From sequence record OK040907: a stretch of 64,000 bases of DNA; one strand, written 5' to 3'. Source of the stretch: Enterobacteria phage Ac3. A program made the translations under genes and the position numbers. Below, one piece after another: positions 1 through 64,000 of the stretch. Numbering within the stretch: the first letter of the stretch is position 1; the number at the start of each line of letters is the position of its first letter. The notes beneath the pieces are model-generated. The model did not search any database and was not told where the DNA came from. It was given only the letters and a program-made list of their open reading frames with translations.

Positions 1-2178
1 TTAGGCCGCAAGGGCCTTCATAGTTTTAGCGATTTGGGAAACTTCATCATCACTTAAAGAGTTGCGATATCCGATGAAGTCGGAAACAATACGGAATTTC
101 TTGGTAAACTCAGCAACCATTTTATCACTATTTTTTGAAGCATTATTTGATAATACATCAAAAAGATTAGTTACTGTCCAGATATCATGACCGATGGTAT
201 CTTTTCCACCATTAAAATATACACCGCGCAATGAACTAACTATATTAGCGAGTCGTGTATATTCTTCAGAAACTTCATCTGTACTGAAGTACTTCATCAT
301 AAAATCTAGCTCAGGATACTTGATAATTTTATCAATATATCGTTGAGCTGAACTTGAATAACCTACATACTTATCATAATCTACATCATCAAAAGCATCT
401 ATATATAAATCACGCAAAGCTTCAAAAATACATTGGCACTGACCGAGTTCTTTTACCTTTTTCTGTAAAAGCGGACGAATAACATAAAATTCATTAATGC
501 CAATAAGATTAGCCATACGAATCAAAATATTCATAGATGGATGACAAAGAGATGTAGTACCATCCATAGAGAAAATATCAGAACGATGCATATACGCTAC
601 ATAACCAGTAATTTCATCTGCTTCTGACGTAAGTGTAAATAGTTCCTCTTTTTCCCATCGCCCATCTTTAATTTCAAATTTAAATGCTGTAGCAGCTTTA
701 GGACGAGGAGCTTTACTTTTAACTACCTTTGGAATATAGCTTTTAACTAAATTTTCAATTTCTGACAAATAATGAATGTTAACTTCATCACTTTCAAACA
801 TTGCCATAATATCAGGTAGTAAATCAATCTGCGATTCTACTTCCGGATTAATAAACAGAAGACGCTCATTGTGATGAATATTCAAAGTGTTATTAAATTC
901 ACTATCATCTAACGCGTGTGCTAATCCACGGACAATATTAACACGATTTTTAATATTATCAATAACGATATTAATTTTTGTTGTATTAATACCAAACAGA
1001 CGATAACTTGATGCAACGGCTGAAGTTTCATGACTTTGCTTAATGCGTTTCAGTCGAGGGTCAAGATTTACTTCATACACCACGCCTGCATTACATAACT
1101 TACTGTCAGGTTCAAACATGCTCTGCATCTTTTTATATGACAGATTTTTAGTCGTGAATTTGACTGAATTACTAATCATATAATCTCGAGCAGAATACCC
1201 CATCTTCATCAATTCACGATATGTGTGACGGGGAGATGTTGATTCTTTAAATCGTTTTACATCTTCATTAAATGCTTTCTCACTGAGTTCTTTAACTCGT
1301 TCAATAATATTTTTACGAGTACGATCATCCAGCGAAAGAGCCTCGCGAGATGGAGCAATATCAAGTGAACCCATTGGAAACTTAATGTAATTCACTTCAT
1401 TGCGAATGCTTAGCCAGTTACGGTCTCTAATAACACCATCGATAGGATAAACAATACCGCCATAGATAGCATATAATCCACCACGATCTGGCCAGTATCT
1501 TTCTGGATTTACGCCATAATAATCATCAAAATCCGGAAAATAATCAATTTCGCGGTCAAGACCATTAATGATAGCCAAATCTTTGAACGGTCGCATGATA
1601 TAAGAAACTTCATAAGCAAAGTTTCTAAAGTCTTTTTCTTCAACTGGAACTACGATTTCAATACCAGTTTTATCATCTGGACCCATTTCTTTTACGAATG
1701 TAGGTTTAATCTGTGGGCCATCACCATCCATGTAAGCTACATAACCACGAATTTCACCTTTATGATACGAAGTAATACTAAACGTATCAGTATAACTAAA
1801 CGGAGATTTAGAACCTAAACCAAATCCGCCAATGAAATCGTTAGATTCAGCTTTAGATGAACTGAAGTATGAATTATACAAACCAGGAGAATTATCATCA
1901 CCCTGAATATCAAAATCACTCATACCCGGACCAAAATCTCGGCAAACAAATCGTGGATCTAAACGTCCAGGAACTTGAATGATAAATTTTTCAGGATTTC
2001 CATTGAGAGCATGGGCATCAATCATGTTGGTAATCAATTCACGGACTACTGCGCGAATTTTGTTTGTATACAAATCAGACGACAGAATTTTAAATACTTT
2101 AGGAGATGCTGTGATGCTAAATGCTTTTGATTTAGAACCATTACCAAGAATTGTTTCTTTTTCAGTGGTGATAATCAT
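1..2178 (-). CDS. rIIA: rIIA protein (membrane-associated, GHKL-ATPase-like N-terminus)
   Basis: 725-aa ORF with stop at window position 1-3; size and position next to the topoisomerase gene match T4 rIIA; AT-rich native codon usage. Confidence 0.9.
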
Positions 2179-2188
2179 AATTTCCTCA

Positions 2189-2392
2189 TTAATTCATATT
2201 ACGCTTAATGACTTCAGCAACTTCTAGTAGTTCATCTTTAGTTGCGGTGTCGGATTGAATTTTATCTCTAATATCTTTAAAGCGGTTTTTAAATTCTTCG
2301 GCTTCTCCCATATCGAAAAAGCGTTGAATGATTCTATATTCTCGATGAACTGCTTTATCAAAAAGTTCTAAATTTACTCTATATGATTTCAT
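2189..2392 (-). CDS. small hypothetical protein in the rIIA.1 position
   Basis: 67-aa ORF directly downstream of early promoter 2418-2447 and upstream of rIIA. Confidence 0.55.
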
Positions 2393-2417
2393 TTCAATAT
2401 CCTCATTTGCCCAATTA

Positions 2418-2447
2418 ATTATACCACATCCTTGTGGTAAAGTAAAC
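2418..2447 (-). promoter_or_regulatory. T4-type early promoter (minus strand: GTTTAC - 18 nt - TATAAT)
   Basis: plus-strand attata at 2418-2423 and gtaaac at 2442-2447; 32 nt identical to 49441-49472. Confidence 0.6.
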
Positions 2448-4267
2448 TACTGGCTCATCCATTCTTTACGAAGGTCAGCATTATCTCCCATGAGCATTTC
2501 AAAAAGCTCTTTCCAGTTCTCAGGAAGTTTAACAACATCATATACTGGATTTTGAATCATCTCACGATATTCAGATTTTTCCAAAGAGCCAAGTCCCTTA
2601 ATATAACGGATACTATGTTTAGGTAGAGCATCTTTAGCACTCTCATATTCAGCGACTGTATAAAACCATTCTTGTTTTTTACCGACCTGAGCGATGATTA
2701 CAGGAGTTTTGACAAAGCGAATTCGTCCTTGCTCAAACAGTTCTGGCCAATTACTAAAAAATCCAAGAAGAGAAGGATAAATGCTTCCTAGACCATCATG
2801 GTCAGCATCAGTCATAATAGCAATATTGCGATAATTCAAGTTTTCAGCTTTTTCACCAAGAACTAGACCAGTGATTGCGCAAATATCAAATAGTTCTTTG
2901 TTTTTAAGCATATCGGCATATGACATACCCCAGCTATTAAGAACTTTACCGCGCAATGGATAACCACCATGAAGTTCTTTATCGCGAACATCAATAAGAT
3001 ATCCGATAGCTGAATCACCCTCAGTCAAGAACAATGTAGTGTCAGCATCTTTACCGCAAAGATTCGCTTTAATATGTTTATGAACCTTAGCTTTAGAAGC
3101 CTTTTTAGCTGCTTTAGTTTCTGCTGCTTTTTCTGCCGCCAATTTACGAGCCAAAGCAGCTTCAATAATCGGCATTAAAATTGCTTCATTATTTAGAATA
3201 GCGCGTGAAATCTTTTTAGCATCAAGCTGAATATGACTACGAATTTCGCCAAATGGAGAAGTCAAACGCTCTTTAGTTTGAGAATCAAATCGCATGTTTT
3301 TCATATCACGAACAAACATAACGATAGTCAAACATTCTTTGACACGTGCTTTAGTTACATCAATTTTGAATTTACGTTTGATTTGTGGAATAAGGTCTTC
3401 ACAAATATCATCCATAACGCAGTCAATGTGATGGCCACCATTCTTAGTGTGAATGTTATTCACGTAAGTTAATTGACGAAATCCATCCGGTGAACGACCA
3501 ACCGCAATAGAACAATTTTCTTGTTCTTGAACGATAGCATGTTCATCATACTGTCGTGCATATTTCTTAAAATTGCCCTGAACCTTTTTACCATTAAAGG
3601 TAAATTGAATATCAGGATAAACGACAGCAAGTGTCTGGAGACGATCCAGTGTAATGTCAAGATAAACCTGGGACAGCTCATTAGTTTCAAATGACATAAA
3701 ATCAGGAATGAAAGTAACACGAGTTCCTTTCCATTTTCCAGGAATAGTTTCCCAGGATTTATTTTCCATACCATTTGAACAACGAACTACAATATTATTT
3801 TGACCATCGCCAGTTTCACCAACAAACATCACAGAAAAAATGTTTGTCAAACTAGAACCAACGCCATTCATACCACCGGTGACGCGTTCTTTATCATCAC
3901 CGAAGTTACCACCTGCTTTTGGAATAGTCCAGGCAGCAACAGGACCAGGAATTTCTTCACCAGTAGGTGTTTTAACCATCGCTTGTGGAATACCACGACC
4001 GTTATCTTCAACTGTTACTTGATTGTTTTTGATAGTAACATTAATTTTATTTGCGAATTTAAACTTAGTACGAATACCTTCATCTACTGAGTTATCGATA
4101 ATTTCATCAATAAGCTTAACAAGACCAGGTACATACTGAACACTTTCCCATTTACCAAACAGAAAGCGCTCATGCATTTCATTAGCAGAAGAGCCAATAT
4201 ACATGCCGCTACGCTTTTTGATATGTTCAATATCGCTCAGAATTTTAATTTCATTCTTAATCATCAC
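2447..4267 (-). CDS. 39: DNA topoisomerase II large subunit, single fused ORF (GyrB-like ATPase plus C-terminal part)
   Basis: 606-aa ORF starting MMIKNEIKILSDIEHIKKRSGMYIGS; continuous ORF without the split gene 39/gene 60 arrangement. Confidence 0.9.
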   Translation of the reverse strand: MMIKNEIKILSDIEHIKKRSGMYIGSSANEMHERFLFGKWESVQYVPGLVKLIDEIIDNSVDEGIRTKFKFANKINVTIKNNQVTVEDNGRGIPQAMVKTPTGEEIPGPVAAWTIPKAGGNFGDDKERVTGGMNGVGSSLTNIFSVMFVGETGDGQNNIVVRCSNGMENKSWETIPGKWKGTRVTFIPDFMSFETNELSQVYLDITLDRLQTLAVVYPDIQFTFNGKKVQGNFKKYARQYDEHAIVQEQENCSIAVGRSPDGFRQLTYVNNIHTKNGGHHIDCVMDDICEDLIPQIKRKFKIDVTKARVKECLTIVMFVRDMKNMRFDSQTKERLTSPFGEIRSHIQLDAKKISRAILNNEAILMPIIEAALARKLAAEKAAETKAAKKASKAKVHKHIKANLCGKDADTTLFLTEGDSAIGYLIDVRDKELHGGYPLRGKVLNSWGMSYADMLKNKELFDICAITGLVLGEKAENLNYRNIAIMTDADHDGLGSIYPSLLGFFSNWPELFEQGRIRFVKTPVIIAQVGKKQEWFYTVAEYESAKDALPKHSIRYIKGLGSLEKSEYREMIQNPVYDVVKLPENWKELFEMLMGDNADLRKEWMSQ

Positions 4268-4316
4268 TTATCCTCGTTTGGTTTCGGGAATATTATACTC
4301 CGGCAATCATAAAGCT

Positions 4317-4334
4317 AAAGGCCCGAAGGCCTTT
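4317..4334 (-). terminator. stable hairpin, UUCG tetraloop on transcribed strand
   Basis: plus aaaggcc-cgaa-ggccttt between lipoprotein gene and gene 39. Confidence 0.45.
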
Positions 4335-4603
4335 TATTTAAAACGAATAGTTGAATCCTTAAAGAACAGCCCAGAACATACTGTTCCTTCTACTTTCTGC
4401 CCAGTAGGTCCAATAGCACGAAATCCAGTATGTTGGAAATCATTTTCAGAGCAACCGAACCAGTTATATCCAGTGATTTCAATATTCGTAAAACCACTTG
4501 ATGATAAAATTTTAGTTGCATTATCAGCATCAGTACATCCTACTAAAGATACTGCTAATACTAATGCTGCAATAGAACGATTAATATATTTCATAGTTTT
4601 CAC
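4334..4603 (-). CDS. small lipoprotein (signal peptide with lipobox LVGC)
   Basis: 89-aa ORF, N-terminal MKTMKYINRSIAALVLAVSLVGC. Confidence 0.6.
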   Translation of the reverse strand: MKTMKYINRSIAALVLAVSLVGCTDADNATKILSSSGFTNIEITGYNWFGCSENDFQHTGFRAIGPTGQKVEGTVCSGLFFKDSTIRFK

Positions 4604-4974
4604 TTAAATTTAATGGCTTGAAGGAGACTAATAATTCTCAAACGGCTTCTTTCATCTTTAACTGTAAAAGAAAGAGGGTCGCCAGATTTCATGGTAATAG
4701 TGCATTCAAAATCAAAATCTTCAGTGACTTCTTCGAAGAAGTCAAATTCTTCATCATAAATTAGAACACTACTTTGCAGACTGTGAAGAGTTTTTCCAGC
4801 ATTTCTGCTAACTGCTGTACTAATCATTGTAACATTATGACCTTTCATATCTTCGACGATAAATTCACTAGTCAATATTACAGCATTAATAGAACTATTC
4901 CTATTACTAGCAGAAAGTAGAAATTTCTGTTCTTCACCTTCACGAATACGATATTTCTTACCAATTTTAAACAT
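4600..4974 (-). CDS. hypothetical protein
   Basis: 124-aa ORF, 4-nt overlap with downstream gene, native codon usage. Confidence 0.55.
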   Translation of the reverse strand: MFKIGKKYRIREGEEQKFLLSASNRNSSINAVILTSEFIVEDMKGHNVTMISTAVSRNAGKTLHSLQSSVLIYDEEFDFFEEVTEDFDFECTITMKSGDPLSFTVKDERSRLRIISLLQAIKFK

Positions 4975-4976
4975 AA

Positions 4977-5153
4977 TTATCCCTTAAGTAAGTCGTAAAA
5001 TCCACCATTCACATGCTTAGGAGCAGAAGGCCGACGAGTAGACAAACGATGACATTTAGGACAAACATCATTTTCTCGTTCAGAAATCTTTTTAATTTTT
5101 TCATATTCATGCCCGCAATCTTTAGATTGGCATTTATAATCATACATCGGCAT
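4977..5153 (-). CDS. small zinc-ribbon protein (CxxC...CxxC)
   Basis: 58-aa ORF below the ORF-track cutoff: MPMYDYKCQSKDCGHEYE...CPKCHR; stop 2 nt before next start. Confidence 0.45.
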   Translation of the reverse strand: MPMYDYKCQSKDCGHEYEKIKKISERENDVCPKCHRLSTRRPSAPKHVNGGFYDLLKG

Positions 5154-5155
5154 AA

Positions 5156-5599
5156 TTATTCCTTAAAATGTGCTTTCAACATCTGATACAAGGACCATGC
5201 CTGTTCATTATTTTCAATAGTAACTTTCATGACTGGAAATTCTGTGAAATCTTCTATTTGTTCTTGCTCTTTCTCTTCCTGCTCTTGCTCTTCAGCTGCC
5301 TGGTATGGATTTTCCACTTCATCAAAGAACACAGCTTCACTCGTTGAAAGCCAGATAAAATCTTCATCCAAAATATCTTTACCAGAAGATAACGCCAATT
5401 TTCCACTAGATGTCACAAGTTTAGTAGGACGACCAAGATAGTCAATATCTGTAACTCTAAAAGGTTCCATACCAAGACGTCGTGCATAAATTCCGTTTTC
5501 AGTATGGTCCTTGATAAAATCTTCTTGAGCTTGTTTATTTTTAAATTGATACCATTTATTAACTTCAAATTTAATAGCCATTAATAAGTTTCCTTCCAA
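5156..5599 (-). CDS. hypothetical acidic protein
   Basis: 147-aa ORF with [12 protein letters not shown] acidic tract. Confidence 0.55.
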
Positions 5600-5796
5600 T
5601 AAGTTGTACCATCTTCAGTAATTTCGCGAAACACACCATAAATTGGTTGTTTATCACCAACTTTTTCGTACACATAAACCGAAGTCAAGTGAGTAAACTT
5701 ATTAGTATGTTCCTTTTGAACTACTACCAGATTTGGATCAAATAATACATCTTCAAATTCGTCATTAGTGCAATTCTGAACAATTTTACGTTTCAT
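5581..5796 (-). CDS. hypothetical protein
   Basis: 71-aa ORF in operon context. Confidence 0.45.
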
Positions 5797-5809
5797 TACA
5801 ATTTCCTCA

Positions 5810-6091
5810 TTAATTGAACAGTGGAGCGATGCGTTTCAGAAGAGTAGCAGCACCTTTAGCGAATTTTACATCATGAAAAACAGTTTCTTCTTCCGTTACA
5901 ACACGAACTTTAATGTTTTCACAATCCCAATTTTTACGAACAATCTTCAAAAGCTGCAGTAAATCTTTACATTCAGCAATATCGATAACACATCCACGAG
6001 AATCTTCCATTATCGCACGATAACCGTAAGCCATACCATAATCGTTGAAAGATTGCTCGATGATAATTAAGTTTTCCATTTTATTCTCCAA
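5810..6091 (-). CDS. hypothetical protein
   Basis: 93-aa ORF. Confidence 0.5.
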   Translation of the reverse strand: MENKMENLIIIEQSFNDYGMAYGYRAIMEDSRGCVIDIAECKDLLQLLKIVRKNWDCENIKVRVVTEEETVFHDVKFAKGAATLLKRIAPLFN

Positions 6092-6186
6092 GTTATTTTC
6101 TGTATCAGTAGTTGATATTGATATAGTACCATAATCAACTACTGATGTATATAGTTTTATGAAAAAATTTTAAACTTTATGCAAAT

Positions 6187-6606
6187 TTATGCTAAAGCTG
6201 CTTCGCACCATTTTTTAATTTGGAATTCAGGAACTACCATGAACTGGCCTGCAAAAACAATATTGTAGAGCTTGACACCATCTTCTACCCAACGGTCCGA
6301 AATAAAACCAGCGACTTGATTCGTTGTCCATGGAGTTCCATCTGTTGCCGCCGCAATTGTGAATTTATGGTCTTTTACAACTAAAACTGAAGAACAAAGT
6401 TTCCATTTAAATGCGCTTTCTTCTGGCTCAATGAACTGACTTGAGACATAGCCAATGTTACCATCAGCGTCACGAACTTTAACCTCGTTACGACCAAAAA
6501 CTGGATCACTTACAGAAAGAACTTCAACCAGCTTTCCTGCAACTTTAGAACGAGAAGCAACGGATACATATACGTAATCACCAGTAGAGAGATTTACAAT
6601 ATTCAT
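6187..6606 (-). CDS. hypothetical protein, member 1 of a tandem paralog triplet
   Basis: 139 aa; shares N-terminal S.ASRSK.AG.LVEV motif and C-terminal W.EDG.KLYN.VF.G.F.VV motif with 6616-7089 and 7162-7671. Confidence 0.6.
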   Translation of the reverse strand: MNIVNLSTGDYVYVSVASRSKVAGKLVEVLSVSDPVFGRNEVKVRDADGNIGYVSSQFIEPEESAFKWKLCSSVLVVKDHKFTIAAATDGTPWTTNQVAGFISDRWVEDGVKLYNIVFAGQFMVVPEFQIKKWCEAALA

Positions 6607-6615
6607 AATAATTCC

Positions 6616-7089
6616 TTAAGCTTTACGAGGAGAAGCATAACGAGTGATTTCAGATTCTTCAACAACCCGGAAGTCACCTAAGAATACGATATTGTAGAGC
6701 TTTTCACCATCTTCAACCCATTGGTCTGTGATGAAGCCACACATCCTATCAGTTTTACTTGGACCAGCGAAATCATCAATATAATCGAATTCTTCATCAG
6801 TTACAAATTCAACGCCTTTACACAACGCCCATTTAAATTGTGCATTAGACTCAGTGGATTCAACTTCTTCAACAGAAGTAAAATGAGAGCTAACACGAGT
6901 TTCCAGAAATTTAGGACTTACGTAAGCGTACTGAGTTTCAGTTTTTCCAGAACTAGGAATGATTCGAACTTTAACTTCTTTAACACGACCAGTACCATTA
7001 GTACGAAGTCCTACCACTTCAACTAGACGACCTGCAGCTTTAGAACGAGATGCAGACGATACACGCTTAATTTCACCGATAGTAATCAT
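6616..7089 (-). CDS. hypothetical protein, member 2 of the tandem paralog triplet
   Basis: 157 aa; same shared motifs. Confidence 0.6.
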   Translation of the reverse strand: MITIGEIKRVSSASRSKAAGRLVEVVGLRTNGTGRVKEVKVRIIPSSGKTETQYAYVSPKFLETRVSSHFTSVEEVESTESNAQFKWALCKGVEFVTDEEFDYIDDFAGPSKTDRMCGFITDQWVEDGEKLYNIVFLGDFRVVEESEITRYASPRKA

Positions 7090-7126
7090 AATTTTTCTCT
7101 CTTTGTTGTTAAGATTTATTCTCCAT

Positions 7127-7149
7127 GAGAGCCATTATAACAGGCTCTC
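7127..7149 (-). terminator. intergenic hairpin (7-bp stem, 9-nt loop)
   Basis: gagagcc-attataaca-ggctctc between paralog genes. Confidence 0.3.
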
Positions 7150-7161
7150 TATAAAGTAAAC

Positions 7162-7671
7162 TTAATTAAGGATATTAATTACTGCACTGCGTGGAACTAC
7201 ACTAAAATCACCTGCATGAACAACGTTCAGAAGTTCAACACCATCTTCAAGCCACTGGTCAGTTACCCAACCACTTACTGGACCAGCAAATGGTCGACGA
7301 ATTGAAACAGCTTTACACAACAAGTCAGTAGGCTCGATAGGCTTAACCAGAGTACCGTACATACAAGCAATGTCCATATCAAAGTGGAGACCAGTGCTAA
7401 CAGGTGCTTCTTCAATCAACAATTCGAAATCTTGTTCTGTAATATAGACCGTAGATATTGTACCATATAAGTTTTTAATTCTTAAGAATGATACAGATGA
7501 AGCTGTGGCAGTTGATGCAAAAATAGGACCAGCATTTACAATAGTGAAACCTTTACCTTGGGTAACACCAATAAGCTCGCAAAACTTACTATAAGAACCA
7601 TTATTTGCTTCAAACCAGTTTACTTGCTTTTCGTCTTTCAGGATGTAAGTAGCTGTAGTACTGATATTCAT
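7162..7671 (-). CDS. hypothetical protein, member 3 of the tandem paralog triplet
   Basis: 169 aa; C-terminal WLEDGVELLNVVHAGDFSVVP. Confidence 0.6.
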   Translation of the reverse strand: MNISTTATYILKDEKQVNWFEANNGSYSKFCELIGVTQGKGFTIVNAGPIFASTATASSVSFLRIKNLYGTISTVYITEQDFELLIEEAPVSTGLHFDMDIACMYGTLVKPIEPTDLLCKAVSIRRPFAGPVSGWVTDQWLEDGVELLNVVHAGDFSVVPRSAVINILN

Positions 7672-7683
7672 GATGTTTTCCCC

Positions 7684-8187
7684 TTAATCTAAGGTAATAA
7701 AGCCTTTTAATTCGGCATGTGACTTGCGGAACATTACTTGATGACCGCCAATGATAACTTGGTCATCAGGTACTTCGTATACAGCGAGATAAAATCCTTT
7801 AGAAGCTAATTCTTCGCGCTCTTCTCGTGTGAACCATCTCATCATATCATATTCGCTAGCGAAAGCAAAATGATAAAGAGCTATAAACCATCCTGGAATA
7901 TAGTGATCTACGCCTACATATTCTTCTTTCTCAAAATTAGTATTAATTGCTATATTAGCATTTTTAACTAATAATTTGTCTTCATGCGGCACAGGAATTC
8001 TTTTATTATCATTACTATGATGCATAAAATTGGGTCTGTCATAACCTACGCGTAATAACCACTCTTCGCTCCATGAATCTATTATACTCCTGTATGGCGT
8101 TATTTGAACACAAAGATCTCGACGTATTGTTATAGCATCTTCATAATTAAGAATACTAAATGATGATTCAACACGATAAATTTTCAT
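7684..8187 (-). CDS. hypothetical protein
   Basis: start moved to internal Met (MKIYRVESS) which has GAGGA RBS; the longer ORF start would lie inside promoter 8215-8244. Confidence 0.5.
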   Translation of the reverse strand: MKIYRVESSFSILNYEDAITIRRDLCVQITPYRSIIDSWSEEWLLRVGYDRPNFMHHSNDNKRIPVPHEDKLLVKNANIAINTNFEKEEYVGVDHYIPGWFIALYHFAFASEYDMMRWFTREEREELASKGFYLAVYEVPDDQVIIGGHQVMFRKSHAELKGFITLD

Positions 8188-8214
8188 TTTATTATCCTCA
8201 GTAGCTATGGTGTT

Positions 8215-8244
8215 ATAATACCACAACTAACCGAGGAAGTAAAT
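8215..8244 (-). promoter_or_regulatory. early-type promoter (ATTTAC - 18 nt - TATTAT)
   Basis: plus ataata 8215-8220, gtaaat 8239-8244. Confidence 0.45.
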
Positions 8245-8250
8245 AACTTT

Positions 8251-8934
8251 TTATCGTTTTGTTGGAAGAGATAGAGGATCGCATTCTTCCTCTGATGGAG
8301 CGTCTTCAAGACCCATAGCATAGCGCAAAGCATACTTCATCATCAGGATGTCTTTCGCACAGTCATGAATAGAATCATGCGCAACGAATCCATCTAAAGT
8401 TCCTTTTGGAAGAGGACACGTGGTCATATCACGAACAAGGAGAAGTGCTTCAATTCTGGTACGAATATCACGCTGATTCCAGAATTTACATGGTTCTAAC
8501 TTAAATGTGTCAAGCTCATTCTCGGAAACGCCGTTAAGACGTTGAATATCGCGAATGAGATCGACTAAAATTGGAAAATCAAACGACATTCCACGGCACC
8601 AGCCTTGAGATTTCCAAGGATCGATATTATGCGCATTGATGTAATCATTAAATTTTGCAATACCATCGATAGTGCTTACATCTTCATCTGATGGCGCAAT
8701 ATTTTTTCGAGCTTCAGGAGATTGATTCTTCCACCATTCGATAGTGCTTTTAGTAAAAAGACGATGTCCTTTTTGGCTTTTTAAATCAAATTTGATTTTA
8801 ATGCCACGTGAAACTAATTCATCAAATGTTTCAACGACTTCTGGATTAGGGTCAAAAGCAATTACAGCCAAATCAATAACAGCTGCTTTTTCACCGCTTC
8901 CCATTGTTTCAAAATCTATAATAAAATCAAACAT
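8251..8934 (-). CDS. dexA: exonuclease A (DnaQ-like 3'-5' exonuclease)
   Basis: 227-aa ORF MFDFIIDFETMGSG...; size and position before dda match T4 dexA. Confidence 0.85.
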   Translation of the reverse strand: MFDFIIDFETMGSGEKAAVIDLAVIAFDPNPEVVETFDELVSRGIKIKFDLKSQKGHRLFTKSTIEWWKNQSPEARKNIAPSDEDVSTIDGIAKFNDYINAHNIDPWKSQGWCRGMSFDFPILVDLIRDIQRLNGVSENELDTFKLEPCKFWNQRDIRTRIEALLLVRDMTTCPLPKGTLDGFVAHDSIHDCAKDILMMKYALRYAMGLEDAPSEEECDPLSLPTKR

Positions 8935-9176
8935 TAAATTTTGCGAGCCAGATCACGGATCTGACCAACAGTGTAGTCCTGGATGTACACTTTGTTGATC
9001 GGTTCATCGATGAATTTTGCCATGCTTTCGATATCCTTTTGGATCTCTTCCAGAGAGTAAACAATTTTCAGCGCTTTTTCGCGAATCGTAACGTTGTCCG
9101 GACCCGGGTTCTCCTGGATTACTGCTTTAACGTTCGTCATCAGAGATTTGAACTGATACCAAGACAGCTCAATCAT
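8934..9176 (-). CDS. small hypothetical protein in the dexA.1 position, with E. coli-optimised-looking codon usage
   Basis: 80 aa from internal Met MIELSWYQF; ctg/ccg/cgt-rich codons unlike neighbours; paralog pattern with 9169-9429; ATGATTGA overlap upstream and TAATG overlap with dexA. Confidence 0.55.
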   Translation of the reverse strand: MIELSWYQFKSLMTNVKAVIQENPGPDNVTIREKALKIVYSLEEIQKDIESMAKFIDEPINKVYIQDYTVGQIRDLARKI

Positions 9177-9429
9177 TAATAATCGCCTCATAAAGATAGC
9201 TAATTTCGCCTAAAACGTAATCATTGATTGTAACAGTTTTCACTTCACCACAAAAGAATTCTAACGCAATTAAATCTCGTTCAATTTCTTCTAATTGAAG
9301 CATCAACTTACTAGATTCAATTTTTACAGTTTCACGATTTTTACCATGAGCAATTTCATAAATTTCGCTCACTTTATCTTGAAGCAGATAAAACTGGTCT
9401 TTAGTTATTTCCACGAATAGCTTCCTCAA
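9169..9429 (-). CDS. small hypothetical protein (paralog of 8934-9176)
   Basis: 86-aa ORF, native AT-rich codons, shared LEEI...DY..G.I pattern. Confidence 0.55.
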   Translation of the reverse strand: MRKLFVEITKDQFYLLQDKVSEIYEIAHGKNRETVKIESSKLMLQLEEIERDLIALEFFCGEVKTVTINDYVLGEISYLYEAIIND

Positions 9430-9661
9430 ATTTAATTAGTAATTTACAGACACTTTCATCTAGTGTAATTACCGTATCTGTATTACTGTGATATGATTGT
9501 TTTTCAATTCGTTTAATTGCTAATATAGTATCACTTATAAGATAAAGCTTATGAAGGAGCTCAGCTCCTGTTACCATAACATCGAGATTATCTTGCTTAT
9601 TAGTATGCTTCCTTATACCATCTATTAGACGATTTAAATATTTTGAATTGATGTTAATCAT
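9401..9661 (-). CDS. small hypothetical protein
   Basis: 86-aa ORF upstream in same operon. Confidence 0.5.
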   Translation of the reverse strand: MININSKYLNRLIDGIRKHTNKQDNLDVMVTGAELLHKLYLISDTILAIKRIEKQSYHSNTDTVITLDESVCKLLIKFEEAIRGNN

Positions 9662-9667
9662 ATAGCC

Positions 9668-10987
9668 TCACACATAAAACACATCATAACGACCACGTGT
9701 TACACCAACATAAAGAAGCTGCTGAGCTAGTTCAGCATCTGCATAATGAATACAAGGCGTATAAATGAAAGCACGGTCTACAGACATACCCTGAGCTTTA
9801 TGGAATGTTGATGCAGGAAGTGCTTTCACTTTACTAAACTGTGATTTAGCATCCCAAAAATCACTCCACGGAGCCTTTCCGCCTTTATTCCAATTTTTAT
9901 AAGTTTCTGCTGTTTTACCTAAAAACAGGTTAAACTTATATAGCTCTTCATCAGATGAAATTATTTTAATCTTTTCACGATAATATTCATCATCGCCGTA
10001 AGTTTCTACTGTTAAATCCCAATGACGAATTAAGTATTCTCCAGGAACACCACGAGCTTTAACAAACGTCGATGTATACTCTGCTTCTATAATACGAACT
10101 AATTGTCCATTATTAAAAATAATTTCTGATACAGGCTTTCCATCAATTTTATATGTTTTAATTAACGGTTCTTGCATTACAATAATTTCACCGACAATAA
10201 AGTCTTTATCAGTTTCAAAAATCTTTTTACGAATAATGCTATTTAACTTGTCAACAGATTTATTCGTAAATGCCATTACGCGATTTTCAAACAAATCATC
10301 TAGTGATTTGACGATTGAAAAATAATTTACCATAAAATCGCGTAAAGCGGTATCACCAGTAAATCCACGTACTCCATGCCCATCAACAACTTTATCATAA
10401 ATCCATTTACCGTTGCGAACATCAGTAGCTACATCAATAATAGGAGCATTACTGCGTTTAACTTCAGTAAGTTCACACTGATAAAAATCTTTGTGTGTAA
10501 AGAATGGACTGATATAAGCAGTATTTTCTCCTGGGTCAACAGGTCTAATTTGCTTATTATCGCCTATTCCAATTATAGTACACCACGGTGGGATAGTTGA
10601 AAGCAAAATTTTGAAGAGCTTTCTATCATACATTGACACTTCGTCGCAGATTAATACCCTGCATTTAGCTAAATCTGGTACTTCTTTTTGTTCAAAAAGA
10701 ACGTTTTCTTCATATGTTACTGGGTTAATTTTAAGAATACTGTGAATAGTACTCGCTTCTTTCCCCGACAGTTTTGAAAGAATCTTTTTAGCTGCATGTG
10801 TAGGAGCTGCCAAAATGATACCAGTTTCACCCGTAGATATTAAAGCTTCAATGATGAACTTAGTAAGAGTAGTCTTACCAGTACCAGCAGGTCCATTAAT
10901 AGTTACATGATGTTTCTTTTCTTTAATAGCCCTCATAGCGATGTTAAAGGCGTTTTTCTGGCCTTCTGTCAAATCATCAAATGTCAT
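9668..10987 (-). CDS. dda: Dda DNA helicase (SF1B)
   Basis: 439-aa ORF with Walker A GPAGTGKTT; matches T4 Dda length and N-terminus MTFDDLTEGQKNAF. Confidence 0.9.
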   Translation of the reverse strand: MTFDDLTEGQKNAFNIAMRAIKEKKHHVTINGPAGTGKTTLTKFIIEALISTGETGIILAAPTHAAKKILSKLSGKEASTIHSILKINPVTYEENVLFEQKEVPDLAKCRVLICDEVSMYDRKLFKILLSTIPPWCTIIGIGDNKQIRPVDPGENTAYISPFFTHKDFYQCELTEVKRSNAPIIDVATDVRNGKWIYDKVVDGHGVRGFTGDTALRDFMVNYFSIVKSLDDLFENRVMAFTNKSVDKLNSIIRKKIFETDKDFIVGEIIVMQEPLIKTYKIDGKPVSEIIFNNGQLVRIIEAEYTSTFVKARGVPGEYLIRHWDLTVETYGDDEYYREKIKIISSDEELYKFNLFLGKTAETYKNWNKGGKAPWSDFWDAKSQFSKVKALPASTFHKAQGMSVDRAFIYTPCIHYADAELAQQLLYVGVTRGRYDVFYV

Positions 10988-11295
10988 CGGAAAGTCCCTG
11001 CAATTGGAATACTAACAATACGCCCAGTATCTAGAATTCGTTGATATAATCTTTGTGTATCTACATCAGGCTTAACATGTTTAACTTCTATTTTATTAAA
11101 CCAAAACTTGCGTGGAGTCTCAACTAGTCTTGGAATTCCCATACCTAAAGCTAGTTTATATTGGTCTTTGAGAGTAGTAAAAACTCTATCAGCAATCTCT
11201 CTTTCAAAAAACACAGCAGGACGATGTTCATCAAGTGGAACTGGCGCCGTAAATCCGTCTTTGTCTCGGTAAACTATCGCATATACATAAACCAT
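10984..11295 (-). CDS. hypothetical protein in the dda.1 position
   Basis: 103-aa ORF overlapping dda start by 4 nt. Confidence 0.55.
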   Translation of the reverse strand: MVYVYAIVYRDKDGFTAPVPLDEHRPAVFFEREIADRVFTTLKDQYKLALGMGIPRLVETPRKFWFNKIEVKHVKPDVDTQRLYQRILDTGRIVSIPIAGTFR

Positions 11296-11296
11296 A

Positions 11297-12043
11297 TTAT
11301 CCTCGGATAAGTTTAAAAATTGAACAATTTAGCGGGTATCCTCTTTTCAGTTTAAGTTTATCAATAAAAGACAAGTTTTGATACCGCTCTACACCTTGAA
11401 TAATTTTATCACACATATCATATTGCATTTCTGCTTCTGACAACTTTTTCACAATTTTCCAATCCGAGCCTTTAAGAAGAACGTTCAGTTTAACAACTTC
11501 AGCGCCTTCTGCTATGCGAGAACCATCAATACGAGCTTTAAGTGCTATAATCCTTAGCTTAATGTCAGAGGTCTGTTTTGATTTAGAAAGCTGAGAAATG
11601 TGTTCAATTCGATTTTCACGCTTTTTCTGTATAGCTTTAATTTGATTATAAGTCTTTTTGATTTTAGCCCATTTCTTTTCATCTAAATTTAGTTTATGAA
11701 CTTTTTTCGCAGATGAACGACCAATTCGCAAAGCAAATAAATCCCGTTTTTCAATCAACTCTTCTAAAGTATAATCAGAACGAAATGTATTATACTTTTT
11801 CTTTACTGCAATAACATTCCCTTTAATGTATCCAATGTTATTATCAAAACGTTCTAATGATAATTTCTCTCCTTCAATACGATTATCAAAAGGTTCTCCT
11901 GAATAGGCACAAACTTTTTGATCTAAAATGTTCTTAATGTAATTGAAGTCTAAGTTAAAATCTTTAGAACGTCTTTTTGCAGATGCCTGAGTGTGCTCTA
12001 AACGACGTTTAATTTTACGAATTTGATTATTAGACAGTTTCAT
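11297..12043 (-). CDS. hypothetical basic protein, possibly Srd
   Basis: 248-aa ORF between dda.1 and modA positions; assignment is positional only. Confidence 0.45.
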   Translation of the reverse strand: MKLSNNQIRKIKRRLEHTQASAKRRSKDFNLDFNYIKNILDQKVCAYSGEPFDNRIEGEKLSLERFDNNIGYIKGNVIAVKKKYNTFRSDYTLEELIEKRDLFALRIGRSSAKKVHKLNLDEKKWAKIKKTYNQIKAIQKKRENRIEHISQLSKSKQTSDIKLRIIALKARIDGSRIAEGAEVVKLNVLLKGSDWKIVKKLSEAEMQYDMCDKIIQGVERYQNLSFIDKLKLKRGYPLNCSIFKLIRG

Positions 12044-12078
12044 ATTTTTCTCACATCTTACGGACGATTGACTACTAT

Positions 12079-12108
12079 ACTATAACATTTTTACCTTAGC
12101 TTGTAAAC
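12079..12108 (-). promoter_or_regulatory. early promoter (GTTTAC - 18 nt - TATAGT)
   Basis: plus actata 12079-12084, gtaaac 12103-12108, upstream of 11297-12043. Confidence 0.5.
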
Positions 12109-12165
12109 AACTTTATGTAAAAATGCTTTAAAAATTTCATGGTATAATGAATCTAAGTCCTTCCA

Positions 12166-12768
12166 TTATAGATTAAATCCTTCAAAATCAAGAGTATAGA
12201 TAGTGTATGTTGAATACTTTTTATACTCATATCTATCCGCAATTCTAAATACACTTCCAGCTGGTATCATTACTTCTTGTTCATCTGAAACTAATTCCAT
12301 ATTACGATAACGATGGCTATCCGGAAACTTAAAGTTTGGATTGTATTCTTTACAGCGTAGAGCTTTTATAGCATACTCCTGGAAATTGAATACCATAGGA
12401 GCTTTGAATTCAAAAATAACCTGTGTGTTATACTCTAAACCGGAAGCAAAATGTAGAGCTATATTTTTATCATATGAAGCTGATACTACTTTATCAAATG
12501 TAATAATATCAATTCCTTGATTTAACACTTGCTTAGTCTCGACTGGAACACCTCTCCAAAGAGGTTTATCGTTTGGAACCAAACGAGATTTGATTATTTC
12601 ATTTAACCAAGAATGGTCATCTGGTTTGTTGGTAATACAATGAATTAAAAGTTCAATTTCAGATAAATTAAACCCTTCAGAAAGCAATTCTTCACGAATA
12701 GAAGCACGCACCGATGCATCCATTGATTTTATTTTAAAATCTTTTAGTTGCATTACTGAGTATTTCAT
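12166..12768 (-). CDS. modA: ADP-ribosyltransferase ModA
   Basis: 200-aa ORF; size and order (srd-modA-modB) match T4. Confidence 0.7.
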   Translation of the reverse strand: MKYSVMQLKDFKIKSMDASVRASIREELLSEGFNLSEIELLIHCITNKPDDHSWLNEIIKSRLVPNDKPLWRGVPVETKQVLNQGIDIITFDKVVSASYDKNIALHFASGLEYNTQVIFEFKAPMVFNFQEYAIKALRCKEYNPNFKFPDSHRYRNMELVSDEQEVMIPAGSVFRIADRYEYKKYSTYTIYTLDFEGFNL

Positions 12769-13388
12769 TCAACTACCTCAATATCATAAACTTTAAATGT
12801 TCCAAATGAATCGTGTAATTTTTCTTTTGAAATAGAATTTATTTTATACTTTCCAATTGGAATCATCCATTCTTGTTCATGTACAATCATCATTAAGTTA
12901 TCAGTTCTTTCTGAATCTAACCCATCAGTATCTTCATACGTGTACTTAAACTCAGTATTAGGAGAAGAAAGTATAATATCGCTGATATGGTCAGAATAAT
13001 TAAAAGCTTTATCAGTTTTTAAACGAAGTATTGTTTCAGTGAAATATTCAGCATAAGAAAAAGAACACGCTGTATGCAAACTAGTAGTAAATGAATCTAC
13101 CCTGTTCGTTGAAAACACTTCTCCAACCTGTAAATCTTTAATAAGTTCTTTTGTCGATTTTGATATACCACGATATAATTGATAAGGCGATTTAGTTAAA
13201 TGCTTTTTAATGATTTTATTCAACTGTCTGTGAAGAGCTTCATTCTTTTTGGCTTCCATACATTGCCAAAGAACAGACTGCTCAAAGTCAGTAAATTTTT
13301 CACAGACTTTTTTATACATATCATATTGAAAATCAACGCTTTCAGCTTTTATAGATAACTGTTCAACATCTGCAGGATTAATAATCAT
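12765..13388 (-). CDS. modB: ADP-ribosyltransferase ModB
   Basis: 207-aa ORF overlapping modA start by 4 nt. Confidence 0.7.
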   Translation of the reverse strand: MIINPADVEQLSIKAESVDFQYDMYKKVCEKFTDFEQSVLWQCMEAKKNEALHRQLNKIIKKHLTKSPYQLYRGISKSTKELIKDLQVGEVFSTNRVDSFTTSLHTACSFSYAEYFTETILRLKTDKAFNYSDHISDIILSSPNTEFKYTYEDTDGLDSERTDNLMMIVHEQEWMIPIGKYKINSISKEKLHDSFGTFKVYDIEVVE

Positions 13389-13414
13389 GATAGCCTCCGT
13401 ATACTTCAGAAGCT

Positions 13415-13444
13415 ATCATATCATCGTTAGAAAGGAAAGTAAAC
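13415..13444 (-). promoter_or_regulatory. early promoter (GTTTAC - 18 nt - TATGAT)
   Basis: plus atcata 13415-13420, gtaaac 13439-13444. Confidence 0.45.
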
Positions 13445-13455
13445 AACTTTTTGAA

Positions 13456-13638
13456 TTATTTTGCCCAGGGAGCCCAAGGCGGAGGGTCAAGATGGTATGA
13501 AGCTAGTTCTTCTAGAAGAGCATCTGGGGCTTCAATTCCATAATTCTGTAATACTATACGGTACTCTTTCTTATAATCACTAGAATCATTCTGGATATTC
13601 GTAGAATGATTATCTTCTAACATCTCAAATAAATCCAT
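13456..13638 (-). CDS. small hypothetical protein
   Basis: 60-aa ORF. Confidence 0.4.
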   Translation of the reverse strand: MDLFEMLEDNHSTNIQNDSSDYKKEYRIVLQNYGIEAPDALLEELASYHLDPPPWAPWAK

Positions 13639-13646
13639 ATTAATTC

Positions 13647-14129
13647 CTAGCGATAAAAACCAAATTGACGATTAGCTTCAATAATCTTTCTTTCTTCTTC
13701 GGACATTCTCCAGCGTAGTCCAACATCAAAATGAGCCCAGACCATCTTAACAAATGCATTTATATCTTTAATATCTTCAATAATGAATGTTTTACTTTTA
13801 GAAGGTTGACCTGCTAAATTAAGTGCTAATTTAACGTTATCATCTTCAAACAAGTCAAAAAGACCATATTCATGAGCTCTTTTATAGCCTTTAATAGTTA
13901 AAGCTTCGGAAGAAGAAAACGGTGAATCAGTATTCTGTAAAATATCTTCAGTATGCTTTATAATTAGAATAACATTTTCTGGATATTTTCTTTCTTTTAT
14001 ATCTTTAATTAAAAAATCCGGATTTTCTGCTAAAGGAATAATTAATGAGCATTTTTTATCAAGTGTATTTACTGATTTACCTTCTTTGGACATAAATTCT
14101 ATTGAATAATGTTTTGCTACTTCAATCAT
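13647..14129 (-). CDS. hypothetical protein
   Basis: 160-aa ORF. Confidence 0.5.
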
Positions 14130-14286
14130 GTGATTTCCTTTTGCCTACTAATGGACCGTCAGGAATTTTATTTTCCTGGATATACTTCTCATTTTCTTCC
14201 ATCATTTTACTGCCAATTTTAAGAAGCAAATCCAAGGCTTCATTTGCTTTAGCCTTTGCCTCTTCTAACGTCATATCTTTGGTCAT
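14122..14286 (-). CDS. small hypothetical protein
   Basis: 54-aa ORF below track cutoff ([21 protein letters not shown]...); ATGA overlaps at both ends. Confidence 0.4.
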
Positions 14287-14486
14287 GATTTATCACCATA
14301 GATGTCTCTCATCAATTTAAGCGCTGAGCGTTCTAATTTCTTTTCTTTCTCAGCACTAATCATTGATTTCATCCATTCTTCCGATTCGTTCTGCATTTCT
14401 TTATTTGCTTGTTCAACCCAACCATCATCAATATACATTGAGTTTGGTCTATTGAACCATTCAAGAATCTTCTTGAGAGCTTTCAT
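14283..14486 (-). CDS. small hypothetical protein
   Basis: 67-aa ORF. Confidence 0.45.
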
Positions 14487-14958
14487 TTATTTTACCTAAA
14501 ACAATAGTATGGACACCGTCAAATTCATGAATTTTTAGCAAATTTGGATTTAAATTATTCCATAAAGAAGTAATAAAATATGATAACGCACTTTCGTCCG
14601 TAATTATAAATTTATTTCCTTTATCTATTTTCCAATCATATATTGAATCATATGAATAGAAGGATAACGGTTTATTATTATAATATGCTTCAGCAACATC
14701 AATATAGTTAGATTTAGTAAATGCTTGAATTGCCATAAATGGAGAATTTTGTACAGTTTCAATAATTCCGATCTTTTTAAGTTTTATTTCAACATCTTCT
14801 GGAACTGGCATTGAAATAAAATCTTCTACTAGATACATGTTATTGTCATATCTTTTGTCAATCATTACTGCTACGGTAATTGGAACATCCTTGACAAACG
14901 CCATACTAATACTATTGATAGACATTTCAAACAAAATCGCTTCCATAATTTTCCTCAA
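14461..14958 (-). CDS. hypothetical protein
   Basis: 165-aa ORF. Confidence 0.5.
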
Positions 14959-15299
14959 TCACAAGATGTAGATGAACAACTAGAATCACAAGAACTTCCA
15001 CATGAATCGCCCGTCCATACATGAACAGGAACATTAGTATCATATGAATCAGAACTAGATTGTGTATTCTGTGTGTTAGATGATGTAGTAGGTGTTGACC
15101 AGCGCCAAGGATTTTTATAATATTCTTGGGCTTCTTCATAAGTCATAGTAACTGCTTCTACTGTTCCATCTCCCATATAAACATACTCAACTACAGTTAA
15201 AGGAAGGTAGTTATTTGAAATAGGAACTACACCTTCCCCAGGAGTCGTAGAGAAAAAATCCGTAAAGAATCTTTTAAACCATTTAAAGATAAACATCAC
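14955..15299 (-). CDS. hypothetical protein with Ser/Cys-rich C-terminal tail
   Basis: 114-aa ORF ending [18 protein letters not shown]. Confidence 0.5.
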
Positions 15300-15508
15300 A
15301 AAAATCCTCTTTGAAATTCGACTCTTTGAAATCCATCCCAGTCAGTATATCGCATTTCAGCATTGAACTCGACTGAACCATCCGCATGCATCATGAATGA
15401 ATGCGTGACAACATCACAATCCCAGCTTTTCATACCCCATTTATCAGAGATAGCTTTATCAAGAACCTTCTGAAGGTCTTCATTTGGTTTAATCCAACGA
15501 TTTAACAT
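15296..15508 (-). CDS. small hypothetical protein
   Basis: 70-aa ORF downstream of promoter 15535-15564. Confidence 0.45.
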   Translation of the reverse strand: MLNRWIKPNEDLQKVLDKAISDKWGMKSWDCDVVTHSFMMHADGSVEFNAEMRYTDWDGFQRVEFQRGFL

Positions 15509-15534
15509 AGTGTTCTCCTCTATAAGATATTTTT

Positions 15535-15564
15535 ATTATACCACACTCATTTTGACATGTAAAC
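15535..15564 (-). promoter_or_regulatory. early promoter (GTTTAC - 18 nt - TATAAT)
   Basis: plus attata 15535-15540, gtaaac 15559-15564. Confidence 0.55.
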
Positions 15565-15579
15565 CATAAAATGAAAAAA

Positions 15580-15597
15580 GGAATCCCGAAGGATTCC
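15580..15597 (-). terminator. hairpin with UUCG tetraloop just 3' of soc
   Basis: plus ggaatcc-cgaa-ggattcc. Confidence 0.5.
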
Positions 15598-15606
15598 TTA
15601 AATTAT

Positions 15607-15864
15607 TTAACCACCTACACCTGGTGTAGGTGTAACAGTCCAAAGACCTTCATTAGCAGTGATCCATTCAGTACGCTGATTTTCTTCATATACTGTAGAA
15701 TATGCTGCTTTTTCAGAAGGGAATGTCTGATAATGAGCACCAGAAATTTTGTGAACATCAGAATAAAGAGGGAAAGCTACAGAAATTTCTTTACCCTGAA
15801 TTGTACCACCATCAACTGTTTGGTCAAATGTTTTAATATTAACATAACCGCGAGTACTAGCCAT
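15607..15864 (-). CDS. soc: small outer capsid protein Soc
   Basis: 85-aa ORF MASTRGYVNIKTF...EGKEISVAFPLYSDVHKISGAHYQTFPSEKAAYSTVYEENQRTEWI; late promoter upstream. Confidence 0.85.
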   Translation of the reverse strand: MASTRGYVNIKTFDQTVDGGTIQGKEISVAFPLYSDVHKISGAHYQTFPSEKAAYSTVYEENQRTEWITANEGLWTVTPTPGVGG

Positions 15865-15894
15865 GTAATTCTCCTTTTATTTAAATTACATGAT

Positions 15895-15902
15895 TATTTA
15901 TA
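15895..15902 (-). promoter_or_regulatory. late promoter TATAAATA for soc
   Basis: plus tatttata, about 30 nt upstream of soc ATG. Confidence 0.55.
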
Positions 15903-15932
15903 ATAAATTCTCGCGGCTTTTAAGACGAGCTG

Positions 15933-16451
15933 TTAATAACCTCGGTCTTGACGTGCGAAATTTTCAGCATTTTTCAGGTAATAAAGTTTAAAGATTTCTT
16001 CAGCTGTAAGACCAAGACCCTGGAACATATTCAGAACGAAATGGAGAATATCAATCATTTCAAATTTAATTTCCAATTGGTCTTGTGGAGACAAATCAGT
16101 AATCAGAGTTTCACGGCGTTCACCATGCTGCGACTTCCAAGGCTTCCATACAGCAGATGCATCTTTTTCACCATTGCTCATACCACCAAGAGAAGTCAGA
16201 AGTTCGCGGAATTCATCATCAATATAATCTTTCTGATTACGCAGCCAATCAACAACTTCACCTGCGGTAGCCAAATCATCAGGATGACGGTTATATTCAG
16301 GTTTATCTTTAGCTAAACGAACCTGTAGAGATTTCTGCATATCAAGCATAACCTGCAGCGGGTCTTTTTCATCACCAAGAATATCCCAGTATTCATTTTG
16401 AGCTTTATCAGCGCCTTCAATCAGTTGTGAACATTCGTTAAAGTAAGCCAT
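15933..16451 (-). CDS. 56: dCTP pyrophosphatase (dCTPase/dUTPase)
   Basis: 171 aa from internal Met MAYFNECSQLIEG with AGGAAA RBS; the longer 203-aa ORF has a hydrophobic N-terminal extension judged spurious. Confidence 0.8.
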   Translation of the reverse strand: MAYFNECSQLIEGADKAQNEYWDILGDEKDPLQVMLDMQKSLQVRLAKDKPEYNRHPDDLATAGEVVDWLRNQKDYIDDEFRELLTSLGGMSNGEKDASAVWKPWKSQHGERRETLITDLSPQDQLEIKFEMIDILHFVLNMFQGLGLTAEEIFKLYYLKNAENFARQDRGY

Positions 16452-16522
16452 TATTTTTCCTTTCAATTCATGGGTTAGTAGATTAATTATACAATAAATA
16501 TATAAAGCAATAAGGAGGACAT

Positions 16523-16723
16523 ATGGTACAAAAATTAATGGCACTTGTTAATGCCATCAAAGGTAATAAAAAGCGTATAGCTTTTACTATTTCTGCTATG
16601 GTAGGAATTTTACTCTGGAACTTTATTTTATCACCAATTGCAATTGCGCATGGTGTTAATATTCCAGTAGTTACTCTTGATACATTTGTAGATTTAGCAT
16701 TTGCTTTAGTTGGGTTAATTTAA
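16523..16723 (+). CDS. small hydrophobic membrane peptide (plus strand)
   Basis: 66-aa ORF with strong RBS taaggaggacatATG; convergent with primase gene; only plus-strand native-composition gene seen. Confidence 0.5.
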   Translation: MVQKLMALVNAIKGNKKRIAFTISAMVGILLWNFILSPIAIAHGVNIPVVTLDTFVDLAFALVGLI

Positions 16724-17748
16724 ATCTTAGCATATTTAGATAACCGCATTTTAGCCATCAACCCCTGTGCAATATTATTTTTCATATATTCCATAATTTG
16801 TTCAGGGGTTGCACCTTCCTTTCTAATCATATCATTAACATCTTTTGATTTCCAGGGAGATTTATCCCAAAACATAACCCTTTCTCCTGCATCAACTAAT
16901 TTAGTCATTCGTTTGATAGTGTCAGGGTGACGAGGTTCATTATCTAAAACCCACACACGTCTATCTTTAAATGGAACAACTTCTAGGTCTAATTGACCAC
17001 CTGTAATAGCTATACCATTTTCAATAAAAAGTGAATCTATAGGTCCTTCTAGAACATATACATCACCATCTTTAACTCGTTCGACTCCATAGATTTTTGT
17101 TGCTTCAGGATAAGCTTTGATAGTGATATATTTTTGGGGAGCATCTTTCTTTAATGCACGTCCTTGAAAAGACTCGGCTTTTCCATTAGCATTATAAATT
17201 GGAATAACAAGACGAGGCTCAGAAATTTCCTTTTTGTATGTTCCCGGTGCTATGCTATTAACTAATTTAGGCCATTCAGTTGTAAACCAAAGATATTTCC
17301 ATTTATCCTTTGGAATACAACGAGCTTTTACATATTTTATAATTGGATGGTCTTCCGCCAGTTTATCTAATCTAACACATGACGGAAGAGATTTAATCAT
17401 TTTCTTCTCAGGTTGTTTAGGAAGTTCTTTAGGTTTTTCTACTGGACGACTTTTACCTTTTTCTTTTCTTATTTCAAAGATATACTCACGATATAAATCA
17501 GGTTCAAACTCCTTTAAATATATTCCGATTGGTGCATGATAGTTACAGTTATAACAATGAATATTTCCTTCATTATTATCACCATAATACCATCCACGAG
17601 CTTTATTCTGGTCGGTTTTTGAATCTCCGCAAACAGGGCATCTAAACCGTAATTTAAAAGTTGAACTATTATTTACTTGTGTGAATTTAGGTAAATGAGC
17701 CAATGCACGATACGCAAACTCATTATCAATCCAAGGTATTGATGACAT
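16720..17748 (-). CDS. 61: DNA primase
   Basis: 342-aa ORF with N-terminal zinc-ribbon CPVCGDS...CYNCNYH; matches T4 gp61 length. Confidence 0.9.
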   Translation of the reverse strand: MSSIPWIDNEFAYRALAHLPKFTQVNNSSTFKLRFRCPVCGDSKTDQNKARGWYYGDNNEGNIHCYNCNYHAPIGIYLKEFEPDLYREYIFEIRKEKGKSRPVEKPKELPKQPEKKMIKSLPSCVRLDKLAEDHPIIKYVKARCIPKDKWKYLWFTTEWPKLVNSIAPGTYKKEISEPRLVIPIYNANGKAESFQGRALKKDAPQKYITIKAYPEATKIYGVERVKDGDVYVLEGPIDSLFIENGIAITGGQLDLEVVPFKDRRVWVLDNEPRHPDTIKRMTKLVDAGERVMFWDKSPWKSKDVNDMIRKEGATPEQIMEYMKNNIAQGLMAKMRLSKYAKI

Positions 17749-17750
17749 TT

Positions 17751-17915
17751 TTACTCTTCTTTTTCTTTAGATTCCTCTTTTTTCTTTTTAGGAATCTGTT
17801 CAGGACCTTTATTTACTACAGCACCTGATGTTGTTCCAGTAGAGATATTTTCAGGATTACCACCTGAATCTCCAGCTACCATATCTTCTTTAATAAATTC
17901 TTTATATGTTTTCAT
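17751..17915 (-). CDS. small hypothetical protein
   Basis: 54-aa ORF below track cutoff, stop immediately before gene 61 start. Confidence 0.4.
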   Translation of the reverse strand: MKTYKEFIKEDMVAGDSGGNPENISTGTTSGAVVNKGPEQIPKKKKEESKEKEE

Positions 17916-17916
17916 A

Positions 17917-18273
17917 TTAACCTCTATTCATAAAAGCATTAAAAATTTGGTCATCAATAGATGGAATAGCAACCTTTTCGGCATCATTTAGCAAATCATT
18001 AATTTCATCAGATAACATAACACATGTGCCTTTATTTCCTGTAATTGTTACTGCACAATTACGAACGTTTTCTTTATCAAATTTTAGGTTAATATTTTCG
18101 TAGTGAAAATCCTTTAATGCCGAATATATCTTTAAAATGAAATTGTCTTTTACTACAATAAACCCAACCTCACTATTAAAACATGGTTCATGGAAACTGT
18201 AATAAACCTTTTCATCTATAAAATCGTATGAAATTTTTTCCATTTTTAAATATGAAAATTCAGAACTATACAT
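17917..18273 (-). CDS. hypothetical protein sharing a C-terminal tail with 18275-18907
   Basis: 118 aa ending SIDDQIFNAFMNRG; native codons. Confidence 0.5.
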   Translation of the reverse strand: MYSSEFSYLKMEKISYDFIDEKVYYSFHEPCFNSEVGFIVVKDNFILKIYSALKDFHYENINLKFDKENVRNCAVTITGNKGTCVMLSDEINDLLNDAEKVAIPSIDDQIFNAFMNRG

Positions 18274-18274
18274 A

Positions 18275-18907
18275 TTAACCTTTGTTCATAAAAGCGTTGA
18301 AAATTTGGTCATCGATGGAAACGTTCACTTTAGACTGTTCCTCGAACGGCAGTTCGTAACCGCAAATAACGATTTTATGGTCGATACCGAAATAGACAGA
18401 GGCAATGTGGTTAATGTTATTTTCCGTGAAATCCAGGTCCACATCAATGTCTTTCTGGGAAACAGACAGCGGGTAGTTAATACGAATGATACGGTTATCC
18501 TTAACGAAGATGCCACCAACGTACTCGGTGTTACGTTTGAAGTTGACACGTTTACGGAAAGAGAAATATTCCGGTTCTTTGTGTGCACGGCTCATCGGGC
18601 ACAGGGAGTAGCTAGAGTAGCTAATGTCGAAACCTACACCTTCAATATGCGCGAGGGTGTCATGGTTAAACCAGTTGTAATCATAAGCCAGGTCCATGAT
18701 ATTGTAATAAGTAAACGGTACTGGGTTCACATCGTGGGTAGTACCTTTGAAGTCAGCCCATGCAACGATTTCGTTATCTTTTACGATCACAAAAATCGTA
18801 CCGATGAGGTAGCCACGGTTATTTTCGTCTGGAGTGATGTTATAACACTGAGCATCCGGGAATTTACCGTACTTGAACGGTGGGTTTTTATGCATGTAAT
18901 AGATCAT
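18275..18907 (-). CDS. hypothetical protein with E. coli-optimised-looking codon usage
   Basis: 210 aa from ATG at 18907 (MIYYMHKNPPF...), ending SIDDQIFNAFMNKG; ctg/ccg/cgt-rich; starts 1 nt after sp stop. Confidence 0.55.
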   Translation of the reverse strand: MIYYMHKNPPFKYGKFPDAQCYNITPDENNRGYLIGTIFVIVKDNEIVAWADFKGTTHDVNPVPFTYYNIMDLAYDYNWFNHDTLAHIEGVGFDISYSSYSLCPMSRAHKEPEYFSFRKRVNFKRNTEYVGGIFVKDNRIIRINYPLSVSQKDIDVDLDFTENNINHIASVYFGIDHKIVICGYELPFEEQSKVNVSIDDQIFNAFMNKG

Positions 18908-18908
18908 A

Positions 18909-19202
18909 TTATTCACCTGTGATTTCGGTTACGATATTTTTGTTATTAAAGTTTTTATCGCAATACAGAACATAATTATACTGCATTACACCACCAGACT
19001 TAAGTTGTTTTTGCACTTCAGCTTTCATTTTAGGACGATCGCGCTCAACAATATTCATAATATCCGCTTCAATTTGAGTTTCAACTTCAGTCTGATCTGC
19101 AGTCATAGACCATTCACACAAGTCTTTATCATATCCTGCCATAGCAGGCTGAGCAGCACAAGAAGCCAAAGTAAAAATTGTAGCAAAAATAAATTTTTTC
19201 AT
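18909..19202 (-). CDS. sp: Spackle periplasmic protein
   Basis: 97-aa ORF with signal peptide MKKFIFATIFTLASCAAQPAMA; size and position match T4 sp. Confidence 0.8.
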   Translation of the reverse strand: MKKFIFATIFTLASCAAQPAMAGYDKDLCEWSMTADQTEVETQIEADIMNIVERDRPKMKAEVQKQLKSGGVMQYNYVLYCDKNFNNKNIVTEITGE

Positions 19203-19262
19203 GATAATCTCCTCAGTAGTTTATGTTTATATAGTATCTCAATTTCCAACAAAAGTAAACAG

Positions 19263-19562
19263 CTATTTTAAAACTTCTGCGTAATCACATGTTACAAACT
19301 GTTTCTCTAGCTTAACGATTTTACGAAAATACCTTTTATACTGACGAATCTGCCTCTTCGTAGGACGTACAGCAAACTTAATAAATTCCACTCGACCAAA
19401 TGGAGGACTTTCTTCTGCTGGAATATCTAACACCAATTCCCATGTATCCGCAATAAGTGCTTTGAATTGAGTATTTTTCCTGACGTTATACGGAGTAGGT
19501 TTAAATAAAACAATATGCATATTATCCTCGGCAATCCACTTCGCACACTTTCTTGTCATCAA
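19263..19562 (-). CDS. hypothetical protein
   Basis: 99-aa ORF between dmd and sp. Confidence 0.5.
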   Translation of the reverse strand: MMTRKCAKWIAEDNMHIVLFKPTPYNVRKNTQFKALIADTWELVLDIPAEESPPFGRVEFIKFAVRPTKRQIRQYKRYFRKIVKLEKQFVTCDYAEVLK

Positions 19563-19704
19563 TGAAAGCTTTAACTAATGCTTTATTAACTTCAGCATAT
19601 TGAGTAGTAGCCCATTGAACGTCATCTTTCATCATTGTGATTTCTTTAGTAAACATGCTTTCATTCTTAAACCACCCCATAAAAACTACCTTTACCAATT
19701 CCAT
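19522..19704 (-). CDS. dmd: Dmd antitoxin (inhibitor of RnlA/LsoA)
   Basis: 60-aa ORF MELVKVVFMGWFKNESMFTKEITMMKDD...; first gene after promoter 19734-19763. Confidence 0.75.
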   Translation of the reverse strand: MELVKVVFMGWFKNESMFTKEITMMKDDVQWATTQYAEVNKALVKAFIDDKKVCEVDCRG

Positions 19705-19733
19705 AACAATCTCCTCATTTAACCAACAAGACT

Positions 19734-19763
19734 ACTATACCATAGTCTTGTCAGCTTGTAAAC
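19734..19763 (-). promoter_or_regulatory. early promoter (GTTTAC - 18 nt - TATAGT)
   Basis: plus actata 19734-19739, gtaaac 19758-19763. Confidence 0.55.
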
Positions 19764-21190
19764 TAAAATTTTAATTCATTTGCCAAAGCATCTAACTGAG
19801 CTCGAGCTGATTCATTTCTTTGATAGCGATTCTGTTCAGCCTGAATCTGTTGTGAACCTGCTACTTCACTCACTTCGGTTGGAGTAGAATCTTGTTCAAT
19901 TTCTACCCATTTTTGATTTCCTTTTTGAACACCCATCAAAAACTTATTCCACTTATTCTTATCACCATATCGTGATTTGATTTGCTTAATAAGTTGTTGT
20001 TCAGCAGCTGCTAGCTCCTCGGTTTCAATGACCGCAAGCATAAAATCAGCTGTTGCTGGAAGACCAGCAGATTCTGCAATATCGCTCATGTTAACATCGG
20101 AAGAGTCCCAAGCTTGTTTACCGACCTGTGCTGCAGTCCAAAGAACAGTTTCGGTTTCAACAGCCAGAGCACGCAATTCCTCTGCGATAGCTTTAACAGT
20201 TGTGTAACTATTTTCTGAATAAACTCTAATGCGGCAAGATTTACAAATACCTAGATAGTCGACAATAATGATTGTTGGAACAAAATTCTTTTTGAGCTTT
20301 AATTCATTTAAAAGTGATCGAAATGTATTAGCGTCTGCTCCACCAGTAGGATATTGCTTAACGATTAAACGACCAAGGGTAGATTTCTCACGCCATTTTT
20401 CCATTTTTCCTTTATATTCAGCGTAAGAAATATGCCCATCATCAATGTCATCAAGAGAAACATCAAGCATGTTAGCGTCAATACGCTTAGCACAGACTTC
20501 TTCTGCCATTTCCATGGAAATGTAAAGAACATTATGTCCGAGCTGTAAATAATCTGCTGCTAATGAACACAATCCTAATGATTTACCAACGTTAACGCCA
20601 GCCATTAAAACGTTCAGTGTTCCAGTTTCAGCTCCGCCTTTCGTAATTTTGTTTAGAATTCTGAGTTTAAATGGAACTTTACGAGCTTTATTCATATAAG
20701 ATAGCCAGCGTGCTTCGTAGTCATCCATCCAATCATGACCAACGTAGCTATCAAATGAAATTGATAATGCTTGACGCATGATGTCAGGAATAGCACCAAC
20801 ATCCGGCATTTTCTTATTTCGTTTTTCCGGAGGAAGCTCAGCATTAGTTTGAATTTCGATTATTTTAGACGTAGCATTAAACATCGCCCTTTGCTGAACA
20901 TATTTTTCTGTTTCTTTTACTAACCAGCTGTGGTCTTCTGGAGAATCGGCTAGTTTTGAAATAAGTGTTTTTACACCAGAATATTCCGTTTCAGTAAATG
21001 AACTATTTTCTAATGCAACATTTAACGCATTAATAGATGGAACGCTATGATACTCATTAACATGAGATTTAATTAATTTGAACGTATTTTTAGCTGGACC
21101 ACTTTCAAAATATTCTGAATCCATATATGGCCAAACTTTTGAAAAATAAGCTTGATCAAATATAAGATGAGAAAGAATAATTTCTACCAC
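19763..21190 (-). CDS. 41: replicative DNA helicase (DnaB-like)
   Basis: 475-aa ORF, Walker A GVNVGKS; matches T4 gp41 length. Confidence 0.9.
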   Translation of the reverse strand: MVEIILSHLIFDQAYFSKVWPYMDSEYFESGPAKNTFKLIKSHVNEYHSVPSINALNVALENSSFTETEYSGVKTLISKLADSPEDHSWLVKETEKYVQQRAMFNATSKIIEIQTNAELPPEKRNKKMPDVGAIPDIMRQALSISFDSYVGHDWMDDYEARWLSYMNKARKVPFKLRILNKITKGGAETGTLNVLMAGVNVGKSLGLCSLAADYLQLGHNVLYISMEMAEEVCAKRIDANMLDVSLDDIDDGHISYAEYKGKMEKWREKSTLGRLIVKQYPTGGADANTFRSLLNELKLKKNFVPTIIIVDYLGICKSCRIRVYSENSYTTVKAIAEELRALAVETETVLWTAAQVGKQAWDSSDVNMSDIAESAGLPATADFMLAVIETEELAAAEQQLIKQIKSRYGDKNKWNKFLMGVQKGNQKWVEIEQDSTPTEVSEVAGSQQIQAEQNRYQRNESARAQLDALANELKF

Positions 21191-21199
21191 ACTTACTCC

Positions 21200-21562
21200 T
21201 TAAAAGAATTTAAACTTTTTCTTTGACCTTTTATTAAATGCATCTTGTAGTTGCATTGTAATACATTTTTCTACATGAGGAGCTAACTCAGCTTTTCTTT
21301 CTTGGTCAAGAACAGCAAAGTCCATTACGACTTTTCCATCAACCCAATCTAATTTTGTCACATACACAATGTGTGTAGAACCATCTTCTAGTTTAATGAC
21401 AATCTCCTGGATAACATTTTCCATGGCAGATTTAATTATCTTAAGAGATTCATTAAAAAGACGTTCTTTTCTTTCTTCTTCCCCCTCCGAAGAGGGGGAT
21501 TCATCGATAATTTCTAGATCTAAATCTAAATCATCTTTATTCATTAAATTCTTCCATATCAC
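21200..21562 (-). CDS. hypothetical protein in the gene 40 position
   Basis: 120-aa ORF between 41 and uvsX. Confidence 0.5.
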   Translation of the reverse strand: MIWKNLMNKDDLDLDLEIIDESPSSEGEEERKERLFNESLKIIKSAMENVIQEIVIKLEDGSTHIVYVTKLDWVDGKVVMDFAVLDQERKAELAPHVEKCITMQLQDAFNKRSKKKFKFF

Positions 21563-22718
21563 TTAACTGCTCGAGGTCAGTTTCTAAATCAGCAGCTGAT
21601 TTACTTTTACTTTCTGGAGATTTAAATTTTTCAACCTTTGAGTTAATCAATTCATCAACTTCAGCTTCAACAATTTCATTACTATCAATAGCACCTAACT
21701 GATAAGCACGTTTAATAGCATCTCGGAATGGTTGATGCTTAAATAAAGGACCCCAGAATGTGGTGCAGTTGGTATCTTTTGCACGCCAAGATTTTTCTTC
21801 GCGAATCATCTCACCGGTTTCTTCATCAAGAAATTCACGAGCATACCAACCATTTTTAGGTTTTACCACGAATCCTAATTCTAGAGCCATATCTAACAAT
21901 CCAGAATAAGGATCGATACCGCCGTCAAATTTAACATCAATAAAGAATTTACTTTTTTCTTTAACGGTACGAGATTTTTCTACATTTAGAACAAATTGAT
22001 ACCCTTGAAGATCAGAACCATCTTTAATCTGACGTTTACCGATAATGAATACGGTATCAGCCGAATACATTACGCCTGTACCACCTGTCATCACGGTTTT
22101 ACTAAACATTTCAATTGTTTCAATTGTATGGTTAACCGCAACACATGGAATATTTTTAATGCTAAAGTAAGGAGTAACAATACGGAATAATGACTTCAGT
22201 GATTTAGCACGAGTCATATCTGCCACAGATTTTTCATTCAAGGCATCTTCCGTTTCTTTCTTAGAAGCCATATTACCAATTGAGTCGATGAATACAATAA
22301 CCTTTTCACCACGCTCAATAGCTTCAAGCTGGTTCACCATATCAATTTTCAGCTGTTCAACTGACTGAATCGGCGTATGAATTACTCGTTCCGGGTCAAC
22401 TCCCATGGATCGCAAATAAGCTGGAGTAATACCAAATTCACTATCATAGAATAGACAAACCGCGTCAGGATATTTGTTCAAATATGCCGCAACCATAGTC
22501 AAAGACATATTTGATTTAAAGTGTTTAGAAGGCCCTGCGAAAATAGTTAAACCAGACTGCATGCCGCCATCAATCGCACCAGAAATAGCAATATTAAGCA
22601 TTGGAATTTTTGTACGAATTACATCCTTTTCATTAAAGAATTTAGATGTAGTCAGTTCAGCAGTCATTTTAGAAGTGGAAGCTTTAATCAAACGGGATTT
22701 TAAATCTGCAATAGACAT
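21537..22718 (-). CDS. uvsX: UvsX recombinase (RecA-like)
   Basis: 393-aa ORF MSIADLKSRLIKASTSK...; RecA fold motifs. Confidence 0.9.
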   Translation of the reverse strand: MSIADLKSRLIKASTSKMTAELTTSKFFNEKDVIRTKIPMLNIAISGAIDGGMQSGLTIFAGPSKHFKSNMSLTMVAAYLNKYPDAVCLFYDSEFGITPAYLRSMGVDPERVIHTPIQSVEQLKIDMVNQLEAIERGEKVIVFIDSIGNMASKKETEDALNEKSVADMTRAKSLKSLFRIVTPYFSIKNIPCVAVNHTIETIEMFSKTVMTGGTGVMYSADTVFIIGKRQIKDGSDLQGYQFVLNVEKSRTVKEKSKFFIDVKFDGGIDPYSGLLDMALELGFVVKPKNGWYAREFLDEETGEMIREEKSWRAKDTNCTTFWGPLFKHQPFRDAIKRAYQLGAIDSNEIVEAEVDELINSKVEKFKSPESKSKSAADLETDLEQLSDMEEFNE

Positions 22719-22795
22719 TCATTTTTTCCATAGGCATCATTATATTTTCCTCACTGGTTAAAGATAGAGTAATTATAACACAATAAATTTAGGCA

Positions 22796-23644
22796 TTAAT
22801 CAACTGCTATTGGATGAATAGCATTAAACTTATGAAATGCTTCTGATTTTTCTTTACGTGAAACGCACATGCGAAGAACCTTTAATGGTTCGTCTTCTTC
22901 ACCCAACGATTTTCGTTTTTCAATATTAGAAGTTTTCCAACGAGCTTGCTCTGGAAACTCTCTATTAATCTGCTCAAGCGCTCTATTATGTTTAGAATTA
23001 CTACGAATTGAACTGCACCCGCCAGGAGCTTGTGCTTTTCCAGATACAACTAGATATTTGAACAAGGCCAAATGCGGATAACCTTGATTAATTAAATTGA
23101 GAAATGCATACATATCTTCGCATAAATCAATTTTTCCATACCCAATTTGTTCTGTCGTAAGTTTTCCGAGGTCATACCATGTATTCGTGAATCCATATGA
23201 ATTTTCACGATAATTACCCCAAGATGAAGTAATTTTAAAAATAGGTAGACGAGCATGGCCATGATAATACCCGCAATCCATGGCATCCTCAACATATTGA
23301 ATCAATTCATAGAACTGTTCACGAGTCAATTGATTGACTTTATCTACGCAACGACGATCATCTCTTTTTCGCATTGAACTCATACGAATAGTAGTATCAT
23401 CGTCAATCATCCAGATTCGTTGACCTGCATACATATCGGTAATTGCTTTACGAGTACCGGCAATTCCGTTTACATCATCAGGAATAGTTATAATTTTAGC
23501 TCTAGACCCATAAGCGTCATGATAAGCTTTTTCTTCATGTTCACGCACTACAATATGCGGTTCATAATCAGTCGGAAACATATCAAGGGCAGAAACTGCC
23601 CTGACACGCTGATAACTTGGAATTACGAATTGAATCATTTCCAC
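22796..23644 (-). CDS. glycosyltransferase (DxD motif) in the beta-gt position; possibly a T2/T6-type beta-alpha glucosyltransferase
   Basis: 282-aa ORF with IWMIDDDTTI; T4 beta-gt is about 351 aa and unrelated in sequence. Confidence 0.55.
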   Translation of the reverse strand: MEMIQFVIPSYQRVRAVSALDMFPTDYEPHIVVREHEEKAYHDAYGSRAKIITIPDDVNGIAGTRKAITDMYAGQRIWMIDDDTTIRMSSMRKRDDRRCVDKVNQLTREQFYELIQYVEDAMDCGYYHGHARLPIFKITSSWGNYRENSYGFTNTWYDLGKLTTEQIGYGKIDLCEDMYAFLNLINQGYPHLALFKYLVVSGKAQAPGGCSSIRSNSKHNRALEQINREFPEQARWKTSNIEKRKSLGEEDEPLKVLRMCVSRKEKSEAFHKFNAIHPIAVD

Positions 23645-24375
23645 TCACCTTTATAGTCTTTTTTCACAATATGAGTTTCGCCAGTATTCCACCAATGATC
23701 AACCAAGTAAAAATGACGAGAATATACATGAAGACTTCCGACATTCCATATAATAGAACCTGCTTTATACTGACGAGATGAATCGCCGGCATTCAAATCA
23801 GATACTAATTTATCTAATACGTATTTTTGCCATGCATAATCATTACGGAATCCGAAGACCACGTCATTTGAGCGCATGCTTACTACTGCATTGACTTTCT
23901 TATCACGAATCAGGTACTGTACTGTATTAGTACACATGAAATCTGACATACCATCTTTATTGTAGTCAAATTGCATGGATGGACGAGTATAAATCATGAT
24001 ACCACGTCGAGAATCAGGATTTTGACCAAGTTCAGCTAAACACATATCATACTGGGCATAGTTATCTTCTGACCAAATAGCCCAACCATAATTCGAGTTA
24101 ATTTCGCCTTTAGAAGATGCTACCTGCTGCCAAATCTTTGGTGTTTCACCTGGAATATCTTTAACAAACAAGCTCTTAGATTTATACCATTCAAGTTCAC
24201 GTTGAATGTATTCATCATTAAGAGCGCCAAAAATAAACGGTTCATCTGCTACAAATGATGCGCCAATAATTTCAATAGTTTTAACACCAGTTTTATCAAC
24301 TACGAAATCTTTTTCTTTTAATGCAAGCCCCAAATGAAGACGGATTTCTTCAACTGTCATAGAGTCACTAATCAT
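23635..24375 (-). CDS. 42: dCMP hydroxymethylase
   Basis: 246-aa ORF, thymidylate-synthase-like; matches T4 gp42 length. Confidence 0.9.
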   Translation of the reverse strand: MISDSMTVEEIRLHLGLALKEKDFVVDKTGVKTIEIIGASFVADEPFIFGALNDEYIQRELEWYKSKSLFVKDIPGETPKIWQQVASSKGEINSNYGWAIWSEDNYAQYDMCLAELGQNPDSRRGIMIYTRPSMQFDYNKDGMSDFMCTNTVQYLIRDKKVNAVVSMRSNDVVFGFRNDYAWQKYVLDKLVSDLNAGDSSRQYKAGSIIWNVGSLHVYSRHFYLVDHWWNTGETHIVKKDYKGEWK

Positions 24376-24528
24376 TTAAACCTCAATTGATACATTCATA
24401 TTTAACTTGTAACAGTAATAAACCCCAACCTAAAATAATAGTTGGAATCATAAGAGGAACCGTTACACTATAGTATATACTTATTATAATCATCAAGATT
24501 AAAAGCAACACTGTTATAATTTTGCTTT

Positions 24529-24780
24529 TCATTCCTTCTCTCTGATGATAATTACCTGATTTGGTTGTGCAGACTTTTTAGTTTCACCCGCAATTGACCA
24601 AATAAATGTAATAAACCAACCAATAATTGACCAGTTAAACAGTAAAGATGTGAAAAAGATTCCTACTGTCGATTTTGACCCACGCATCAAGGCGATAAAC
24701 CATGGAAGCATGTATATAATAATAGCCAACACACCTGAAACTAAAACCATAAAAATTGAACCTGCTACTAAAGTTTCCAT
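24529..24780 (-). CDS. imm: immunity (superinfection exclusion) membrane protein
   Basis: 83-aa ORF with two hydrophobic helices; position between 42 and 43. Confidence 0.7.
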   Translation of the reverse strand: METLVAGSIFMVLVSGVLAIIIYMLPWFIALMRGSKSTVGIFFTSLLFNWSIIGWFITFIWSIAGETKKSAQPNQVIIIREKE

Positions 24781-24787
24781 GTTTTCC

Positions 24788-25168
24788 TCACTTAGTCAAA
24801 TTTTTTACGCATGAATTATAAGAATTCACTACATACTCCATCGGAGCATTTTTACCAGTACGCCATTGGTAATTATTAGCCCAATTAGCCCAAAGCTCGG
24901 CGCAGTAATTTTCAATTTTTTCTTCGCGTGTAATTACATCCGAATTACGATATGCTTGAGCAGATTCATCTGGACGAATAGCTTCGTCAAAATTCGCCTG
25001 CATTTGTTCTACTGTTTGCTTTGGAGCTTCTTTATAACACTTGACATTAGGATTATAAAATTTGCTTGAACAGTTTACAATTTTTCCTACATCAGACTGA
25101 TTTACTACCGGTCCTTGAGCTACACAACCAGTAAGACCTAATGCAATAACCAAAATAGCGATTTTCAT
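24788..25168 (-). CDS. lipoprotein
   Basis: 126-aa ORF, MKIAILVIALGLTGC lipobox. Confidence 0.55.
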   Translation of the reverse strand: MKIAILVIALGLTGCVAQGPVVNQSDVGKIVNCSSKFYNPNVKCYKEAPKQTVEQMQANFDEAIRPDESAQAYRNSDVITREEKIENYCAELWANWANNYQWRTGKNAPMEYVVNSYNSCVKNLTK

Positions 25169-25180
25169 AATAATTTCCTC

Positions 25181-25432
25181 TTAAAACTTAACAAATAACT
25201 TTAAAGCATCTTCAATTTTAATTCCTTTTCTTACACCCATAACAGAAATTGGCTGTGACTGAAATTTTCCTTTACCATTATAAATTTCTAATCCAGTCAC
25301 CATTCCATTTTGTTCTATAATACCGTAAGTGTTGCCTTCATTTTCAAATTCTTTAACTTTAAAGAGTTTATTAGCTTTTTCTGCGTTAATAACTTTTAAA
25401 TTTTGAATAAAATTAGTTTGAATATTTTTCAT
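25181..25432 (-). CDS. small hypothetical protein
   Basis: 83-aa ORF with GGAGG RBS and conserved leader downstream of promoter 25461-25490. Confidence 0.5.
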   Translation of the reverse strand: MKNIQTNFIQNLKVINAEKANKLFKVKEFENEGNTYGIIEQNGMVTGLEIYNGKGKFQSQPISVMGVRKGIKIEDALKLFVKF

Positions 25433-25460
25433 TTTCGGTTCCTCCGTAGTTGATAGTTGT

Positions 25461-25490
25461 ATAGTACCATGGAAGAACAGTCTCGTAAAC
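25461..25490 (-). promoter_or_regulatory. early promoter (GTTTAC - 18 nt - TACTAT) with conserved leader
   Basis: plus atagta 25461-25466, gtaaac 25485-25490; leader gttgatagttgtatagta repeated at three other loci. Confidence 0.55.
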
Positions 25491-25577
25491 AGTTTTGTGA
25501 AAATTTTTTAGGGAATTCTAAAGGTCCAGAATCATCTGTTTTTCATAAGTATAGATTTATATTACTTGTATGAAAAG

Positions 25578-25593
25578 GGGACCCGGAGGTCCC
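25578..25593 (-). terminator. hairpin 3' of gene 43
   Basis: plus gggacc-cgga-ggtccc. Confidence 0.45.
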
Positions 25594-25606
25594 TAGATTT
25601 ATTCTA

Positions 25607-28303
25607 TCAGCCAAACAGGAAGTCTAACGAAGCTTTTTCTTCATAGTCCATACCAGCCGATTCACACATGCCTGCAAGCGGTTTAACAAACGATTTTTGG
25701 AACAAAGTTGAGTAGTCAATCCAAGACAATACGTCAGAACGAATTTCTTTTGGAAGTTCTGTGCCCGACGGCCAAGCAATGCACTTGTCACCAAATGGAT
25801 TTCCTTCACGCAATGGAAGAACCATTACTTTATTTCCATCCAAAATTGGAGCTACACCCAGACCACTAACAGCTCGACGATAAGTTAGCACACCACGAAT
25901 ATGGAACGGACATTTAAATCCTGGCCAACCTTTATCATCATATTTCGCTATATCGTTCGCAGTTTTTACTTCAGCAATAACTTTATAGTCAAGTTGACGA
26001 TATTCTTTCTCAAAGTTCTTATAATATTCTTGAACAGACTCTTCGCCTTCTTGAAGAATACGACGAATACTTTCTTCAAGAGCTTCTTGAACTGCTTTAG
26101 GCGTTGAACTTTGCTGAGTTTCCATACCCATGATTTTTAGATGCGGTTCAGCAAAACGCTTATCTTCCATATCATATACGTTCAGAGCATAACGCTTTTT
26201 CGCTTTCCAAAATCCACCAACGCCCTTTGAACCAAGTGGAGGGCAAGAAATAGCTTCACGGTCCATATGCATCAGATGCTCGCGGTTATTCATATAATCA
26301 CATAACTCACGATATGCAACATCAATCATAGGTTCCATCTTTTTCTTACCGAACTGATTCATGAATTCAACTAAATCGTTCTGCTCTTTGAATCGGTCAA
26401 GACCAACTTTTTCAATAACTTTATCTACACAAACATATACCGAATCAGTATCACCTGCTGCAATGAAATCTTCGCCATTAGTTCCGCACACTTTATTCAG
26501 ATACTCATTAATTTTACGAGCAATCCACTGAATACCAACTTGGCCGAAAATTGTGATAGCAGTAGCATTTCGCAAATCATAGTAACGGAAATGAATATTA
26601 CCAAGAGCACCGTAAAGGCTGTTAATAAGAATTTTACGGTTCAGCTGATTTGTATTAGCAAGTGTAGCCGCTTTTTCACATTCTTCAATCAAACTATTGA
26701 GAACAGATTCAGTATAATTCGATAGTTCATTTAAGAAATCATCACTGAACTTAACATATCGTTCAACTTCAGGTTTAGTTGAACAAGACCCTGCGCCTTT
26801 CATAATAATCTTTTTAATAGCTTCGGCATTCATTTCTTCAGCGAACATTTTCTTTTTCCAATCTTTACGCTGGAAAAATACTTTAGCGATTTCCTTTGGA
26901 ATGATACCTTCTTGATGCTTATCGTACATCCATCCATTCGGAGAACAAGAATATTCATCACTCGGTTTAGGAGCTGTTCCTGCGATATATTCATGAATTG
27001 GATGAACTTTAAACTGACCACGAATAGTCTCAGGACTAATGTTAACCTGACGAATAATGCTCGGATACAGAGACGTCAAGTCAAAACTCATAATATATCG
27101 ACGAGCAATTGGTTTAGGTTCAAATACAAATGCACCCGGAAAACTCTGTTTAACATGCGAACCTTGTTGAGGAATAACCTTGTGTTCACCTTTCAATGAG
27201 TTAAAAATAATAGCATCCCAGGTTTTAATAGGACTCATTACACCAGAAAAAGGCATTTTAGCGTAATAAGACATACTTAAAACTAGATCGATAAACCCGC
27301 GAATTTTATCAATTGCTTGAACTGATTCTACGTCAATGATGTTATAACTAATGTATCGTTGATGATTAGTCTCACGAAGTTTATTAATAGGACCGTCGTA
27401 TGGTAATTTACCTTTTTTGGTTTCATGCTGAGCAACTGATTCCAAAGAGAATGACGGCAAATTAGTAAATGCGAATTTCTTATACAAATCTAAATAATCA
27501 AGAATAGATACGCCATCAATAGAATAAATTTCTTTGCTACCGTACATATTTTGGATAAGTTTAGATTTTACTCGACCGATTGGAGAGAAGCGTTTCATAC
27601 TACGTTCACCGAGAACCATTTTAACGCGATTCATGATATACGGAACGTCAAATCCCTCAATATTCCAACCAGTAAAAATAGCAGGTCGTTTCTGTTCCCA
27701 GAGATTGATATATTCCATGAGCATATCACGCTCATTATCGAATGGCATATAAATTACTCGGTCAAGAATTTCTTGAGGAACTTCATCACCACCTTCACAG
27801 TCAAGCTTAGCAGCTAACTTTGCATCCCATTTTGATACTGAACCATACATTGAATTCAAAAGGTCGAAAACATAAAAACGATCATCAATTGAATCGTAAT
27901 GAGTGATAGCATCAATTTCATATTCAGCTTTCATTGGGTCAGGAAATTTATCACCAGTAACCTCAATGTCACAGTTAGCTACACGAACAAATTTTCGGTC
28001 ATAAACAATTTCTGAACCGTATGTATCACTGATATAAGCGAGTTTAAAATCGTTCATACCGAGAGCTTCGAGACCGATGTCTTCCATTCGTTTCATCCAA
28101 TCTCGAGCATCTTTCATTGATGGAAATTTTTGAGGAGCGCAGTTTTTACCATAGATGTCTTTGTATTTTGACTCTTCCTTACAATGCCTAAACATAGTCG
28201 GAAGATATTCTACTTCACGAGTACGTTCCTTTCCGTTTTCATCAATATAACGTTCAACAATGTTATTTCCAACTGTTTCGATAGAGATATAAAATTCTTT
28301 CAT
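25607..28303 (-). CDS. 43: DNA polymerase (family B)
   Basis: 898-aa ORF with exonuclease and polymerase motifs (YGDTDS); matches T4 gp43 length. Confidence 0.95.
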   Translation of the reverse strand: MKEFYISIETVGNNIVERYIDENGKERTREVEYLPTMFRHCKEESKYKDIYGKNCAPQKFPSMKDARDWMKRMEDIGLEALGMNDFKLAYISDTYGSEIVYDRKFVRVANCDIEVTGDKFPDPMKAEYEIDAITHYDSIDDRFYVFDLLNSMYGSVSKWDAKLAAKLDCEGGDEVPQEILDRVIYMPFDNERDMLMEYINLWEQKRPAIFTGWNIEGFDVPYIMNRVKMVLGERSMKRFSPIGRVKSKLIQNMYGSKEIYSIDGVSILDYLDLYKKFAFTNLPSFSLESVAQHETKKGKLPYDGPINKLRETNHQRYISYNIIDVESVQAIDKIRGFIDLVLSMSYYAKMPFSGVMSPIKTWDAIIFNSLKGEHKVIPQQGSHVKQSFPGAFVFEPKPIARRYIMSFDLTSLYPSIIRQVNISPETIRGQFKVHPIHEYIAGTAPKPSDEYSCSPNGWMYDKHQEGIIPKEIAKVFFQRKDWKKKMFAEEMNAEAIKKIIMKGAGSCSTKPEVERYVKFSDDFLNELSNYTESVLNSLIEECEKAATLANTNQLNRKILINSLYGALGNIHFRYYDLRNATAITIFGQVGIQWIARKINEYLNKVCGTNGEDFIAAGDTDSVYVCVDKVIEKVGLDRFKEQNDLVEFMNQFGKKKMEPMIDVAYRELCDYMNNREHLMHMDREAISCPPLGSKGVGGFWKAKKRYALNVYDMEDKRFAEPHLKIMGMETQQSSTPKAVQEALEESIRRILQEGEESVQEYYKNFEKEYRQLDYKVIAEVKTANDIAKYDDKGWPGFKCPFHIRGVLTYRRAVSGLGVAPILDGNKVMVLPLREGNPFGDKCIAWPSGTELPKEIRSDVLSWIDYSTLFQKSFVKPLAGMCESAGMDYEEKASLDFLFG

Positions 28304-28361
28304 AGATATTCCTTAGTTTATAGCCCGAGTTATTAGGCTCTTGATATATTATACTCCAAAT

Positions 28362-28379
28362 AAGGGGCCGAAGCCCCTT
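28362..28379 (-). terminator. hairpin with UUCG tetraloop upstream of gene 43
   Basis: plus aaggggc-cgaa-gcccctt. Confidence 0.45.
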
Positions 28380-28383
28380 TGCT

Positions 28384-28620
28384 TTAAATTTCTATTGTAC
28401 AACGCGATATAACGGACTTGCCATCTTTATTTGTGGTTTTGATAATCGCATGAAATGCGCGTTGGCGTGGGTAAACTAATCGTTGGAATTCTTTTTGGAA
28501 TTCTATTTGTTTATCTTCCGGGAGGTCAAAAACCAGTTGGGTAGAAGACAGACCATATGTTTGTTTTAGATTTTCGAATATTAGAAAAGCTTCGGTAAAC
28601 TGAATCTCTGATTGTGTCAT
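28384..28620 (-). CDS. small hypothetical protein
   Basis: 78 aa from Met MTQSEIQF with AAGG RBS, 10 nt after regA stop. Confidence 0.4.
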   Translation of the reverse strand: MTQSEIQFTEAFLIFENLKQTYGLSSTQLVFDLPEDKQIEFQKEFQRLVYPRQRAFHAIIKTTNKDGKSVISRCTIEI

Positions 28621-28630
28621 ATAATTTACC

Positions 28631-28999
28631 TTAATTACCAATCGTATATTTAGGAACGAGTTTCCATTCATGTTTTTGTTTAAAAGAAATAACTCGGAAG
28701 TTATTAGTTAAATCTTTCATAAAAGTTCTTTGACCAGGAACGATTTCAATCAGTCCCCAATCTTCTAACAGCCATGCAATCGAATCACGACGAACTTCAT
28801 CTTCTTCTGTCATTTCAACTTGACGGCCATCCATACGAAGCATTTCTTTAAAATGAACGATATAGTATAGTCCTTTTTTCTGAAGAATATGACAGGACTG
28901 ATACAGAACTTTATCTTTATTATTAGCAATTCCCATACGAGTCAAAGTTTCTTTTACTTTCAGAAAATCTTCAGGTTTTTTAAGAGTAATTTCAATCAT
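28631..28999 (-). CDS. regA: translational repressor RegA
   Basis: 122-aa ORF MIEITLKKPEDFLKVKETLTRMGIANN...; downstream of gene 62. Confidence 0.85.
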   Translation of the reverse strand: MIEITLKKPEDFLKVKETLTRMGIANNKDKVLYQSCHILQKKGLYYIVHFKEMLRMDGRQVEMTEEDEVRRDSIAWLLEDWGLIEIVPGQRTFMKDLTNNFRVISFKQKHEWKLVPKYTIGN

Positions 29000-29000
29000 T

Positions 29001-29564
29001 TTACCATTCCAATGCTAGTTTTTTGAGTTGTTTCTGTTCTTTTACGTTCTTAGTCACTTCTTTCAAAAAATCATCCGTGACTAATCCTTTAAGTTCTTTT
29101 AATACTAAAGGTAGTTTTCCATTTTTAGTAAGAATTGATTTATAGTTAATTGCATCATTTGTGTTAACTTGATACCGCTTAGCAAGTAACTTAATAATCA
29201 ATACTTCGGTGGAATCTTCAACTAGTTTTGCCCATTTACCATATCTTTTACCACGAGGAACTGCAGCCATCAGATAATTAAAATGGGCTTCATCGCTTAA
29301 ACCTGATCCAATTAAATTCATAGCATATACAGCTGGCATGCACTCCGGAAATTGTGATAATGCATTTTCAACCATGAATTTTGAATAATCTTTTTGAGCA
29401 ATAGAGCATTTAGTTTTATTATTAATAGCTCCAATTATTTCAAAAAACTCATTTTCAGCTTTTTCTTTAAAAGAATCAGCAGCGGATTGGACAGCTGTCC
29501 AATCTTTTGAATACCAAGCAACTTGATGCTCGTTTAATTGAATATCATCTTCAAATAAGCTCAT
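29001..29564 (-). CDS. 62: clamp loader small subunit
   Basis: 187 aa from Met MSLFEDDIQ; start 1 nt after gene 44 stop. Confidence 0.8.
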
Positions 29565-29565
29565 A

Positions 29566-30540
29566 TCACTTCCACTGCATTTCACATGCTAACTGAATGA
29601 AAAGATAAGCTAAATGCAATTCAGTATTAGCTGCAATACCATGATACTGATTATTTTCGCCGACAATTTCGTACATACGAATAATACTCTGTGGAGTTAC
29701 ACGTGAATAGATTTCTTCGGCAAGTTTACCCACGAACCACGAATAATCGGCTGCATATTTTGGTGCTAAAGCTCTGAGTTGTTTAACATCTTTATTTTTG
29801 AGAGACTCAAGAACATCATCAATAGCACCACGATCGTTAGTAACCAGTGATAAAATACCAGCATCCAAAACACCTTTAGATGAATAACTATCGAGCTCGC
29901 CAATAGTTTTACGAAAATCAGGAAAATTCTTTTTAACCAAAGCTGCTACAACTTTCATATCAGCTATAGCAATTCCTTCATGCTTGCAGATTTCAGTCAA
30001 TCGACGAATCATCTGCTTCATCATTTCAATTTTATCTTCATCGGTCGGTTGACCGAACGTAATAACTCGGCAGCGTGACTGAAGCGGTTTAATAATACCA
30101 TCAATATTGTTAGCAGTAATAATAATACTACAGTTTGAACTATAAGCTTCCATAAAGGAACGAAGATGTCGCTGAGACTCTGCTAATCCTGAGCGGTCAA
30201 ATTCATCAATAACGATTACTTTTTGACGACCATCAAATGAAGCGGCGCTGGCAAAATTAGTCAAAGGACCACGAACGAAATCAATTTTACAGTCTGATCC
30301 ATTCACAAACATCATATCAGCATTTACATCATGACACAATGCTTTTGCTACAGTTGTTTTACCTGTTCCTGGAGAAGGAGAATGAAGAATAATATGTGGA
30401 ATCTTACCTTTACTTGTAATAGATTTAAAGGTTTCTTTATCAAAGGCGGGAAGAATACATTCATCGATAGTAGATGGACGATATTTCTGTTCAAGAATGT
30501 GTTCTTTTTCATTTACGGTAATCATAATTTCCTCATTCAA
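29566..30540 (-). CDS. 44: clamp loader large subunit (AAA+)
   Basis: 324-aa ORF, Walker A GTGKTT. Confidence 0.9.
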
Positions 30541-30559
30541 GTTTTAGTGTAAATTATAA

Positions 30560-30573
30560 AGGGCCGAAGCCCT
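30560..30573 (-). terminator. hairpin with UUCG tetraloop between genes 45 and 44
   Basis: plus agggc-cgaa-gccct. Confidence 0.45.
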
Positions 30574-30576
30574 CTA

Positions 30577-31263
30577 TTAAAAATCGTGGGTAGAATCAGC
30601 TTCAAGAGCTACTACATAATTCGCGTGTTCACCTTCAAATTTAGCAGCGCCTTGTTTACCTTTTGCCCAGAGCAGAAGTTTATAATTTCCTGGTTGCATT
30701 TTCATATTTGCCATATTGATAATGAAATTAAATGTATTTTCACCATCATAATCACCAAGAGTCAAAGAATATTTAACACGGGTAAGAGCAGAATCTTCTA
30801 CTTTATTAAAACCATTAATTACGATTTTACCTTCTTTTACCGTGATAGCAATTGTATCAATTTGCAGACCACGAGATACACGCAACAGTTGTTGAAGGTC
30901 TTCAGCTTTAATTTCAGTAACAACAGATGCTACCGGGAATGGAATTGGTTTATTAGGAGCAACTACTGTACTCGGATCGGCTGCTGGCCAAAAAATTGTT
31001 GAGCGGGCATCAGCAATTTTAATATTTCCATCTTCTGACTGGGAAATTTCTGCATCATCATTAACTAGAGACAGAATACCGAGAAAACCGTTCAAATCGT
31101 AAATTGCTACATCAAAATCAATAACGTCAGAAATATTTGCTTCCGCGTAAGTTGTACCATTAACTGCGCGAGTCATAATAAATTGACCGGATTTAAGCAT
31201 AATGCCAGAGTTAATAGTAGCGAAATTTTTAAGCAGAGCAGTAGTATCTTTAGACAGTTTCAT
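30577..31263 (-). CDS. 45: sliding clamp
   Basis: 228-aa ORF; matches T4 gp45 length and order 45-44-62-regA-43. Confidence 0.85.
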   Translation of the reverse strand: MKLSKDTTALLKNFATINSGIMLKSGQFIMTRAVNGTTYAEANISDVIDFDVAIYDLNGFLGILSLVNDDAEISQSEDGNIKIADARSTIFWPAADPSTVVAPNKPIPFPVASVVTEIKAEDLQQLLRVSRGLQIDTIAITVKEGKIVINGFNKVEDSALTRVKYSLTLGDYDGENTFNFIINMANMKMQPGNYKLLLWAKGKQGAAKFEGEHANYVVALEADSTHDF

Positions 31264-31318
31264 GTAATTTCCTTCAATTCAAATGAGATTTAATTTTATA
31301 ACTAATTTAATAAAGCAA

Positions 31319-31708
31319 TTAACGATTAAAATCAGTTGCGATTGTTTCGGCAACAATTTGTGCAGCAACAATTAGACGTTCATCTGCATTACCGCAATAA
31401 TCATCTTCAAGGCGTTCACCACATGAAGTCATAATAAATTTAGCACCGGCGTTTAGGGATTCTGTAGTATGTTTGCGCATTAGTTCAATCCATTTATTAC
31501 TTACTTCACGATCGATAGCTTCATAATACGCATGACGAGCAGGTGCAGATTTAATTTTGTTCTGAATAACTTCCATTGCGTTATCAGAAAGAGACAAAAC
31601 CCATGCGCGACGAATTTTATTTTGGTTTTGTGGATTTGATTCAGAACGCACGTGTTTTGGCTGAATATCTTTTACATCAACAGTATAATTCACAGTAATT
31701 TTAGTCAT
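31319..31708 (-). CDS. rpbA: RNA polymerase binding protein RpbA
   Basis: 129-aa ORF next to gene 45; size-based assignment. Confidence 0.6.
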
Positions 31709-31717
31709 AATACACCT

Positions 31718-31909
31718 TTAGTCATAATAATCAGTAACAGTCCAAGCTTCATTTCTATTGGACATTATTTTTGTATATTCTGCTTTAAATGCATTCCTAA
31801 GCATAGATTCAGTAACTATATGCTCTTCATTAGAAAAATTATTTCTCAGAATATATCGTTTTATTTCAGGAAAAGTTAATAAATGCTGTCCAGTTGAATA
31901 TTCTGCCAC
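31718..31909 (-). CDS. small hypothetical protein
   Basis: 63-aa ORF (GTG start in track). Confidence 0.4.
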   Translation of the reverse strand: MAEYSTGQHLLTFPEIKRYILRNNFSNEEHIVTESMLRNAFKAEYTKIMSNRNEAWTVTDYYD

Positions 31910-31960
31910 AGTTCCTCCGTATAAATATGTTTATCACTCGCTGTATCAAAAGGATATGTT

Positions 31961-32674
31961 ATGAACTATAAACTGATCTACGAAAAACTGATCAGCAACG
32001 CCAAATCCCGTAAACTGGACTGTTACACCGAGTCTCATCACATTATCCCGCGCTGCCTGAATGGCTCCGATGACGCGAGCAACCTGGTAGACCTGACCCC
32101 TGAGGAACATTACGTTGCACACCAGCTCCTGGTTAAAATTTATCCGTCCGAGCCAAAACTGATTTACGCTGCCAACATGATGACTGTATCCACTAAATAT
32201 GCTAAACGCAATAACAAAACGTTCGGTTGGATCCGTCGCAAACTGTGGGAAATCGAAAAAAACAAAGAATTCTCTCAGGAAACCCGTAAGAAAATGTCCG
32301 ATGCGGTTGCCAACAAGGCGCGCCTGACCTGCCCGCACTGTGGTAAATCTGGCCTGTCTGGTAACATGAATCGTTGGCACTTCGATAATTGCCCGAACCA
32401 CCCGAATCCGAAAGTGCGTCCTCCGATGTCTAAAGAACACCGTAATAACATCAGCAACGGTCTGAAAGCAATTATCCTGGAGGAAACCTCTTGCGAATTC
32501 TGCGGTATGATCGGCAAGAAATGCGTGATTGCAGCTCACCGTAACTTCTGTAAGAAAAACCCGAACGGCCGTAAGAAAACCGAGAAAACCGGTACTTGCG
32601 TGCACTGCGGTAAAGTTACGACCTTTGGCAACCTGAGCCGTTGGCACAACGACAACTGCAAGCACAAACACTAA
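31961..32674 (+). CDS. HNH homing-endonuclease-like protein with C-terminal Cys-rich zinc-finger repeats; codon-optimised-looking
   Basis: 237-aa plus-strand ORF with ESHHIIPRCLNGSDDASNLVDLTPEEHYVAH motif; ctg/ccg/cgt codons; stop overlaps gene 46 stop (convergent). Confidence 0.65.
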   Translation: MNYKLIYEKLISNAKSRKLDCYTESHHIIPRCLNGSDDASNLVDLTPEEHYVAHQLLVKIYPSEPKLIYAANMMTVSTKYAKRNNKTFGWIRRKLWEIEKNKEFSQETRKKMSDAVANKARLTCPHCGKSGLSGNMNRWHFDNCPNHPNPKVRPPMSKEHRNNISNGLKAIILEETSCEFCGMIGKKCVIAAHRNFCKKNPNGRKKTEKTGTCVHCGKVTTFGNLSRWHNDNCKHKH

Positions 32675-34359
32675 TTGATCGTAGCAACGGAGAAACGACC
32701 CACTTTCTCCATTTTGATGTGCTGACCGTAGTCCTGTGGGTCGTGGTCTTTGTGGCTGATAATGAAAAAGTTAGTATCTTTCAGGCCATCGAGAATTTTA
32801 GCGACGTTTTTGATACCTTCGGCGTCGAACGCGCCATCGTACACTTCATCCAGGAACAGGCAAGAGATTTTTACACCAGAGACTTTTTCGGCGATGTCAC
32901 GCCAGGTGAACAGGAGGGCGATATCGATACGTGCCTTTTCGCCTTGGGAGAAGGATGCATAAGAGAAATCTTCGCGGCCGCGGGATTTGATAGTTTCGTT
33001 GAATTCCTCGTCCAGGGTGAAAACATAGTCCGCCTCCATAATTTTCAGATAATGGTTGATCTGTTTGTTGAACAGCGGGATGTATTTCTTAATGATCGCG
33101 CCCTTGATGCCGCTGTCTTTCAGCATGTCGGTCAGGATGCCACGGTGGTATTTTTCCATCACCAGGTTGGTTTTAGTCTTCACGATCTTATCCAGCTCTT
33201 CCTGCAGGAGGGCAATTTCGTCCGCGTGGTCAATGAATTCAGAGGAAGCTTTTTCAATGGCAGCTTTAACTTTCTTAGCTTTGTCAACCGTGGTAATCAG
33301 GGACTGTTTCTTGTTACGAATATCGTTCGCCAGAGACTGTTGGGTCTTAATGTTATCACGATATTCGTCCACCAGGACTTTCAGGTTATCGCGGTGGGTG
33401 GACAGTTGTTCAAAAGAGTGGGTGCATTCGCTCACCTTATCTTTAATTTTGCTCACAACTTTATCACCGCTGGACAGTTGAGACAGGCAGGTCGGACACA
33501 GACCGCCCTCGTGGTACATGTTGATAACTTTGTTGTAGCTATCGATTTTGGATTTAATCAGCACGGCCTCCTGGCCAATTTTGTTAAAAGCATCAGTAGG
33601 GTCTTCGTCCAGCACGATGTTGACCAGACGTTCATTCGCTTCCTCGATTTCGCTTTTCAGGGTACGAGCTTCTTTAGCCAGATCGTCGTACATGTTCTGC
33701 AGGCGCGTCAGGTTGTCACCGGTCAGTTTCTTCTGACGTTCTACGTTGTCGTTGTAGATCTTGATCTGTTGGATAATAGAGTCTTTCTTCACATCCAGTA
33801 CCTGGTTCTGAGAGTTCAGTTCACGGATCAGTGCTTTGTTCAGTTTGTCCATCTCCGCCAGGGTGCCAACCTCCAGGAGGTCTTCGACCAGCTTACGGCG
33901 TGCTGGAGTGCTCAGGCCCATGAACGGAGTGTAACCCGCAGTGCCGAGCACAACAATCTGCTTGAAGCTAGCGTAAGACATACCGATCAGCTGTTCGAAC
34001 TCGGCCTGAAAATCTTTGGAAGAGGCAGATTCGTTCAGACGGGTGCCGTTCACAGTGATTTCAAAGACGTTTGGTTTTTGACCGCGTTTGATGTAATATT
34101 TCTTTTCGTCATATTCCATCCACAGTTCTACCAGGAGTTCTTTCTTATTGGTGCTGTTGATCAGCTGGCCTTTCTTAACGTCGCGGAACGGTTTACCGAA
34201 GAGGCCGAAGGTAATAGCCTCCAGCATGGTAGATTTACCGCCACCGTTACGACCAGTGATCAGGGTTTTCTGAACTTTGTCCAGCTGGATATCAACGCCG
34301 TTCTGGCCTACGCTCATAATGTTCTTGTATTTAACACGGTTCAGTTTAAAGGATTTCAT
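32671..34359 (-). CDS. 46: recombination endonuclease subunit (SbcC/Rad50-like ATPase)
   Basis: 562-aa ORF, Walker A GRNGGGKST, coiled coil; protein is gp46-like but DNA is E. coli-optimised-looking. Confidence 0.85.
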   Translation of the reverse strand: MKSFKLNRVKYKNIMSVGQNGVDIQLDKVQKTLITGRNGGGKSTMLEAITFGLFGKPFRDVKKGQLINSTNKKELLVELWMEYDEKKYYIKRGQKPNVFEITVNGTRLNESASSKDFQAEFEQLIGMSYASFKQIVVLGTAGYTPFMGLSTPARRKLVEDLLEVGTLAEMDKLNKALIRELNSQNQVLDVKKDSIIQQIKIYNDNVERQKKLTGDNLTRLQNMYDDLAKEARTLKSEIEEANERLVNIVLDEDPTDAFNKIGQEAVLIKSKIDSYNKVINMYHEGGLCPTCLSQLSSGDKVVSKIKDKVSECTHSFEQLSTHRDNLKVLVDEYRDNIKTQQSLANDIRNKKQSLITTVDKAKKVKAAIEKASSEFIDHADEIALLQEELDKIVKTKTNLVMEKYHRGILTDMLKDSGIKGAIIKKYIPLFNKQINHYLKIMEADYVFTLDEEFNETIKSRGREDFSYASFSQGEKARIDIALLFTWRDIAEKVSGVKISCLFLDEVYDGAFDAEGIKNVAKILDGLKDTNFFIISHKDHDPQDYGQHIKMEKVGRFSVATIN

Positions 34360-34374
34360 TTTGTATCCAATTGT

Positions 34375-35225
34375 TTAGAGGCTAGAGAATTCTTTTACCA
34401 GGGCTTGCAGGCTAGCTTCGATCGGATAACCATTTTTCACCAGCATTTTACGGAACATCACGTGTTTAGGACGGTTATAGCTGATCCACAGTTCGTACAG
34501 TTTGTCTTTGTTGTCCCAGTGGTAACCTTTGCGACGGCTGGCAATGTGAGCCTTACGAATCTCCGGATTTTTCCAGCTTGCAGCGACAGAGTTGGAAATC
34601 GGCTTTTGATATTTTGAGACGGGCACAGCGGAGCGAAAGGCTTACGAGTGTTGAGTTTGGTGCGTTTCATGGTCAGACCGTTTGCCAGATGCCACTGGAA
34701 TTTCTGTTTAGTTTTGAAGTTATTCAGACGTTCTTTGTTATCCTTACGGTTTTTCGCTACGGAGAAGTATTTCAGTGCGCGTTCACGAGCTGCATTACGG
34801 TTCTGTGGGTTGGAGTAATACTGTTGCAGGCGTTTAGAAATGGTATCGGAAACATCCTGTTTGATAAAAGAGTATTCTGCCGCAATCAGATCAACTTCTG
34901 CCAGGCTGAGGTTTTTATAGGTTTTGCCAGACATCATACGATTCAGCGCGTTCAGCATTTTACCGTTTTTACCTTTTGCCAGGAGGAAGTGTGCTTTAAA
35001 GTGGTTAAAGTGGCTGAGGTTCACCAGGTTCCAGGTAGATTTGAGATATTCCGGGAAGATAGATTTCGGCAGCACGTGATGTGCTTCGGTCTTGCCCGGA
35101 GTCTTAACGGTGCTGTTAACGCTAATGAAGTTGATATAGGACTTAGCGTCTTCCTCAGACAGCGCCAGTTTTTCCACCAGTTCTTTGATCAGGAATTCAT
35201 CGTTGATGTCCAGTTTGAAGTTTTT
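34375..35225 (-). pseudogene. HNH endonuclease-like gene, disrupted (frameshift, no canonical start); codon-optimised-looking
   Basis: EAHHVLPKSIFPEY HNH motif in one frame (to about 34640); C-terminal part continues in another frame (34375-34626) after an in-frame TAA; no ATG upstream of the recoded N-terminal segment. Confidence 0.45.
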
Positions 35226-35440
35226 AACAAAAGATTCCTTTTAATGTATCTTTTAGACCATTCTATCATATCATCATAATCTAAAAAGTATTCATCAAAT
35301 TCAGCCATGCAAACAACGCCTTGTGCTGTTTTTGATGTAATATAAATTATTCCAACATATCTAGAATCTTCTTCGGTATAATCAATATTTGCTATAAATT
35401 CATCATTAATGTCAAATGTCGAAAACTTCACAGTATGCAT
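35189..35440 (-). CDS. hypothetical protein, 3' end uncertain
   Basis: native-composition ORF from Met MHTVKFSTFDINDEF; its reading frame runs into the recoded block; contains a motif (FDINDEF) repeated at the start of 34375-35225. Confidence 0.3.
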   Translation of the reverse strand: MHTVKFSTFDINDEFIANIDYTEEDSRYVGIIYITSKTAQGVVCMAEFDEYFLDYDDMIEWSKRYIKRNLLLKTSNWTSTMNS

Positions 35441-35675
35441 CCTTAATACAAGATACAGCCATATCTCGTAATGATTTAGGTGTGTCATTATCTAAAATGT
35501 TGAAGTTAAAAGATACAGCCCAGTCAGTGCAGACCGTAACCTTTTTAATACAATTATCTTCAACCTCTAACGGTTCAAACCAATATTCAATAATTTCTTT
35601 ATGCCCAATATCATCTTTTACTTCGCATTCAAAATGCTGACTCATCATAACATTTTTAAATTCATCAAAAGTCAT
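35412..35675 (-). CDS. hypothetical protein
   Basis: 87-aa ORF overlapping gene 47 stop by 4 nt. Confidence 0.5.
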   Translation of the reverse strand: MTFDEFKNVMMSQHFECEVKDDIGHKEIIEYWFEPLEVEDNCIKKVTVCTDWAVSFNFNILDNDTPKSLRDMAVSCIKDAYCEVFDI

Positions 35676-36691
35676 TGTGTTGCCTCTACATATAACTGAT
35701 TTGCATATTGAATAAGTGCTTCGCGGTCAGAATCAGTGATGTCTGGAATTGCATTAATGTATTCTTCCATCAACGTCTGAAGAGATTGAACTTCAACTTC
35801 TTCGCTTTCATCTGACTCGACAGAGTTATCAATTTTTGACACAACTCGTAATGAATGCACAACTTTTTCTAGTTCAGATTCGAACTTCGTCAGATTTTTG
35901 TCTACCTCAGTTACTATAACACGTACTGATAGATTTGTAAAATCTTTATAGTCAATTTTTCCTTTAAATGGATAATGAATTCTACGATGCCAGGTAGTAT
36001 TGTTTGGAATAAATTCCATTCGTTCTGTTTCTGTATCAAACATCCAGAACCCGCGAGGGTCATTCTCGTCACCTGCAGTTAGTGTCCATGGTGTCCCAAT
36101 ATATCTGACGTTTGCAGCCTCAGAAATAGTATGGAAGTGACCAGACCACACTTCTTTATAAGTCTTAAGGAAATCAGGTTCAAGACCGTGAGATTTCATT
36201 CCTTTATAAAAATAAAATCCATTCAGTTCCCAGTGACCAACACAAAAAGAAGCAGATGAAGTTTTTATGTGCTCGAGAATTTCACCAGTATTTTCTTCAC
36301 ACATCCAAGGAATTAAATCAATTAAACATCCGTCAAAATCTACTGTAGTAGGCTTATCATATACTTTAACATTAGGATATTTAGCCAAAAGCTCAGTAGA
36401 GGCATTTGGAGTTAAAGTATTTTTAAAGTGCATATCATGGTTTCCTACAACAGTATGTAGGGTAATACCAGCATCATCAAGCATTTGAACTATTTCACGA
36501 GCGAACTCCATAGTTTTATGCGTGATTGCTTTTCGCACATCAAAAATATCGCCATATTGAATCCAGGTAGTAATTCCATTTTTCTTAGAATATTCTATTG
36601 CTTGTTTAATTCCATCCAACTGAATGGATTGAACCCACTCGTCATCGGCTTTAACGCCTAAATGCCAATCACCTAAATTTAAAATTTTCAT
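35672..36691 (-). CDS. 47: recombination endonuclease subunit (Mre11/SbcD-like phosphoesterase)
   Basis: 339-aa ORF with metallophosphatase motifs DWHLG...GDIFD...GNHD; matches T4 gp47 length. Confidence 0.9.
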   Translation of the reverse strand: MKILNLGDWHLGVKADDEWVQSIQLDGIKQAIEYSKKNGITTWIQYGDIFDVRKAITHKTMEFAREIVQMLDDAGITLHTVVGNHDMHFKNTLTPNASTELLAKYPNVKVYDKPTTVDFDGCLIDLIPWMCEENTGEILEHIKTSSASFCVGHWELNGFYFYKGMKSHGLEPDFLKTYKEVWSGHFHTISEAANVRYIGTPWTLTAGDENDPRGFWMFDTETERMEFIPNNTTWHRRIHYPFKGKIDYKDFTNLSVRVIVTEVDKNLTKFESELEKVVHSLRVVSKIDNSVESDESEEVEVQSLQTLMEEYINAIPDITDSDREALIQYANQLYVEATQ

Positions 36692-36828
36692 ATATCAAGA
36701 ACCGTCATTGAAATGCAAAATAAAATTATTGAAATAAACCCATCTGGTGTGCTAAAGAACCCAATCCAACATGCTCTAGTGAATAGATAAAATGCAAGAA
36801 AAAGTATCACATATCCAAGAAATATCAT
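36688..36828 (-). CDS. small hydrophobic peptide, translationally coupled to gene 47
   Basis: 46-aa ORF below track cutoff; ATGA overlap with gene 47 start. Confidence 0.4.
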   Translation of the reverse strand: MIFLGYVILFLAFYLFTRACWIGFFSTPDGFISIILFCISMTVLDI

Positions 36829-36851
36829 TATATCAAACTCCGTATAAAGCT

Positions 36852-36869
36852 AAAGGGCCGAAGCCCTTT
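36852..36869 (-). terminator. hairpin with UUCG tetraloop 3' of alpha-gt
   Basis: plus aaagggc-cgaa-gcccttt. Confidence 0.45.
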
Positions 36870-38070
36870 ATTTTGTAATAATGTCAAACTGTTCTTTAAA
36901 GCAGAAGCTTGAATCTTGATGCTGATACAAAAATTCATAAGCTTTTTCGCGTTCGCGGTCATAAAGAGTTCGGTCAGATGACAGTTCTTTAATACGTTCA
37001 AATGTTGATTCCATGTCATTTTCATCAAACCAAATGATACCGCTATCATGCGAGGTCAAAGGAGTATTATCAACACGGAATTTTAAATTTTCGCCAGTAG
37101 ATTTCCAAAATACCGGAATTGTTCCACATGCACCAAGCTCGAGATGAGTATATTCTAAAGAACGTTGTAGATATTTTTTATCCAACTTACTCAACTGATA
37201 ACCAAAACCGGATTTACTCATACGTTCAAGCATTTCGCTATTTACATAACGGTCAAGAATTTGCGTTGGCAAATTAGGAGCAATTTTAATTTGGTCTACT
37301 TGATGAAGACGATAATACTCGTATGGAATTCCTTTTTCTTTAATAGGAATGAACGCTGGAGAACGTTCCAGACCTTCCATAATAGTACTTAGTCCTGCAG
37401 GTTTAAGATGTTTTTCGTGAAAATCAAACATCTGATAAAAACCTTTCCATGTAGTCGTACGACCAATCCAACGGTTGATATTCATGTTAATTTCAGAAAC
37501 ATCTTTCCAGTAAGTTGACCGAACCTTCGCAATATCCATAGGAGGCTGAAAGTTATATACGGTCGGTGCTTCTTCAATATCATCAAACAGAGAAACAGTT
37601 TCTGGATACCACTCTTTCATCAGAACTTTATTAAAATCACCATTATCAGAATGGCTAAAAATAACATCAGCTCGACGAACAGTTTCTTCTAATCCCAAAT
37701 TTCGACGCAAAGAAAGAGAAGAATGGTCATGCTGATAAACTACAACACGAACAGAAGGTTTAATATTATCAATAATTTTTTTATAGTTATTAATAGTGTC
37801 TTCTTCAACCGAAGTAGCAGGAACTGAATTGATAATTAGAATATCACAATCATTTACCAGCTTAAGTGTTTTATCGTATTCTTTTGCCAATAAAACCGGA
37901 ATTGAAAATGATTTATAATCATGCGCGCAATTACGAGTAAATGATTTATCTTTAGCATAAACCAAAGTCACTTCATGACCATTTTTAATAAACCAATCAC
38001 GTTGCTCGAGTGAGAATTTTGTTACACCACAACCTTCAAGACCTCGAGCCATAAAAATACATACTTTCAT
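36868..38070 (-). CDS. a-gt: alpha-glucosyltransferase
   Basis: 400-aa ORF MKVCIFMARGLEGCGVTKF...; matches T4 alpha-gt length and position. Confidence 0.85.
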   Translation of the reverse strand: MKVCIFMARGLEGCGVTKFSLEQRDWFIKNGHEVTLVYAKDKSFTRNCAHDYKSFSIPVLLAKEYDKTLKLVNDCDILIINSVPATSVEEDTINNYKKIIDNIKPSVRVVVYQHDHSSLSLRRNLGLEETVRRADVIFSHSDNGDFNKVLMKEWYPETVSLFDDIEEAPTVYNFQPPMDIAKVRSTYWKDVSEINMNINRWIGRTTTWKGFYQMFDFHEKHLKPAGLSTIMEGLERSPAFIPIKEKGIPYEYYRLHQVDQIKIAPNLPTQILDRYVNSEMLERMSKSGFGYQLSKLDKKYLQRSLEYTHLELGACGTIPVFWKSTGENLKFRVDNTPLTSHDSGIIWFDENDMESTFERIKELSSDRTLYDREREKAYEFLYQHQDSSFCFKEQFDIITK

Positions 38071-38120
38071 TTAATATCCTCTTTGTTTTGGTTTATTTTA
38101 CCAAAAATTTATAAAGCAAT

Positions 38121-38140
38121 ATAGGAGCCGAAGCTCCTAT
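38121..38140 (-). terminator. hairpin with UUCG tetraloop
   Basis: plus ataggagc-cgaa-gctcctat. Confidence 0.45.
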
Positions 38141-38310
38141 CCACATAATACGCCATACAGAGGCTCATTAGAACTTTTAAATTTTATACGCTTATATGTT
38201 ATAGTTCCTTCTGCTTTAGCTTTATCATGAGACTCTTTAAAGCGTCTCATCATTTCCTCTTTAGAGGAACGAATTTTATTATAATCTATTTCAGAAGTCT
38301 GGATGTTCAT
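38137..38310 (-). CDS. small hypothetical protein
   Basis: 57-aa ORF below track cutoff. Confidence 0.35.
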   Translation of the reverse strand: MNIQTSEIDYNKIRSSKEEMMRRFKESHDKAKAEGTITYKRIKFKSSNEPLYGVLCG

Positions 38311-38313
38311 CTT

Positions 38314-38520
38314 TCATAACTGCCACCATTTTTTGACTTGATAAGAATCAACCCACACTTTCATATTAGGGTCTGCTCTTACAATAGGAGGATTAACTTC
38401 TTTAATTGAACTATCATGGTATTCTTTTTCAGAAATTTTCACACAAAGATGACCATTCAAAGATTCAGTAAATCCTGCATTAATTTTAAGACGCTTGAAT
38501 TTTACGTGTGTAAGCATCAA
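38314..38520 (-). CDS. small hypothetical protein
   Basis: 68-aa ORF. Confidence 0.4.
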   Translation of the reverse strand: MMLTHVKFKRLKINAGFTESLNGHLCVKISEKEYHDSSIKEVNPPIVRADPNMKVWVDSYQVKKWWQL

Positions 38521-38803
38521 TCATATCCTCAATCTGCGATCTAGTAGTCTTCCAAAGAATACTGATAAGTTCATCGTTATATGGCTGTTTTAGAATATCC
38601 CGACTTTTCTTGATAGCATATTCGTATTGAGCAAAATTATTATTTTCAGCCGCAATCTGAGCATGCTTATAAAGACGATTCAGTTCGCGTTTGTTTTTAG
38701 ACAATAACTTATTTGCTTTTCTTTCTGCTTCAAGACGGTTCTTTTCTTCAATAGAAGAAATAAGCTTTTCCACTTCATCATTAATTTCGGGTTTATCAGT
38801 CAT
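38486..38803 (-). CDS. hypothetical protein
   Basis: 105-aa ORF. Confidence 0.5.
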   Translation of the reverse strand: MTDKPEINDEVEKLISSIEEKNRLEAERKANKLLSKNKRELNRLYKHAQIAAENNNFAQYEYAIKKSRDILKQPYNDELISILWKTTRSQIEDMIDAYTRKIQAS

Positions 38804-38804
38804 A

Positions 38805-39023
38805 TTATTTCTCTAATATAAAATAAAAATCATCATCTGTTAAATGATACCGATAGTTTAATTCTACACCATTAGATTTAAAAGCGGTATCATACGGATT
38901 TTCTGGATCAATATCAATGTCAAGAGCTAAAACTTCCCTGAGATACATTTTAAGTAAATAGGGAATAGCTTCAACTTCAGGTATTTCTTCCAAGAATCCG
39001 GAGAGGTTAATCGTTAGCCTCAT
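38805..39023 (-). CDS. small hypothetical protein
   Basis: 72-aa ORF. Confidence 0.45.
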
Positions 39024-39570
39024 ATAAAAAATCCAAACTAGGAGAATCGTCTACAACACTTTTCTTTTCAGCCCCCGGTGTTCTATAGGTTGATTCTTCG
39101 TAATGCGTCATTTTATCATAGATGTCTTGAATAAAAGTTTCATCTACTAACGCAACCATATCGTCGTCACGACTGTCATAGACATTGTGAACGAAGTAAC
39201 TATATTTCTTTGCAACTTCCTTACGTTCTTTTTTAATACGTTGGACGAATGCATTAAAACAAGCTTGAGTTATATACGCATGTGGGTTTTTATATTTCGT
39301 TTCATCAAAATTGTGAAGCCCCTTAATAGAAGCTTCTATACCATCTGCAATCATTTCTTGTTTCCAAGACTGGGTGTATCCTGAAAAGTTGAAACGTTTA
39401 GATAAGCCTTCTGCAATAAGCATAATGGCTAATCCGATAGTATCATTCTGACGAACTACTTTATTTGGGTCTTTATTATTTGCTAATTCTGTTTTCCAAT
39501 CAATAATAGCTTGTAAAAGCTCTTTATTGTTTACGTAATTATATTTAGGCTTAGTTTCTGACATTTTCAC
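39007..39570 (-). CDS. 55: late-transcription sigma factor
   Basis: 187-aa [29 protein letters not shown]; sigma region-2-like. Confidence 0.85.
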
Positions 39571-39642
39571 CTCTTAGCTCAATTCATAGATCTATTATAT
39601 CATAATATTTGAAGATCTATCTTAAAGCATAGAGGATATCAG

Positions 39643-39912
39643 TTATCTAAGTAAACAGTATGCTTGGAACACTTTCTCCATCATCTTTTTAAATTCATGA
39701 ATATCTATGTAATGACTAGTTAGTTCAGCATGATATAAAAAGTCTAAAAACTTTTCATGTGTACTAACATATTCACTTTCATTTAATTCAGAAACATGGC
39801 TTTCCCAGTATCCAACACCAGTCTTATTTGGGAAAAATGAAATTTTCATGTATTGGTCAACATAGAAAATGCCATAATTTTCAATAGTAATAGAAATATT
39901 AATAAATTTCAT
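39643..39912 (-). CDS. hypothetical protein
   Basis: 89-aa ORF. Confidence 0.45.
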   Translation of the reverse strand: MKFINISITIENYGIFYVDQYMKISFFPNKTGVGYWESHVSELNESEYVSTHEKFLDFLYHAELTSHYIDIHEFKKMMEKVFQAYCLLR

Positions 39913-40124
39913 ACATTCATCAACTTAGCCGCTTCAAGAGCTGCATCTAGTGAATCAAATTGGTCAACGTATTCAATCAATTCGCCGTAATTGGCATATA
40001 ACCACCATTGGCTAAATTCATACTCAAGGATGAATCCATTTCCTTCAATTTGAGTTAAACCATTGCCGTTTGTATTTACTTCATATCCGGCAAGACGCAA
40101 ATCGTTAATAAGAGCTTCGTTCAT
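39909..40124 (-). CDS. small hypothetical protein
   Basis: 71-aa ORF. Confidence 0.45.
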   Translation of the reverse strand: MNEALINDLRLAGYEVNTNGNGLTQIEGNGFILEYEFSQWWLYANYGELIEYVDQFDSLDAALEAAKLMNV

Positions 40125-40126
40125 AA

Positions 40127-40453
40127 TTATACCTTAGTAATTTTCAGGTCTGCAAATTTTTTCTTGCGTTGATTTTTCATGCGACGAATAGTTTTATCGG
40201 AAATTTCATGCTTTTGATAAGCTTTAGATTCTACACCAAAAGCTTTAACATCAAATTCTGACAAGATATATTGAACCAACAATTCACGGACAGTATTGCG
40301 TCCAATTTTCTGATCATTCTGTTTCATCGTCTGATGAAGTTCTTTTTCCCATTTATCCAAAATTTGAGGAGTTACAATATCGCCTTTTTCTAGCAAAGAA
40401 ACTACTTTATCATATGCATAAGAATTAATGACGTTTTTAATCTGAATAGTCAT
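40127..40453 (-). CDS. hypothetical protein
   Basis: 108-aa ORF. Confidence 0.5.
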   Translation of the reverse strand: MTIQIKNVINSYAYDKVVSLLEKGDIVTPQILDKWEKELHQTMKQNDQKIGRNTVRELLVQYILSEFDVKAFGVESKAYQKHEISDKTIRRMKNQRKKKFADLKITKV

Positions 40454-40490
40454 ACATTATCCTCAATTACGTTAAAATTTTATTATCCAA

Positions 40491-40506
40491 AAAGGGCCGA
40501 AGCCCT
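40491..40506 (-). terminator. hairpin with UUCG tetraloop
   Basis: plus aagggc-cgaa-gccctt. Confidence 0.45.
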
Positions 40507-40706
40507 TAGCTAAACTTTTTGGCACCCTTCCAGCCTTCATACATCATTGCGGCTGATATTAATATTGCTCCTGAGCAACTTGAATATTTGTGATTCCAAA
40601 ACCAGTTTAGAAAAACTTCGTCATCAATACCTTGGGCTATCATATTTTCAAAGAACTGACGACGAGCTTCGGCAATTCGCTGCGATAATTTAGATTCAGG
40701 ATTCAT
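40506..40706 (-). CDS. small hypothetical protein
   Basis: 66-aa ORF. Confidence 0.45.
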   Translation of the reverse strand: MNPESKLSQRIAEARRQFFENMIAQGIDDEVFLNWFWNHKYSSCSGAILISAAMMYEGWKGAKKFS

Positions 40707-40838
40707 TTAAATTTCCCAATTGCCATTTTCATCAATAAATTTAATCCAGTCATTTACTGACCACTTAGTTGTATCGCCTTTTGGAGTAACATTTAAAGTG
40801 TATAACCCCTGCTTAAAAAGCATTCGTTTAATATTCAT
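40707..40838 (-). CDS. small hypothetical protein
   Basis: 43 aa from internal Met MNIKRMLF with GAGGA RBS; the longer ORF would overlap the upstream gene. Confidence 0.4.
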   Translation of the reverse strand: MNIKRMLFKQGLYTLNVTPKGDTTKWSVNDWIKFIDENGNWEI

Positions 40839-40845
40839 ATTTTCC

Positions 40846-41139
40846 TCAGCTGTAACGATAACATTCGTTTGATTTGCGCTTAGCAACTCGTTGAGATGTA
40901 TTATAATCAAAATCATCGTCAATGTAAACTGATTTTTTCAACTTTCTTACTTCACCACGCAGTTGACGATTCAATTCATTCTTAACCTCTGAATCAACAC
41001 CTCGCATACGTCGCCATTTATCTGAACGAAAAATGTTTTCAACCATATCTTTATGACTTACCCCATCAGGAGCTTTACGCTTTCCGAAATAGTCATAATC
41101 ACGAACTTTCAAGTCTTTACGACGATACGTTTTACCCAT
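40846..41139 (-). CDS. hypothetical basic protein
   Basis: 97 aa from Met MGKTYRRKDLK with AAGGA RBS. Confidence 0.45.
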   Translation of the reverse strand: MGKTYRRKDLKVRDYDYFGKRKAPDGVSHKDMVENIFRSDKWRRMRGVDSEVKNELNRQLRGEVRKLKKSVYIDDDFDYNTSQRVAKRKSNECYRYS

Positions 41140-41314
41140 GGAGTTTAATTTCCTTAGCAACTGAACTAAATACAGCACGATCACAAATCATGTGTTTATG
41201 TAACTTAAGTATAAGATAATAAACATCATAACCATTTACGTAAGTAACACGAACAACATTACCATTAATAAAATAATATTGTCCCTTTTTAATTTCTTTA
41301 TCAATCATAACCAT
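41132..41314 (-). CDS. small hypothetical protein
   Basis: 60-aa ORF downstream of promoter 41345-41374. Confidence 0.45.
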   Translation of the reverse strand: MVMIDKEIKKGQYYFINGNVVRVTYVNGYDVYYLILKLHKHMICDRAVFSSVAKEIKLHG

Positions 41315-41344
41315 ATCAATTCCTCAAAGGCAATTCATGTGTTA

Positions 41345-41374
41345 ATAATACCACAGTTTGAGCTTGTTGTAAAC
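41345..41374 (-). promoter_or_regulatory. early promoter (GTTTAC - 18 nt - TATTAT)
   Basis: plus ataata 41345-41350, gtaaac 41369-41374. Confidence 0.5.
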
Positions 41375-41454
41375 AACTTTGTGAAAATTATTTTAGGGAA
41401 TGATAAGAAGGGAACGATAGCTTAGAATGGTAATATACAGAATGTGAGAAAGAA

Positions 41455-41469
41455 AGGCCCAGAGGGCCC
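41455..41469 (-). terminator. short GC hairpin
   Basis: plus ggccc-aga-gggcc. Confidence 0.35.
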
Positions 41470-41472
41470 GTC

Positions 41473-41796
41473 TTAGTCTTCTATGATATCTCTATCATAT
41501 CCAAGTGAAATGAGAGTTTCTTTGAAGTGTTTAATGTTCTTTTGTCTAGAATCATTAATGAAAATGACTGGATAACGAATGTTAAGAGATGTGAATCCAG
41601 CGCGTTTAGCAAGAGATACAATCAGTGGGCGATCATACTCAATCTTACCATTATTTGTAAGAACTTTATAGAAAGTAAAAGGAGCATTAAGCTCCTTTAG
41701 AAGTTTTGTAACTGATTGACATCCAGGACAACGACCTACTTCATCTGGAATTCCATAGACTTCAATCTTATTCTTTAAGTTCGAGTTTTGTTCCAC
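41473..41796 (-). CDS. glutaredoxin-like protein (NrdH-like), start uncertain (possible GTG)
   Basis: CPGC redox motif; the annotated long ORF overlaps the upstream gene so real start is likely internal. Confidence 0.45.
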   Translation of the reverse strand: MEQNSNLKNKIEVYGIPDEVGRCPGCQSVTKLLKELNAPFTFYKVLTNNGKIEYDRPLIVSLAKRAGFTSLNIRYPVIFINDSRQKNIKHFKETLISLGYDRDIIED

Positions 41797-42079
41797 GAGA
41801 AATAATTCCTTGGTAAGCCCAATAAGGAGGATTAACAGAATCCTCACCAGAGTTTTCTTCAGGAAAATAAACCTGGATAACGAAGCCGGATTCATCAAAG
41901 GTGAAATAAGTAGTAGGCAGTTCACCTAACAAATCGGCACGAGCGTTGATTTCTTCGAGGTCTTGTTCACGTCCAGCCCAGAAGCTTGGGTTCAGACTAC
42001 ATTCATAGAAATAATAGTCATTACCGAACATATCAAAACCATTCCAACTCTCTACTACATACCGCTCAAAACTAATCAT
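41768..42079 (-). CDS. hypothetical protein
   Basis: 103-aa ORF. Confidence 0.5.
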   Translation of the reverse strand: MISFERYVVESWNGFDMFGNDYYFYECSLNPSFWAGREQDLEEINARADLLGELPTTYFTFDESGFVIQVYFPEENSGEDSVNPPYWAYQGIISRGTKLELKE

Positions 42080-42081
42080 AA

Positions 42082-42297
42082 TTAAGCCTTTTTATCAAGA
42101 ACAGCATTCAGCTTGTTAGTAATTTTATCCAGACGCTTATTGAACTCACTAGAAGATAAGCCCTTTTCTGGAGAAATTAAACTAATCACGAAAAATATAG
42201 CAATAAAAGGAATAAGGAAAATAGCTCCAACTGCCATAAACAGAAAGAATGTTACAGTTGTAAGAAAATCAGCTAAACCTTTACGAAATTTATACAT
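42082..42297 (-). CDS. small membrane protein
   Basis: 71-aa ORF with one long hydrophobic helix. Confidence 0.5.
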   Translation of the reverse strand: MYKFRKGLADFLTTVTFFLFMAVGAIFLIPFIAIFFVISLISPEKGLSSSEFNKRLDKITNKLNAVLDKKA

Positions 42298-42306
42298 ATT
42301 TTACCC

Positions 42307-42420
42307 TTAATTGATTAACCAAGCATTGATAAGCACTAAACTATATTGCGAATAAAATTCTGGACCAAAATGAAAAATCATATCATTTATAGTATCCATA
42401 ATGTAATTCAATTTAATCAT
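42307..42420 (-). CDS. small hypothetical peptide
   Basis: 37 aa from Met MIKLNYIMD, start 2 nt after nrdG stop. Confidence 0.3.
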   Translation of the reverse strand: MIKLNYIMDTINDMIFHFGPEFYSQYSLVLINAWLIN

Positions 42421-42883
42421 GTGTCCACACCCCATCGGTATTTGACCAAAGTCGCTGATTATCTGATCCTCGCCACAGCTTTTTGGTCGGAAGATTTTTC
42501 TCATACTTCCCATCAATAATAACATCAACATATTTAAGCATTTCTAGTTGTTTAATATCTTCAAACTTATATCCTGTCCACAACCAAATGCTTTTATTGG
42601 GATAAAGATTTTTAATAGTTTGAACCACAGAGTGAATCACGTCTCTGTTATCAGGATAAAGAGGGTCACCTCCGGTTATAGTTAATCCTTCTATATAATC
42701 ATTATTCAAACATTCAATCAATTGTTCTAGTGTTTCACCAGTGAATGGAATACCATTTCTAGCATTCCATGTTGATTTATTATAACACCCTTCGCATTTA
42801 TGCAAACAACCTGTAACGAAAAGAACGACCCTGCATCCAGGGCCATTCACAAAATCACAGGGATAAAATCTATCGTAATTCAT
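42413..42883 (-). CDS. nrdG: anaerobic ribonucleotide reductase activating protein (radical SAM)
   Basis: 156-aa ORF with CLHKCEGC cluster motif; matches T4 NrdG length. Confidence 0.85.
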   Translation of the reverse strand: MNYDRFYPCDFVNGPGCRVVLFVTGCLHKCEGCYNKSTWNARNGIPFTGETLEQLIECLNNDYIEGLTITGGDPLYPDNRDVIHSVVQTIKNLYPNKSIWLWTGYKFEDIKQLEMLKYVDVIIDGKYEKNLPTKKLWRGSDNQRLWSNTDGVWTHD

Positions 42884-44697
42884 TGGTGTTTAACCCTATG
42901 CATGATTTCTTTATTTTTACCGAGATTAAATCCGCGCTCGTTCGGATTTCCCAAATAACCACATGTTCTTCTTATTGTGTTCATCTTTTTAGGATCAGTT
43001 TCTCCACAAATAGAACAAACAAATCCGTTTTCAGTAGGAGTCATTTCATGGGTACTTCCACATGTAAAACATTTATCTACTGGCATATTAACACCAAAAT
43101 AATCTAAATGTTGTGCGGCATAATCCCATACAGCCTCAAGACCTTTTAAGTTATTTTTCATATCAGGAAGTTCAACATAAGAAATGTGACCACCTGTCGC
43201 AATGAAATGATATGGCGCTTCACGAGAAATCTTTTCAAACGGAGTAACATTTTCTTCTACTGAAACGTGGAAACTGTTAGTGTACCAGCCTTTATCAGTA
43301 ACATCCTTTACACTTCCATATTTTTCTGTATCAAGTTTACAGAAGCGATAGCAAAGGTTTTCAGCAGGAGTAGAATACAAACTAAAAGCAAACCCAGTTC
43401 TTTCAGTCCACTGTTTAAGATGAGCATTCATTTTAGTTAAAATTTCTTGTCCAATATCACGACCGATAAGAATATTCAATTCGTGAATACCAATGTATCC
43501 TAAAGACACTGAACTTCTACCGTTTTTAAATAACTCAATTATATCGTCATCGGGTTTAAGACGAACCCCGAATGCACCTTCTTGGTAAAGAATAGGAGCA
43601 ACAGTAGCTTTAACTCCTTTTAAGGAACTAATTCTACACATCAAAGCTTCAAAACATAAATCCATTCGTTCATTGAACAATTCGATAAATTTCTGTTCAT
43701 TGAGCTGTGTTCCAATATAAGAATCTAATGCGATACGAGGAAGATTCAGTGTTACAACACCGAGATTATTACGTCCATCAAGAATTTCATTGCCAGTCGA
43801 ATCTTTCCATACGCTCAAGAAACTACGACAACCCATTGGAGAAACAGGAACAGATGAACCAGTGATAGCTTTATTGTTCTTAGCTGAAATAATATCAGGA
43901 TACATCCTTTTGCTTGCACACTCTAAAGCAAGCTGCTTAATATCATAGTTCGGATCGTCTTTATAAAGATTAACACCTTCTTCAACAAACATAACAAGCT
44001 TAGGGAAAATAGGAGTTATCCCATCACGACCAAGACCTTTAATACGATTTTTCAGAATTGCTTTCTGAATCATTCGTTCAGTCCAGTCAGTTCCTGTACC
44101 AAATGTAATTGTTACAAAAGGTGTTTGTCCGTTTGAACTAAAGAGAGTATTTACTTCATATTCATAAGCTTGGAATGCATCGTATACATCTTTTTCTGTT
44201 TTAGATTGAGCATAATTTAACGCATCAGCGATTTGCCATTTTTCTGCATCCTCAATATGTTTTGCATAGGTGCGTTTAACATAAGGAGAAAGTACTTTAT
44301 CTACATTAGCAAAAGTCGTTCCGCCGTATTGATGGGAAGCAACCTGTGCAGTAATTTGTGCCATAATTGCAGTAGCAACACCGATTGATTTAGGAGTTTC
44401 AATCTGTGCATTACCAAGCTTAAATCCGTTCTCAAGCATTCCTTTTAAATCTACTAAACAACAATTAGTAAATGGAAGAGCAGGGGAATAATCAATATCA
44501 TGGAAATGAATAATTCCGCTTTCATGCGCTTTCATAATAAAAGACGGGACCATATTTTTGGCAATGTGTTTAGACACAATACCAGCCATAAGGTCCCGTT
44601 GAGTTGGAAAAACACGAGAATCTTTATTAGCATTCTCGTTTAAAAGGTCTTTATTAGTTTTATGAATCAATCCTTCAATTTCTTTTTCAATTGTCAT
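42880..44697 (-). CDS. nrdD: anaerobic ribonucleoside-triphosphate reductase, intron-less
   Basis: 605-aa continuous ORF; C-terminal glycyl-radical motif and Zn-ribbon CFTCGSTHEM...CSICG. Confidence 0.9.
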   Translation of the reverse strand: MTIEKEIEGLIHKTNKDLLNENANKDSRVFPTQRDLMAGIVSKHIAKNMVPSFIMKAHESGIIHFHDIDYSPALPFTNCCLVDLKGMLENGFKLGNAQIETPKSIGVATAIMAQITAQVASHQYGGTTFANVDKVLSPYVKRTYAKHIEDAEKWQIADALNYAQSKTEKDVYDAFQAYEYEVNTLFSSNGQTPFVTITFGTGTDWTERMIQKAILKNRIKGLGRDGITPIFPKLVMFVEEGVNLYKDDPNYDIKQLALECASKRMYPDIISAKNNKAITGSSVPVSPMGCRSFLSVWKDSTGNEILDGRNNLGVVTLNLPRIALDSYIGTQLNEQKFIELFNERMDLCFEALMCRISSLKGVKATVAPILYQEGAFGVRLKPDDDIIELFKNGRSSVSLGYIGIHELNILIGRDIGQEILTKMNAHLKQWTERTGFAFSLYSTPAENLCYRFCKLDTEKYGSVKDVTDKGWYTNSFHVSVEENVTPFEKISREAPYHFIATGGHISYVELPDMKNNLKGLEAVWDYAAQHLDYFGVNMPVDKCFTCGSTHEMTPTENGFVCSICGETDPKKMNTIRRTCGYLGNPNERGFNLGKNKEIMHRVKHQ

Positions 44698-45167
44698 TTT
44701 AAACTCTTTCTAAGCTGCTTCTTAAATGAAGCTATTAATTGTGTTTTAGTGTCAGATTCATTATATTCAAATCCTCTTTGAAGCATCTCAGCCATCATTT
44801 CCTCTTTTCCTAAACGAGAAAATTCCTTTGATTTATCTCCAACAAAGTTAGGGTGAATATTATTTTGGGTGTAATCGGATTTTAAATAAGTAAGTAAATT
44901 TTCTAACCATTCAAGATAATCAACACCCTGTCCCTTTAAGCCAGAACGATTAAATTTATGCTTCATTTGACCTTCTGCGGCATTGCAGAGATTACAAAGC
45001 AATCCACGTACCTTTCCTGCTTTTGGTCCATTTAATTCATGGTCATGATCAAGATGATTAGCTTGAACATCAGGATTTAGTTCTCGTTGGCAAATTAAAC
45101 ATTTACCATTTTGTGCATCATAAAATTTCTGTTTTTCTTCTTTATATAATTTGCCAGTCAATAACAT
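44694..45167 (-). CDS. 49: endonuclease VII (Holliday junction resolvase)
   Basis: 157-aa ORF MLLTGKLYKEEKQKFYDAQNGKCLICQRELN... Confidence 0.9.
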   Translation of the reverse strand: MLLTGKLYKEEKQKFYDAQNGKCLICQRELNPDVQANHLDHDHELNGPKAGKVRGLLCNLCNAAEGQMKHKFNRSGLKGQGVDYLEWLENLLTYLKSDYTQNNIHPNFVGDKSKEFSRLGKEEMMAEMLQRGFEYNESDTKTQLIASFKKQLRKSLK

Positions 45168-45208
45168 AATAAACCCTTACCTTAAATAGATAAGGGTATT
45201 TATTATTT

Positions 45209-45694
45209 TCAAGTATTGTAAAACATTTGATTCAATCGCTTATATTGCCGAATCTTTTGGTCAGAAAAAGAAATTTGGGTTTCAAGCCATTCAATATATT
45301 CTGCCGCAGCTTGCATCAAATTTCCTTCATAGCCATCGTTATTTTCTTGTGCAGCTAATTTAGCTAATGCGTATGAAATACGTTCACCTTGAAAATCAGC
45401 TTTAGGCTTCTGAACAACTTGATTAGTTCTCTCTACAACTTCTTCAATTTCGCCATTTTCTACTGATTCAGTATTCCACAAGCACCAATACGTAATTGGC
45501 TTATCGTAGATGTTAATAATCTTTCCATCAGAAAGTTCAATTTCAATAATTCCAGTATCAGGCTCTATATCATCTTCACATTCTTTTGCAAGTTCACGAA
45601 CTTTAAAGACAGTACCTGCACTAAGTTCCGGCCAGTAATTACACAGCCCTATATCAGCACGATTAATTCTAAACCACTTATCTACTGTAATCAT
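45209..45694 (-). CDS. hypothetical protein, possibly Pin (protease inhibitor)
   Basis: 161 aa from Met MITVDKW; positional and size-based guess only. Confidence 0.4.
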   Translation of the reverse strand: MITVDKWFRINRADIGLCNYWPELSAGTVFKVRELAKECEDDIEPDTGIIEIELSDGKIINIYDKPITYWCLWNTESVENGEIEEVVERTNQVVQKPKADFQGERISYALAKLAAQENNDGYEGNLMQAAAEYIEWLETQISFSDQKIRQYKRLNQMFYNT

Positions 45695-45817
45695 GTCCCA
45701 TCTCCATATCAATTAAGTCATTTATCGTCGGTTCATTATATATTGTTTCTTCATCAGTGTAAACCGGTTCTTCCGGCTCTGGCTCTACAGTTTCCCATCT
45801 AGCCGCCCACCAAGGTT

Positions 45818-46138
45818 TTATAGCGTAATCCATTCTCGTACTGTCTGAGTTACTACACGTTCATGGGGCTCGACTAGTTCAACAGTCGGAACTGCATAAT
45901 ACCAGTCAGAATGATAAGAACCTGACCGAGATTCATTTACCGCTACATGTACATTATGTTTTGGACTAAAGTAAACACACTGACGATATTGACATTTACC
46001 ATCTTGCACCCAGTCTTCTATTTCGACAGGTTTAAGATAATCGGAAAAATCGAAATCATAGTTTTCCGAAAATGCATCATGGTCTTCAATGATTTCGCTC
46101 AGAACTGCATCAACATCTAATTTATTTTCAATAGTCAT
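45818..46138 (-). CDS. hypothetical protein
   Basis: 106-aa ORF. Confidence 0.5.
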   Translation of the reverse strand: MTIENKLDVDAVLSEIIEDHDAFSENYDFDFSDYLKPVEIEDWVQDGKCQYRQCVYFSPKHNVHVAVNESRSGSYHSDWYYAVPTVELVEPHERVVTQTVREWITL

Positions 46139-46148
46139 TTTTCACCAA

Positions 46149-46319
46149 TTAGTTGCGCAGCTTATTCAGTTCCTCGTCATCGATCCAAGACTCCAGACCG
46201 GACGGCAGAGCACATTCGATCTCCCACAGGAGTTCCTCAATTTTCTGCAGGCGATCCAGTTCCTCAGCCGGGATGGTCACCATGGACGGTGCACGGCTTA
46301 CGTTAATGTCATAGATCAT
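46149..46319 (-). CDS. small acidic protein with E. coli-optimised-looking codon usage
   Basis: 56-aa ORF below track cutoff (MIYDINVSRAPSMVTIPAEELDRLQKIEELLWEIECALPSGLESWIDDEELNKLRN); GC-rich island bounded by native genes. Confidence 0.5.
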   Translation of the reverse strand: MIYDINVSRAPSMVTIPAEELDRLQKIEELLWEIECALPSGLESWIDDEELNKLRN

Positions 46320-46321
46320 AT

Positions 46322-46537
46322 TTACCCCAATTTAACCATACAATCGCCGTATTTCCACTTAGAAATAGACTTTTCACCATTAGAATAATAAACTTCGAGT
46401 TTAGCACGATTATTTTTAATTTGAATAACCTTGGCTGTCATCAAAGTTCCATACCCATAATAAACTGCAACTTCATCACCTACATATACCGCGCTTCCGC
46501 GGTAATCATGAATATAGTCAGTTCCTTCGAGCATCAT
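46322..46537 (-). CDS. small hypothetical protein
   Basis: 71-aa ORF. Confidence 0.5.
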   Translation of the reverse strand: MMLEGTDYIHDYRGSAVYVGDEVAVYYGYGTLMTAKVIQIKNNRAKLEVYYSNGEKSISKWKYGDCMVKLG

Positions 46538-46797
46538 TTAAAATATTCTCGCAGTTGGTCAAATCCACCAATATGACTTCCATCAGGAGCAAATACCTGG
46601 GGCATTGTCAAGCCGATTTGAGTATCACGACCTAGTTTAGTCAGAAGCTCAGCGATTTTCTCATCATCAAAAACACCTTTTTCCGGCATAATGTTGATAA
46701 ATTCAAACGGCTGTTTCTTCACGGTCAAAAGACGTTTTGCATTATCGCAATACACACATTTATGAATGTTGCTATCATAACCATATACTTTAAACAT
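46534..46797 (-). CDS. nrdC: glutaredoxin/thioredoxin
   Basis: 87-aa ORF with CVYC active site; matches T4 NrdC. Confidence 0.85.
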   Translation of the reverse strand: MFKVYGYDSNIHKCVYCDNAKRLLTVKKQPFEFINIMPEKGVFDDEKIAELLTKLGRDTQIGLTMPQVFAPDGSHIGGFDQLREYFK

Positions 46798-46798
46798 A

Positions 46799-47041
46799 TT
46801 ATTCCTTAATTCCTAGTACTTGTTTAAAAGTCTCGTCGTAATCAAGACTTTGGCCTGTTTGTTCTTTATGTTTGTATATAATATCACTTACTTCTGATAG
46901 CATATTTTTATATGAACGAGTTAAAGCAGATTTAAGTACGCTGTACCTATCAGGAAATTTACCATGTTCATTATAATAAGCTATTGCTAATTCACGGACT
47001 GCCTTTTCAGCAGCCTCCATATATTCTTTACGCTTGGTCAT
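46799..47041 (-). CDS. small hypothetical protein
   Basis: 80-aa ORF. Confidence 0.5.
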
Positions 47042-47043
47042 TT

Positions 47044-47433
47044 TTAATCCAAAATATTATTAGGCATTGGTTGAACACTCACAAGTTCTTTAAAGAACTC
47101 AGTAGAGTCAGGCAATTTAACCATTTCCGGAGCATGCTTACTGAATTTATGTTTACATTGACGGCATTTATATTCAAGCTCTGGTTTACGCCAGTTAATC
47201 AATTGAACTTGTTCAGTACCGCATTCAGGGCAATTAGGAACGTTTTTAGAAGCTCTTTCACGTCGTTCAACCATAGCCATAATAGCATCCCATGCTGGAG
47301 GTTTAAAATCTAAATCGTCGCAGCCGTGAATCTTTCCACGCATTTCCAAATCGTCTTCTTCACCAGCCATAATAATTTTAATTAGACTAGAATTACTTGA
47401 AGCTGCAATGTCTTCTAATAAACGCTTTTTCAT
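47044..47433 (-). CDS. zinc-finger protein
   Basis: 129-aa ORF with CPECG...CRQCKH. Confidence 0.5.
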
Positions 47434-48356
47434 TTCAATACCTCAATAGCATTACGTAAACCATTTGCTTTGGCGGTTAAAGCCTTAAGAACTTTAGTAT
47501 GCTCTTCAATCTGTTTTTCAACTTCAATCAAACGGGCACTGAGATATTCGCGTTCTTCTTTCATAGTATCATTTCCATGATTGGATTTTGGTGTAGGTTT
47601 AAATTCACTAGGGTCCTTTAATTTAATAACAAATTTAGTTTCAAACAGTGAAAGACCATAATTCGTATTATCATCAAAGGATTTGACTACATCCATATCA
47701 GATAATAACACGCGCAAATTATAAGCCAAAGAACTAATAGTTTCATTGTGTTTATTAGCTTCGCGTGGTTTCATATACGGAAGATTTTTATATATCTCAT
47801 GCGGAGCGCAAACGATAATTGACAATTCAAATTGTCCATTCTGGGACGATGGAGTGAATTTAGCCGTAACCCAGTCTTTTACATTCACATTAATAGTACG
47901 GTTATCACCATGACAAAACAGTCTACGAGAATGCTTAAAAAGCATATTCACGTTATTATTGAATTCGTGTGAAAATTCACTAGCAAATTTTTCTTTACTA
48001 TCTTTAGAAAACCATTCTTCTAAATAAGTTCTTTTCACGTCGTTAATAATATTAAATGTAACAACACTAGCATTTGATACATTAGTCTCAATGTAGCTTG
48101 GATACATAAATTTTTTAATATTATTAACAGCTATCACAGAAGATAGTAATCGGGAACGTTTGAACCACTCGAGCAAAGAACCAAGAGAATGTGAATACGC
48201 ATTTTGTGTATCTTTACAAATATGGTTTTCCCATCCAATATAGTCTAAAAAATCACGAAGAATATTATTGATTACTTCTCTATGTCCTTTCTGATAATCA
48301 CGATGTTTAGTAATAAGACTGTCAAAATAATCAATATAATGTTTACGAGTTTTCAT
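47430..48356 (-). CDS. hypothetical protein with C-terminal coiled coil (array member 1)
   Basis: 308 aa; one of four adjacent 300-340-aa ORFs each ending in a coiled-coil tail. Confidence 0.55.
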   Translation of the reverse strand: MKTRKHYIDYFDSLITKHRDYQKGHREVINNILRDFLDYIGWENHICKDTQNAYSHSLGSLLEWFKRSRLLSSVIAVNNIKKFMYPSYIETNVSNASVVTFNIINDVKRTYLEEWFSKDSKEKFASEFSHEFNNNVNMLFKHSRRLFCHGDNRTINVNVKDWVTAKFTPSSQNGQFELSIIVCAPHEIYKNLPYMKPREANKHNETISSLAYNLRVLLSDMDVVKSFDDNTNYGLSLFETKFVIKLKDPSEFKPTPKSNHGNDTMKEEREYLSARLIEVEKQIEEHTKVLKALTAKANGLRNAIEVLK

Positions 48357-48389
48357 GTTCTTCTCACTTGGTTAATGATTTATACTCCG

Positions 48390-48403
48390 AGCCATCCTTG
48401 GCT
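48390..48403 (-). terminator. hairpin
   Basis: plus agcca-tcct-tggct. Confidence 0.35.
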
Positions 48404-48410
48404 TTAAATT

Positions 48411-49412
48411 TTACTTAATTAACTGTAAAGCTTGTTCCAGACGATCAAGACGATTAACAGATTCTTCCCAAATCCTTTTAGCCTGCTCATATTCTTTCTG
48501 TGCTTTATTAGAAATTTCTAGAACTTCTTTATAAGCTTTTTCTAGTGCAATAACTTCTGGACGAATTTCTATCGGTTCAGGTGAATCATCAAGATTATCC
48601 ATTAGTTCCTCAAGGGTAGTTTCTTCTTTAGGAGTATTCACAATTTCATCACATTTTTGTTGATAAATTTCTTTATCAGTAGGTGAGTACGCGCACTTTA
48701 CTTCACGAAGACTAATTACAATTTTATATCCTTCCCAACCACCCATATTTTTGAAAGGATATGTATGAATACTTTTTACAGTTTCCATACAATCCAAAGC
48801 CGTCTCTAATTGATGAGTTATAGTGCTAGCAATTGAGAAAAATTTATTAATATTCTTTTGGTTAGCTTCTGGTGTAAAAAATTCGTAATTCACAAAAATA
48901 GCTACTTTATTTTTATCAAGCTCATATTCTTTTACGATAATCATATCAGAAGCCAAAGGATGAATTTGACGATAATCGCCATAACATAATTTAGAAGCTG
49001 ATTTTAGAATTTGTCCTTTAAAAAGTCTGAAATTGCTAATCCAACGACGAGTAAAAATATTCTTAGGGTCTTCTTTGATATTAAGATGATAAGAATTAAC
49101 ATCACCGAACCAATTGTATCCTATTACACCTTTAGTTCGTTTAATTTCTTTCCCAAAATTACCAAGAATATCCCGATTAACCAAATATGAAAGAAGACGA
49201 GACCCTTTAAAGATTATCTTAATATCATCTTTATCTACACGGCTAGAAATTTCACGAACTTCATGAATAAATTTACTGGAAGAAACAATACTTGCATCAA
49301 TACTGCTGAGCCATTGATTGATAATAGAAAGAACAGCGTTCTGACTAGACATGGGTTTAACTTTATCATCAATAACACTATTGAATGATTTGATATATTC
49401 GTTACGAGTCAT
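48411..49412 (-). CDS. hypothetical protein with C-terminal coiled coil (array member 2)
   Basis: 333 aa from Met MTRNEYIKSF with GAGGAG RBS; the longer ORF start lies inside promoter 49441-49470. Confidence 0.55.
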   Translation of the reverse strand: MTRNEYIKSFNSVIDDKVKPMSSQNAVLSIINQWLSSIDASIVSSSKFIHEVREISSRVDKDDIKIIFKGSRLLSYLVNRDILGNFGKEIKRTKGVIGYNWFGDVNSYHLNIKEDPKNIFTRRWISNFRLFKGQILKSASKLCYGDYRQIHPLASDMIIVKEYELDKNKVAIFVNYEFFTPEANQKNINKFFSIASTITHQLETALDCMETVKSIHTYPFKNMGGWEGYKIVISLREVKCAYSPTDKEIYQQKCDEIVNTPKEETTLEELMDNLDDSPEPIEIRPEVIALEKAYKEVLEISNKAQKEYEQAKRIWEESVNRLDRLEQALQLIK

Positions 49413-49440
49413 AATAATCTCCTCAGTAGAAAGTAAGAAC

Positions 49441-49470
49441 ATTATACCACATCCTTGTGGTAAAGTAAAC
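49441..49470 (-). promoter_or_regulatory. early promoter (GTTTAC - 18 nt - TATAAT), 32-nt identical copy of the one at 2418-2449
   Basis: plus attataccacatccttgtggtaaagtaaac. Confidence 0.6.
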
Positions 49471-50495
49471 TAGTTCAGTGCATTTAATGCATTGTTCAGT
49501 TTAGAACGTTGCTTCGTGAGATTTTTGACTTTTTCTTGTGCTTTTTCTAGCATCTTTTCAGCTTCTAACACTTCATTGGTCGCTTTAACGAGTTCATCAT
49601 CTACTGCCTTGATAGACTTCTCAATCGCATCCGCGTGCCATTTTTCAACAGGTTTAAGACTCGGATTTTCAATAGGAAGAAAATTCACTTTATTGAATTT
49701 CCATGCATCCTTATTACCTGAACTATACATCCAAAATTTAGGATCGTTTGATGAGTAATTGGATAAATTTAAATTTAAGTTATCTTGCACTTCCTGCTTC
49801 TTCTCTTGCGTGACTTCGTCCTTTCTCAAAAAATCATATTTAAATGAAACAATCATATCAAGTTCATATGTTGTTGTGTCTAATTTAAATCGTTCGAAAT
49901 GCTGTGAAATCTTAGACCGAACAGCGGCAACAACATCCATATACTTAAATGCTTCTGTCAACTGTGATTTAAGGCATTCACAAATTGAAAGAGAATTTTT
50001 TGTATTAGGTTTAAAGCTAATTCGTGCAGTTCTATTATTTTCTTTTAATGGTCTTACTTCCATCTGAAGAGTATAACCATCAAATTTCAAGTTCTTTAAG
50101 TTAATATCAGAACCTTTTAATCGACTAGCAGTTGATAAAATTTGCTTTAATTGTCTACGGAACAGAGCAATAAATCTCCATTCAATACGATAATGATTTG
50201 GATTGAAAAATCCAGATGATAAATCGACCTTACTCTGACCAACACCTTGAACAAATAGAGGATTTTTATAATCAATAGTTTTACAGAAATCGGTGAGCTG
50301 CTCACGAGCAGTCATTTGTGTAATATATCCCGCTTTACTAAAATGACGTAACCATTCACTGCTATTCATATACTTAAAGTGAATGGAACTATTAACTCTA
50401 TCAGGGTCTAAATTATTTTGGCACAAAAATGTCATAACATCACGAGTATAGCTGGCATTACGAACCATATCTTCAATTTGAGAACGAGTTTTCAT
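49470..50495 (-). CDS. hypothetical protein with C-terminal coiled coil (array member 3)
   Basis: 341-aa ORF. Confidence 0.55.
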   Translation of the reverse strand: MKTRSQIEDMVRNASYTRDVMTFLCQNNLDPDRVNSSIHFKYMNSSEWLRHFSKAGYITQMTAREQLTDFCKTIDYKNPLFVQGVGQSKVDLSSGFFNPNHYRIEWRFIALFRRQLKQILSTASRLKGSDINLKNLKFDGYTLQMEVRPLKENNRTARISFKPNTKNSLSICECLKSQLTEAFKYMDVVAAVRSKISQHFERFKLDTTTYELDMIVSFKYDFLRKDEVTQEKKQEVQDNLNLNLSNYSSNDPKFWMYSSGNKDAWKFNKVNFLPIENPSLKPVEKWHADAIEKSIKAVDDELVKATNEVLEAEKMLEKAQEKVKNLTKQRSKLNNALNALN

Positions 50496-50503
50496 AGTGT
50501 TCC

Positions 50504-51409
50504 TTAAGATTTAAGTAAATCAACAATTTTAATTAATTTTTCACGCTCAGATTTAGCTTTATTACTCAATCCAGATAGTCTGAAAATTTCATCGTCATAC
50601 TGTTGAATAGAAATATTCAGCTCTTCAATTTGCTTATTAAAATAATCAATTTGCTCAGAATGTTTTTCGTTACTACGAACTGGTACAGGGTTTGTAGGCA
50701 ATTTAGTTAAACTGGATTCATCCGGGCGATAAATTAAAATGCAATTTGAACCAATCGGGCATTTAGCACCAGATGAATATTCTAACGTTCCAGCTTCTTT
50801 TAAAACTTCAAAAGCTAAACAGAGATGATGCCCCATATTAACATAATCTGTAGAGTGAGCTCTGACGTAATAATCATCTCCACGAGTACTAAATTTAAAG
50901 CATTTAAGGTCTTCTGTATTATTAGTTTTAAAAATCATTTGTTTATCTAGACCTTTAGCCAATCGAGCACCTAATGCTAATAATCGTCGTTGATTTTCCC
51001 ACAAATCCGCAATCATTTGATCGAATGACAATTTCGGCATTAGTCGACCATAAAGGTCATATCCTTTATTATAATTGCGAAGAATTTCACTCGCGTTAAT
51101 GCGAGACAATGCTCCAATTTTATTAAGGGCTTTCATGATGCGATTAGATAAACTCATTCCAGACCCATTTGTTCGCTGTAAATGTTTTTCTAATCCAAAC
51201 CCAATATCAACTTTAAATTTATCTAAAATTTCAGCATGAACATCTCTGTCAATAACATTCAAATCCAAAGTTGGGTTAAATCTATGAAAAAATTTATCTG
51301 GCTCTCCACGACGAAATACAGTCCATTCATTCATCATTTTTTTATTAACTAAAGATTTAATTACTGCATTGACATTATTAATTACTACTGACATATTTTT
51401 CTCACTCAA
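50504..51409 (-). CDS. hypothetical protein with C-terminal coiled coil (array member 4)
   Basis: 301-aa ORF. Confidence 0.55.
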   Translation of the reverse strand: MSEKNMSVVINNVNAVIKSLVNKKMMNEWTVFRRGEPDKFFHRFNPTLDLNVIDRDVHAEILDKFKVDIGFGLEKHLQRTNGSGMSLSNRIMKALNKIGALSRINASEILRNYNKGYDLYGRLMPKLSFDQMIADLWENQRRLLALGARLAKGLDKQMIFKTNNTEDLKCFKFSTRGDDYYVRAHSTDYVNMGHHLCLAFEVLKEAGTLEYSSGAKCPIGSNCILIYRPDESSLTKLPTNPVPVRSNEKHSEQIDYFNKQIEELNISIQQYDDEIFRLSGLSNKAKSEREKLIKIVDLLKS

Positions 51410-51810
51410 TTTTCAATTTTACTAAATACACAGAATATGATGGAAAAGACTATATAAGCACCGCACACAGATTGAACTAATACCATTCCAAAGAACCAAA
51501 TAATATTATCAAACAGTGTCTGTTTTACGTCGAAAGGACGTAAACTTACAGTAATATTATCACCTTTTTCTATTGAAGAATACATCTCTGGTGAAATATA
51601 TTCACTAAATCTATAACCGTCTTTGAGTTCATATACAGCAATAAACGATAAACTAGACCCCTTTCCTTGAGTTCCTGTAAGGGTATTAACTACAGTAACA
51701 TCATAATCTTTATAATGCATATAATCATTAATTGCGTAATAACCATATGCAACTACTACACATAAACAACATATCAATAAATTCAATCTTTTAATTATCA
51801 ACTGTTTCAT
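51406..51810 (-). CDS. membrane protein
   Basis: 134-aa ORF with N- and C-terminal hydrophobic helices. Confidence 0.5.
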   Translation of the reverse strand: MKQLIIKRLNLLICCLCVVVAYGYYAINDYMHYKDYDVTVVNTLTGTQGKGSSLSFIAVYELKDGYRFSEYISPEMYSSIEKGDNITVSLRPFDVKQTLFDNIIWFFGMVLVQSVCGAYIVFSIIFCVFSKIEN

Positions 51811-51840
51811 AATAATCTCAATTAAAAGGGCTTAGAACCA

Positions 51841-51860
51841 TTATACCATCCTTGGTATAA
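51841..51860 (-). terminator. hairpin (8-bp stem)
   Basis: plus ttatacca-tcct-tggtataa. Confidence 0.4.
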
Positions 51861-51865
51861 AGCGG

Positions 51866-52393
51866 TTATGCGAGTACCGTCTTTAACCGTTCTTCAAACT
51901 TCCGAAGAGTATTCTGGCGTTCAGCTCTTTGCTTTTTGTAAGTTTCAATACGCTCTGAAATGAGATTGTATCGTTCATTTACTGTTTCTTTCATAAAATC
52001 AGGAATTTCACGAGAAGCTTTAATCTCGTCAAATTTATCAATAACAGCTTGCTCTTCAGCAATTAAGTTATCATACATCAAAATATCTTTCTTGATGAAC
52101 TCAATATCTTCTTGAGTTACACGAGATAACTTAGATGCTTTATCCTTTTTGTACTGTTCGTTAGTATCACGAGACCAGTGTAATGTACGATTTTTATTCG
52201 TATTCTTGTAAATTTCTACAATACCAATCTCATCGATAATAACGATCCAATTCCAACGGGATTTGTAAATTTGTCCTCCATCAACAGTGATTTCACCACC
52301 GATTGAGACATCATTAAAGAACTTGCTTTGAGCTTCAGATTTAAATTTACCATCATTGTAGTTTACCAAGTTGAAAATATCTTTAGCATTCAT
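51866..52393 (-). CDS. hypothetical protein
   Basis: 175-aa ORF with GGAGG RBS and conserved leader. Confidence 0.5.
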   Translation of the reverse strand: MNAKDIFNLVNYNDGKFKSEAQSKFFNDVSIGGEITVDGGQIYKSRWNWIVIIDEIGIVEIYKNTNKNRTLHWSRDTNEQYKKDKASKLSRVTQEDIEFIKKDILMYDNLIAEEQAVIDKFDEIKASREIPDFMKETVNERYNLISERIETYKKQRAERQNTLRKFEERLKTVLA

Positions 52394-52421
52394 TTTCTGT
52401 TCCTCCGTAGTTGATAGTTGT

Positions 52422-52451
52422 ATAGTATCACAGAGGAACAGTCTTGTAAAC
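52422..52451 (-). promoter_or_regulatory. early promoter (GTTTAC - 18 nt - TACTAT) with conserved leader
   Basis: plus atagta 52422-52427, gtaaac 52446-52451. Confidence 0.55.
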
Positions 52452-52453
52452 CA

Positions 52454-52768
52454 CTAAAAGAAACTTCTTTCACAATTTTTTCCACTGAACCACGCGCTCA
52501 CTGCTTTCTTAGTCTCAGGAGCAGTGTTATCCATAAACCATTCAAAGGCAGCCTTTTTATGATTCTGGAGGGCTTCTCGGGCTTTAATCTGCTCACGGTC
52601 TATTAACACTAACATATGAGCCTTTCTTGTCACCAGGGGCTTCTTATGATTTTTTGAATATTCCCAATCATTTGTCCATCGCATTGTTGTTGCGAACTGA
52701 AATACTGCTTCTTTAATTTTAGTTTCATAAATTTCACGAGCCTTTGAGTATAACATCATTACCTCCAT
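52454..52768 (-). CDS. hypothetical protein
   Basis: 104-aa ORF. Confidence 0.45.
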   Translation of the reverse strand: MEVMMLYSKAREIYETKIKEAVFQFATTMRWTNDWEYSKNHKKPLVTRKAHMLVLIDREQIKAREALQNHKKAAFEWFMDNTAPETKKAVSAWFSGKNCERSFF

Positions 52769-52838
52769 TTACCAGTTTAATTCTAGTCATCTTTTTGATG
52801 GCAGTCCATATAATCTATTTCTGAACTGCCTTTTTGTC

Positions 52839-53558
52839 TTAGGATTCTTCTAAATGTCTTTTCTGAAAAGTTGATACCATACTACGATACGGTTCATTTG
52901 GATATCCGTGTTTTATAGCTTCCTTTGTAAATTTTCTCCATCCATATTTAGTTTCTTTCCAAAGCTCGAATAATTCATCTTCATATTGCCATATAGTTAA
53001 ATGAGAACGCTTTGCAGCTTTAATTCCATTAATATGCTTTTCTTTTACTACAGGATTGCTTAGTTTCTTTTTAATAATATTACTAACTTTTCTAACAAAA
53101 ACTGGGTCCTTATATCGTTGCGAAGTTTTTATTGAAGTGTTTAATTTAGCTTCCGGCGTGGATGTGACCTCTTTCATCTTTTTCTTCATATGCTGTATAT
53201 GATTAGGATTTTTCCATAAATTTATAGAATGCTTTTTGCATTTTATCCTAGTTTCATCTGCAACCTTTCCTCCTTCACCCCCGTATGACAGGTTAACACA
53301 GTTTTTTCCATATTTCAATTTACCTGCCATGATATATAATATTTCAGCTTGTACCATTTTATCATAATTATCAAAAACTTCTAAAACCGTTTTTGATAAT
53401 ATGTGGTCATTTGACACTTTTACACGTTCTATATAATTTCCACTACCAACATACGAATCATTGATGTTATTAGTTATATGTCGACCATAATAGTATTTCT
53501 TAATACCTGTCTTTAAATTTAATATTTCAGTTTTATAGATAGTAAAATATTTTTTCAT
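52839..53558 (-). CDS. putative GIY-YIG (Seg-like) homing endonuclease
   Basis: 239-aa ORF with N-terminal YYYGRH...SYVGSG motif and basic C-terminal half. Confidence 0.5.
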   Translation of the reverse strand: MKKYFTIYKTEILNLKTGIKKYYYGRHITNNINDSYVGSGNYIERVKVSNDHILSKTVLEVFDNYDKMVQAEILYIMAGKLKYGKNCVNLSYGGEGGKVADETRIKCKKHSINLWKNPNHIQHMKKKMKEVTSTPEAKLNTSIKTSQRYKDPVFVRKVSNIIKKKLSNPVVKEKHINGIKAAKRSHLTIWQYEDELFELWKETKYGWRKFTKEAIKHGYPNEPYRSMVSTFQKRHLEES

Positions 53559-54523
53559 TTTAATAATACCGTTTCAGCGATTTCTTCCCAACCGTTTTTG
53601 TCGGTCATAATAAAGTCAGCAAGATAAAGTGCAGTACGCAGTGAAACATTACGTAAACGATTAACATTGACTTTCATCCATGATAATGCTTTATAAGTTT
53701 CTTCATCAGAAAGACCGCGCTTTTGCATCATGTCGGTTGAAAGAATAACATCTTCAACCCTGACCATAATTTCTTCATTAGTGTGAACACCCAAATCCAA
53801 ATAAACTGAGCGGGACACTAATGCTTGTAAATGTGGAGCAAGTTTAGTACCACGGTCTAATTCGCGGTCAATGTCAACGTTTGTGATAAAAACAATCGTT
53901 CCTTTAAATTCAAACTCACGCTCAATGCCTTTTTCTTCTAAGTAAGAAGATGCGGTGCTCCAGCAGACTTTACGGGTCTCTCCAGTGTCCAGAGCAGCTT
54001 TCAGAAGATTAAGAATGTCCATATCAGAGAAAACATCCACATCATCAATCAAAAGGACAGAATTCTCTTCACGATTATTCCAAAGCTGTTCATAAAGACC
54101 AATACCAGAGATTTTACCATTAATGCTTTTATACTCAATGTATCCAATATCATTTGCTTTATTTAAAGCTTTATCTAAAGAATACGTTTTACCAATACCT
54201 GCTGCTCCCGAGATAATTAATGAACGAATGTTTCCGTTAATAATACCATTCGTCATCATTCCCATAACATTAAATCTTTTATTAATGCGGGTTTTCATAT
54301 CTTCATACGATTCTTTAACTTCTTCAACTTTTACACCATCATATGAAATGTCTGATTTGTAAACCCAAACACCGCGACGCTTACCGTCAATTTCAACAAA
54401 AACTTTACCATCTCCTTGTGCATCTACCGGAGCATTATCTGGGAACCATTCGCCTAAGAGCTCAAAAGTTCCAGAGATTTCTTTACCGAAGTAGATACCC
54501 TTATTGATAGTTACAGTTTTCAT
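53555..54523 (-). CDS. P-loop NTPase
   Basis: 322 aa from Met MKTVTINKG; Walker A GAAGIGKT and Walker B LLIDDVD. Confidence 0.55.
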   Translation of the reverse strand: MKTVTINKGIYFGKEISGTFELLGEWFPDNAPVDAQGDGKVFVEIDGKRRGVWVYKSDISYDGVKVEEVKESYEDMKTRINKRFNVMGMMTNGIINGNIRSLIISGAAGIGKTYSLDKALNKANDIGYIEYKSINGKISGIGLYEQLWNNREENSVLLIDDVDVFSDMDILNLLKAALDTGETRKVCWSTASSYLEEKGIEREFEFKGTIVFITNVDIDRELDRGTKLAPHLQALVSRSVYLDLGVHTNEEIMVRVEDVILSTDMMQKRGLSDEETYKALSWMKVNVNRLRNVSLRTALYLADFIMTDKNGWEEIAETVLLK

Positions 54524-54557
54524 TTTATTCTCCAAATCTGTATCAGTTGATAGTTGT

Positions 54558-54587
54558 ATAGTACCATAAAGCTTTATGCTTGTAAAC
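54558..54587 (-). promoter_or_regulatory. early promoter (GTTTAC - 18 nt - TACTAT) with conserved leader
   Basis: plus atagta 54558-54563, gtaaac 54582-54587. Confidence 0.55.
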
Positions 54588-54616
54588 AACTTTGTGAAAA
54601 ATTTTTGAAATAAAAA

Positions 54617-54636
54617 AGGGAGCCCGAAGGCTCCCT
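54617..54636 (-). terminator. hairpin with UUCG tetraloop 3' of the nucleotidyltransferase gene
   Basis: plus agggagcc-cgaa-ggctccct. Confidence 0.5.
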
Positions 54637-54637
54637 A

Positions 54638-55648
54638 TTACTTATAGTAGGAGCGGTGGTTCTCCAGGTAAACTTTTTCCAGAAAGTCATCCCAGAAACC
54701 CATGTCAACCTTTTGCTGCATGCCATTCTTGGATGCTTCCGTGCTCGCAGCCTCCACCTGATCAACTACGTCCTCGAGGAATTCCTGCACGGTTTTGAAC
54801 GGGTGCTTGCCCAGTTTGACATCCAGGATAAACGGCGCATCCTGCAGTGGGTAGATCAGGTCGCCGGTTTTGTAAATTTCCAGGAGCTGCAGGCCACCGC
54901 GGCATGCATGGGACAGAGCTTTCCAGTCGATGCCTTCGTTTGCCTCTGCTTTGCGGGCGCGTTCGCCGTATTCAGCATCCAGTTTATTCAGGGATTGTTT
55001 CAGTTCGATCAGGCTCAGGGTAGTCTGATATTTACGACCCAGCACCGTATAGAAAGTTTGCGGGCCGGTTTTTTCGTGGTTGTGAAACACCCATTCACAG
55101 AATTCGTTTTCCGGCAGGCGGTGTTTGATATCTTCGATTTTGGTACGGCGTTGACCCTGAGTGCCGTCTTCGCGATAAACGTTGCGCTGGTCCGGGATCT
55201 GATTCACGACTTTCAGGACGTCGCGCAGAGCGGCCAGACGGGAGCCCTTAACACCATATTTAGAGGCTTGTTTGCGTACATAGCCCAGGTAAGATTTCAT
55301 ATTGGTAGTGTAGAAGCGGCTGCGGTTGTCCTGAATGAATTTCCAAACGTCAGGCAGATCGCTCTTAACCACCAGTTCTGGCGGCGTATGCAGCATGTCG
55401 AGTGCCACGGTCTCACCGTCCGCAGCCAGTTTGAAAAAATACTTGAGGCTATACAGTTCGTGGTCGATGTCATCTTTGGTATTCTTGCTAGAGGTATTGT
55501 TGGTGTTTTTAGACATGTGTTCTTTCACGTTGCCGATCAGAATGTCACGTGCCGGTGGCACGAAGATCTCTTTGAAGTCGACATCGCTTTCCGGGGTGGA
55601 AGTGCCGTACAGGTGGCTGCCAAAGTAGGATTTCATCACAGTCTTCAT
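54638..55648 (-). CDS. Pol-beta-superfamily nucleotidyltransferase-like protein; codon-optimised-looking
   Basis: 336-aa ORF with N-terminal GS-x11-DVD motif (YFGSHLYGTSTPESDVDF) and candidate third acidic residue in ALDMLH; ctg/ccg/cgt-rich DNA. Confidence 0.55.
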   Translation of the reverse strand: MKTVMKSYFGSHLYGTSTPESDVDFKEIFVPPARDILIGNVKEHMSKNTNNTSSKNTKDDIDHELYSLKYFFKLAADGETVALDMLHTPPELVVKSDLPDVWKFIQDNRSRFYTTNMKSYLGYVRKQASKYGVKGSRLAALRDVLKVVNQIPDQRNVYREDGTQGQRRTKIEDIKHRLPENEFCEWVFHNHEKTGPQTFYTVLGRKYQTTLSLIELKQSLNKLDAEYGERARKAEANEGIDWKALSHACRGGLQLLEIYKTGDLIYPLQDAPFILDVKLGKHPFKTVQEFLEDVVDQVEAASTEASKNGMQQKVDMGFWDDFLEKVYLENHRSYYK

Positions 55649-56109
55649 TATTCAGCTTTGTATTCGATCACCGGACACACTTTCGCTTTGCGCGCTTTCA
55701 GGAACTCAACAATGATAGATTTCTTCGGTTGGATTGGCGGCAGGCCTTTGTAAGCGCGATCGATGTTTTCAACGTGCAGCGCGTAATCTTTCTTCCATTT
55801 GTAGTCTTTGTATTTCTCACGCAGGTGCGCCGGAATCACGAAGGAGCCGATAATCAGGAGAACCACCAGGAGTGCCAGAATGAACGCGGATGGCAGGAGG
55901 GTCCACAGGCTACCGAAGATCAGCCAGCGCTGCAGGGATTCAGCACAGATAATAGTCAGACCAACCAGGATGGCACAACCGAAGATGGAAACGAAAAACG
56001 TCGGGATGGCGATAGACCAGAAGTACGCGCACAGGGTTTTAGGGCGCTGCCACTCGTCGTTAAACAGTTTGAACAGCTTATAGTGCCAAGAGTTTTCATT
56101 AATGATCAT
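55648..56109 (-). CDS. two-transmembrane-helix membrane protein; codon-optimised-looking
   Basis: 153-aa ORF with two long hydrophobic segments; TAATG overlap with the nucleotidyltransferase gene; native RBS upstream. Confidence 0.55.
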   Translation of the reverse strand: MIINENSWHYKLFKLFNDEWQRPKTLCAYFWSIAIPTFFVSIFGCAILVGLTIICAESLQRWLIFGSLWTLLPSAFILALLVVLLIIGSFVIPAHLREKYKDYKWKKDYALHVENIDRAYKGLPPIQPKKSIIVEFLKARKAKVCPVIEYKAE

Positions 56110-56111
56110 AA

Positions 56112-56633
56112 TTATCCTTTCATTGAAGGCGTAACGGTTGTTAAATACTTAATCATAGCTTCAGCTTCTGATTTTGATAATGAAATTTCTCCATTGCTTT
56201 GACGAATAGAAATAAAATCCGGATGACGGTCACCACCAGCTTTTAAAACACACATATAAGTATCAACTTCGCCTTCAATATTTGAAATGATTGAAGCAGT
56301 TCCACATGAATGCGGTTTTTGATAAATCAATACAGCTTTTCTTCCACCATTTGACTGTTCATAGGCTTTTAATACATCAAACAAATCAGTTCTTTTATCA
56401 ATAGCTAAAATGTTATTTTCATCTTCAATGTTAAATCCTTCGGATACTTCATAAAGCGTTACCCATAAATCACCGATGTCAATAACAGCATTTACTTTTC
56501 CACAGCTTTCAAGAGTATGACAAATTTTCTTGATTTCGTCATAACTCATTTTAATAATATCATCTCCTTGGCTAAGAAAGATGTCATTTTTAAATTCAAC
56601 ACGAATTAAACCACTTCCACTTGAAATAAACAT
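56112..56633 (-). CDS. hypothetical protein (paralog pair with 56640-57185)
   Basis: 173-aa ORF; similar C-terminal pattern EA.A.IKYL..V.P.M. Confidence 0.5.
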   Translation of the reverse strand: MFISSGSGLIRVEFKNDIFLSQGDDIIKMSYDEIKKICHTLESCGKVNAVIDIGDLWVTLYEVSEGFNIEDENNILAIDKRTDLFDVLKAYEQSNGGRKAVLIYQKPHSCGTASIISNIEGEVDTYMCVLKAGGDRHPDFISIRQSNGEISLSKSEAEAMIKYLTTVTPSMKG

Positions 56634-56639
56634 ATTTCC

Positions 56640-57185
56640 TCACTTTGAAATCATAGTTGGAATAACAGAATCAAGATAAGTCTTTAGTGCAATAGCTTCG
56701 TCTTTGGTAAATGTAATGATATGTGATCGAAAATCGTCAATTTGACGAATAGATACTACATCTCCCTCTTCATAGCATTTTGACACATTTAAAATAGTTT
56801 CATCATTCTGATTGCAAGCGTTAGTAATAATAGCATTGCAATTTTTAAACCATTTTAAACTATGTTTTCTTTCATTAGAATAATAAAAATATTTAATCTT
56901 ATCTATAAAACTATCCCAATGGATAACTGATAAGCATATTGACTCGCTTTCAATATTAAATCCTGGGCATGAAGAATAAAAATGAATTTTATGCTCATCA
57001 TTAATGCTTACAATTTTATCAGTATAAGGATTTTCAATTTTGGTTAAATGAATGATTTCACTAGGCGTAAAATACAGCATATCGTCTTCTTGTGTCAAAC
57101 GATACATATTATTTACTTTTTCTATAGCCAATTCACCAAAAAGTGAACTAACTTCTAATACTAATCGTTTCGCCTCGCTCATCAT
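56640..57185 (-). CDS. hypothetical protein (paralog pair with 56112-56633)
   Basis: 181-aa ORF. Confidence 0.5.
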   Translation of the reverse strand: MMSEAKRLVLEVSSLFGELAIEKVNNMYRLTQEDDMLYFTPSEIIHLTKIENPYTDKIVSINDEHKIHFYSSCPGFNIESESICLSVIHWDSFIDKIKYFYYSNERKHSLKWFKNCNAIITNACNQNDETILNVSKCYEEGDVVSIRQIDDFRSHIITFTKDEAIALKTYLDSVIPTMISK

Positions 57186-57317
57186 TACATACTCCTTTGA
57201 ACCATATCAATAATGTTATTCACCAGATTATAAGTAAACATTGGGTAATTATATTGAATCATCACATACACAACAAACAAAACTTTCATTCTCTTCTCCT
57301 TGGCAGTTGACAAGATT

Positions 57318-57347
57318 ACTATACCATAACCTTGCCAACTTGTAAAC
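57318..57347 (-). promoter_or_regulatory. early promoter (GTTTAC - 18 nt - TATAGT)
   Basis: plus actata 57318-57323, gtaaac 57342-57347. Confidence 0.5.
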
Positions 57348-57349
57348 CA

Positions 57350-57523
57350 TTAAATGGCGTTTTCAATAAAATTCTGAAGCTTTGTGTGAGCATCAACCAT
57401 GATTTTCATTTCTTCTTTGGCGAAAGCTGTACCTCTTTCCCGAGAAGAACATTCATAGTCAGAAACTGCATTAGCATATTCTTCGATTAGTTTCATTAAA
57501 AACATCTGTTTTTCAGTTTTCAT
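57350..57523 (-). CDS. small hypothetical protein
   Basis: 57-aa ORF below track cutoff (MKTEKQMFLMKLIEEYANAVSDYECSS...). Confidence 0.35.
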   Translation of the reverse strand: MKTEKQMFLMKLIEEYANAVSDYECSSRERGTAFAKEEMKIMVDAHTKLQNFIENAI

Positions 57524-57707
57524 TATTCCACCTAATCATTTCAAGATATTGAACTAACTTAGCTTTAGATTTATCCAAATCCTTTTTAGCTGCTTCTATA
57601 CCGTCGTATGAATATCCTTCACAATGCTCAACTGCTAATTGATATGAATCTATTTCAATATCACGTGCTAATTTAATGATTTTTTCAAACTGTTCGCGTG
57701 TTAGCAT
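57513..57707 (-). CDS. small hypothetical protein
   Basis: 64-aa ORF. Confidence 0.4.
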   Translation of the reverse strand: MLTREQFEKIIKLARDIEIDSYQLAVEHCEGYSYDGIEAAKKDLDKSKAKLVQYLEMIRWNNEN

Positions 57708-57709
57708 AC

Positions 57710-57913
57710 TTACACTCTCGTATTATGATCGATAATTTCATCAAGAAACATATCTAACGCTTCTATAGCATTATCCACTTTAGTTTCAAAGTCTTTAATG
57801 CCTTTATTCGAAATACCCGATGAATACCAAGCAAAGTCAATCAGCTCTTCATCTGCTTTACGAATTGAAGCCACTAATTCCTTGATTTTATCTGCTTGCT
57901 CTATACTAATCAT
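57710..57913 (-). CDS. small hypothetical protein
   Basis: 67 aa from internal Met [11 protein letters not shown]; ATGA overlap with upstream gene. Confidence 0.4.
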   Translation of the reverse strand: MISIEQADKIKELVASIRKADEELIDFAWYSSGISNKGIKDFETKVDNAIEALDMFLDEIIDHNTRV

Positions 57914-58101
57914 TATTCCACCACATATGACAGAGAGAATATTGCACACGCCATGTGAGTTGCAACTTCATCACACATATTATAACGTTTCTTAAGAAGT
58001 TCTACAAGTTCTTCACTAGTAACTTCATCCATGTCGACGAAAAAATCACCATTAATGATGACGTAGATATTTCCTTCTTGATTGAGTGCTTCAATTTTCA
58101 T
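57913..58101 (-). CDS. small hypothetical protein
   Basis: 62 aa from Met [10 protein letters not shown] with AAGAGGAG RBS; downstream of promoter 58130-58159. Confidence 0.4.
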
Positions 58102-58129
58102 GATGTTCTCCTCTTTATCTGATAGTTGT

Positions 58130-58159
58130 ATAGTATCACAGCTCAAACGGAAAGTAAAC
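58130..58159 (-). promoter_or_regulatory. early promoter (GTTTAC - 18 nt - TACTAT) with conserved leader
   Basis: plus atagta 58130-58135, gtaaac 58154-58159. Confidence 0.55.
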
Positions 58160-58174
58160 CGGTAAAATGAAAAA

Positions 58175-58192
58175 AGTCTCCCGAAGGAGACT
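58175..58192 (-). terminator. hairpin with UUCG tetraloop
   Basis: plus agtctcc-cgaa-ggagact. Confidence 0.5.
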
Positions 58193-58196
58193 AATG

Positions 58197-58583
58197 TTAT
58201 TCGAGGGAAAGAAGATACTTACTCTGGTAAAACATTCCAGTAATATCATCTATCGTGCTTTGAATGGCTGGAGGCATTTCTTTATAAATGCTGTTAGATT
58301 GGTCTAGTATGCGATCAATCATTTTAATTGTGTCGGTAGGAAGTTTACTGGCATCTGGAATTGAAGGTGTGTATTTTCTACCAGAATACCCCAAATATTG
58401 CTCACCAAATTTATCAATCAAATCTGGCAACTCGGAGAAAATAAAATCGTATGCTTTGTGTCTAGCATAACTTTTAGTTTCAAAATGTGCAGAATGAAAA
58501 TAAGCTTGTGCAGCCATTAATAAACCTAAGTATTCATCTGCCTTTGAAGGTTTTCCACTTTGTGAAAAGTCGCTGAATTTCAT
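58197..58583 (-). CDS. hypothetical protein in the rI.1 position
   Basis: 128-aa ORF overlapping rI stop. Confidence 0.5.
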
Positions 58584-58873
58584 TCAGTCTCCAATTTAAT
58601 GTTCATAATTCTAGCGTATGATTGTGCCATCTCCGCGCCTCGTTCTATACATTCAAAATCAGAAGAGCACGGGTCATTTTTATAGGTCGTTCTCATAAAA
58701 CTATAGAACTGTTCAGATGATTCTACGCTTTTATTTTCAAAAAGCATATAAACATGTCTAATACCAGATTCCATAAATTTATCAAAATGAGGATCGACAT
58801 TCGCTTCAATTGGTGGAGATAAAGCAAATGACAATCCTAGCATGGCAAAAAGTGCCGTTGCTTTTAAGGCCAT
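58580..58873 (-). CDS. rI: lysis inhibition regulator RI (antiholin)
   Basis: 97-aa ORF with signal peptide MALKATALFAMLGLSFALSPPIEA and periplasmic domain. Confidence 0.8.
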   Translation of the reverse strand: MALKATALFAMLGLSFALSPPIEANVDPHFDKFMESGIRHVYMLFENKSVESSEQFYSFMRTTYKNDPCSSDFECIERGAEMAQSYARIMNIKLETE

Positions 58874-58885
58874 AAAGGCCTCCTA

Positions 58886-59098
58886 TCATTTTTGTCCTGT
58901 ATTTACTTTATGCCGATGCACGGCCTTAACTTTATCAAGGTATTTTTCAAAATTTCGCAATCTAGTATAGTCTGCCGGAGATTGGTTGAGTGATACTTCT
59001 CGACGCAAAGCTGAAATGATATTTCCAACTTCCCTACGAATTTCATCTAATTGAAGCACAGTAAGATTGCGAAGTTGCTTTTCAGTTAATTGTAGCAT
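58886..59098 (-). CDS. small hypothetical protein
   Basis: 70-aa ORF. Confidence 0.45.
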
Positions 59099-59140
59099 AT
59101 ATACCCCTTTAGTTAGATAAACCTATTTATAACTTTTGCA

Positions 59141-59722
59141 CTAACCGAGCTTTTTAGTTAATTCATTCCAATGTTTTCTACACAAAGAAACATAAATTTC
59201 ATCACCAATACAGATTTGATTACCTTCTTTAACTGGTGTTCCATCTTCCATTAATCGAGCTGTCATAATCGCTTTTTTGCCGCAATGACAAACTGCCTTT
59301 AGTTCAATAAGTTTATCTGCAATCGCTAAAAGTTCTTTAGAACCTTCAAACAATTTTCCAGCGAAATCAGTCCTTAATCCATAAGCCATAACAGGAACAT
59401 TATATGTATCAACAATTCGGCTCAATTGATGCACTTGTTCAGTTTTTAAAAACTGAGCTTCATCTACAAATACACAATGAATATCTTTTTGTGCTTCAGC
59501 CCATTTATAGAACTCGAAAATATCCATATCATCTGTAATAATATTCGCTTCCTGTTTAATTCCAATGCGAGAAACAACTTCACAGACAGAATCGCGAGTA
59601 TCAATAGCAGGCTTAAGAACTAATACACTCATTCCACGTTCTTTATAATTATGTGCAGCAGTCAAAAGAGAAGCAGATTTTCCAGCATTCATTGCTGCAT
59701 AAGTAAAAATTAAACTCGCCAT
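59141..59722 (-). CDS. tk: thymidine kinase
   Basis: 193-aa ORF MASLIFTYAAMNAGKSASLL (P-loop) with C-terminal zinc knuckle. Confidence 0.9.
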   Translation of the reverse strand: MASLIFTYAAMNAGKSASLLTAAHNYKERGMSVLVLKPAIDTRDSVCEVVSRIGIKQEANIITDDMDIFEFYKWAEAQKDIHCVFVDEAQFLKTEQVHQLSRIVDTYNVPVMAYGLRTDFAGKLFEGSKELLAIADKLIELKAVCHCGKKAIMTARLMEDGTPVKEGNQICIGDEIYVSLCRKHWNELTKKLG

Positions 59723-59731
59723 ATCACCTTC

Positions 59732-59917
59732 TTAAAGCGTATTCACATAAGCTATTAATTCATTTTCTTTCTTATCAAACCGATCAGCAAATTCTTCCTG
59801 CTGTTCAGGAGATAGCGGGCCGTATTCATCATAAAAGGTGTTTGCTTCTGTATGCTCATCTAGAAGTTCATGGATAAGCTCAAACAATTTATCTTTTTGT
59901 TCTTTACTCAGACTCAT
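59732..59917 (-). CDS. small acidic hypothetical protein
   Basis: 61-aa ORF. Confidence 0.45.
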   Translation of the reverse strand: MSLSKEQKDKLFELIHELLDEHTEANTFYDEYGPLSPEQQEEFADRFDKKENELIAYVNTL

Positions 59918-60080
59918 ATATTAATTTCCAGGAGTTTTAAAATAATTCGCTTTTGCTTAAATATTTCCATAGTTAAATGACTAGTATCTTTTTGACCGAT
60001 TCCAATGGCAAAACCTTTATTAACAGCGAGTTCAATTAAATTATCAAGCTCACGTAACACTTCGTATTGTAACTCAAAAC
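59914..60080 (-). pseudogene. 5'-truncated remnant of a native gene
   Basis: native-composition ORF tail of about 55 codons with no start codon; its upstream boundary is the edge of the recoded island 60084-60963. Confidence 0.35.
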
Positions 60081-60083
60081 TAT

Positions 60084-60514
60084 TTATTTCGGTTTACCTT
60101 CCTTCACGAAGTCTGGGTACGGATAAAAGCCAGAGTAGAAACCTTCGCCTTTGTGGTTGATACAACCTTTGTTGGAACAATAGCACCAGTAATCGAAATC
60201 GCAAGCCATTTCGTCGTTGCACAGGGCGAAAACGACCGGCCATTTACATTTTTCACAGTGCGCGTTTTTCAGGATGGAAGTCTGGGATACCGCCAGGTGA
60301 CTTTCAGGCAGTATTCCTCCACATGCTGTTTGCGACCTTTCTTGTCGATGAAGGTGTATTCAACGAAGGTACCGATGTAATCTTTATCCACGTCGTGCGG
60401 AGAGTTGATCGGGCACTTAGTACGGCAGATGCGTTCCCACTGACGAATGATTACAGCCTTGTTTTTCGGGTCGAACGGGTGTGGATAATGTACTTTTACA
60501 GCAGCGGCTCCCAA
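60084..60514 (-). pseudogene. Cys-rich protein gene split across two reading frames; codon-optimised-looking
   Basis: frame A (TTG start in track) has protein-like sequence to about 60300; frame B continues with HCEKCKWPVVFALCNDEMACDFDYWCYCSNKGCINHKGEG... to a TAA at 60084-60086; no ATG. Confidence 0.4.
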
Positions 60515-60963
60515 TCAACGATTACGATTTCCAGTTTGGAAGAATAGGTGTCCAGGATACCTTCAATGATGTCCCAGTTGCCTTTACCGATGCCGGCGCC
60601 GATGCGCGGCATGTAGATGGTTGGTTTGATCAGTTTGTTTTCACCGAATTCGTTCAGCTCCAGCATACAATTCATCAGCGCAGAATATTCAAAGTTTGGG
60701 CCCGGCTGGAACTGAGTGTACAGGTTAAAACAGTACGCTTTGTGGGTGCGAAAGTACTTTTCATACACGGAGTAGCTACCCAGTTTAGTCACGTCGCCCC
60801 ATTCGGTCTGCAGCTTGTCAGCTTCCAGGATTTTCGGAAACGCTTTGGTCAGCTGACCGGCTACACCCGCTTTCATGGTATGGAAGCAGTTACAGCCGTG
60901 AGCGATGTTTTTACCTTCGGCAAACAGCGCTACGATATCGCCTTTGATGTATTTGACAATCAT
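60496..60963 (-). CDS. macro-domain protein (Poa1p-like ADP-ribose-1''-phosphate phosphatase family); codon-optimised-looking
   Basis: 155-aa ORF with IAHGCNCFHTMKAGVAGQL and YMPRIGAGIGKGNWD motifs resembling Poa1p; ATGA overlap with upstream native gene. Confidence 0.55.
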   Translation of the reverse strand: MIVKYIKGDIVALFAEGKNIAHGCNCFHTMKAGVAGQLTKAFPKILEADKLQTEWGDVTKLGSYSVYEKYFRTHKAYCFNLYTQFQPGPNFEYSALMNCMLELNEFGENKLIKPTIYMPRIGAGIGKGNWDIIEGILDTYSSKLEIVIVDWEPLL

Positions 60964-61301
60964 CTAGTACTCAATCCTCGATTATAAGAATCTACCAAAC
61001 GGTCAACCATTGAATGACAAGCGGCTTTATCTTTCTCCTCCGCAACTGAACATTCTAAAGTATTCCACTTTTTAGCATATCGTTTTAATAATGTATCGTT
61101 TTTGTATCTGCTTGATTTATCTCTTTCTCCGTCTTTGTATGCATATATTAATTTCTGTGCAAATTCAGCTTGGCATGCTTTATTTTTCCCACAATAATCT
61201 GCCGCAGTGCGGTTTACATACTCTCTAATTTCAGTATATGATGTATCTGCTAACGCAGAAAATGAAATTAATCCTATACATAAAACCAAAATTTTAGTCA
61301 T
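60960..61301 (-). CDS. secreted hypothetical protein
   Basis: 113-aa ORF with signal peptide MTKILVLCIGLISFSALA and four Cys. Confidence 0.5.
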   Translation of the reverse strand: MTKILVLCIGLISFSALADTSYTEIREYVNRTAADYCGKNKACQAEFAQKLIYAYKDGERDKSSRYKNDTLLKRYAKKWNTLECSVAEEKDKAACHSMVDRLVDSYNRGLSTR

Positions 61302-61839
61302 TTACTATTTCCAAAAGTTTATTATTTTTAAGGTAATTAGCCTTTTCTAGGACTTCAGAAGCATATTTAGAACCTGCTTTAACATTCCATCCCGAATTAT
61401 AAGAGGATATTGCTTTTCTTATATCGCCCTTATGTATATTTAACCAATAAGAAAGTTCAATGTACGCCCAGGAAGCTGAATTGGACCGTTTATTCAACAT
61501 TCTTTTTATTTCAGCATCGGTCATATTATAACCAAGTTCCTTAACTCTTGCTCGCATAGTAGGCAAATAATTTTGGAACATTCCATAAGCGTGATGCTTT
61601 GGTTTAGATTTTAAATTAACTCCGCCAGAGCTTTCTTGCCATAAAATAGCAGCCATTATATGACCTAATCCACTCTTGTGGATGTTTTTGTGTGTTTTAT
61701 ATTTTCCATCCTTAGAAAATTGTTCCCCGAATTGATACGCGTAACGCATGTTATCGAGTTGGACATTACTGAAAGTATGCTCGGAGCTATGTGCCATCAT
61801 TGAAATGGCCAATAGACCAGCGAGTAGTGCTTTTCTCAT
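61294..61839 (-). CDS. lytic transglycosylase-like protein (SLT domain)
   Basis: 181-aa ORF with signal peptide and WQESSGG...AYGMFQ motif. Confidence 0.6.
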   Translation of the reverse strand: MRKALLAGLLAISMMAHSSEHTFSNVQLDNMRYAYQFGEQFSKDGKYKTHKNIHKSGLGHIMAAILWQESSGGVNLKSKPKHHAYGMFQNYLPTMRARVKELGYNMTDAEIKRMLNKRSNSASWAYIELSYWLNIHKGDIRKAISSYNSGWNVKAGSKYASEVLEKANYLKNNKLLEIVND

Positions 61840-61846
61840 GCTTACC

Positions 61847-62308
61847 TCATTGAGTTTTAATTACTGCTTTAGAAGCCTTTCCTGGTAAACGACGACTGTT
61901 AATAATTGCCATCCTACATTGGAGTGACGGGTCTTTGAACTTCTCATTAGGTTTACAAACCGTAAATCCAAGCCAAAGATTTCCATCTGTGATTTCTAAA
62001 CGTCCAGGACGATATTCAACCCCATCAATAAAATCCTCGTCAATGTCAGGACGCGGAGGCATACTCAGAAATTCATTAACTTCTAAAACATGGTCTTTTA
62101 TTTTATGGAATAATTCAAAAACGTATGTCTCATCAATCTCCCGTTGAATTGCGCGATCAAGAAGATGCTGAGAATATTTTAGATGAAACGATGAGACCCC
62201 TGCTGCTTTTGATGCCTCACGAATCTCATTGTTAATTTGACGAAACTCCGACTCAAAGTGACGACGAAGCTTATTTCGACGGATAAAAACTTCTGTATTG
62301 ATAGTCAT
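61847..62308 (-). CDS. regB: sequence-specific endoribonuclease RegB
   Basis: 153-aa ORF MTINTEVFIRRNKLRRHFESEFRQ...; promoter 62335-62364 upstream. Confidence 0.85.
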   Translation of the reverse strand: MTINTEVFIRRNKLRRHFESEFRQINNEIREASKAAGVSSFHLKYSQHLLDRAIQREIDETYVFELFHKIKDHVLEVNEFLSMPPRPDIDEDFIDGVEYRPGRLEITDGNLWLGFTVCKPNEKFKDPSLQCRMAIINSRRLPGKASKAVIKTQ

Positions 62309-62334
62309 GTTATTCTCCTCTTAACTGATAGAAA

Positions 62335-62364
62335 AATTATACCACAGTCAAGAGGAAAAGTAAA
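62335..62364 (-). promoter_or_regulatory. early promoter (GTTTAC - 18 nt - TATAAT)
   Basis: plus attata 62335-62340, gtaaac 62359-62364. Confidence 0.55.
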
Positions 62365-62367
62365 CAG

Positions 62368-62688
62368 TTATTCTTTAAATCTAATCAATTTATTCATAGA
62401 CTTTGAAACTTCTGCACGAACCTCATGTAAGTTTTTAAGCTGTTCAAGACGCTGCGTATAGTAAGCAATTTCATCTTCTTCGAGACAGTCCTGTGAATCT
62501 TCTTTAAGATAACGCGCATAGTCCTGGAAAGCTTTACGGACTACTTCCTGGAAGTCATCAAGACTTTGAATTTTCTTAGGAGCGGCAGATACACGACGAG
62601 GTGCAGTATAATACTCATAACCAAACCCTGCGCTTAATTGAGCCATTAGTATTTTTCCTCTGGTTGGAACACTGCGCGACAAGCCCAC
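62368..62688 (-). CDS. hypothetical protein
   Basis: 106-aa ORF. Confidence 0.5.
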
Positions 62689-62963
62689 ATACTAGCTTCT
62701 TTGAGTTTAGACTTGGCCTTTTGAATGCAGTCAATAGAATTCATAGCTTCATCTAACTTAGAGTCTGACACTTCTTCATTTCCACCTAATGTGCTGTAGA
62801 TTTCAATATACTCGTCTTCTAAAGCCTTTAAAATAAGTCCTAAACGAACTTCAGCGTCTTTGATAGCATTCACTTTACCGATTTTCTCTTCAGTATGCGG
62901 CTTATAACCTTTAATGTCTTCAATCATATTTGACTTCCTCACCAGTACATAAATCATATTCAA
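62646..62963 (-). CDS. hypothetical protein
   Basis: 105-aa ORF. Confidence 0.5.
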
Positions 62964-63141
62964 CTAAACGAATAGGTTCATGAATGCCATATCCTTGAAC
63001 AGAAATTTCTGTCGTAGGATAAATTCCATCAATATCACCCATATTCCAGGCTTCATTAAATTGCTGTTCGCCTGAATTACTAAACCACTCGGCGAAAGCA
63101 TTTAGCACATCTTTAGAACCTTCAATAATTATCTTTGCCAT
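62920..63141 (-). CDS. small hypothetical protein
   Basis: 73-aa ORF. Confidence 0.45.
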   Translation of the reverse strand: MAKIIIEGSKDVLNAFAEWFSNSGEQQFNEAWNMGDIDGIYPTTEISVQGYGIHEPIRLVEYDLCTGEEVKYD

Positions 63142-63503
63142 TACAAACTCTCAGTAAAGGTACGAGCGATAACGTCGCGCTGCTGTTCCGGAGTCAGAGA
63201 GTTAAAGCGAACTGCATAACCGGATACACGGATGGTCAGCTGCGGATATTTTTCCGGATGCTTAACTGCATCTTCCAGAGTTTCACGACGCAGAACGTTA
63301 ACGTTCAGGTGTTGACCACCTTCAATTTTAACTGTAGGTTGTGTTTCAATTTCAATTTCACGGGCATGCAAACCGTAGAAAATTTCTGGGTCTACAAAAG
63401 AGTCCTCTTTAAAGGTTTTAGAGACAATAATTCGTGCTTGAATACCATCTTCAAAATAAATAGTACCTTTATGTGTGCCTTCAAGAATTTGATATGCTTT
63501 CAT
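63141..63503 (-). CDS. autonomous glycyl radical cofactor (GrcA/YfiD-like)
   Basis: 120-aa ORF; C-terminal [61 protein letters not shown] matches E. coli GrcA from memory, with E. coli-like codons; N-terminal half is AT-rich. Confidence 0.75.
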
Positions 63504-63510
63504 ATAAACC

Positions 63511-63840
63511 TCAATTAGAAAATAAATTTATCCAAGATTGTTCTTTAATTAAAAATGGCTCAGAATCATATGCCATTAAACTTTGGGTGATTAGTCCTTT
63601 AAAAGGTCCATCAATAAATTCCATGGTAAAATATGGAATTTTATTCATTAACTGCGCGTTAGGAGCAGTGCACAAAACTCTGCATCCTTTGAATACGCCT
63701 TTTTGTAATTTGTATTGCTTGGGATAAAATTCGCTCAAAATGTTATTATTTGCCAAAATTTCAAAATGATTCACCAATTTATTTTTAATAGTTTTTGGCG
63801 AAAAATAAAGATATTCGAAAAGCTGTGTGTCTGTCATCAT
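63511..63840 (-). CDS. hypothetical protein
   Basis: 109-aa ORF. Confidence 0.5.
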
Positions 63841-64000
63841 TGCATTCCAATCACAAAAAATTGAGGACGAACTGTTTCACCTGTTTCAGCATTATAGCTT
63901 CGACAACAGTGTTGTACCGTTTTAATATGGATATTGTAAATCTTATCCATATCAGGAGCTTTAATAGGTTCGTCAATTATGTACAAGATACGAGAAAGCG
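63835..64000 (-). CDS. hypothetical protein, C-terminal fragment (5' end beyond window)
   Basis: open frame to window edge ending ...[10 protein letters not shown]; ATGA overlap with next gene. Confidence 0.35.

Follow-up and report, generated by a model that had tools for sequence, protein, structure and literature searches.

Three adjacent genes of Enterobacteria phage Ac3 (record OK040907) encode proteins whose ends look alike and whose middles differ, which raises the question of whether they are a novel set of diversifying paralogues or members of a family already described, and of what each protein might do. The window considered here is the whole 64,000-nucleotide stretch that was analyzed, the left end of a T4-like genome. 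The lengths, positions, and strand that the initial annotation gave for the three ORFs, which span 6187-7671, were confirmed:

6187-6606, minus strand: second motB copy (orthologue of RB51ncORF010c), 139 aa
6616-7089, minus strand: motB, 157 aa
7162-7671, minus strand: motB.1, 169 aa

Identity of the three genes

The triplet is not an uncharacterized one: the genes are annotated as motB, motB-like, and motB.1. Between 5800 and 9200 the window is 98.3% identical in nucleotide sequence to phage RB51 at the same coordinates, and each of the seven proteins encoded from cef through dexA matches its RB51 counterpart at 100% identity, the trio being annotated there as RB51ncORF010c ("similar to motB"), motB, and motB.1. 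The order of transcription (dexA, motB.2, motB.1, motB, the second motB copy, ORF009, and cef) is that of RB51, and comparison with RB51 and T4 places the trio in the dexA-cef interval of the early region of a Tevenvirinae genome. The layout is that of an operon, with gaps of 12 and 9 nt, ribosome-binding sites, and a promoter-like site ahead of motB. The Pfam motB profile PF17613, which has a curated gathering threshold of 25 bits, scores 141.2 bits for the 157-aa protein, 72.1 for the 139-aa protein, and 33.7 for the 169-aa protein, all above threshold. The match is full length, including the KOW-like SRSK N-terminal domain, for the 157- and 139-aa proteins and not for the 169-aa protein. 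PHROGs assigns the 139- and 157-aa proteins to phrog_1671 (MotB-like) and the 169-aa protein to phrog_2333 (motB.1).

We consider it highly probable that these genes are the Tevenvirinae motB family (motB.1, motB, and a second copy), expressed as early minus-strand genes, a judgment that takes in the roles proposed below. The trio was already known, since earlier work states that MotB and MotB.1 share a C-terminal domain, possibly from duplication, sorts the homologues into categories that differ in their N-terminal domain, and notes multiple copies in several phages, RB69 having "two copies of motB" (Patterson-West et al. 2021, PMC7827196). The trio is thus an annotated family with a Pfam entry, and finding it here is real but ordinary and adds little. 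What is new is minor: exchange of the genes as a cassette, modeling of the shared domain as an SH3/Tudor-like barrel, the acidic character of the second copy, and a frameshift in the T4 reference sequence. The last three of these could help those who study T4 early genes.

Domain architecture and the candidate DNA-binding surface

All three proteins had been thought to share a motif at each end. This is true of the 139- and 157-aa proteins, which align end to end at 40% identity (BLASTP, E 1e-29) and both carry S-x-ASRSK-x-AG-x-LVEV and W-VEDG-x-KLYNIVF-x-G-x-F-x-VV; for the 169-aa protein only the C-terminal half of the claim stands. Its last 30-42 residues are all that match the other two (57% and 50% identity, E 1e-10 and 2e-11), its C-terminal motif is a degenerate version, WLEDGVELLNVVHAGDFSVV, and at the position of the SRSK motif it reads WFEANNGSYSKFCEL, so that the N-terminal motif is absent. 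All of these alignments are nonetheless far beyond chance. Profile comparison with hhalign gave a probability of 2.9% for the N-terminal domains of MotB and MotB.1, which are unrelated, and 99.3% over 50 columns (E 1.7e-20) for the C-terminal domains, which are homologous as a whole. The domain common to the trio is all-beta and ~55-70 residues long, with a core of the form G-[FW]-[IV]-[TS]-D-[QR]-W-[VL]-EDG...N-[IV]-V...G-x-F-x-VV that stays invariant whichever N-terminal domain a variant carries. Profiles of these domains searched against all six frames of the 64-kb window found no further significant copy. An internal duplication, in which the N- and C-terminal domains of MotB would be homologous, was rejected (hhalign probability 0.2%), and MotB matched no solved structure by sequence at E values up to 1.

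In the AlphaFold2 models of both MotB and MotB.1, a linker whose pLDDT drops below 50 separates two all-beta domains. In MotB (mean pLDDT 81), a basic KOW/SH3-like N-terminal domain (residues 1-63) is followed by a disordered acidic linker (64-84, of which 66-82 fall below 50) and the all-beta C-terminal domain (85-153). The protein matches PF17613 over residues 1-153 (E 3.5e-41, profile positions 2-158 of 162) and phrog_1671 with E 2.7e-68. In MotB.1 (mean pLDDT 75), an N-terminal domain unlike that of MotB (1-89) is joined by a disordered linker (90-114, with 90-110 below 50) to the MotB-like C-terminal domain (115-169); phrog_2333 covers residues 1-169 (E 6.7e-77) and PF17613 residues 96-164 (profile positions 85-153). 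The 139-aa copy combines the MotB-type N-terminal barrel with the shared C-terminal domain, keeps both motifs, and matches phrog_1671 with E 9.8e-51 and PF17613 in two stretches. Its linker is cut to ~5 residues, ~16-22 fewer than in MotB, and its N-terminal barrel lacks a 6-residue loop. The variable cores described in the initial annotation are largely the flexible linker that joins the domains in all three proteins; in MotB the core is mostly this disordered segment, which the 139-aa copy nearly lacks.

What MotB does is known best from T4, where the protein is made early and in abundance (Patterson-West et al. 2018 and 2021). It binds DNA tightly and independently of sequence, whether that of the host or the modified DNA of the phage, co-purifies with H-NS and StpA only when DNA is present, and alters the H-NS footprint (PMC6070864, PMC7827196). 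[quoted passage not shown] The window MotB is 46% identical to T4 MotB from end to end (E 6e-48) and ~85% identical to that of RB69. It shares with the T4 protein the family, the two-domain layout, the SRSK and TDQWVEDG motifs, and the dexA-cef slot, but is an allele of the RB69/Mosigvirus type with a pI of 5.4, whereas T4 MotB is basic overall (pI 9.2); the window protein is acidic because its C-terminal domain carries a charge of -7. By homology, it would act as T4 MotB does, and we assume that its DNA binding equals that of T4 MotB. The suggestion that tandem paralogues such as these serve host takeover or anti-defense is borne out in its first part, in that these are tandem early-region paralogues and MotB is a published takeover factor (PMC6070864, PMC7827196), whereas we found no evidence for anti-defense.

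Either domain of MotB has been considered capable of DNA binding, and the shared C-terminal domain has been proposed, on the basis of HHpred, to be an OB-fold, cold-shock-like DNA-binding domain (PMC7827196). Taken at face value, that proposal would make the trio three redundant nucleoid-coating proteins that bind DNA mainly through the C-terminal OB-fold, with the N-terminal domains as modulators, and it fits with the C-terminal domain being the only part common to the trio, the most conserved part, and one whose core is invariant across N-terminal variants. We regard this as unlikely. In our models the shared domain may be an SH3/Tudor-like barrel, at odds with the published OB-fold; the likeness we considered is to small SH3-like barrels whose targets are nucleic acids or chromatin, such as the KOW domains of NusG and Spt5, the Tudor domains of 53BP1 and PHF19, and PWWP domains. 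If the domain is indeed SH3/Tudor-like and acidic, the likely DNA-binding surface of MotB shifts to the N-terminal domain. In a set of 37 MotB homologues, every N-terminal domain carries a positive net charge, between +1 and +8, and the mean charge of the linker is -4.7; values for the C-terminal domain, with its invariant acidic/aromatic motif, spread from -7 to +3. For this reason the basic N-terminal barrel is the probable DNA-binding part, and the shared C-terminal barrel would more likely serve to bind a common partner or to self-associate than to provide the main contact with DNA. Judged from charge and conservation, this division of labor between an N-terminal DNA binder and a C-terminal partner binder is the more plausible one.

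Selection, the second motB copy, and exchange between phages

The conserved ends and variable cores could be read as the mark of fast-diversifying anti-defense or host-takeover paralogues, with the termini as a scaffold and the cores selected for new specificities. Several features would fit an arms race of this kind: the early region that holds the genes is mosaic and dispensable, the cassette is exchanged between genera, the window and T4 share 46% identity in MotB and 100% in dexA, and motB.1 occurs in several length forms with swapped N-terminal domains. The rates of substitution argue otherwise. A dN/dS comparison among the three paralogues, as had been suggested, turned out to be meaningless, with synonymous sites saturated (pS 0.62-0.74, dS 1.3 to undefined), and we therefore used orthologues from eight loci. 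The resulting dN/dS was 0.09-0.19 for the 139-aa gene (dS 0.5-0.7), 0.15-0.25 for motB, and 0.27-0.30 for motB.1. All three genes are thus maintained under purifying selection and are not diversifying quickly, and the description of the paralogues as diversified does not apply, the MotB core being mostly a disordered linker that is deleted from the 139-aa copy. The variation that does exist reflects exchange of old alleles and domain shuffling and is not recent, as the paralogue pS values indicate, and a link to any defense system was neither found nor published. An arms race is consequently a quite improbable explanation. Gene conversion as the cause of the conserved motifs is likewise unsupported: within the motif windows the paralogues have low pN (0.11-0.25) while pS is still 0.4-0.7, so the motifs are kept by selection at the protein level and not by recent conversion.

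The 139-aa gene sits directly after motB, as in Mosigvirus phages, starting 9 nt downstream with its own ribosome-binding site. It does not differ in kind from the second copies in RB51, RB32 (RB32ORF010c), and RB69, and is 100% identical to RB51ncORF010c. Of 773 matching phage records, 207 contain a copy that is 80% identical or more; the remainder have motB only. The N-terminal domain has lost the MotB-type basic charge and has a net charge of -1 to -3 in all eight orthologues. One might see in this gene a redundant motB duplicate in decay, which would be shedding its linker and basic residues without a function of its own; it is shorter than motB by the 6-residue loop and the ~16-22 linker residues, it lacks the typical positive charge, and the T4 genome has no second copy at all. 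Against this, the 139-codon frame is intact at all eight loci (two genera and Carettavirus) with amino acid identities of 84-100%, dN/dS is as low as given above, both motifs and the ribosome-binding site are kept, and the gene recurs in those 207 phage records, all of which make decay very improbable. The distinct and conserved charge design argues instead for a separate role. With its acidic N-terminal domain, near absence of a linker, purifying selection, and 9-nt adjacency to motB, the copy, which would be co-transcribed with motB, may be a sub-functionalized partner or modulator of MotB, not a redundant copy or second DNA coater. The acidic domain, the missing linker, and the purifying selection appear to be new, as we did not find them in the literature consulted on motB copies.

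Comparison with T4 showed flanks of ~92% nucleotide identity around an interval, 5872-7656, that is diverged or absent; MotB is 46% and MotB.1 38% identical to the T4 proteins, and ORF009 and the second copy are missing there. A different partner was found in the Mosigvirus Shigella phage SHSML-52-1, for which a single blastn alignment at 81% identity covers exactly the three genes:

6182-7681, strand not given: three-gene cassette in common with Mosigvirus phages (blastn)

Identity with SHSML-52-1 falls to 69% for dexA and to 65% for the cef protein. Because one alignment spans exactly the three genes between less similar flanks, the trio appears to move between phage genera as a block, replacing T4-type alleles. 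Within Tequatrovirus, motB.1 alone is also swapped, giving proteins of 169, 164, or 145 aa where motB and the second copy are 99-100% identical. Database homologues carry the MotB.1-type C-terminal domain on at least four N-terminal architectures, one of them a MotB-type SRSR head, and the motB.1 forms fall at 143-145, 164-169, ~180, and ~250 aa with their N-terminal domains swapped.

Between cef and the second motB copy, too, gene content varies from phage to phage. In the window this slot holds ORF009 (5810-6079, 89-93 aa; 89 aa here), which is absent from T4. In Mosigvirus loci the same slot (2980-3504, locus numbering) encodes a protein of 174 aa with 35% identity to motB.2; the motB pair of these phages therefore has motB.2 on its opposite flank.

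Taken further, the domain models allow a speculation on how the trio might work. The C-terminal barrel would be a Tudor/SH3-like module, and not a DNA-binding OB-fold, that serves one common partner or self-association of the family, and it would be fitted with swappable nucleic-acid-binding heads, namely a basic KOW-like domain in MotB, an acidic KOW-like domain in the second copy, and an LSm-like domain in MotB.1. The trio would then be a cooperating set that travels between genera, in which the acidic copy tunes the coating of DNA by MotB. We offer this model tentatively and regard it, as a whole, as doubtful.

MotB.1, the T4 reference, and intergenic elements

The N-terminal domain of MotB.1 has been described as LSm-like and placed in a GoF/MotB.1/Frd.2 family (Kim et al. 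2025, PMC12152347). Such a domain is recognized by a five-stranded bent beta sheet, and our model of the window protein has strands at residues 8-11, 42-49, 60-67, 72-78, and 85-88 with a helix at 26-37 (pLDDT ~75-84). MotB.1 would couple the shared C-terminal module to an LSm-like domain, and so possibly to RNA. Deletion and amber mutants of T4 motB.1 were without phenotype in laboratory conditions (PMC12152347). The window protein belongs to the same PHROG (2333) as T4 MotB.1, occupies the same position upstream of motB, and is 38% identical to it (E 7e-31) in an alignment that covers the N-terminal domain and the first part of the C-terminal one. It differs from the T4 protein in its length of 169 aa, a 21-residue linker insert, PVSTGLHFDMDIACMYGTLVKP, and a complete C-terminal domain.

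The incomplete C-terminal domain of T4 MotB.1 can be traced to the reference sequence:

3292-3651 (numbering of the locus extracted from NC_000866.4), minus strand: T4 motB.1, with a frameshift near 3305; compare window 7162-7260

In this record (NC_000866.4 / AF158101.6) the protein has 119 aa and ends within the conserved core at …GWVTDQWIGRWR and a stop, and the next frame continues with LEDGVELLNVVHAGEYSVVPRSAVVAILN to its own stop. The cause is one extra G, the reference reading ATTGGAAGAT where other sequences read ATTGAAGAT; because of this single base the reference MotB.1 stops inside the core. The extra G is absent from all other T4 records listed (HM137666, KJ477684-6, MT984581, and several OZ and OL records) and from RB55 and RB59. 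These records annotate or encode 143 aa with the full domain, a form seen on 256 contigs. Kim et al. 2025 synthesized their genes from NC_000866.4 and quote MotB.1 at 13.8 kDa (PMC12152347). This is the mass of the 119-aa form, and the published expression work on MotB.1 therefore appears to have used the short protein.

The disordered linker of MotB.1 (window 7342-7407, residues ~89-110) contains a short conserved motif, HFDMDIACMYGTLVKP, that the T4-type forms of 143-145 aa are without. Other family variants have similar strings; for example, proteins that carry a MotB-type head contain VTDTDVASAYACPVLP, and a variant of 252 aa has FIDFDVASMYVRPIKP in its N-terminus. The motif could be a docking peptide. 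Outside the trio, the 124-aa product of an RB32ORF005c-like gene (4600-4974, minus strand) matches the MotB.1 N-terminal profile weakly (E 0.075, positions 1-84), and the adjoining gene is goF (5156-5581). The RB32ORF005c-like protein may be another LSm-like member of the GoF/MotB.1/Frd.2 family.

Two hairpins lie beside the coding sequences:

7109-7165, minus strand: motB.1-motB intergenic hairpin, RNA fold -19.1 kcal/mol, z -4.1
6104-6146, minus strand: hairpin 3′ of the 139-aa gene at the end of the block, 13-bp outer stem, -22.3 kcal/mol, z -4.8

The loop of the first holds TATAAT (7139-7134), separated by a 16-nt spacer from an upstream GTTTAC (7161-7156), an arrangement that by eye resembles a T4 early promoter and would be a putative promoter just upstream of motB. 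T4 has a hairpin at the same place (3170-3210, locus numbering; z -3.5) with the stem GGGACC/GGTCCC, compared with GAGAGCC/GGCTCTC in the window, the pairing being kept. Through this hairpin, use of the promoter may be tied to the termination or processing of the transcript from upstream. In a consensus scan of 5500-9000, promoter sites were no more frequent than in shuffled sequence and no terminators were called; the hairpin at 6104-6146 went uncalled because it has no T run. Elsewhere in the window, G+C is higher at 32001-34000, 54001-56000, and 60001-62000 (0.41-0.48, compared with ~0.35 in the remainder), with GC skew near zero.

What the first reader, a model, noticed from the sequence alone, without database searches (positions are those of the whole stretch)
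8934..60963. Discrete codon-usage islands that look E. coli codon-optimised inside an AT-rich T4-like backbone
Six stretches (8934-9176, 18275-18907, 31961-35225, 46149-46319, 54638-56109, 60084-60963) use ctg/ccg/cgt/ggt/acc-type codons at roughly 50% GC, against a backbone near 35% GC with A/T-ending codons. Boundaries coincide with CDS edges; intergenic spacers, RBSs and overlapping stop/start junctions keep native composition. One island recodes a core phage protein (gp46), so simple capture of host DNA cannot explain it. The pattern is what CDS-by-CDS back-translation or synthetic refactoring produces. These islands mark the genes most likely to be engineered, inserted or deliberately disguised.
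Basis: seen in the sequence. Interest (0 to 1): 0.8.

Follow-up and report, generated by a model that had tools for sequence, protein, structure and literature searches.

The report
Artificially codon-optimised genes in phage RB51
The window is the first 64 kb of the natural T4-like phage RB51, in which twelve of the phage's own genes were rewritten by software with E. coli-preferred synonymous codons; this is an artificial edit, not natural biology.

Summary
The window equals phage RB51 (NC_012635) positions 1-64000, with no indels. All but one of the 1614 differences lie in the six islands.

Inside the islands, twelve adjacent CDSs were recoded. Eight carry 39-424 nucleotide changes each and no amino-acid change. 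gp46 is 74.9% identical in DNA with 0 of 562 residues changed; a natural orthologue at 75.6% DNA identity differs at 103 residues.

GC3 is 0.53-0.65 in recoded CDSs and 0.11-0.36 in the 115 native ones. Sixteen rare codons are never used. The other codons are drawn at random, independently of the native codon, in proportions that fit a table for highly expressed E. coli genes.

The edit is naive. Overlapping neighbours lose start or stop codons. Two overlapping ORFs are scrambled in a way that only sequential in-place rewriting explains. Restriction sites are not avoided.

The recoded DNA is absent from every public collection searched. Nothing foreign is inserted.

Verdict: synthetic per-CDS back-translation, most likely never checked for function.

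The parts
1..64000 (.). Backbone: Enterobacteria phage RB51 (Tequatrovirus RB51) genome positions 1-64000, collinear and in the same coordinates
   Evidence: 62,386 of 64,000 positions are identical and there are no indels. Outside the six blocks there is 1 mismatch in about 57.4 kb.
8934..9176 (-). dexA.1 (phrog_1700, unknown function), recoded
   Evidence: 57 substitutions and 0 amino-acid changes. GC3 rises from 0.18 to 0.56. The Shine-Dalgarno site of downstream dexA changes from AAGGAA to CGCAAA.
18275..18907 (-). gene 61.2 = AdfA (anti-DarT factor A), recoded
   Evidence: 126 substitutions and 0 amino-acid changes. Pfam PF23813 AdfA, E = 8.5e-138.
31961..32674 (+). RB32ORF054w, an HNH/mobB-like homing endonuclease, recoded (the only + strand gene in the set)
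   Evidence: 165 substitutions and 0 amino-acid changes. phrog_655 homing endonuclease, E = 2e-68. Its last codon, CAT->CAC, turns the overlapping gp46 stop from TAA to TAG.
32671..34359 (-). gene 46 (Rad50/SbcC-like recombination nuclease subunit), recoded
   Evidence: 424 substitutions, 369 synonymous codon changes and 0 of 562 residues changed. Best public nucleotide match is 75.0-75.5%. Pfam AAA_23 and SMC_N.
34360..34374 (.). Intergenic spacer inside the largest island, left native
   Evidence: No mismatch between 34359 and 34376.
34375..34695 (-). 106-codon ORF not annotated in RB51, recoded. The C-terminal ~75 codons are synonymous. The N-terminal 32 codons are scrambled and contain an in-frame TAA at 34642-34644
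   Evidence: The scrambled part contains 'forbidden' codons (CGG, TCG, CCC, TCA), so it was overwritten afterwards.
34602..35228 (-). 208-codon truncated HNH homing-endonuclease ORF not annotated in RB51, recoded last. Start GTG->GTT, C-terminal ~30 codons altered, stop TAG->AGC
   Evidence: phrog_655, profile positions 2-188 of 343. All overlap codons belong to the allowed set but encode a changed peptide. 31 of 31 are explained as re-translation after the neighbouring ORF had been rewritten.
35225..35227 (-). Collateral damage: stop codon of gene 46.1 changed from TGA to TTA, so the frame now runs on to 35189
46149..46319 (-). RB32ORF081c (phrog_3402, 'antitoxin'), recoded
   Evidence: 39 substitutions and 0 amino-acid changes. 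GC3 rises from 0.20 to 0.65.
49918..49918 (-). Isolated point substitution outside any island: nrdC.5 codon 193 CAG->CGG (Q193R)
   Evidence: No phage record carries it (best hit 99.9%). RB51, Sf24, VIPECOOM01 and NBG2 all have Q. CGG is a codon the recoder never uses.
54638..55648 (-). nrdC.11 (RlaP-type nucleotidyltransferase), recoded
   Evidence: 251 substitutions and 0 amino-acid changes. Pfam PF10127, E = 2.8e-11. Its own Shine-Dalgarno site, which lies inside the upstream recoded gene, changes from TAAGGCTG to CAAAGCTG.
55648..56109 (-). RB32ORF096c (phrog_944, membrane protein), recoded
   Evidence: 108 substitutions and 0 amino-acid changes.
60084..60296 (-). RB32ORF111c, recoded using a gene model that starts at the upstream ATG 60296 rather than the deposited 60290. 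Both ATGs are lost (now CTG and GTA)
   Evidence: This model explains the otherwise anomalous change at 60291.
60085..60087 (-). Collateral damage: start codon of the unrecoded RB32ORF110c changed from ATG to ATA, caused by the neighbour's stop changing TGA->TAA
60287..60499 (-). tk.3, recoded. Start ATG->GTA, last residue Leu->Arg (CGG) and stop TGA->TAT, all through overlaps with its neighbours
60496..60963 (-). tk.4 (macro-domain protein), recoded
   Evidence: 111 substitutions and 0 amino-acid changes. Pfam Macro, E = 1.9e-5.

Best explanation
The window is the natural genome of phage RB51 (positions 1-64000) after an artificial edit. Twelve CDSs, in six runs of 1, 1, 4, 1, 2 and 3 adjacent genes, were each translated and then back-translated in place, with length unchanged.

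Shown:
- Each codon was drawn at random from a codon table for highly expressed E. coli genes.
- The 16 rarest codons were removed from that table.
- Stop codons were set to TAA.
- A GTG start codon was treated as an ordinary valine.
- Genes were processed one after another on the same sequence, so a later gene was read from DNA that an earlier step had already altered.

Inferred:
- The gene models came from a gene caller rather than from the deposited annotation.
- The choice of genes has no functional logic.
- The product is a computational construct that was never checked for function, rather than a carefully built phage.

If it were built, the recoded proteins would be unchanged in 8 of the 12 genes and CAI would roughly double (about 0.35 to 0.72). 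tk.3, ORF110c, ORF111c and the two endonuclease fragments would lose start codons. 46.1 and tk.3 would read through their stops. Several embedded ribosome-binding sites and AT-rich promoter-like sites would be erased.
For: Identity to RB51 at the same coordinates, with differences confined to six substitution-only blocks. There are 0 amino-acid changes across 39-424 substitutions in each of eight CDSs; changes fall mainly at codon position 3, with the few position-1 and position-2 changes not altering any residue.

Control: a natural gp46 at 75.6% nucleotide identity has 103 amino-acid differences, and one at 94% has 29. The window's gp46 at 74.9% has 0.

Sixteen codons, which make up 17.8% of the native versions, are entirely absent from about 2,100 recoded codons. 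715 codons are unchanged, against 733 expected if the new codon is independent of the old.

Usage fits a recalled class-II (highly expressed) E. coli table renormalised over the used codons (chi2 22.4, df 25, p = 0.61). It does not fit a measured ribosomal-protein table (chi2 158) or a measured 50-kb genome average (chi2 133).

Identical tripeptides are encoded identically 81 times, against 79.9 expected.

The tk.3/ORF111c junction is reproduced exactly if ORF111c starts at 60296.

The recoded DNA is absent from the phage, plasmid and E. coli collections, and two recoded 40-mers were not found in the viral, metagenome or genome contig collections (one collection or two per 40-mer).
Against: The codon table was identified from my memory of the published class-II table, not from a copy held by a tool. 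The two tables I measured myself fit poorly.

Codon counts per gene are slightly less variable than free sampling predicts (p = 0.019), and the same codon repeats slightly less often than expected (z = -2.4). This hints at a quota-like step I did not resolve.

The order in which genes were processed is neither simply ascending nor simply descending.

The SNP at 49918 is not produced by the recoding rule.

Nothing in the sequence can prove that the construct was never built.
Confidence: 0.95

Rival explanations
1. A deliberately designed and physically built engineered RB51. Selected genes would have been codon-optimised to raise expression, or to escape nucleotide-level recognition such as CRISPR spacers, hybridisation probes or sequence screening, and the phage would be viable.
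For: Protein sequences are preserved exactly in eight genes, including gp46. The native ribosome-binding sites of the first gene in each run are intact. Several recoded genes are counter-defence or DNA-metabolism genes: AdfA, a macro-domain protein and gp46.
Against: Start and stop codons of neighbours are destroyed, and two overlapping ORFs are scrambled by re-translating sequence that had already been edited. A truncated endonuclease pseudogene was 'optimised' as well. There is no avoidance of cloning or assembly sites: EcoRI x9, PstI x7, and BsaI, BsmBI and NotI all present. Two literature searches, the first including the term 'phage RB51', listed no report of a recoded RB51 among the results shown. 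The sequence is not in any public collection.
Confidence: 0.1
2. Natural mosaicism: the islands were acquired by recombination with a GC-richer T4-like relative, or captured from host DNA.
For: T-even genomes are mosaic, and gp46 is flanked by homing-endonuclease genes that promote exchange.
Against: There are no amino-acid changes despite about 25% nucleotide divergence, whereas natural orthologues at the same distance differ at 18% of residues. There are no indels and the edges coincide with CDS ends. No phage is more than 75.5% identical. There is no E. coli or plasmid match. Sixteen codons are completely absent.
Confidence: 0.01
3. Natural selection for translational adaptation has driven these particular genes toward host-preferred codons.
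For: Phages do show some codon adaptation to their hosts; this is general knowledge, discussed for example in PMC4032129, which was listed.
Against: RB51 itself and RB68 carry the native AT-rich versions at 100% identity in the flanks. Selection cannot change 66% of codons while fixing no amino-acid change and leaving adjacent genes untouched. The new codons are statistically independent of the old ones.
Confidence: 0.005
4. The synonymous choices carry a hidden message or watermark.
For: There is slight under-dispersion of codon counts per gene (p = 0.019) and a slight deficit of repeated choices (z = -2.4).
Against: Overall usage fits a standard table (p = 0.61). Identical peptides are not encoded identically beyond chance. 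The overlaps show careless processing.
Confidence: 0.02

Closest known systems
Codon-optimised synthetic genes (back-translation against an E. coli high-expression codon table, as produced by gene-design software)
   Same: The protein is unchanged and the DNA is about 75% identical. Rare codons are eliminated, the remaining codons are sampled by table frequency, stops are set to TAA and the edits are confined to CDSs.
   Different: The edit was applied in place inside a phage genome rather than to an isolated expression cassette. There is no filtering for restriction sites or other synthesis constraints. Overlapping genes were ignored.
Refactored phage genomes (T7.1; decompressed phiX174; the phiX174 synthesis study PMC6883844 listed)
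   Same: An engineered rewrite of a natural phage genome, gene by gene.
   Different: To my knowledge, refactoring separates overlapping elements and adds boundaries. Here the length is unchanged, the overlaps are kept, and they are damaged.
Large-scale synonymous recoding of genomes (recoded E. coli, PMC11195188 and PMC13287592; codon-deoptimised attenuated viruses, from my own knowledge)
   Same: Mass synonymous substitution with the protein sequence held constant.
   Different: Those schemes either remove specific codons genome-wide or shift toward rare codons. Here whole genes are resampled toward preferred codons, and only in 12 of about 127 genes.
Natural Enterobacteria phage RB51 / RB68
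   Same: 97.5% of window positions are identical, at the same coordinates and with the same gene order.
   Different: 1613 substitutions in twelve CDSs, plus one SNP.

Membership tests
Synthetic back-translated / codon-optimised CDS | Encoded protein identical to a natural parent while nucleotide identity is far lower | tested here: met
   Eight CDSs have 0 amino-acid changes at 74-80% nucleotide identity. A natural control at 75.6% identity has 103 amino-acid changes.
Synthetic back-translated / codon-optimised CDS | Codon usage follows a target-host table, with rare codons excluded | tested here: met
   Sixteen codons are absent. CAI is 0.66-0.78, against at most 0.59 for native genes. The fit to the class-II table (p = 0.61) rests on a table recalled from memory.
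Synthetic back-translated / codon-optimised CDS | New codon chosen without memory of the parental codon | tested here: met
   715 codons unchanged, against 733 expected under independence.
Synthetic back-translated / codon-optimised CDS | Edits bounded by CDS ends, with non-coding spacers untouched | tested here: met
   The spacer 34360-34374 inside the island is unchanged.
Vendor-grade, synthesis-ready optimisation | Avoidance of common restriction and assembly sites and of internal Shine-Dalgarno-like motifs | tested here: not met
   EcoRI rises from 4 to 9 and PstI from 0 to 7. BsaI, BsmBI, BamHI, XhoI, NcoI and NotI sites are created. GGAGG rises from 2 to 13.
Genome refactoring (T7.1 / phiX174 type) | Overlapping genes physically separated and part boundaries inserted | tested here: not met
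   No indels anywhere in 64 kb. Overlaps are retained and corrupted.
Natural horizontally acquired island | A foreign donor sequence or foreign proteins, with indels or amino-acid divergence relative to the syntenic genes | tested here: not met
   The proteins are RB51's own. No donor was found in phages, plasmids, E. coli genomes or contig collections.
Tequatrovirus RB51 genome | Collinear near-identity to the reference record | tested here: met
   One mismatch in about 57.4 kb outside the islands, at the same coordinates as NC_012635.
Physically built, viable engineered phage | Existence of a replicating stock or raw reads, and intact essential signals | not testable with these tools
   Only the sequence is available. 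The damaged start and stop codons argue against careful design but do not prove that no stock exists.

The most novel reading that the evidence does not exclude
The sequence comes from a real, replicating RB51 derivative in which a dozen genes, including the recombination nuclease gp46 and the counter-defence factor AdfA, were replaced by synthetic codon-optimised copies. That would make it a partly synthetic T-even phage, built to change expression or to evade nucleotide-based recognition while keeping its proteins.
Probability: 0.06. Interest if true: 0.7.

Novelty: new member of a known kind. Interest (0 to 1): 0.4.

Why it matters
There is no new biology here, but this is a clean, fully resolved case of detecting engineering from sequence alone.

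The parent genome, the exact set of edited genes, the codon table, the treatment of stops and starts, and even the order of software operations can all be recovered from the sequence.

It shows that recoding hides a gene from nucleotide searches: the best public match is 75% and megablast fails on the island alone. It does not hide it from protein searches.

It also shows that overlaps between genes preserve tell-tale processing errors.

If the construct were ever built, it would test how far a T-even phage tolerates local codon optimisation and the loss of signals embedded in coding sequence.

Tried and rejected
- Host capture or a plasmid origin: no megablast match in E. coli genomes or plasmids.
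- A natural donor phage: the best match is 75.0-75.5%, and it is RB51 and its relatives themselves.
- Exact 40-mers from two islands found nothing in the viral, metagenome or genome contig collections.
- Genome-average E. coli usage (50 kb, 42 genes) and a ribosomal-protein/EF table (31 genes) as the source table: both fit poorly (chi2 133 and 158, df 25).
- 'One best codon per amino acid' optimisation: rejected, because 2-4 codons are used for most amino acids.
- Restriction-site avoidance: none.
- A strictly ascending or strictly descending processing order: neither fits all three junctions.
- A second stray point mutation at 60291: rejected once an ORF111c start at 60296 explained it.
- A watermark or deterministic mapping: no signal in repeated tripeptides.
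- A functional theme among the chosen genes: suggestive (AdfA, macro domain, gp46), but the set also includes unknown ORFs and a truncated endonuclease pseudogene, so I treat the choice as arbitrary.
- Literature: two searches listed no report of a recoded RB51 or T-even genome among the results shown.


Full report

Yes. A 500-bp GC profile shows plateaux of 0.44-0.50 at 32.0-35.0 kb, 54.5-56.0 kb and 60.0-61.0 kb, against a background of about 0.30-0.40. A finer scan recovers the three small islands as well.

Using the RB51 gene table, the 115 unaffected CDSs have GC3 0.11-0.36 (mean 0.243, sd 0.051) and CAI of at most 0.59. I computed CAI against 31 E. coli ribosomal-protein and elongation-factor genes. 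The twelve affected CDSs have GC3 0.53-0.65 (5.7-8.1 sd above the native mean) and CAI 0.66-0.78. The two distributions do not overlap.

**2. What is the backbone?**

Megablast of 31000-36500 gave phage RB51 at record positions 31000-36500, in one ungapped piece, at only 85% identity. After fetching RB51, a position-by-position comparison showed that the window is RB51 1-64000 with no indels and 1614 mismatches.

1613 of the mismatches fall in six blocks: 8943-9168, 18284-18902, 31966-35226, 46152-46314, 54639-56104 and 60085-60955. These blocks are 74-80% identical to RB51. The remaining mismatch is a lone SNP at 49918.

**3. What are the changes?**

They are synonymous. dexA.1, 61.2, the mobB-like homing endonuclease, gp46, RB32ORF081c, nrdC.11, RB32ORF096c and tk.4 carry 39-424 substitutions each and no amino-acid change. 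Changes concentrate at codon position 3; the few position-1 and position-2 changes alter no residue.

As a control I compared natural gp46 orthologues with RB51's:

| gp46 source | DNA identity to RB51 | Residues differing |
|---|---|---|
| Mosigvirus Shf125875 | 75.6% | 103 of 562 |
| RB27 | 94.0% | 29 |
| Window | 74.9% | 0 (with 369 synonymous codon changes) |

Natural divergence, recombination with a relative, or selection for codon adaptation cannot produce the window's result.

**4. What rule chose the codons?**

Across about 2,100 recoded codons, sixteen codons never occur: TTA, TTG, CTT, CTA, ATA, AGA, AGG, CGA, CGG, GGA, GGG, AGT, TCA, TCG, ACA and CCC. They make up 17.8% of the native versions of the same genes. 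These are the codons at or below about 6% in highly expressed E. coli genes.

The remaining codons are mixed rather than one per amino acid. Examples are CTG 88% / CTC 12%, GGT 53% / GGC 47%, and TCT 38% / TCC 32% / AGC 30%.

- The number of unchanged codons (715) matches the expectation if the new codon is drawn without regard to the old one (733). This is the signature of back-translation from protein.
- Identical tripeptides are encoded identically 81 times, against 79.9 expected, so the mapping is random and not deterministic.
- The usage does not fit a measured 50-kb genome-average table (chi2 133) or a measured ribosomal-protein table (chi2 158; df 25).
- It fits well the class-II 'highly expressed' E. 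coli table as I recall it, renormalised over the used codons (chi2 22.4, df 25, p = 0.61). That identification rests on my memory of the table and should be re-checked against a held copy.
- Stops are set to TAA.
- No restriction or assembly sites are avoided. EcoRI rises from 4 to 9 and PstI from 0 to 7. BsaI, BsmBI, BamHI, XhoI, NcoI and even NotI sites are created. GATC rises from 8 to 42.

**5. How was it applied?**

The overlaps between genes record the procedure.

- *46.1/ORF060 overlap (35225-35228).* The GTG start of the 208-codon endonuclease ORF was recoded as an ordinary valine (GTT). This turned the 46.1 stop from TGA into TTA.
- *ORF111c/ORF110c overlap.* The ORF111c stop TGA->TAA turns the ORF110c start ATG into ATA.
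- *tk.4/tk.3 overlap.* The last tk.4 leucine (TTA->CTG) and its stop (TGA->TAA) turn the tk.3 start ATG into GTA.
- *Endonuclease/gp46 overlap.* The endonuclease's last codon turns the gp46 stop from TAA into TAG, which is harmless.
- *The two ORFs at 34375-34695 and 34602-35228.* They overlap by 94 nt in different frames, and neither peptide survives in the overlap. All 31 of those codons are explained if the downstream ORF was rewritten first, and the upstream ORF was then translated from the already altered DNA and rewritten.
- *tk.3/ORF111c junction.* It is reproduced exactly, including the odd change at 60291, if tk.3 was rewritten first and ORF111c was then read from the modified sequence using a gene model that starts at the upstream ATG 60296.

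The deposited records start ORF111c at 60290, and neither RB51 record annotates the two ORFs at 34375-35228. RB68's record has 34602-35228 and only a shorter 34375-34491. The gene models therefore most likely came from a gene caller rather than from the deposited annotation; this is an inference.

Intergenic spacers are untouched (for example 34360-34374). Shine-Dalgarno sites embedded in a recoded upstream gene are eroded for dexA, nrdC.11, ORF111c and tk.3. Sigma-70-like consensus matches in 31900-35300 drop from 24 to 3. These are consensus matches only, not evidence of real promoters.

**6. Is it anywhere public?**

No.
- The best phage match to the recoded gp46 is 75.0-75.5%.
- There is no plasmid match and no E. 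coli genome match.
- A recoded gp46 40-mer was not found in the viral or genome contig collections, and a recoded nrdC.11 40-mer was not found in the metagenome contig collection.
- Two literature searches listed no report of a recoded RB51 or T-even genome among the results shown.

**7. What are the recoded genes?**

- gp46, a Rad50/SbcC-like nuclease subunit.
- Two paralogous HNH homing-endonuclease genes flanking gp46, one intact and one truncated or split.
- 61.2, which is AdfA, anti-DarT factor A (Pfam E = 8.5e-138).
- tk.4, a macro-domain protein.
- nrdC.11, an RlaP-type nucleotidyltransferase.
- A small 'antitoxin' family protein.
- Several proteins of unknown function.

A counter-defence or DNA-metabolism flavour is noticeable. 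However, a pseudogene fragment and anonymous ORFs are included, and the units are runs of adjacent genes, so I regard the selection as arbitrary.

**8. Interpretation**

Best explanation, confidence about 0.95: artificial per-CDS back-translation of RB51's own genes with a table for highly expressed E. coli genes. I hold with lower confidence, about 0.7-0.8, that this was done purely in software and never vetted for function. The reasons are that it destroys neighbouring start and stop codons, 'optimises' a pseudogene, scrambles overlapping ORFs through a processing-order artefact, and ignores synthesis constraints.

The rivals are as follows.
- A carefully built viable phage: about 0.1, overlapping with the above.
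- Natural mosaicism or host capture: refuted.
- Selection for codon adaptation: refuted.
- A watermark: no support beyond a weak under-dispersion, p = 0.019.

**9. Comparison with known kinds**

It works like ordinary codon optimisation and meets that kind's defining features. It is not genome refactoring in the T7.1/phiX174 sense, because overlaps are not resolved and nothing is inserted. It is not codon-deoptimisation, because the shift is toward preferred codons. It is a new instance of a known engineering operation, not a new biological system.

**10. Left unexplained**

- The SNP at 49918 (nrdC.5 Q193R, CAG->CGG). It uses a codon the recoder never emits, and it is absent from RB51, RB68 and three other relatives.
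- The order in which genes were processed.
- The slight deficit of repeated codon choices (z = -2.4).

Noticed in passing
window 49918: A lone non-synonymous substitution outside every island: nrdC.5 Q193R (CAG->CGG). No phage record carries it. RB51, Sf24, VIPECOOM01 and NBG2 all have Q at this position. It is not produced by the recoding rule.
   Followed up: partly
window 34375-35228 (RB51 same coordinates): RB51's records skip locus tags ORF059 and ORF060 here. The DNA holds a 208-codon ORF matching the N-terminal half of an HNH homing-endonuclease family (phrog_655). It also holds a 106-codon ORF that overlaps the first by 94 nt in another frame. Together they look like a frameshift-split endonuclease pseudogene, and the longer ORF matches the same family as the intact endonuclease at 31961-32674 on the other side of gp46.
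   Followed up: partly
window 18275-18907, 60496-60963, 46149-46319: Several of the recoded genes are counter-defence candidates. 61.2 is AdfA (anti-DarT factor A, E = 8.5e-138). tk.4 is a macro-domain protein. RB32ORF081c is in an 'antitoxin' PHROG and has a sub-threshold match to the T7 gp5.9 RecBCD inhibitor. This may be coincidence.
   Followed up: partly
window 60290-60296: RB32ORF111c has two in-frame ATGs two codons apart (60296 and 60290). The deposited annotation uses the downstream one, and the recoder evidently used the upstream one.
   Followed up: yes
L001 35068-35088 (RB51), + strand: Native RB51 has a 9-bp GC-rich hairpin followed by a T-rich tail (terminator-like), antisense to the endonuclease ORF. 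It is erased in the window by the recoding.
   Followed up: no
window islands overall: The recoding raises Dam (GATC, 8 to 42) and Dcm (CCWGG, 6 to 31) site counts and creates 13 GGAGG motifs (from 2) inside coding sequence. Codon choices show a slight deficit of consecutive repeats (z = -2.4) and slight under-dispersion between genes (p = 0.019).
   Followed up: partly
window 1: The window starts exactly at position 1 of the deposited RB51 record (the end of rIIA), so the source is the database record rather than an independently assembled or permuted genome.
   Followed up: yes

Follow-up and report, generated by a model that had tools for sequence, protein, structure and literature searches.

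Synonymous recoding of dexA.1, very probably artificial, within a natural array of small genes at the dexA–dda locus of an RB51-like Tequatrovirus sequence

Small genes of the dexA–dda locus

The window, by which we mean the whole 64,000-nucleotide stretch of DNA that was analysed, contains the dexA–dda segment of a Tequatrovirus, as identified from its list of open reading frames and the best database match. The closest records are those of phages RB51 (FJ839693.1 / NC_012635.1) and RB68, in which the coordinates are identical, and all genes at the locus lie on the minus strand. The features referred to below are the following.

8251..8934, minus strand: dexA (exonuclease A), downstream gene of the operon; sequence unchanged relative to RB51
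8934..9176, minus strand: dexA.1, 80 aa; protein 100% identical to RB51 DexA.1 (RB51ORF015, ACP30933.1); 49 of 80 codons synonymously replaced
8941..8945, minus strand: site that in native RB51 carries an SD-like AAGGA for dexA; native GCAAGGAAAATTTAATG, recoded GCTCGCAAAATTTAATG (junctions compared side by side)
9169..9414, minus strand: dexA.2, 81 aa, GTG start at 9414; native codons; 0 differences from RB51
9401..9661, minus strand: third small ORF, RB51ORF017 / RB14ncORF017c (ORF017 below), 86 aa; phrog_4967; native codons
9668..10987, minus strand: dda helicase, upstream neighbour, which bounds the dda–dexA slot; unchanged relative to RB51

The small genes of this locus are arranged closely, in a manner suited to translational coupling: ORF017 shares 14 nt with dexA.2, the stop of dexA.2 and the start of dexA.1 overlap by 8 nt (ATGATTGA, left unedited in the window), and the stop of dexA.1 shares 1 nt with the ATG of dexA (TAATG). 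In its position, its length and its overlaps with dexA.2 and dexA, the window copy of dexA.1 resembles both the RB51/RB68 gene and that of T4 (NP_049630.1), and the identity of its protein extends to the DexA.1 of RB68. The preliminary description had placed the two outer ORFs exactly (8934-9176 and 9401-9661) and had drawn the middle one as 9169-9429; the TTG at 9429, from which the protein would be 86 aa long, is a mechanical longest-ORF start, and the annotated start is the GTG at 9414 (81 aa). A GAGGA lies 8 nt upstream of this GTG, and the N-terminus that it gives, MEITK, fits the modification at K5 that has been reported for T4 DexA.2.

Proposed kinship of the three small proteins

Judged from their sequences, DexA.1 and DexA.2 are clear paralogues. 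Pairwise BLASTP aligns them at 29% identity over 79 aa of 80 (E=4e-9), both match phrog_1700 (3e-43 for DexA.1 and 2e-49 for DexA.2), and the precomputed annotation of the protein database assigns Pfam PF26837 to all DexA.1 and DexA.2 homologues; our own Pfam-A scan of the three small proteins gave no match, the Pfam copy scanned being one without the PF26837 model. The pattern that the preliminary description, in proposing three paralogous genes, had noted in the first two, LEEI..D followed by DY..G.I, corresponds to the most conserved columns of the DexA.1/DexA.2 family alignment, in which L42, E43, E44 and D48 are invariant and I45, D67, Y68, G71 and I73 show a conservation of 90% or more. 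The phrog_1700 profile is 160 positions long, DexA.2 aligning at positions 1-80 and DexA.1 at 80-159, a length that we attribute to phage ime09, where a 1-nt deletion has produced a natural 159-aa DexA.2-DexA.1 fusion. This fusion is a weak hint that DexA.2 and DexA.1 act together.

For the third ORF, the proposed kinship was not borne out by direct sequence comparison. ORF017 gave no BLASTP alignment with DexA.1 or DexA.2, the comparison of the ORF017 and DexA family alignments by hhalign returned a probability of 0.15%, and there was neither a match of ORF017 to phrog_1700 nor PF26837 on its homologues; by sequence, it is not a strict PF26837 member. These results would be expected if only dexA.1 and dexA.2 were paralogous and ORF017 were an unrelated small helical ORF adjoining them by chance, with a generic likeness in fold and profile. 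The family of ORF017 is narrow, comprising 308 Tequatrovirus records in the phage collection, all at least 90% identical by tblastn, and the gene is absent from T4. In a set of 5.8 billion proteins its homologues form four near-identical clusters, and a HMMER search against 1.84 billion representatives returned ORF017 itself and two long repetitive proteins, which we take as spurious, so that bridging relatives, which would have spoken against a chance neighbour, were not recovered. Local hmmsearch and jackhmmer searches found no further paralogues among the 298 ORFs of the window.

The phrog_5263 profile (77 positions), however, is matched colinearly and over its full length by DexA.2 (1.7e-7), ORF017 (1.8e-5) and DexA.1 (1.5e-3), residues 1-81 of ORF017 aligning to positions 1-74 of the 77, and it is also matched (3.2e-28) by CC31p016, the single 80-aa gene that occupies the dda–dexA slot of phage CC31. 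The predicted structures point in the same direction. The AlphaFold model of DexA.1 (pLDDT 94) has β-strands at residues 2-5 and 62-65 and helices at 6-22, 26-56 and 67-79, and that of ORF017 (pLDDT 86), which was built from 4 near-identical sequences and to that extent favours the chance neighbour, has β-strands at 2-5 and 64-67 and helices at 6-22, 26-52 and 69-84. The two predictions share the same β-α-α-β-α order of elements with nearly equal boundaries, both short β-strands included. When searched with Foldseek against BFVD, the two models gave overlapping lists of small T4-like phage proteins, and the list of ORF017 includes the DexA.2 of BECP11 (probability 1.0, TM 0.69/0.73). Profile, fold and position, as three independent lines, lead us to treat the three proteins as members of one fold family, which would have arisen by tandem duplication; ORF017 is very likely a remote structural and positional paralogue by its phrog_5263 profile, its predicted fold and its place in the array, and an unrelated origin for it seems unlikely. 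The proposal of three paralogous genes held by sequence for dexA.1 and dexA.2 and, for the third ORF, by these indirect lines.

The DexA.1/DexA.2 family (PF26837; phrog_1700) and the sister family phrog_5263, of which CC31p016 is an example, consist of proteins of ~80 aa whose genes lie between dda and dexA in Straboviridae, and they have in common the LEEI..D and DY..G.I motifs and the predicted β-α-α-β-α fold. ORF017 (phrog_4967) stands outside both PF26837 and phrog_1700, and is joined to them only via phrog_5263, fold and position.

Recoding of dexA.1 and of other ORFs in the window

When positions 5200-12700 of the window (7.5 kb) were compared with RB51 base by base, 57 differences were found, all of them at 8943-9168 and hence inside dexA.1, and none in the remaining ~7.3 kb of flank. 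The edges of the edits are sharp and confined to the coding sequence at 8934-9176. With 57 of 243 bases different, nucleotide identity of dexA.1 to its RB51 counterpart is 76.5%, and the 49 changed codons alter 0 amino acids. The GC content of the gene rises from 0.29 in native RB51 to 0.43 in the window, and its GC3 from 0.185 to 0.556. The per-ORF comparison of GC3 bears out the earlier impression that only the first of the three small ORFs looks optimised and that a recoded copy lies beside natively coded relatives: dexA.1 alone is raised, against values of 0.220 for dexA.2 and 0.184 for ORF017, and of 0.268 for dexA and 0.227 for dda. At seven codons two or three bases were exchanged at once (Ser AGT to TCT twice, Ser TCT to AGC, Arg AGG to CGC, and Leu TTA to CTG three times). 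By the Nei-Gojobori method, pS between the window and RB51 copies is ~1.0, that is saturated, as against 0.17, with 4 amino acid differences, for the natural pair of RB51 and T4 dexA.1. If one random substitution is placed in each of the 49 codons, the probability of an entirely synonymous outcome is ~2e-35; together with the clean flanks, the all-synonymous pattern excludes chance.

Among all 479 natural Tequatrovirus records that carry the gene, identity to the window allele does not exceed 77.8%, whereas identity to the native RB51 allele is 91.8-100%. Searches of plasmids, IMG/VR, GTDB genomes and JGI metagenomes recovered neither an exact nor a near copy of the recoded dexA.1, and a recoded RB51 was not found in the literature.

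The recoding leaves the coding sequences near dexA.1 undamaged, since its stop is still TAA and the ATG of dexA in TAATG is intact. RB51 dexA.1 combines phage-type codons with the SD-like AAGGA for dexA, whereas the window copy has E. coli-type codons and has lost AAGGA, the change of Arg78 from AGG to CGC having erased the sole SD-like element before dexA. A 9-bp hairpin (GGUCAGAUC...GAUCUGGCU), 12 nt upstream of the start of dexA, has arisen from the new codons, and the local minimum free energy near this start goes from -11.4 (native) to -17.0 kcal/mol (recoded), with a z of only -1.7. If the sequence were expressed, translation of dexA would be predicted to have lost its ribosome binding site and to depend solely on TAATG stop-start coupling. 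Promoter-like and terminator-like scans of the native and recoded sequences gave counts below shuffle expectation, and neither a MotA-box core nor a late-promoter motif was found inside dexA.1 in either version. The recoded copy lacks one weak promoter-like site that native dexA.1 contains on the minus strand; we do not take this as functional evidence.

Over its whole length the window is colinear with RB51 1-64000, with no indels. It differs from RB51 at 1,614 positions in all, which make up six blocks and one isolated SNP, located as follows.

8943-9168: recoded block 1, dexA.1
18284-18902: recoded block 2, 61.2
31966-35226: recoded block 3, the mobB-like endonuclease ORF054w, gene 46 and two unannotated overlapping homing-endonuclease remnant ORFs
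46152-46314: recoded block 4, RB32ORF081c
49918: isolated SNP relative to RB51
54639-56104: recoded block 5, nrdC.11 and RB32ORF096c
60085-60955: recoded block 6, RB32ORF111c, tk.3 and tk.4

Besides dexA.1, at least 11 unrelated ORFs in the other five blocks have thus been recoded in the same way, so that dexA.1 was not chosen for its family, and the suggestion of a selective replacement of one family member has to be given up. Exclusively synonymous changes are also found in 61.2, ORF054w, gene 46, RB32ORF081c, nrdC.11, RB32ORF096c and tk.4. Where no second recoded ORF interferes, the protein of a recoded ORF is kept exactly, and GC3 moves from ~0.2-0.3 to 0.53-0.65. In ten recoded ORFs taken together, 15 codons are unused (ATA, AGA, AGG, CGA, CTA, TTA, TTG, CTT, GGA, GGG, ACA, TCA, TCG, AGT and CCC), and among those favoured are CTG (0.88 of Leu), AAC (0.82), CAC (0.76), TTC (0.73) and ATC (67%). 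The correlation with genomic E. coli K-12 codon usage is r=0.81 for the recoded and 0.56 for the native genes. We take the codon set to be a table of highly expressed E. coli genes from which low-frequency codons have been removed.

The same edits were made without regard to neighbouring genes. Stop codons were exchanged in the recoded ORFs (TGA to TAA, and TAA to TAG in gene 46), and because of these exchanges and of edits to adjacent ORFs, start codons were destroyed at ATGA overlaps, namely those of RB32ORF110c (ATG to ATA), RB32ORF111c (ATG to GTA) and tk.3 (ATG to GTA). The recoding also removed the stops of tk.3 and 46.1, and because each of the ORFs at 34375-34695 and 34602-35228 was rewritten in its own frame, both are scrambled within their 94-nt overlap. 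Synthetic or refactored phage genes, such as those of T7.1 and of decompressed phiX174, likewise preserve the protein and rewrite the nucleotides by gene-by-gene edits, and published phage refactoring separates overlapping genes before editing. In comparison with T7.1 and decompressed phiX174, overlaps were here ignored, and neighbouring starts and stops and one ribosome binding site were damaged. We conclude that the recoding of the window is a naive, automated, ORF-by-ORF back-translation, and the damage at overlaps suggests a design that was never validated or one that exists wholly in silico.

We therefore regard the locus, with little doubt, as a natural three-gene array upon which an artificial synonymous edit of dexA.1 has been superimposed. 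The coding sequence of dexA.1 would have been exchanged for a back-translated synonymous version built from the codons of highly expressed E. coli genes, rare ones being excluded, and this replacement would be one part of the naive ORF-by-ORF recoding of the window. An alternative origin of the recoded blocks would be a chimera of assembly or contamination, in which reads of plasmid-borne codon-optimised constructs had been merged into a phage assembly; codon-optimised phage genes are commonly cloned, and the recoded parts correspond exactly to coding sequences. Yet all six blocks fit the RB51 frame base-perfectly, with neither vector sequence nor indels, the two unannotated overlapping remnant ORFs, recoded with colliding edits, are unlikely cloning targets, and stop swaps that harm neighbouring genes are not the product of an assembler, so that we hold a chimera to be very improbable. 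A natural high-GC3 allele, whether obtained by recombination from another phage or shaped by selection for translational efficiency, has next to nothing in its favour beyond the mosaic nature of T4-like genomes, in which patches of divergence occur, and the sharp contrast in GC3 between dexA.1 and its neighbours; we rejected both horizontal transfer and codon selection on the 57 synonymous against 0 amino acid changes, the saturated synonymous sites and the 7.3 kb of 100% identical flanks, and the serine box switches, which would need non-synonymous intermediates if made stepwise, the AT-rich allele kept by 479 of 479 natural relatives (92-100% identity), the edit edges that match the CDS and the same pattern in at least 11 unrelated ORFs all stand against it as well.

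As the edit is artificial and extends over the window, the contrast in codons between dexA.1 and its paralogues is an artefact of engineering or of in-silico design, and not an evolutionary signal. The genes themselves are known, annotated ORFs of the T4 family, and as codon optimisation the recoding is of an ordinary kind.

Copy number in the dda–dexA slot and its meaning

Leaving the artificial edit aside, the natural array varies in its number of genes, with one copy in the dda–dexA slot of Karamvirus CC31, two in that of T4, and three in that of RB51 and of the window. The array ORF017-dexA.2-dexA.1 very probably arose by duplication of one ancestral gene, which is still the sole occupant of the slot in Karamvirus CC31. 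In RB51-type Tequatroviruses the result is a dense tandem array, coupled in translation, that encodes three proteins of ~80-86 aa, each predicted to have a β1-α1-α2-β2-α3 fold.

Foldseek gave no fold match in the PDB for the DexA.1 model at E<=0.001, the top matches being generic helical bundles, and a search for functional literature on dexA.1 and dexA.2 found none. T4 DexA.2 has been found conjugated to cGAS at K5 by CBASS Cap2 (PMC10097602), and dda.1-dda-dexA.2-dexA.1 of T4 form one middle-phase transcript (bioRxiv 10.1101/2024.04.04.588121); both of these papers call DexA.1 and DexA.2 uncharacterised. We infer that DexA.2 probably functions as a pair with DexA.1. With low confidence, and by inference at every step, the proteins of the array could be small accessory protein-binding modules that act as dimers and are produced in the middle phase together with dda. 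A more specific idea, in which this slot family of one to three copies has been duplicated in an arms race and a DexA.2/DexA.1 heterodimer meets host immunity, perhaps by serving as decoy or target in the conjugation of cGAS by CBASS Cap2, is speculative and improbable.

These results serve first as a flag of provenance: the window is not that of a wild-type phage, and corresponds to an RB51 sequence in which synonymously recoded ORFs account for ~10% of the bases. Signals of codon usage, GC content, horizontal gene transfer and selection in the six blocks should therefore be disregarded as biology. For the natural gene family two by-products emerge, namely that ORF017 (phrog_4967) can be linked to DexA.1 and DexA.2 by fold and position, and that the dda–dexA slot varies from one to three copies in T4-like phages.

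Genes recoded with their proteins intact

Relative to RB51, recoding left the encoded protein unchanged in the following genes.

18275-18907, minus strand: gene 61.2, recoded synonymously, changes within 18284-18902
31961-32674, plus strand: ORF054w, a mobB-like homing endonuclease gene, fully recoded, block from 31966
32671-34359, minus strand: gene 46, essential, fully recoded, block 31966-34359
46149-46319, minus strand: RB32ORF081c, recoded, changes within 46152-46314
Changes within 54639-56104: nrdC.11 and RB32ORF096c, both recoded

Gene 61.2 carries 126 altered nucleotides and 116 of its 210 codons are changed, without a single amino acid substitution, and its GC3 increases from 0.22 to 0.53. 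The proteins are likewise identical for ORF054w (165 nucleotides altered), gene 46 (424 nucleotides, with the stop codon changed from TAA to TAG) and RB32ORF081c (39 nucleotides; GC3 from 0.21 to 0.65). The same holds for nrdC.11 (251 nucleotides) and RB32ORF096c (108 nucleotides), in both of which the TGA stop codon has become TAA.

Damage to overlapping and adjoining reading frames

34375-34695 and 34602-35228, minus strand: two overlapping ORFs, unannotated in RB51
Changes within 60085-60955: RB32ORF111c, tk.3 and tk.4, recoded

The first pair looks like a frameshifted remnant of an HNH-type homing endonuclease (motif 'AHHVLPKSIF'). The two ORFs were recoded separately, each in its own frame, and because these two sets of edits collide in the 94-nt overlap, both proteins are scrambled there (24 and 17 amino acid changes). 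The start codon of the upstream ORF was changed from GTG to GTT. A C to A change at 35226, belonging to the recoding of the ORF that adjoins gene 46.1, converts the stop codon of that gene from TGA to TTA, and a mechanical ORF call lengthens it from 87 to 99 amino acids. Within 60085-60955, stop-codon swaps and adjacent edits hit the ATGA overlaps, and three start codons are therefore lost, i.e. those of RB32ORF110c (ATG to ATA), RB32ORF111c (ATG to GTA) and tk.3 (ATG to GTA); the tk.3 stop codon has become TAT.

Outside every recoded block lies a lone T to C change at 49918, which results in Q193R in nrdC.5. It is absent from RB51, RB68 and all other phage records (best match 99.8%).

The dexA.1 block and the dda-dexA slot

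Two features of the recoded dexA.1 sequence look like accidental by-products. One is a 9-bp inverted repeat, GGTCAGATC CGT GATCTGGCT (8946-8966, minus strand), which arises from the new codons and lies 12 nt before the ATG of dexA; the other is a CCCGGG site introduced at 9103-9108.

In phage ime09 (JN202312.1, 8960-9439), DexA.2 and DexA.1 are fused into one annotated 159-aa protein, as a single nucleotide is deleted immediately ahead of the stop codon of dexA.2. The fusion is either natural or a sequencing error, and hints, weakly, that the two proteins work together. Phage CC31 (NC_014662.1) encodes between dda and dexA a lone 80-aa gene, CC31p016 (9872-10114), matching phrog_5263, the profile shared by DexA.1, DexA.2 and ORF017. 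The slot holds one gene in CC31, two in T4 and three in RB51, and its copy number therefore varies across T4-like genera.

What the first reader, a model, noticed from the sequence alone, without database searches (positions are those of the whole stretch)
16523..16723. Lone plus-strand gene for a hydrophobic peptide between genes 56 and 61
In a region where every native gene is on the minus strand, a 66-aa plus-strand ORF with a strong RBS (taaggaggacatATG) encodes a membrane-like peptide and ends convergent with the primase gene. It may be an antisense-embedded accessory gene.
Basis: seen in the sequence. Interest (0 to 1): 0.4.

Follow-up and report, generated by a model that had tools for sequence, protein, structure and literature searches.

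The report
Conserved late membrane-protein gene beside primase
The 66-codon plus-strand ORF is a real, conserved gene of T4-type phages that most likely makes a small inner-membrane protein late in infection; it is already annotated as a hypothetical protein in this phage (though not in the curated T4 records) and its function is unknown.

Summary
The window is phage RB51/RB68. The ORF at 16523-16723(+) is there exactly as described. It is already annotated as RB32ORF030w and belongs to PHROG 2024 (function unknown).

It is a real gene:
- It is intact at 60-69 codons in at least nine named genera of T4-like phages plus two unclassified metagenomic lineages.
- It is always the lone plus-strand gene between the gene-56 side and primase gene 61.
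- dN/dS is 0.09-0.43 and substitutions favour third codon positions.

A late-promoter core, ATAAATA, lies 15-33 nt before the ATG in 10 of 11 lineages. The motif is otherwise five-fold depleted in the window and mostly sits before known late genes. T4 early and middle transcription is all counter-clockwise, so this gene is almost certainly transcribed late (gp55-dependent).

The product has a basic N-terminus, one clear transmembrane helix with invariant Trp-Asn and Pro, and a short hydrophobic C-terminal helix. It has no homology to any characterised family.

In Tequatrovirus the ORF lies antisense to the predicted gene-61 3' tail and terminator.

The curated T4 records omit this gene. No expression data or biochemical role is known. 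This is an ordinary finding with a modest annotation and biology angle.

The parts
16493..16500 (+). Predicted gp55-type late promoter box AATAAATA (TATAAATA consensus with A at -13). The core ATAAATA is at 16494-16500.
   Evidence: The core is exact in 10 of 11 lineages, 15-33 nt before the ATG, while the flanks diverge. There are only 7 ATAAATA sites in the 64-kb window against 34.8 +/- 6 expected, and four of the other six sit before soc, a homing-endonuclease gene, gene 49 and rI.1/rI. The A(-13) variant occurs at 9 of the 50 listed T4 late promoters (PMC2988020). Activity has not been measured.
16506..16506 (+). Inferred transcription start, 6 nt after the box, giving a 17-nt leader.
   Evidence: Inference from the published -13 to -6 position of the T4 late box (PMC1524935). 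No 5'-end data are available.
16512..16518 (+). Shine-Dalgarno sequence AAGGAGG.
   Evidence: GGAG or AGGAGG is kept in all lineages examined.
16523..16723 (+). Coding sequence of 66 aa plus stop; gene RB32ORF030w / RB51ORF032; PHROG 2024.
   Evidence: dN/dS is 0.09-0.43. It is intact in all relatives examined.
16523..16576 (+). Residues 1-18: amphipathic N-terminal helix followed by the basic cluster KGNKKR. Predicted to be cytoplasmic.
   Evidence: AlphaFold2 helix 2-14. There are 5 Lys/Arg and no acidic residues before the membrane helix. The cytoplasmic placement follows the positive-inside rule and is an inference.
16577..16648 (+). Residues 19-42: transmembrane helix carrying the family-invariant W32, N33 and P38.
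   Evidence: AlphaFold2 helix 16-42. Mean hydropathy is 2.0. Residues 21-41 were predicted transmembrane in the RB69 orthologue (PMC1524935 supplement).
16649..16720 (+). Residues 43-66: conserved turn (G44, P48), then an acidic residue at position 53 and a hydrophobic or amphipathic C-terminal helix. It is either periplasmic and membrane-surface, or a short second membrane segment.
   Evidence: The topology is unresolved.
16525..16560 (-). Terminator-like hairpin plus U-run on the minus strand, inside codons 1-13 of the ORF. It is the likely end of the gene-61 transcription unit.
   Evidence: Free energy is -12.4 kcal/mol with z = -3.0 in RB51, and -8.9 kcal/mol with z = -2.1 in T4. A minus-strand terminator is annotated at the homologous place in SA20RB and fPS-65. 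It was not found in the other seven lineages folded.
16720..16723 (.). TTAA: the overlapping stop codons of the ORF (TAA, plus strand) and gene 61 (TAA, minus strand).
   Evidence: The same 4-nt overlap with the convergent gene is seen in RB69, ST0, PEi20, S16, Marfa, L021 and L024.
16486..16508 (-). Context: a divergent MotA-type middle promoter (GCTT-N13-TATAAT) for gene 56 that overlaps the late box on the other strand.
   Evidence: Read from the sequence. It is annotated at the homologous place in SA20RB.

Best explanation
This is a real, conserved phage gene for a 66-residue inner-membrane protein, expressed late in infection.

Shown here:
- The reading frame, start codon and Shine-Dalgarno sequence are kept across at least nine named genera, down to about 20-30% amino-acid identity.
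- The frame is under purifying selection.
- Its place and orientation never change.
- An ATAAATA box sits at a near-constant distance upstream.

Inferred:
- RNA polymerase carrying the phage late sigma factor gp55 (with gp33 and the gp45 clamp) starts at about 16506. All T4 early and middle transcription runs the other way, so only a late promoter can serve a plus-strand gene here.
- The short leader with a 7-nt Shine-Dalgarno sequence gives efficient translation.
- The protein inserts with its basic N-terminus in the cytoplasm and one membrane helix (residues 19-42).
- The short conserved turn and C-terminal helix lie at or beyond the outer face of the inner membrane.
- The invariant Trp-Asn and Pro inside the helix suggest it works by helix-helix contact, with itself or with a larger membrane protein, as many small membrane proteins do.
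- My best guess for the process is a late envelope event such as lysis timing or lysis inhibition. That guess is weak, about 1 in 4.

At the RNA level, in Tequatrovirus the early gene-61 transcript is predicted to run antisense through the whole ORF to a terminator in codons 1-13. The late ORF transcript has no convincing terminator and should run antisense into gene 61. The two transcription units are therefore mutually antisense at different times of infection.
For: Identity and family:
- The window is 100% identical to RB51 and RB68, and the gene is annotated there.
- It matches PHROG 2024 at E = 1.5e-31 over its full length.

Coding:
- tblastn with the RB51 protein finds 692 phage records, 686 of them at 80% query coverage or more.
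- Two distant family members find 279 and 97 more, partly overlapping, records.
- The ORF is intact at 60-69 codons in Tequatro-, Mosig-, Gapriver-, Dhaka-, Gelderland-, Jiaoda-, Marfavirus, PEi20-like and Moon phages, and in two metagenomic lineages.
- Within-genus dN/dS is 0.09-0.43.
- Three independent within-genus pairs give 15, 2 and 27 substitutions at codon positions 1, 2 and 3. My chi-square on these numbers is 21.3, p about 2e-5.

Late promoter:
- Conservation of the box.
- Depletion of the motif and the locations of the other sites.
- Literature on variant late promoters and on transcript polarity: PMC2988020 and PMC1524935.

Membrane protein:
- AlphaFold2 gives mean pLDDT 78 with helices at 2-14, 16-42 and 52-63.
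- Hydropathy and charge distribution.
- Published transmembrane prediction for RB69ORF029w.

Antisense layout.
Against: - No transcript, ribosome-footprint or peptide evidence was found in the papers I could reach.
- A published profile-HMM (HMMER) scan for promoters in RB69 listed no late or early promoter before RB69ORF029w.
- In 8 of the 10 lineages that have the box, the -13 base is A, G or C, not the consensus T. Only A(-13) is documented as common, so strength may be low in T4 (G) and Gaprivervirus (C).
- S16 has ATTAAATA instead of the box.
- In RB51 the box overlaps an AT-rich middle-promoter spacer on the other strand.
- Topology is ambiguous. Residues 44-66 are nearly as hydrophobic as the first helix, with mean hydropathy 1.74.
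- The functional guess rests on no direct evidence. There were no meaningful hits in Pfam, NCBIfam, PADLOC, PDB sequences or viral structure models.
Confidence: 0.75

Rival explanations
1. It is a holin or pinholin-type lysis protein. The two hydrophobic stretches (19-42 and 44-66) form a helical hairpin that makes membrane lesions late in infection.
For: - It is small and hydrophobic and has a likely late promoter.
- Residues 44-66 have mean hydropathy 1.74, and in RB69 they contain the most hydrophobic 19-residue window.
- One orthologue (phage OE5505) carries the UniProt name 'Holin'. This is a source label, not a test.
Against: - There is no charged hydrophilic C-terminal tail; the protein ends in hydrophobic residues.
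- AlphaFold2 gives only a 12-residue second helix.
- The second segment carries conserved acidic, and in distant lineages basic, residues.
- It matches no holin family in Pfam, and the only real hits among viral structure models are its own relatives.
- From general knowledge, T4-type phages already have the holin T, and this gene is not near any lysis gene.
Confidence: 0.12
2. The first hydrophobic stretch is a cleavable signal peptide, and the product is a secreted or periplasmic peptide of about 24 residues (HGVNIPVV...).
For: - It has a basic N-region.
- There is an invariant Pro at -5 and Ala-x-Ala at -3/-1 (A40-I-A42) in Tequatro- and most Gaprivervirus sequences.
Against: - The hydrophobic core is about 24 residues, long for a Sec signal peptide.
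- The -1 residue is Thr, Ser or Phe in other lineages.
- The published SignalP result for RB69ORF029w was negative and a transmembrane segment was called instead.
Confidence: 0.07
3. It is a type I toxin-like module: a toxic hydrophobic peptide whose mRNA is held in check by the fully complementary early gene-61 3' tail.
For: - It is a small hydrophobic peptide.
- In RB51 and T4 the predicted gene-61 terminator lies in codons 1-13, so the early RNA would cover nearly the whole ORF.
Against: - The minus-strand terminator and long 3' tail were not found in the other lineages examined, although the ORF is.
- The predicted early RNA end does not cover the Shine-Dalgarno sequence.
- The gene has its own conserved late-type promoter, so timing needs no antisense control.
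- Toxicity is unknown.
Confidence: 0.05
4. The main function is at the RNA level. A late antisense transcript reads into gene 61 to shut off primase expression, and the ORF is secondary.
For: - There is no convincing plus-strand terminator after the ORF in RB51, T4 or RB69.
- The stop codons overlap convergently.
Against: - Purifying selection acts on the protein sequence.
- In lineage L021 a strong terminator follows the ORF at once (z = -3.8).
- In DK-13 and Bp7 a homing-endonuclease gene separates the ORF from primase. Antisense coverage of gene 61 is therefore not conserved.
Confidence: 0.05
5. It is a chance ORF in a non-coding spacer, and the conservation reflects promoter and terminator signals only.
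For: - Chance plus-strand ORFs of 88-205 codons occur nearby.
- The region holds a middle promoter and a terminator.
Against: - The frame stays open, with the same ends, at about 20-30% amino-acid identity and saturated synonymous change.
- The codon-position bias has p about 2e-5 (my arithmetic).
- The Shine-Dalgarno sequence and ATG are conserved.
- The hairpin covers only about 35 of the 201 nt and is genus-specific.
Confidence: 0.03

Closest known systems
RB69ORF029w / RB32ORF030w family (PHROG 2024)
   Same: It is the same family: a full-length match at E = 1.5e-31, the same position and strand, and a transmembrane segment already predicted for the RB69 member in 2006.
   Different: Nothing differs. 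The family simply has no characterised member, no Pfam or NCBIfam model, and is missing from the curated T4 and T2 records.
T4 lysis-control membrane proteins (antiholin RI, holin T)
   Same: These are small or single-pass inner-membrane proteins with the N-terminus inside and a periplasmic C-terminal part. In this window rI.1/rI is also preceded by a TATAAATA box.
   Different: There is no sequence or fold similarity. The part beyond the membrane helix is only about 24 mostly hydrophobic residues, whereas RI and T have sizeable soluble periplasmic domains (general knowledge). No genetic link to lysis is known.
Class II holins and pinholins (e.g. phage 21 S68)
   Same: Similar size, and two consecutive hydrophobic stretches.
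   Different: There is no charged C-terminal tail, the second stretch is predicted as only a 12-residue helix, and there is no homology.
Bacterial small membrane-protein regulators (e.g. AcrZ, MgtR, MgrB, KdpF)
   Same: It is under 70 residues with a single membrane helix, and its conserved residues lie inside the helix (W32, N33, P38). That fits action by helix-helix contact with a larger membrane protein. The comparison is from general knowledge.
   Different: There is no homology and no known partner. This is a working analogy only.
Type I toxins (Hok, TisB and similar)
   Same: It is a small hydrophobic peptide with a complementary overlapping transcript in Tequatrovirus.
   Different: The overlap is with an mRNA tail rather than a dedicated antisense RNA, it is not conserved outside one genus, and toxicity is untested.

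Membership tests
PHROG 2024 / RB69ORF029w family | Full-length sequence match to the family profile | tested here: met
   E = 1.5e-31, residues 2-66 against profile positions 1-65 of 65.
PHROG 2024 / RB69ORF029w family | Lone plus-strand gene between the gene-56 side and primase gene 61 | tested here: met
T4 late gene (gp55-dependent) | TATAAATA-type box about one helical turn before the transcription start, just upstream of the gene | tested here: met
   AATAAATA at 16493-16500. The core is exact in 10 of 11 lineages. The A(-13) variant is documented at 9 of the 50 listed T4 late promoters.
T4 late gene (gp55-dependent) | Orientation compatible only with late transcription | tested here: met
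   The gene is on the plus (clockwise) strand. All early and middle T4 transcripts are counter-clockwise (PMC2988020).
T4 late gene (gp55-dependent) | Transcript appears late and depends on gp55, gp33 and gp45 | not testable with these tools
   No expression data were found.
Holin | At least one transmembrane domain | tested here: met
Holin | Charged, hydrophilic C-terminal tail | tested here: not met
   The protein ends ...AFALVGLI. There are no Lys or Arg after residue 18 in RB51.
Holin | Homology to a described holin family | tested here: not met
   No Pfam or NCBIfam hit at E up to 10. Structure search among viral models finds only its own relatives.
Holin | Lethal hole formation and endolysin release | not testable with these tools
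   Needs an expression experiment.
Sec signal peptide (secreted peptide) | Short hydrophobic core and small residues at -3 and -1 | tested here: inconclusive
   A-I-A is present in RB51, but the core is about 24 residues and the -1 residue is T, S or F in other lineages. SignalP was negative for RB69ORF029w.
Type I toxin-antitoxin | Conserved cis-antisense RNA covering the toxin mRNA | tested here: not met
   The predicted overlap with the gene-61 3' tail is confined to Tequatrovirus.
Anti-phage defence or counter-defence catalogues | Match to a PADLOC model | tested here: not met
   No hit.

The most novel reading that the evidence does not exclude
A conserved late gene, missing from the curated T4 annotation, encodes a small inner-membrane protein that acts in a late envelope process: lysis timing, lysis inhibition, exclusion, or membrane-linked assembly. 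It would do so by binding a larger membrane protein through its invariant Trp-Asn/Pro helix. Its late transcript might also interfere with primase mRNA.
Probability: 0.2. Interest if true: 0.55.

Novelty: already known. Interest (0 to 1): 0.3.

Why it matters
T4 is among the best-studied phages, yet its curated reference records lack this gene. Studies built on that annotation never test it; the CRISPRi-ART library, for example, was designed only against annotated coding sequences.

The gene is one of only two plus-strand genes in 64 kb of early region. It is kept at one spot across roughly a thousand sequenced phages of Escherichia, Shigella, Salmonella, Klebsiella, Yersinia, Edwardsiella and other hosts.

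Adding it to the T4 gene list and testing a knockout would be cheap. It could uncover another small membrane player in the late stage of infection. As it stands, this is an annotated hypothetical protein and nothing categorically new.

Tried and rejected
- **Family libraries.** Pfam, NCBIfam and PADLOC gave no hits.
- **Solved structures.** A PDB sequence profile search gave only a meaningless E = 2.5 hit.
- **Structure search.** Foldseek of the AlphaFold2 model against viral models found only the gene's own relatives.
- **RNA families and tRNAs.** Rfam and ARAGORN found nothing relevant in the region.
- **Exhaustive profile search.** HMMER against 1.84 billion representative proteins found only 8 with E up to 0.001. 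The three whose genomic context I checked (P0060, P0079, P0080) are in T4-like phages and three others (P0029, P0068, P0077) are near-identical to sequenced phage members, so there are no distant characterised relatives.
- **Plus-strand terminator after the ORF.** It is not convincing in RB51, T4, RB69, L024 or DK-13 (z between -0.6 and +0.2). Only L021 has one.
- **Minus-strand terminator as the reason for conservation.** Rejected, because the hairpin is genus-specific.
- **Literature.** Searches for the ORF names, T4 ribosome profiling, T4 start-site mapping and T4 functional genomics gave no mention of this ORF. Miller et al. 2003 (PMC150520), which lists the T4 late promoters, is not held.
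- **Published RB69 promoter scan.** The published profile-HMM scan lists none before this gene. I treat that as weak negative evidence, because a 43-nt model trained on canonical promoters can miss variants.
- **Dual-start idea.** The first six residues of RB51 (Met1 ... Lys4 ... Met6) resemble a dual-start motif, but this is not conserved in other genera.

Full report
**What the window is.** The 651 bases around the finding are 100% identical, at the same coordinates, to Enterobacteria phages RB51 and RB68, genus Tequatrovirus. The window is therefore the first 64 kb of that genome, the early-gene region that starts at rIIA.

**The observation.**
- An ATG at 16523 opens a 66-codon frame ending in TAA at 16721-16723.
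- AAGGAGG lies at 16512-16518.
- The pattern AAGGAGG-N3-9-ATG occurs once in the whole window on either strand, at this ORF. About 0.7 are expected by chance, so this alone proves nothing.
- The ORF fills the gap between gene 56 (15933-16451, minus) and primase gene 61 (16720-17748, minus). The two stop codons overlap in TTAA.
- Only one other annotated gene in the window is on the plus strand, a homing-endonuclease gene at 31961.
- The ORF is already annotated in RB51 as RB32ORF030w, 'similar to RB69ORF029w'. It matches PHROG 2024, function unknown, at E = 1.5e-31.

ORF length by itself is not significant here, since chance plus-strand ORFs of 88-205 codons lie antisense to nearby genes.

**Is it a gene?** Yes.
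- tblastn finds it in 692 phage records, 686 with at least 80% query coverage. These are Tequatrovirus at 90% amino-acid identity or more and Mosigvirus and Gaprivervirus at about 45-55%.
- Searches with two distant members add 279 and 97 partly overlapping records from phages of Klebsiella, Salmonella, Citrobacter, Enterobacter, Edwardsiella, Proteus and Pectobacterium.
- I read the locus in Gelderlandvirus S16, Jiaodavirus PKO111, Dhakavirus Bp7, Marfavirus Marfa, the PEi20-like contig L017 and two metagenomic lineages, L021 and L024.
- In every case a single 60-69-codon plus-strand gene sits between the gene-56 side and primase. It usually overlaps the convergent gene by 4 nt.
- The neighbours vary around it. 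T4 has dam upstream. fPS-65, Marfa, L021, L024 and PKO111 have other genes there. DK-13 and Bp7 have a homing endonuclease between it and primase.
- Within genera dN/dS is 0.09-0.43. Between genera, synonymous sites are saturated while the frame and length hold.
- Three independent within-genus pairs give 15, 2 and 27 changes at codon positions 1, 2 and 3. My chi-square on these counts is 21.3, p about 2e-5.
- No other gene overlaps the ORF, so this constraint is its own.
- An exhaustive profile search of 1.84 billion representative proteins found only eight hits at E up to 0.001, and the three whose genomic context I checked are in T4-like phages. The family appears to be confined to this phage group.

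**When is it expressed?**
- Upstream of the ORF the sequence diverges freely between lineages, except for the Shine-Dalgarno sequence and the heptamer ATAAATA.
- The heptamer is exact in 10 of 11 lineages, 15-33 nt before the ATG. This holds for three different upstream contexts within Tequatrovirus. S16 has ATTAAATA instead.
- The T4 late promoter is TATAAATA at -13 to -6 (PMC1524935).
- Of the 50 listed T4 late promoters, 32 are perfect and nine have A at -13, which is what RB51 has (PMC2988020).
- ATAAATA occurs only seven times on both strands of the window, against 34.8 +/- 6 in shuffles. Same-composition words are several-fold commoner.
- Four of the other six sites lie just before soc, the homing-endonuclease gene, gene 49 and rI.1/rI. 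All four are intergenic and just upstream of a start codon. By my recollection, soc, gene 49 and rI have known late transcripts in T4; that was not checked here.
- The same review states that all early and middle T4 transcripts are counter-clockwise, while late transcripts have either polarity. A plus-strand gene here can therefore only be late.

I conclude, by inference, that the gene has its own gp55-type late promoter with a start near 16506.

Caveats:
- No transcript data were found.
- The -13 base is G in T4 and C in Gaprivervirus, and such variants may be weak.
- A published RB69 profile-HMM scan listed no promoter here.
- In RB51 the box overlaps a minus-strand MotA-type middle promoter for gene 56. 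The box keeps its distance to the ORF rather than to that promoter in the other lineages.

**The product.**
- AlphaFold2 on an 18-sequence alignment gives mean pLDDT 78, with helices at 2-14, 16-42 and 52-63.
- Five Lys/Arg and no acidic residue precede the long helix. The only charged residues after it are two Asp.
- The positive-inside rule therefore puts the N-terminus in the cytoplasm.
- Nolan et al. predicted one transmembrane segment (21-41) and no signal peptide for the RB69 orthologue.
- Across ten lineages the invariant residues are W32, N33, P38, G44 and G64. A40 and P48 are near-invariant, and there is always an acidic residue at position 53.
- The constraint is therefore centred on the outer half of the membrane helix and the turn after it. 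A conserved Asn inside a membrane helix is a classic driver of helix-helix association (general knowledge). This is why I favour action through contact with itself or a partner.
- Residues 44-66 are nearly as hydrophobic as the first helix, so a two-helix hairpin cannot be excluded.

**RNA layout.**
- On the minus strand, inside codons 1-13, lies a hairpin followed by UUUUUG: -12.4 kcal/mol, z = -3.0 in RB51, and -8.9 kcal/mol, z = -2.1 in T4.
- A minus-strand terminator is annotated at the homologous place in two related genomes.
- It would end the gene-61 transcription unit, making the early RNA antisense to almost the whole ORF.
- The hairpin was not found in the other seven lineages I folded. 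It therefore cannot explain the conservation of the ORF.
- Downstream of the ORF there is no convincing plus-strand terminator in RB51, T4, RB69, L024 or DK-13; only L021 has one. The late RNA probably runs antisense into gene 61 in RB51.

**Comparison with what is known.**
- There are no hits in Pfam, NCBIfam, PADLOC, PDB sequences or viral structure models beyond its own relatives.
- One orthologue carries the database name 'Holin'. The protein lacks the charged C-terminal tail, has no homology to holin families, and is not near lysis genes. I do not file it as a holin.
- The signal-peptide reading is inconclusive, and the type I toxin reading fails on conservation of the antisense RNA.

**The T4 annotation gap.** The same ORF, with two amino-acid differences, lies at T4 17738-17938 between dam and gene 61. 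It is absent from both curated T4 records and from a T2 record. An automatically annotated T4 mutant genome does call it. The functional-genomics papers I could read do not mention it.

**Verdict.** This is a real, conserved, almost certainly late-expressed gene for a small membrane protein of unknown function. It is already annotated in this genome, so as a finding it is ordinary. The useful points are three: the conserved late-promoter box, the breadth of conservation, and its absence from the curated T4 gene list.

Noticed in passing
window, both strands: 15895(-), 16494(+), 31921(+), 45197(-), 59124(-), 60081(-), 63456(+): The late-promoter core ATAAATA is about five-fold depleted in this early region: 7 sites against 34.8 +/- 6 in shuffles. 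Most sites sit just before soc, this ORF, the homing-endonuclease gene, gene 49 and rI.1/rI. The sites at 60081(-) and 63456(+), the latter antisense inside vs.6, are unexplained.
   Followed up: partly
T4 NC_000866/AF158101 17738-17938(+); also T2 LC348380, PEi20 AP014714, IME08 NC_014260: The orthologous ORF is not annotated in the curated T4 records or in several other reference genomes.
   Followed up: yes
window 16452-16522 compared with T4 16786-17737: RB51 lacks the dam methyltransferase gene that T4 carries between gene 56 and this ORF. That slot holds different genes in other lineages, so it looks like an insertion hot spot.
   Followed up: partly
window 16486-16508(-): A MotA-type middle promoter (GCTT-N13-TATAAT) for gene 56 overlaps the plus-strand late box, so two promoter classes share the same 23 bp on opposite strands.
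   Followed up: partly
L005 (DK-13) 2872-3621; L030 (Bp7) 1621-2376: A homing-endonuclease gene is inserted between this ORF and primase in a Gaprivervirus and a Dhakavirus.
   Followed up: no
window 34360-35224: An unannotated 866-nt gap lies between genes 46 and 46.1, and locus tags RB51ORF059 and RB51ORF060 are missing. It holds a 239-codon minus-strand ORF (34458-35177) with an HNH-like motif (EAHHVLP...) and an overlapping 83-codon ORF. This is probably a disrupted homing-endonuclease gene.
   Followed up: partly
window 60085-60087(-): The annotated start codon of RB32ORF110c is ATA, inside an ATAAATA site at the junction with ORF111c. The start may be mis-set.
   Followed up: no
window 31921-31961(+): The only other plus-strand gene in the window, homing endonuclease RB32ORF054w, has a perfect TATAAATA 33 nt before its ATG. 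It too is probably late-transcribed.
   Followed up: no
L021 3200-3230(+): In one metagenomic lineage a perfect 9-bp-stem hairpin plus U-run follows the ORF stop at once (z = -3.8), inside the end of the convergent gene. It looks like a tight terminator shared by the converging genes.
   Followed up: no
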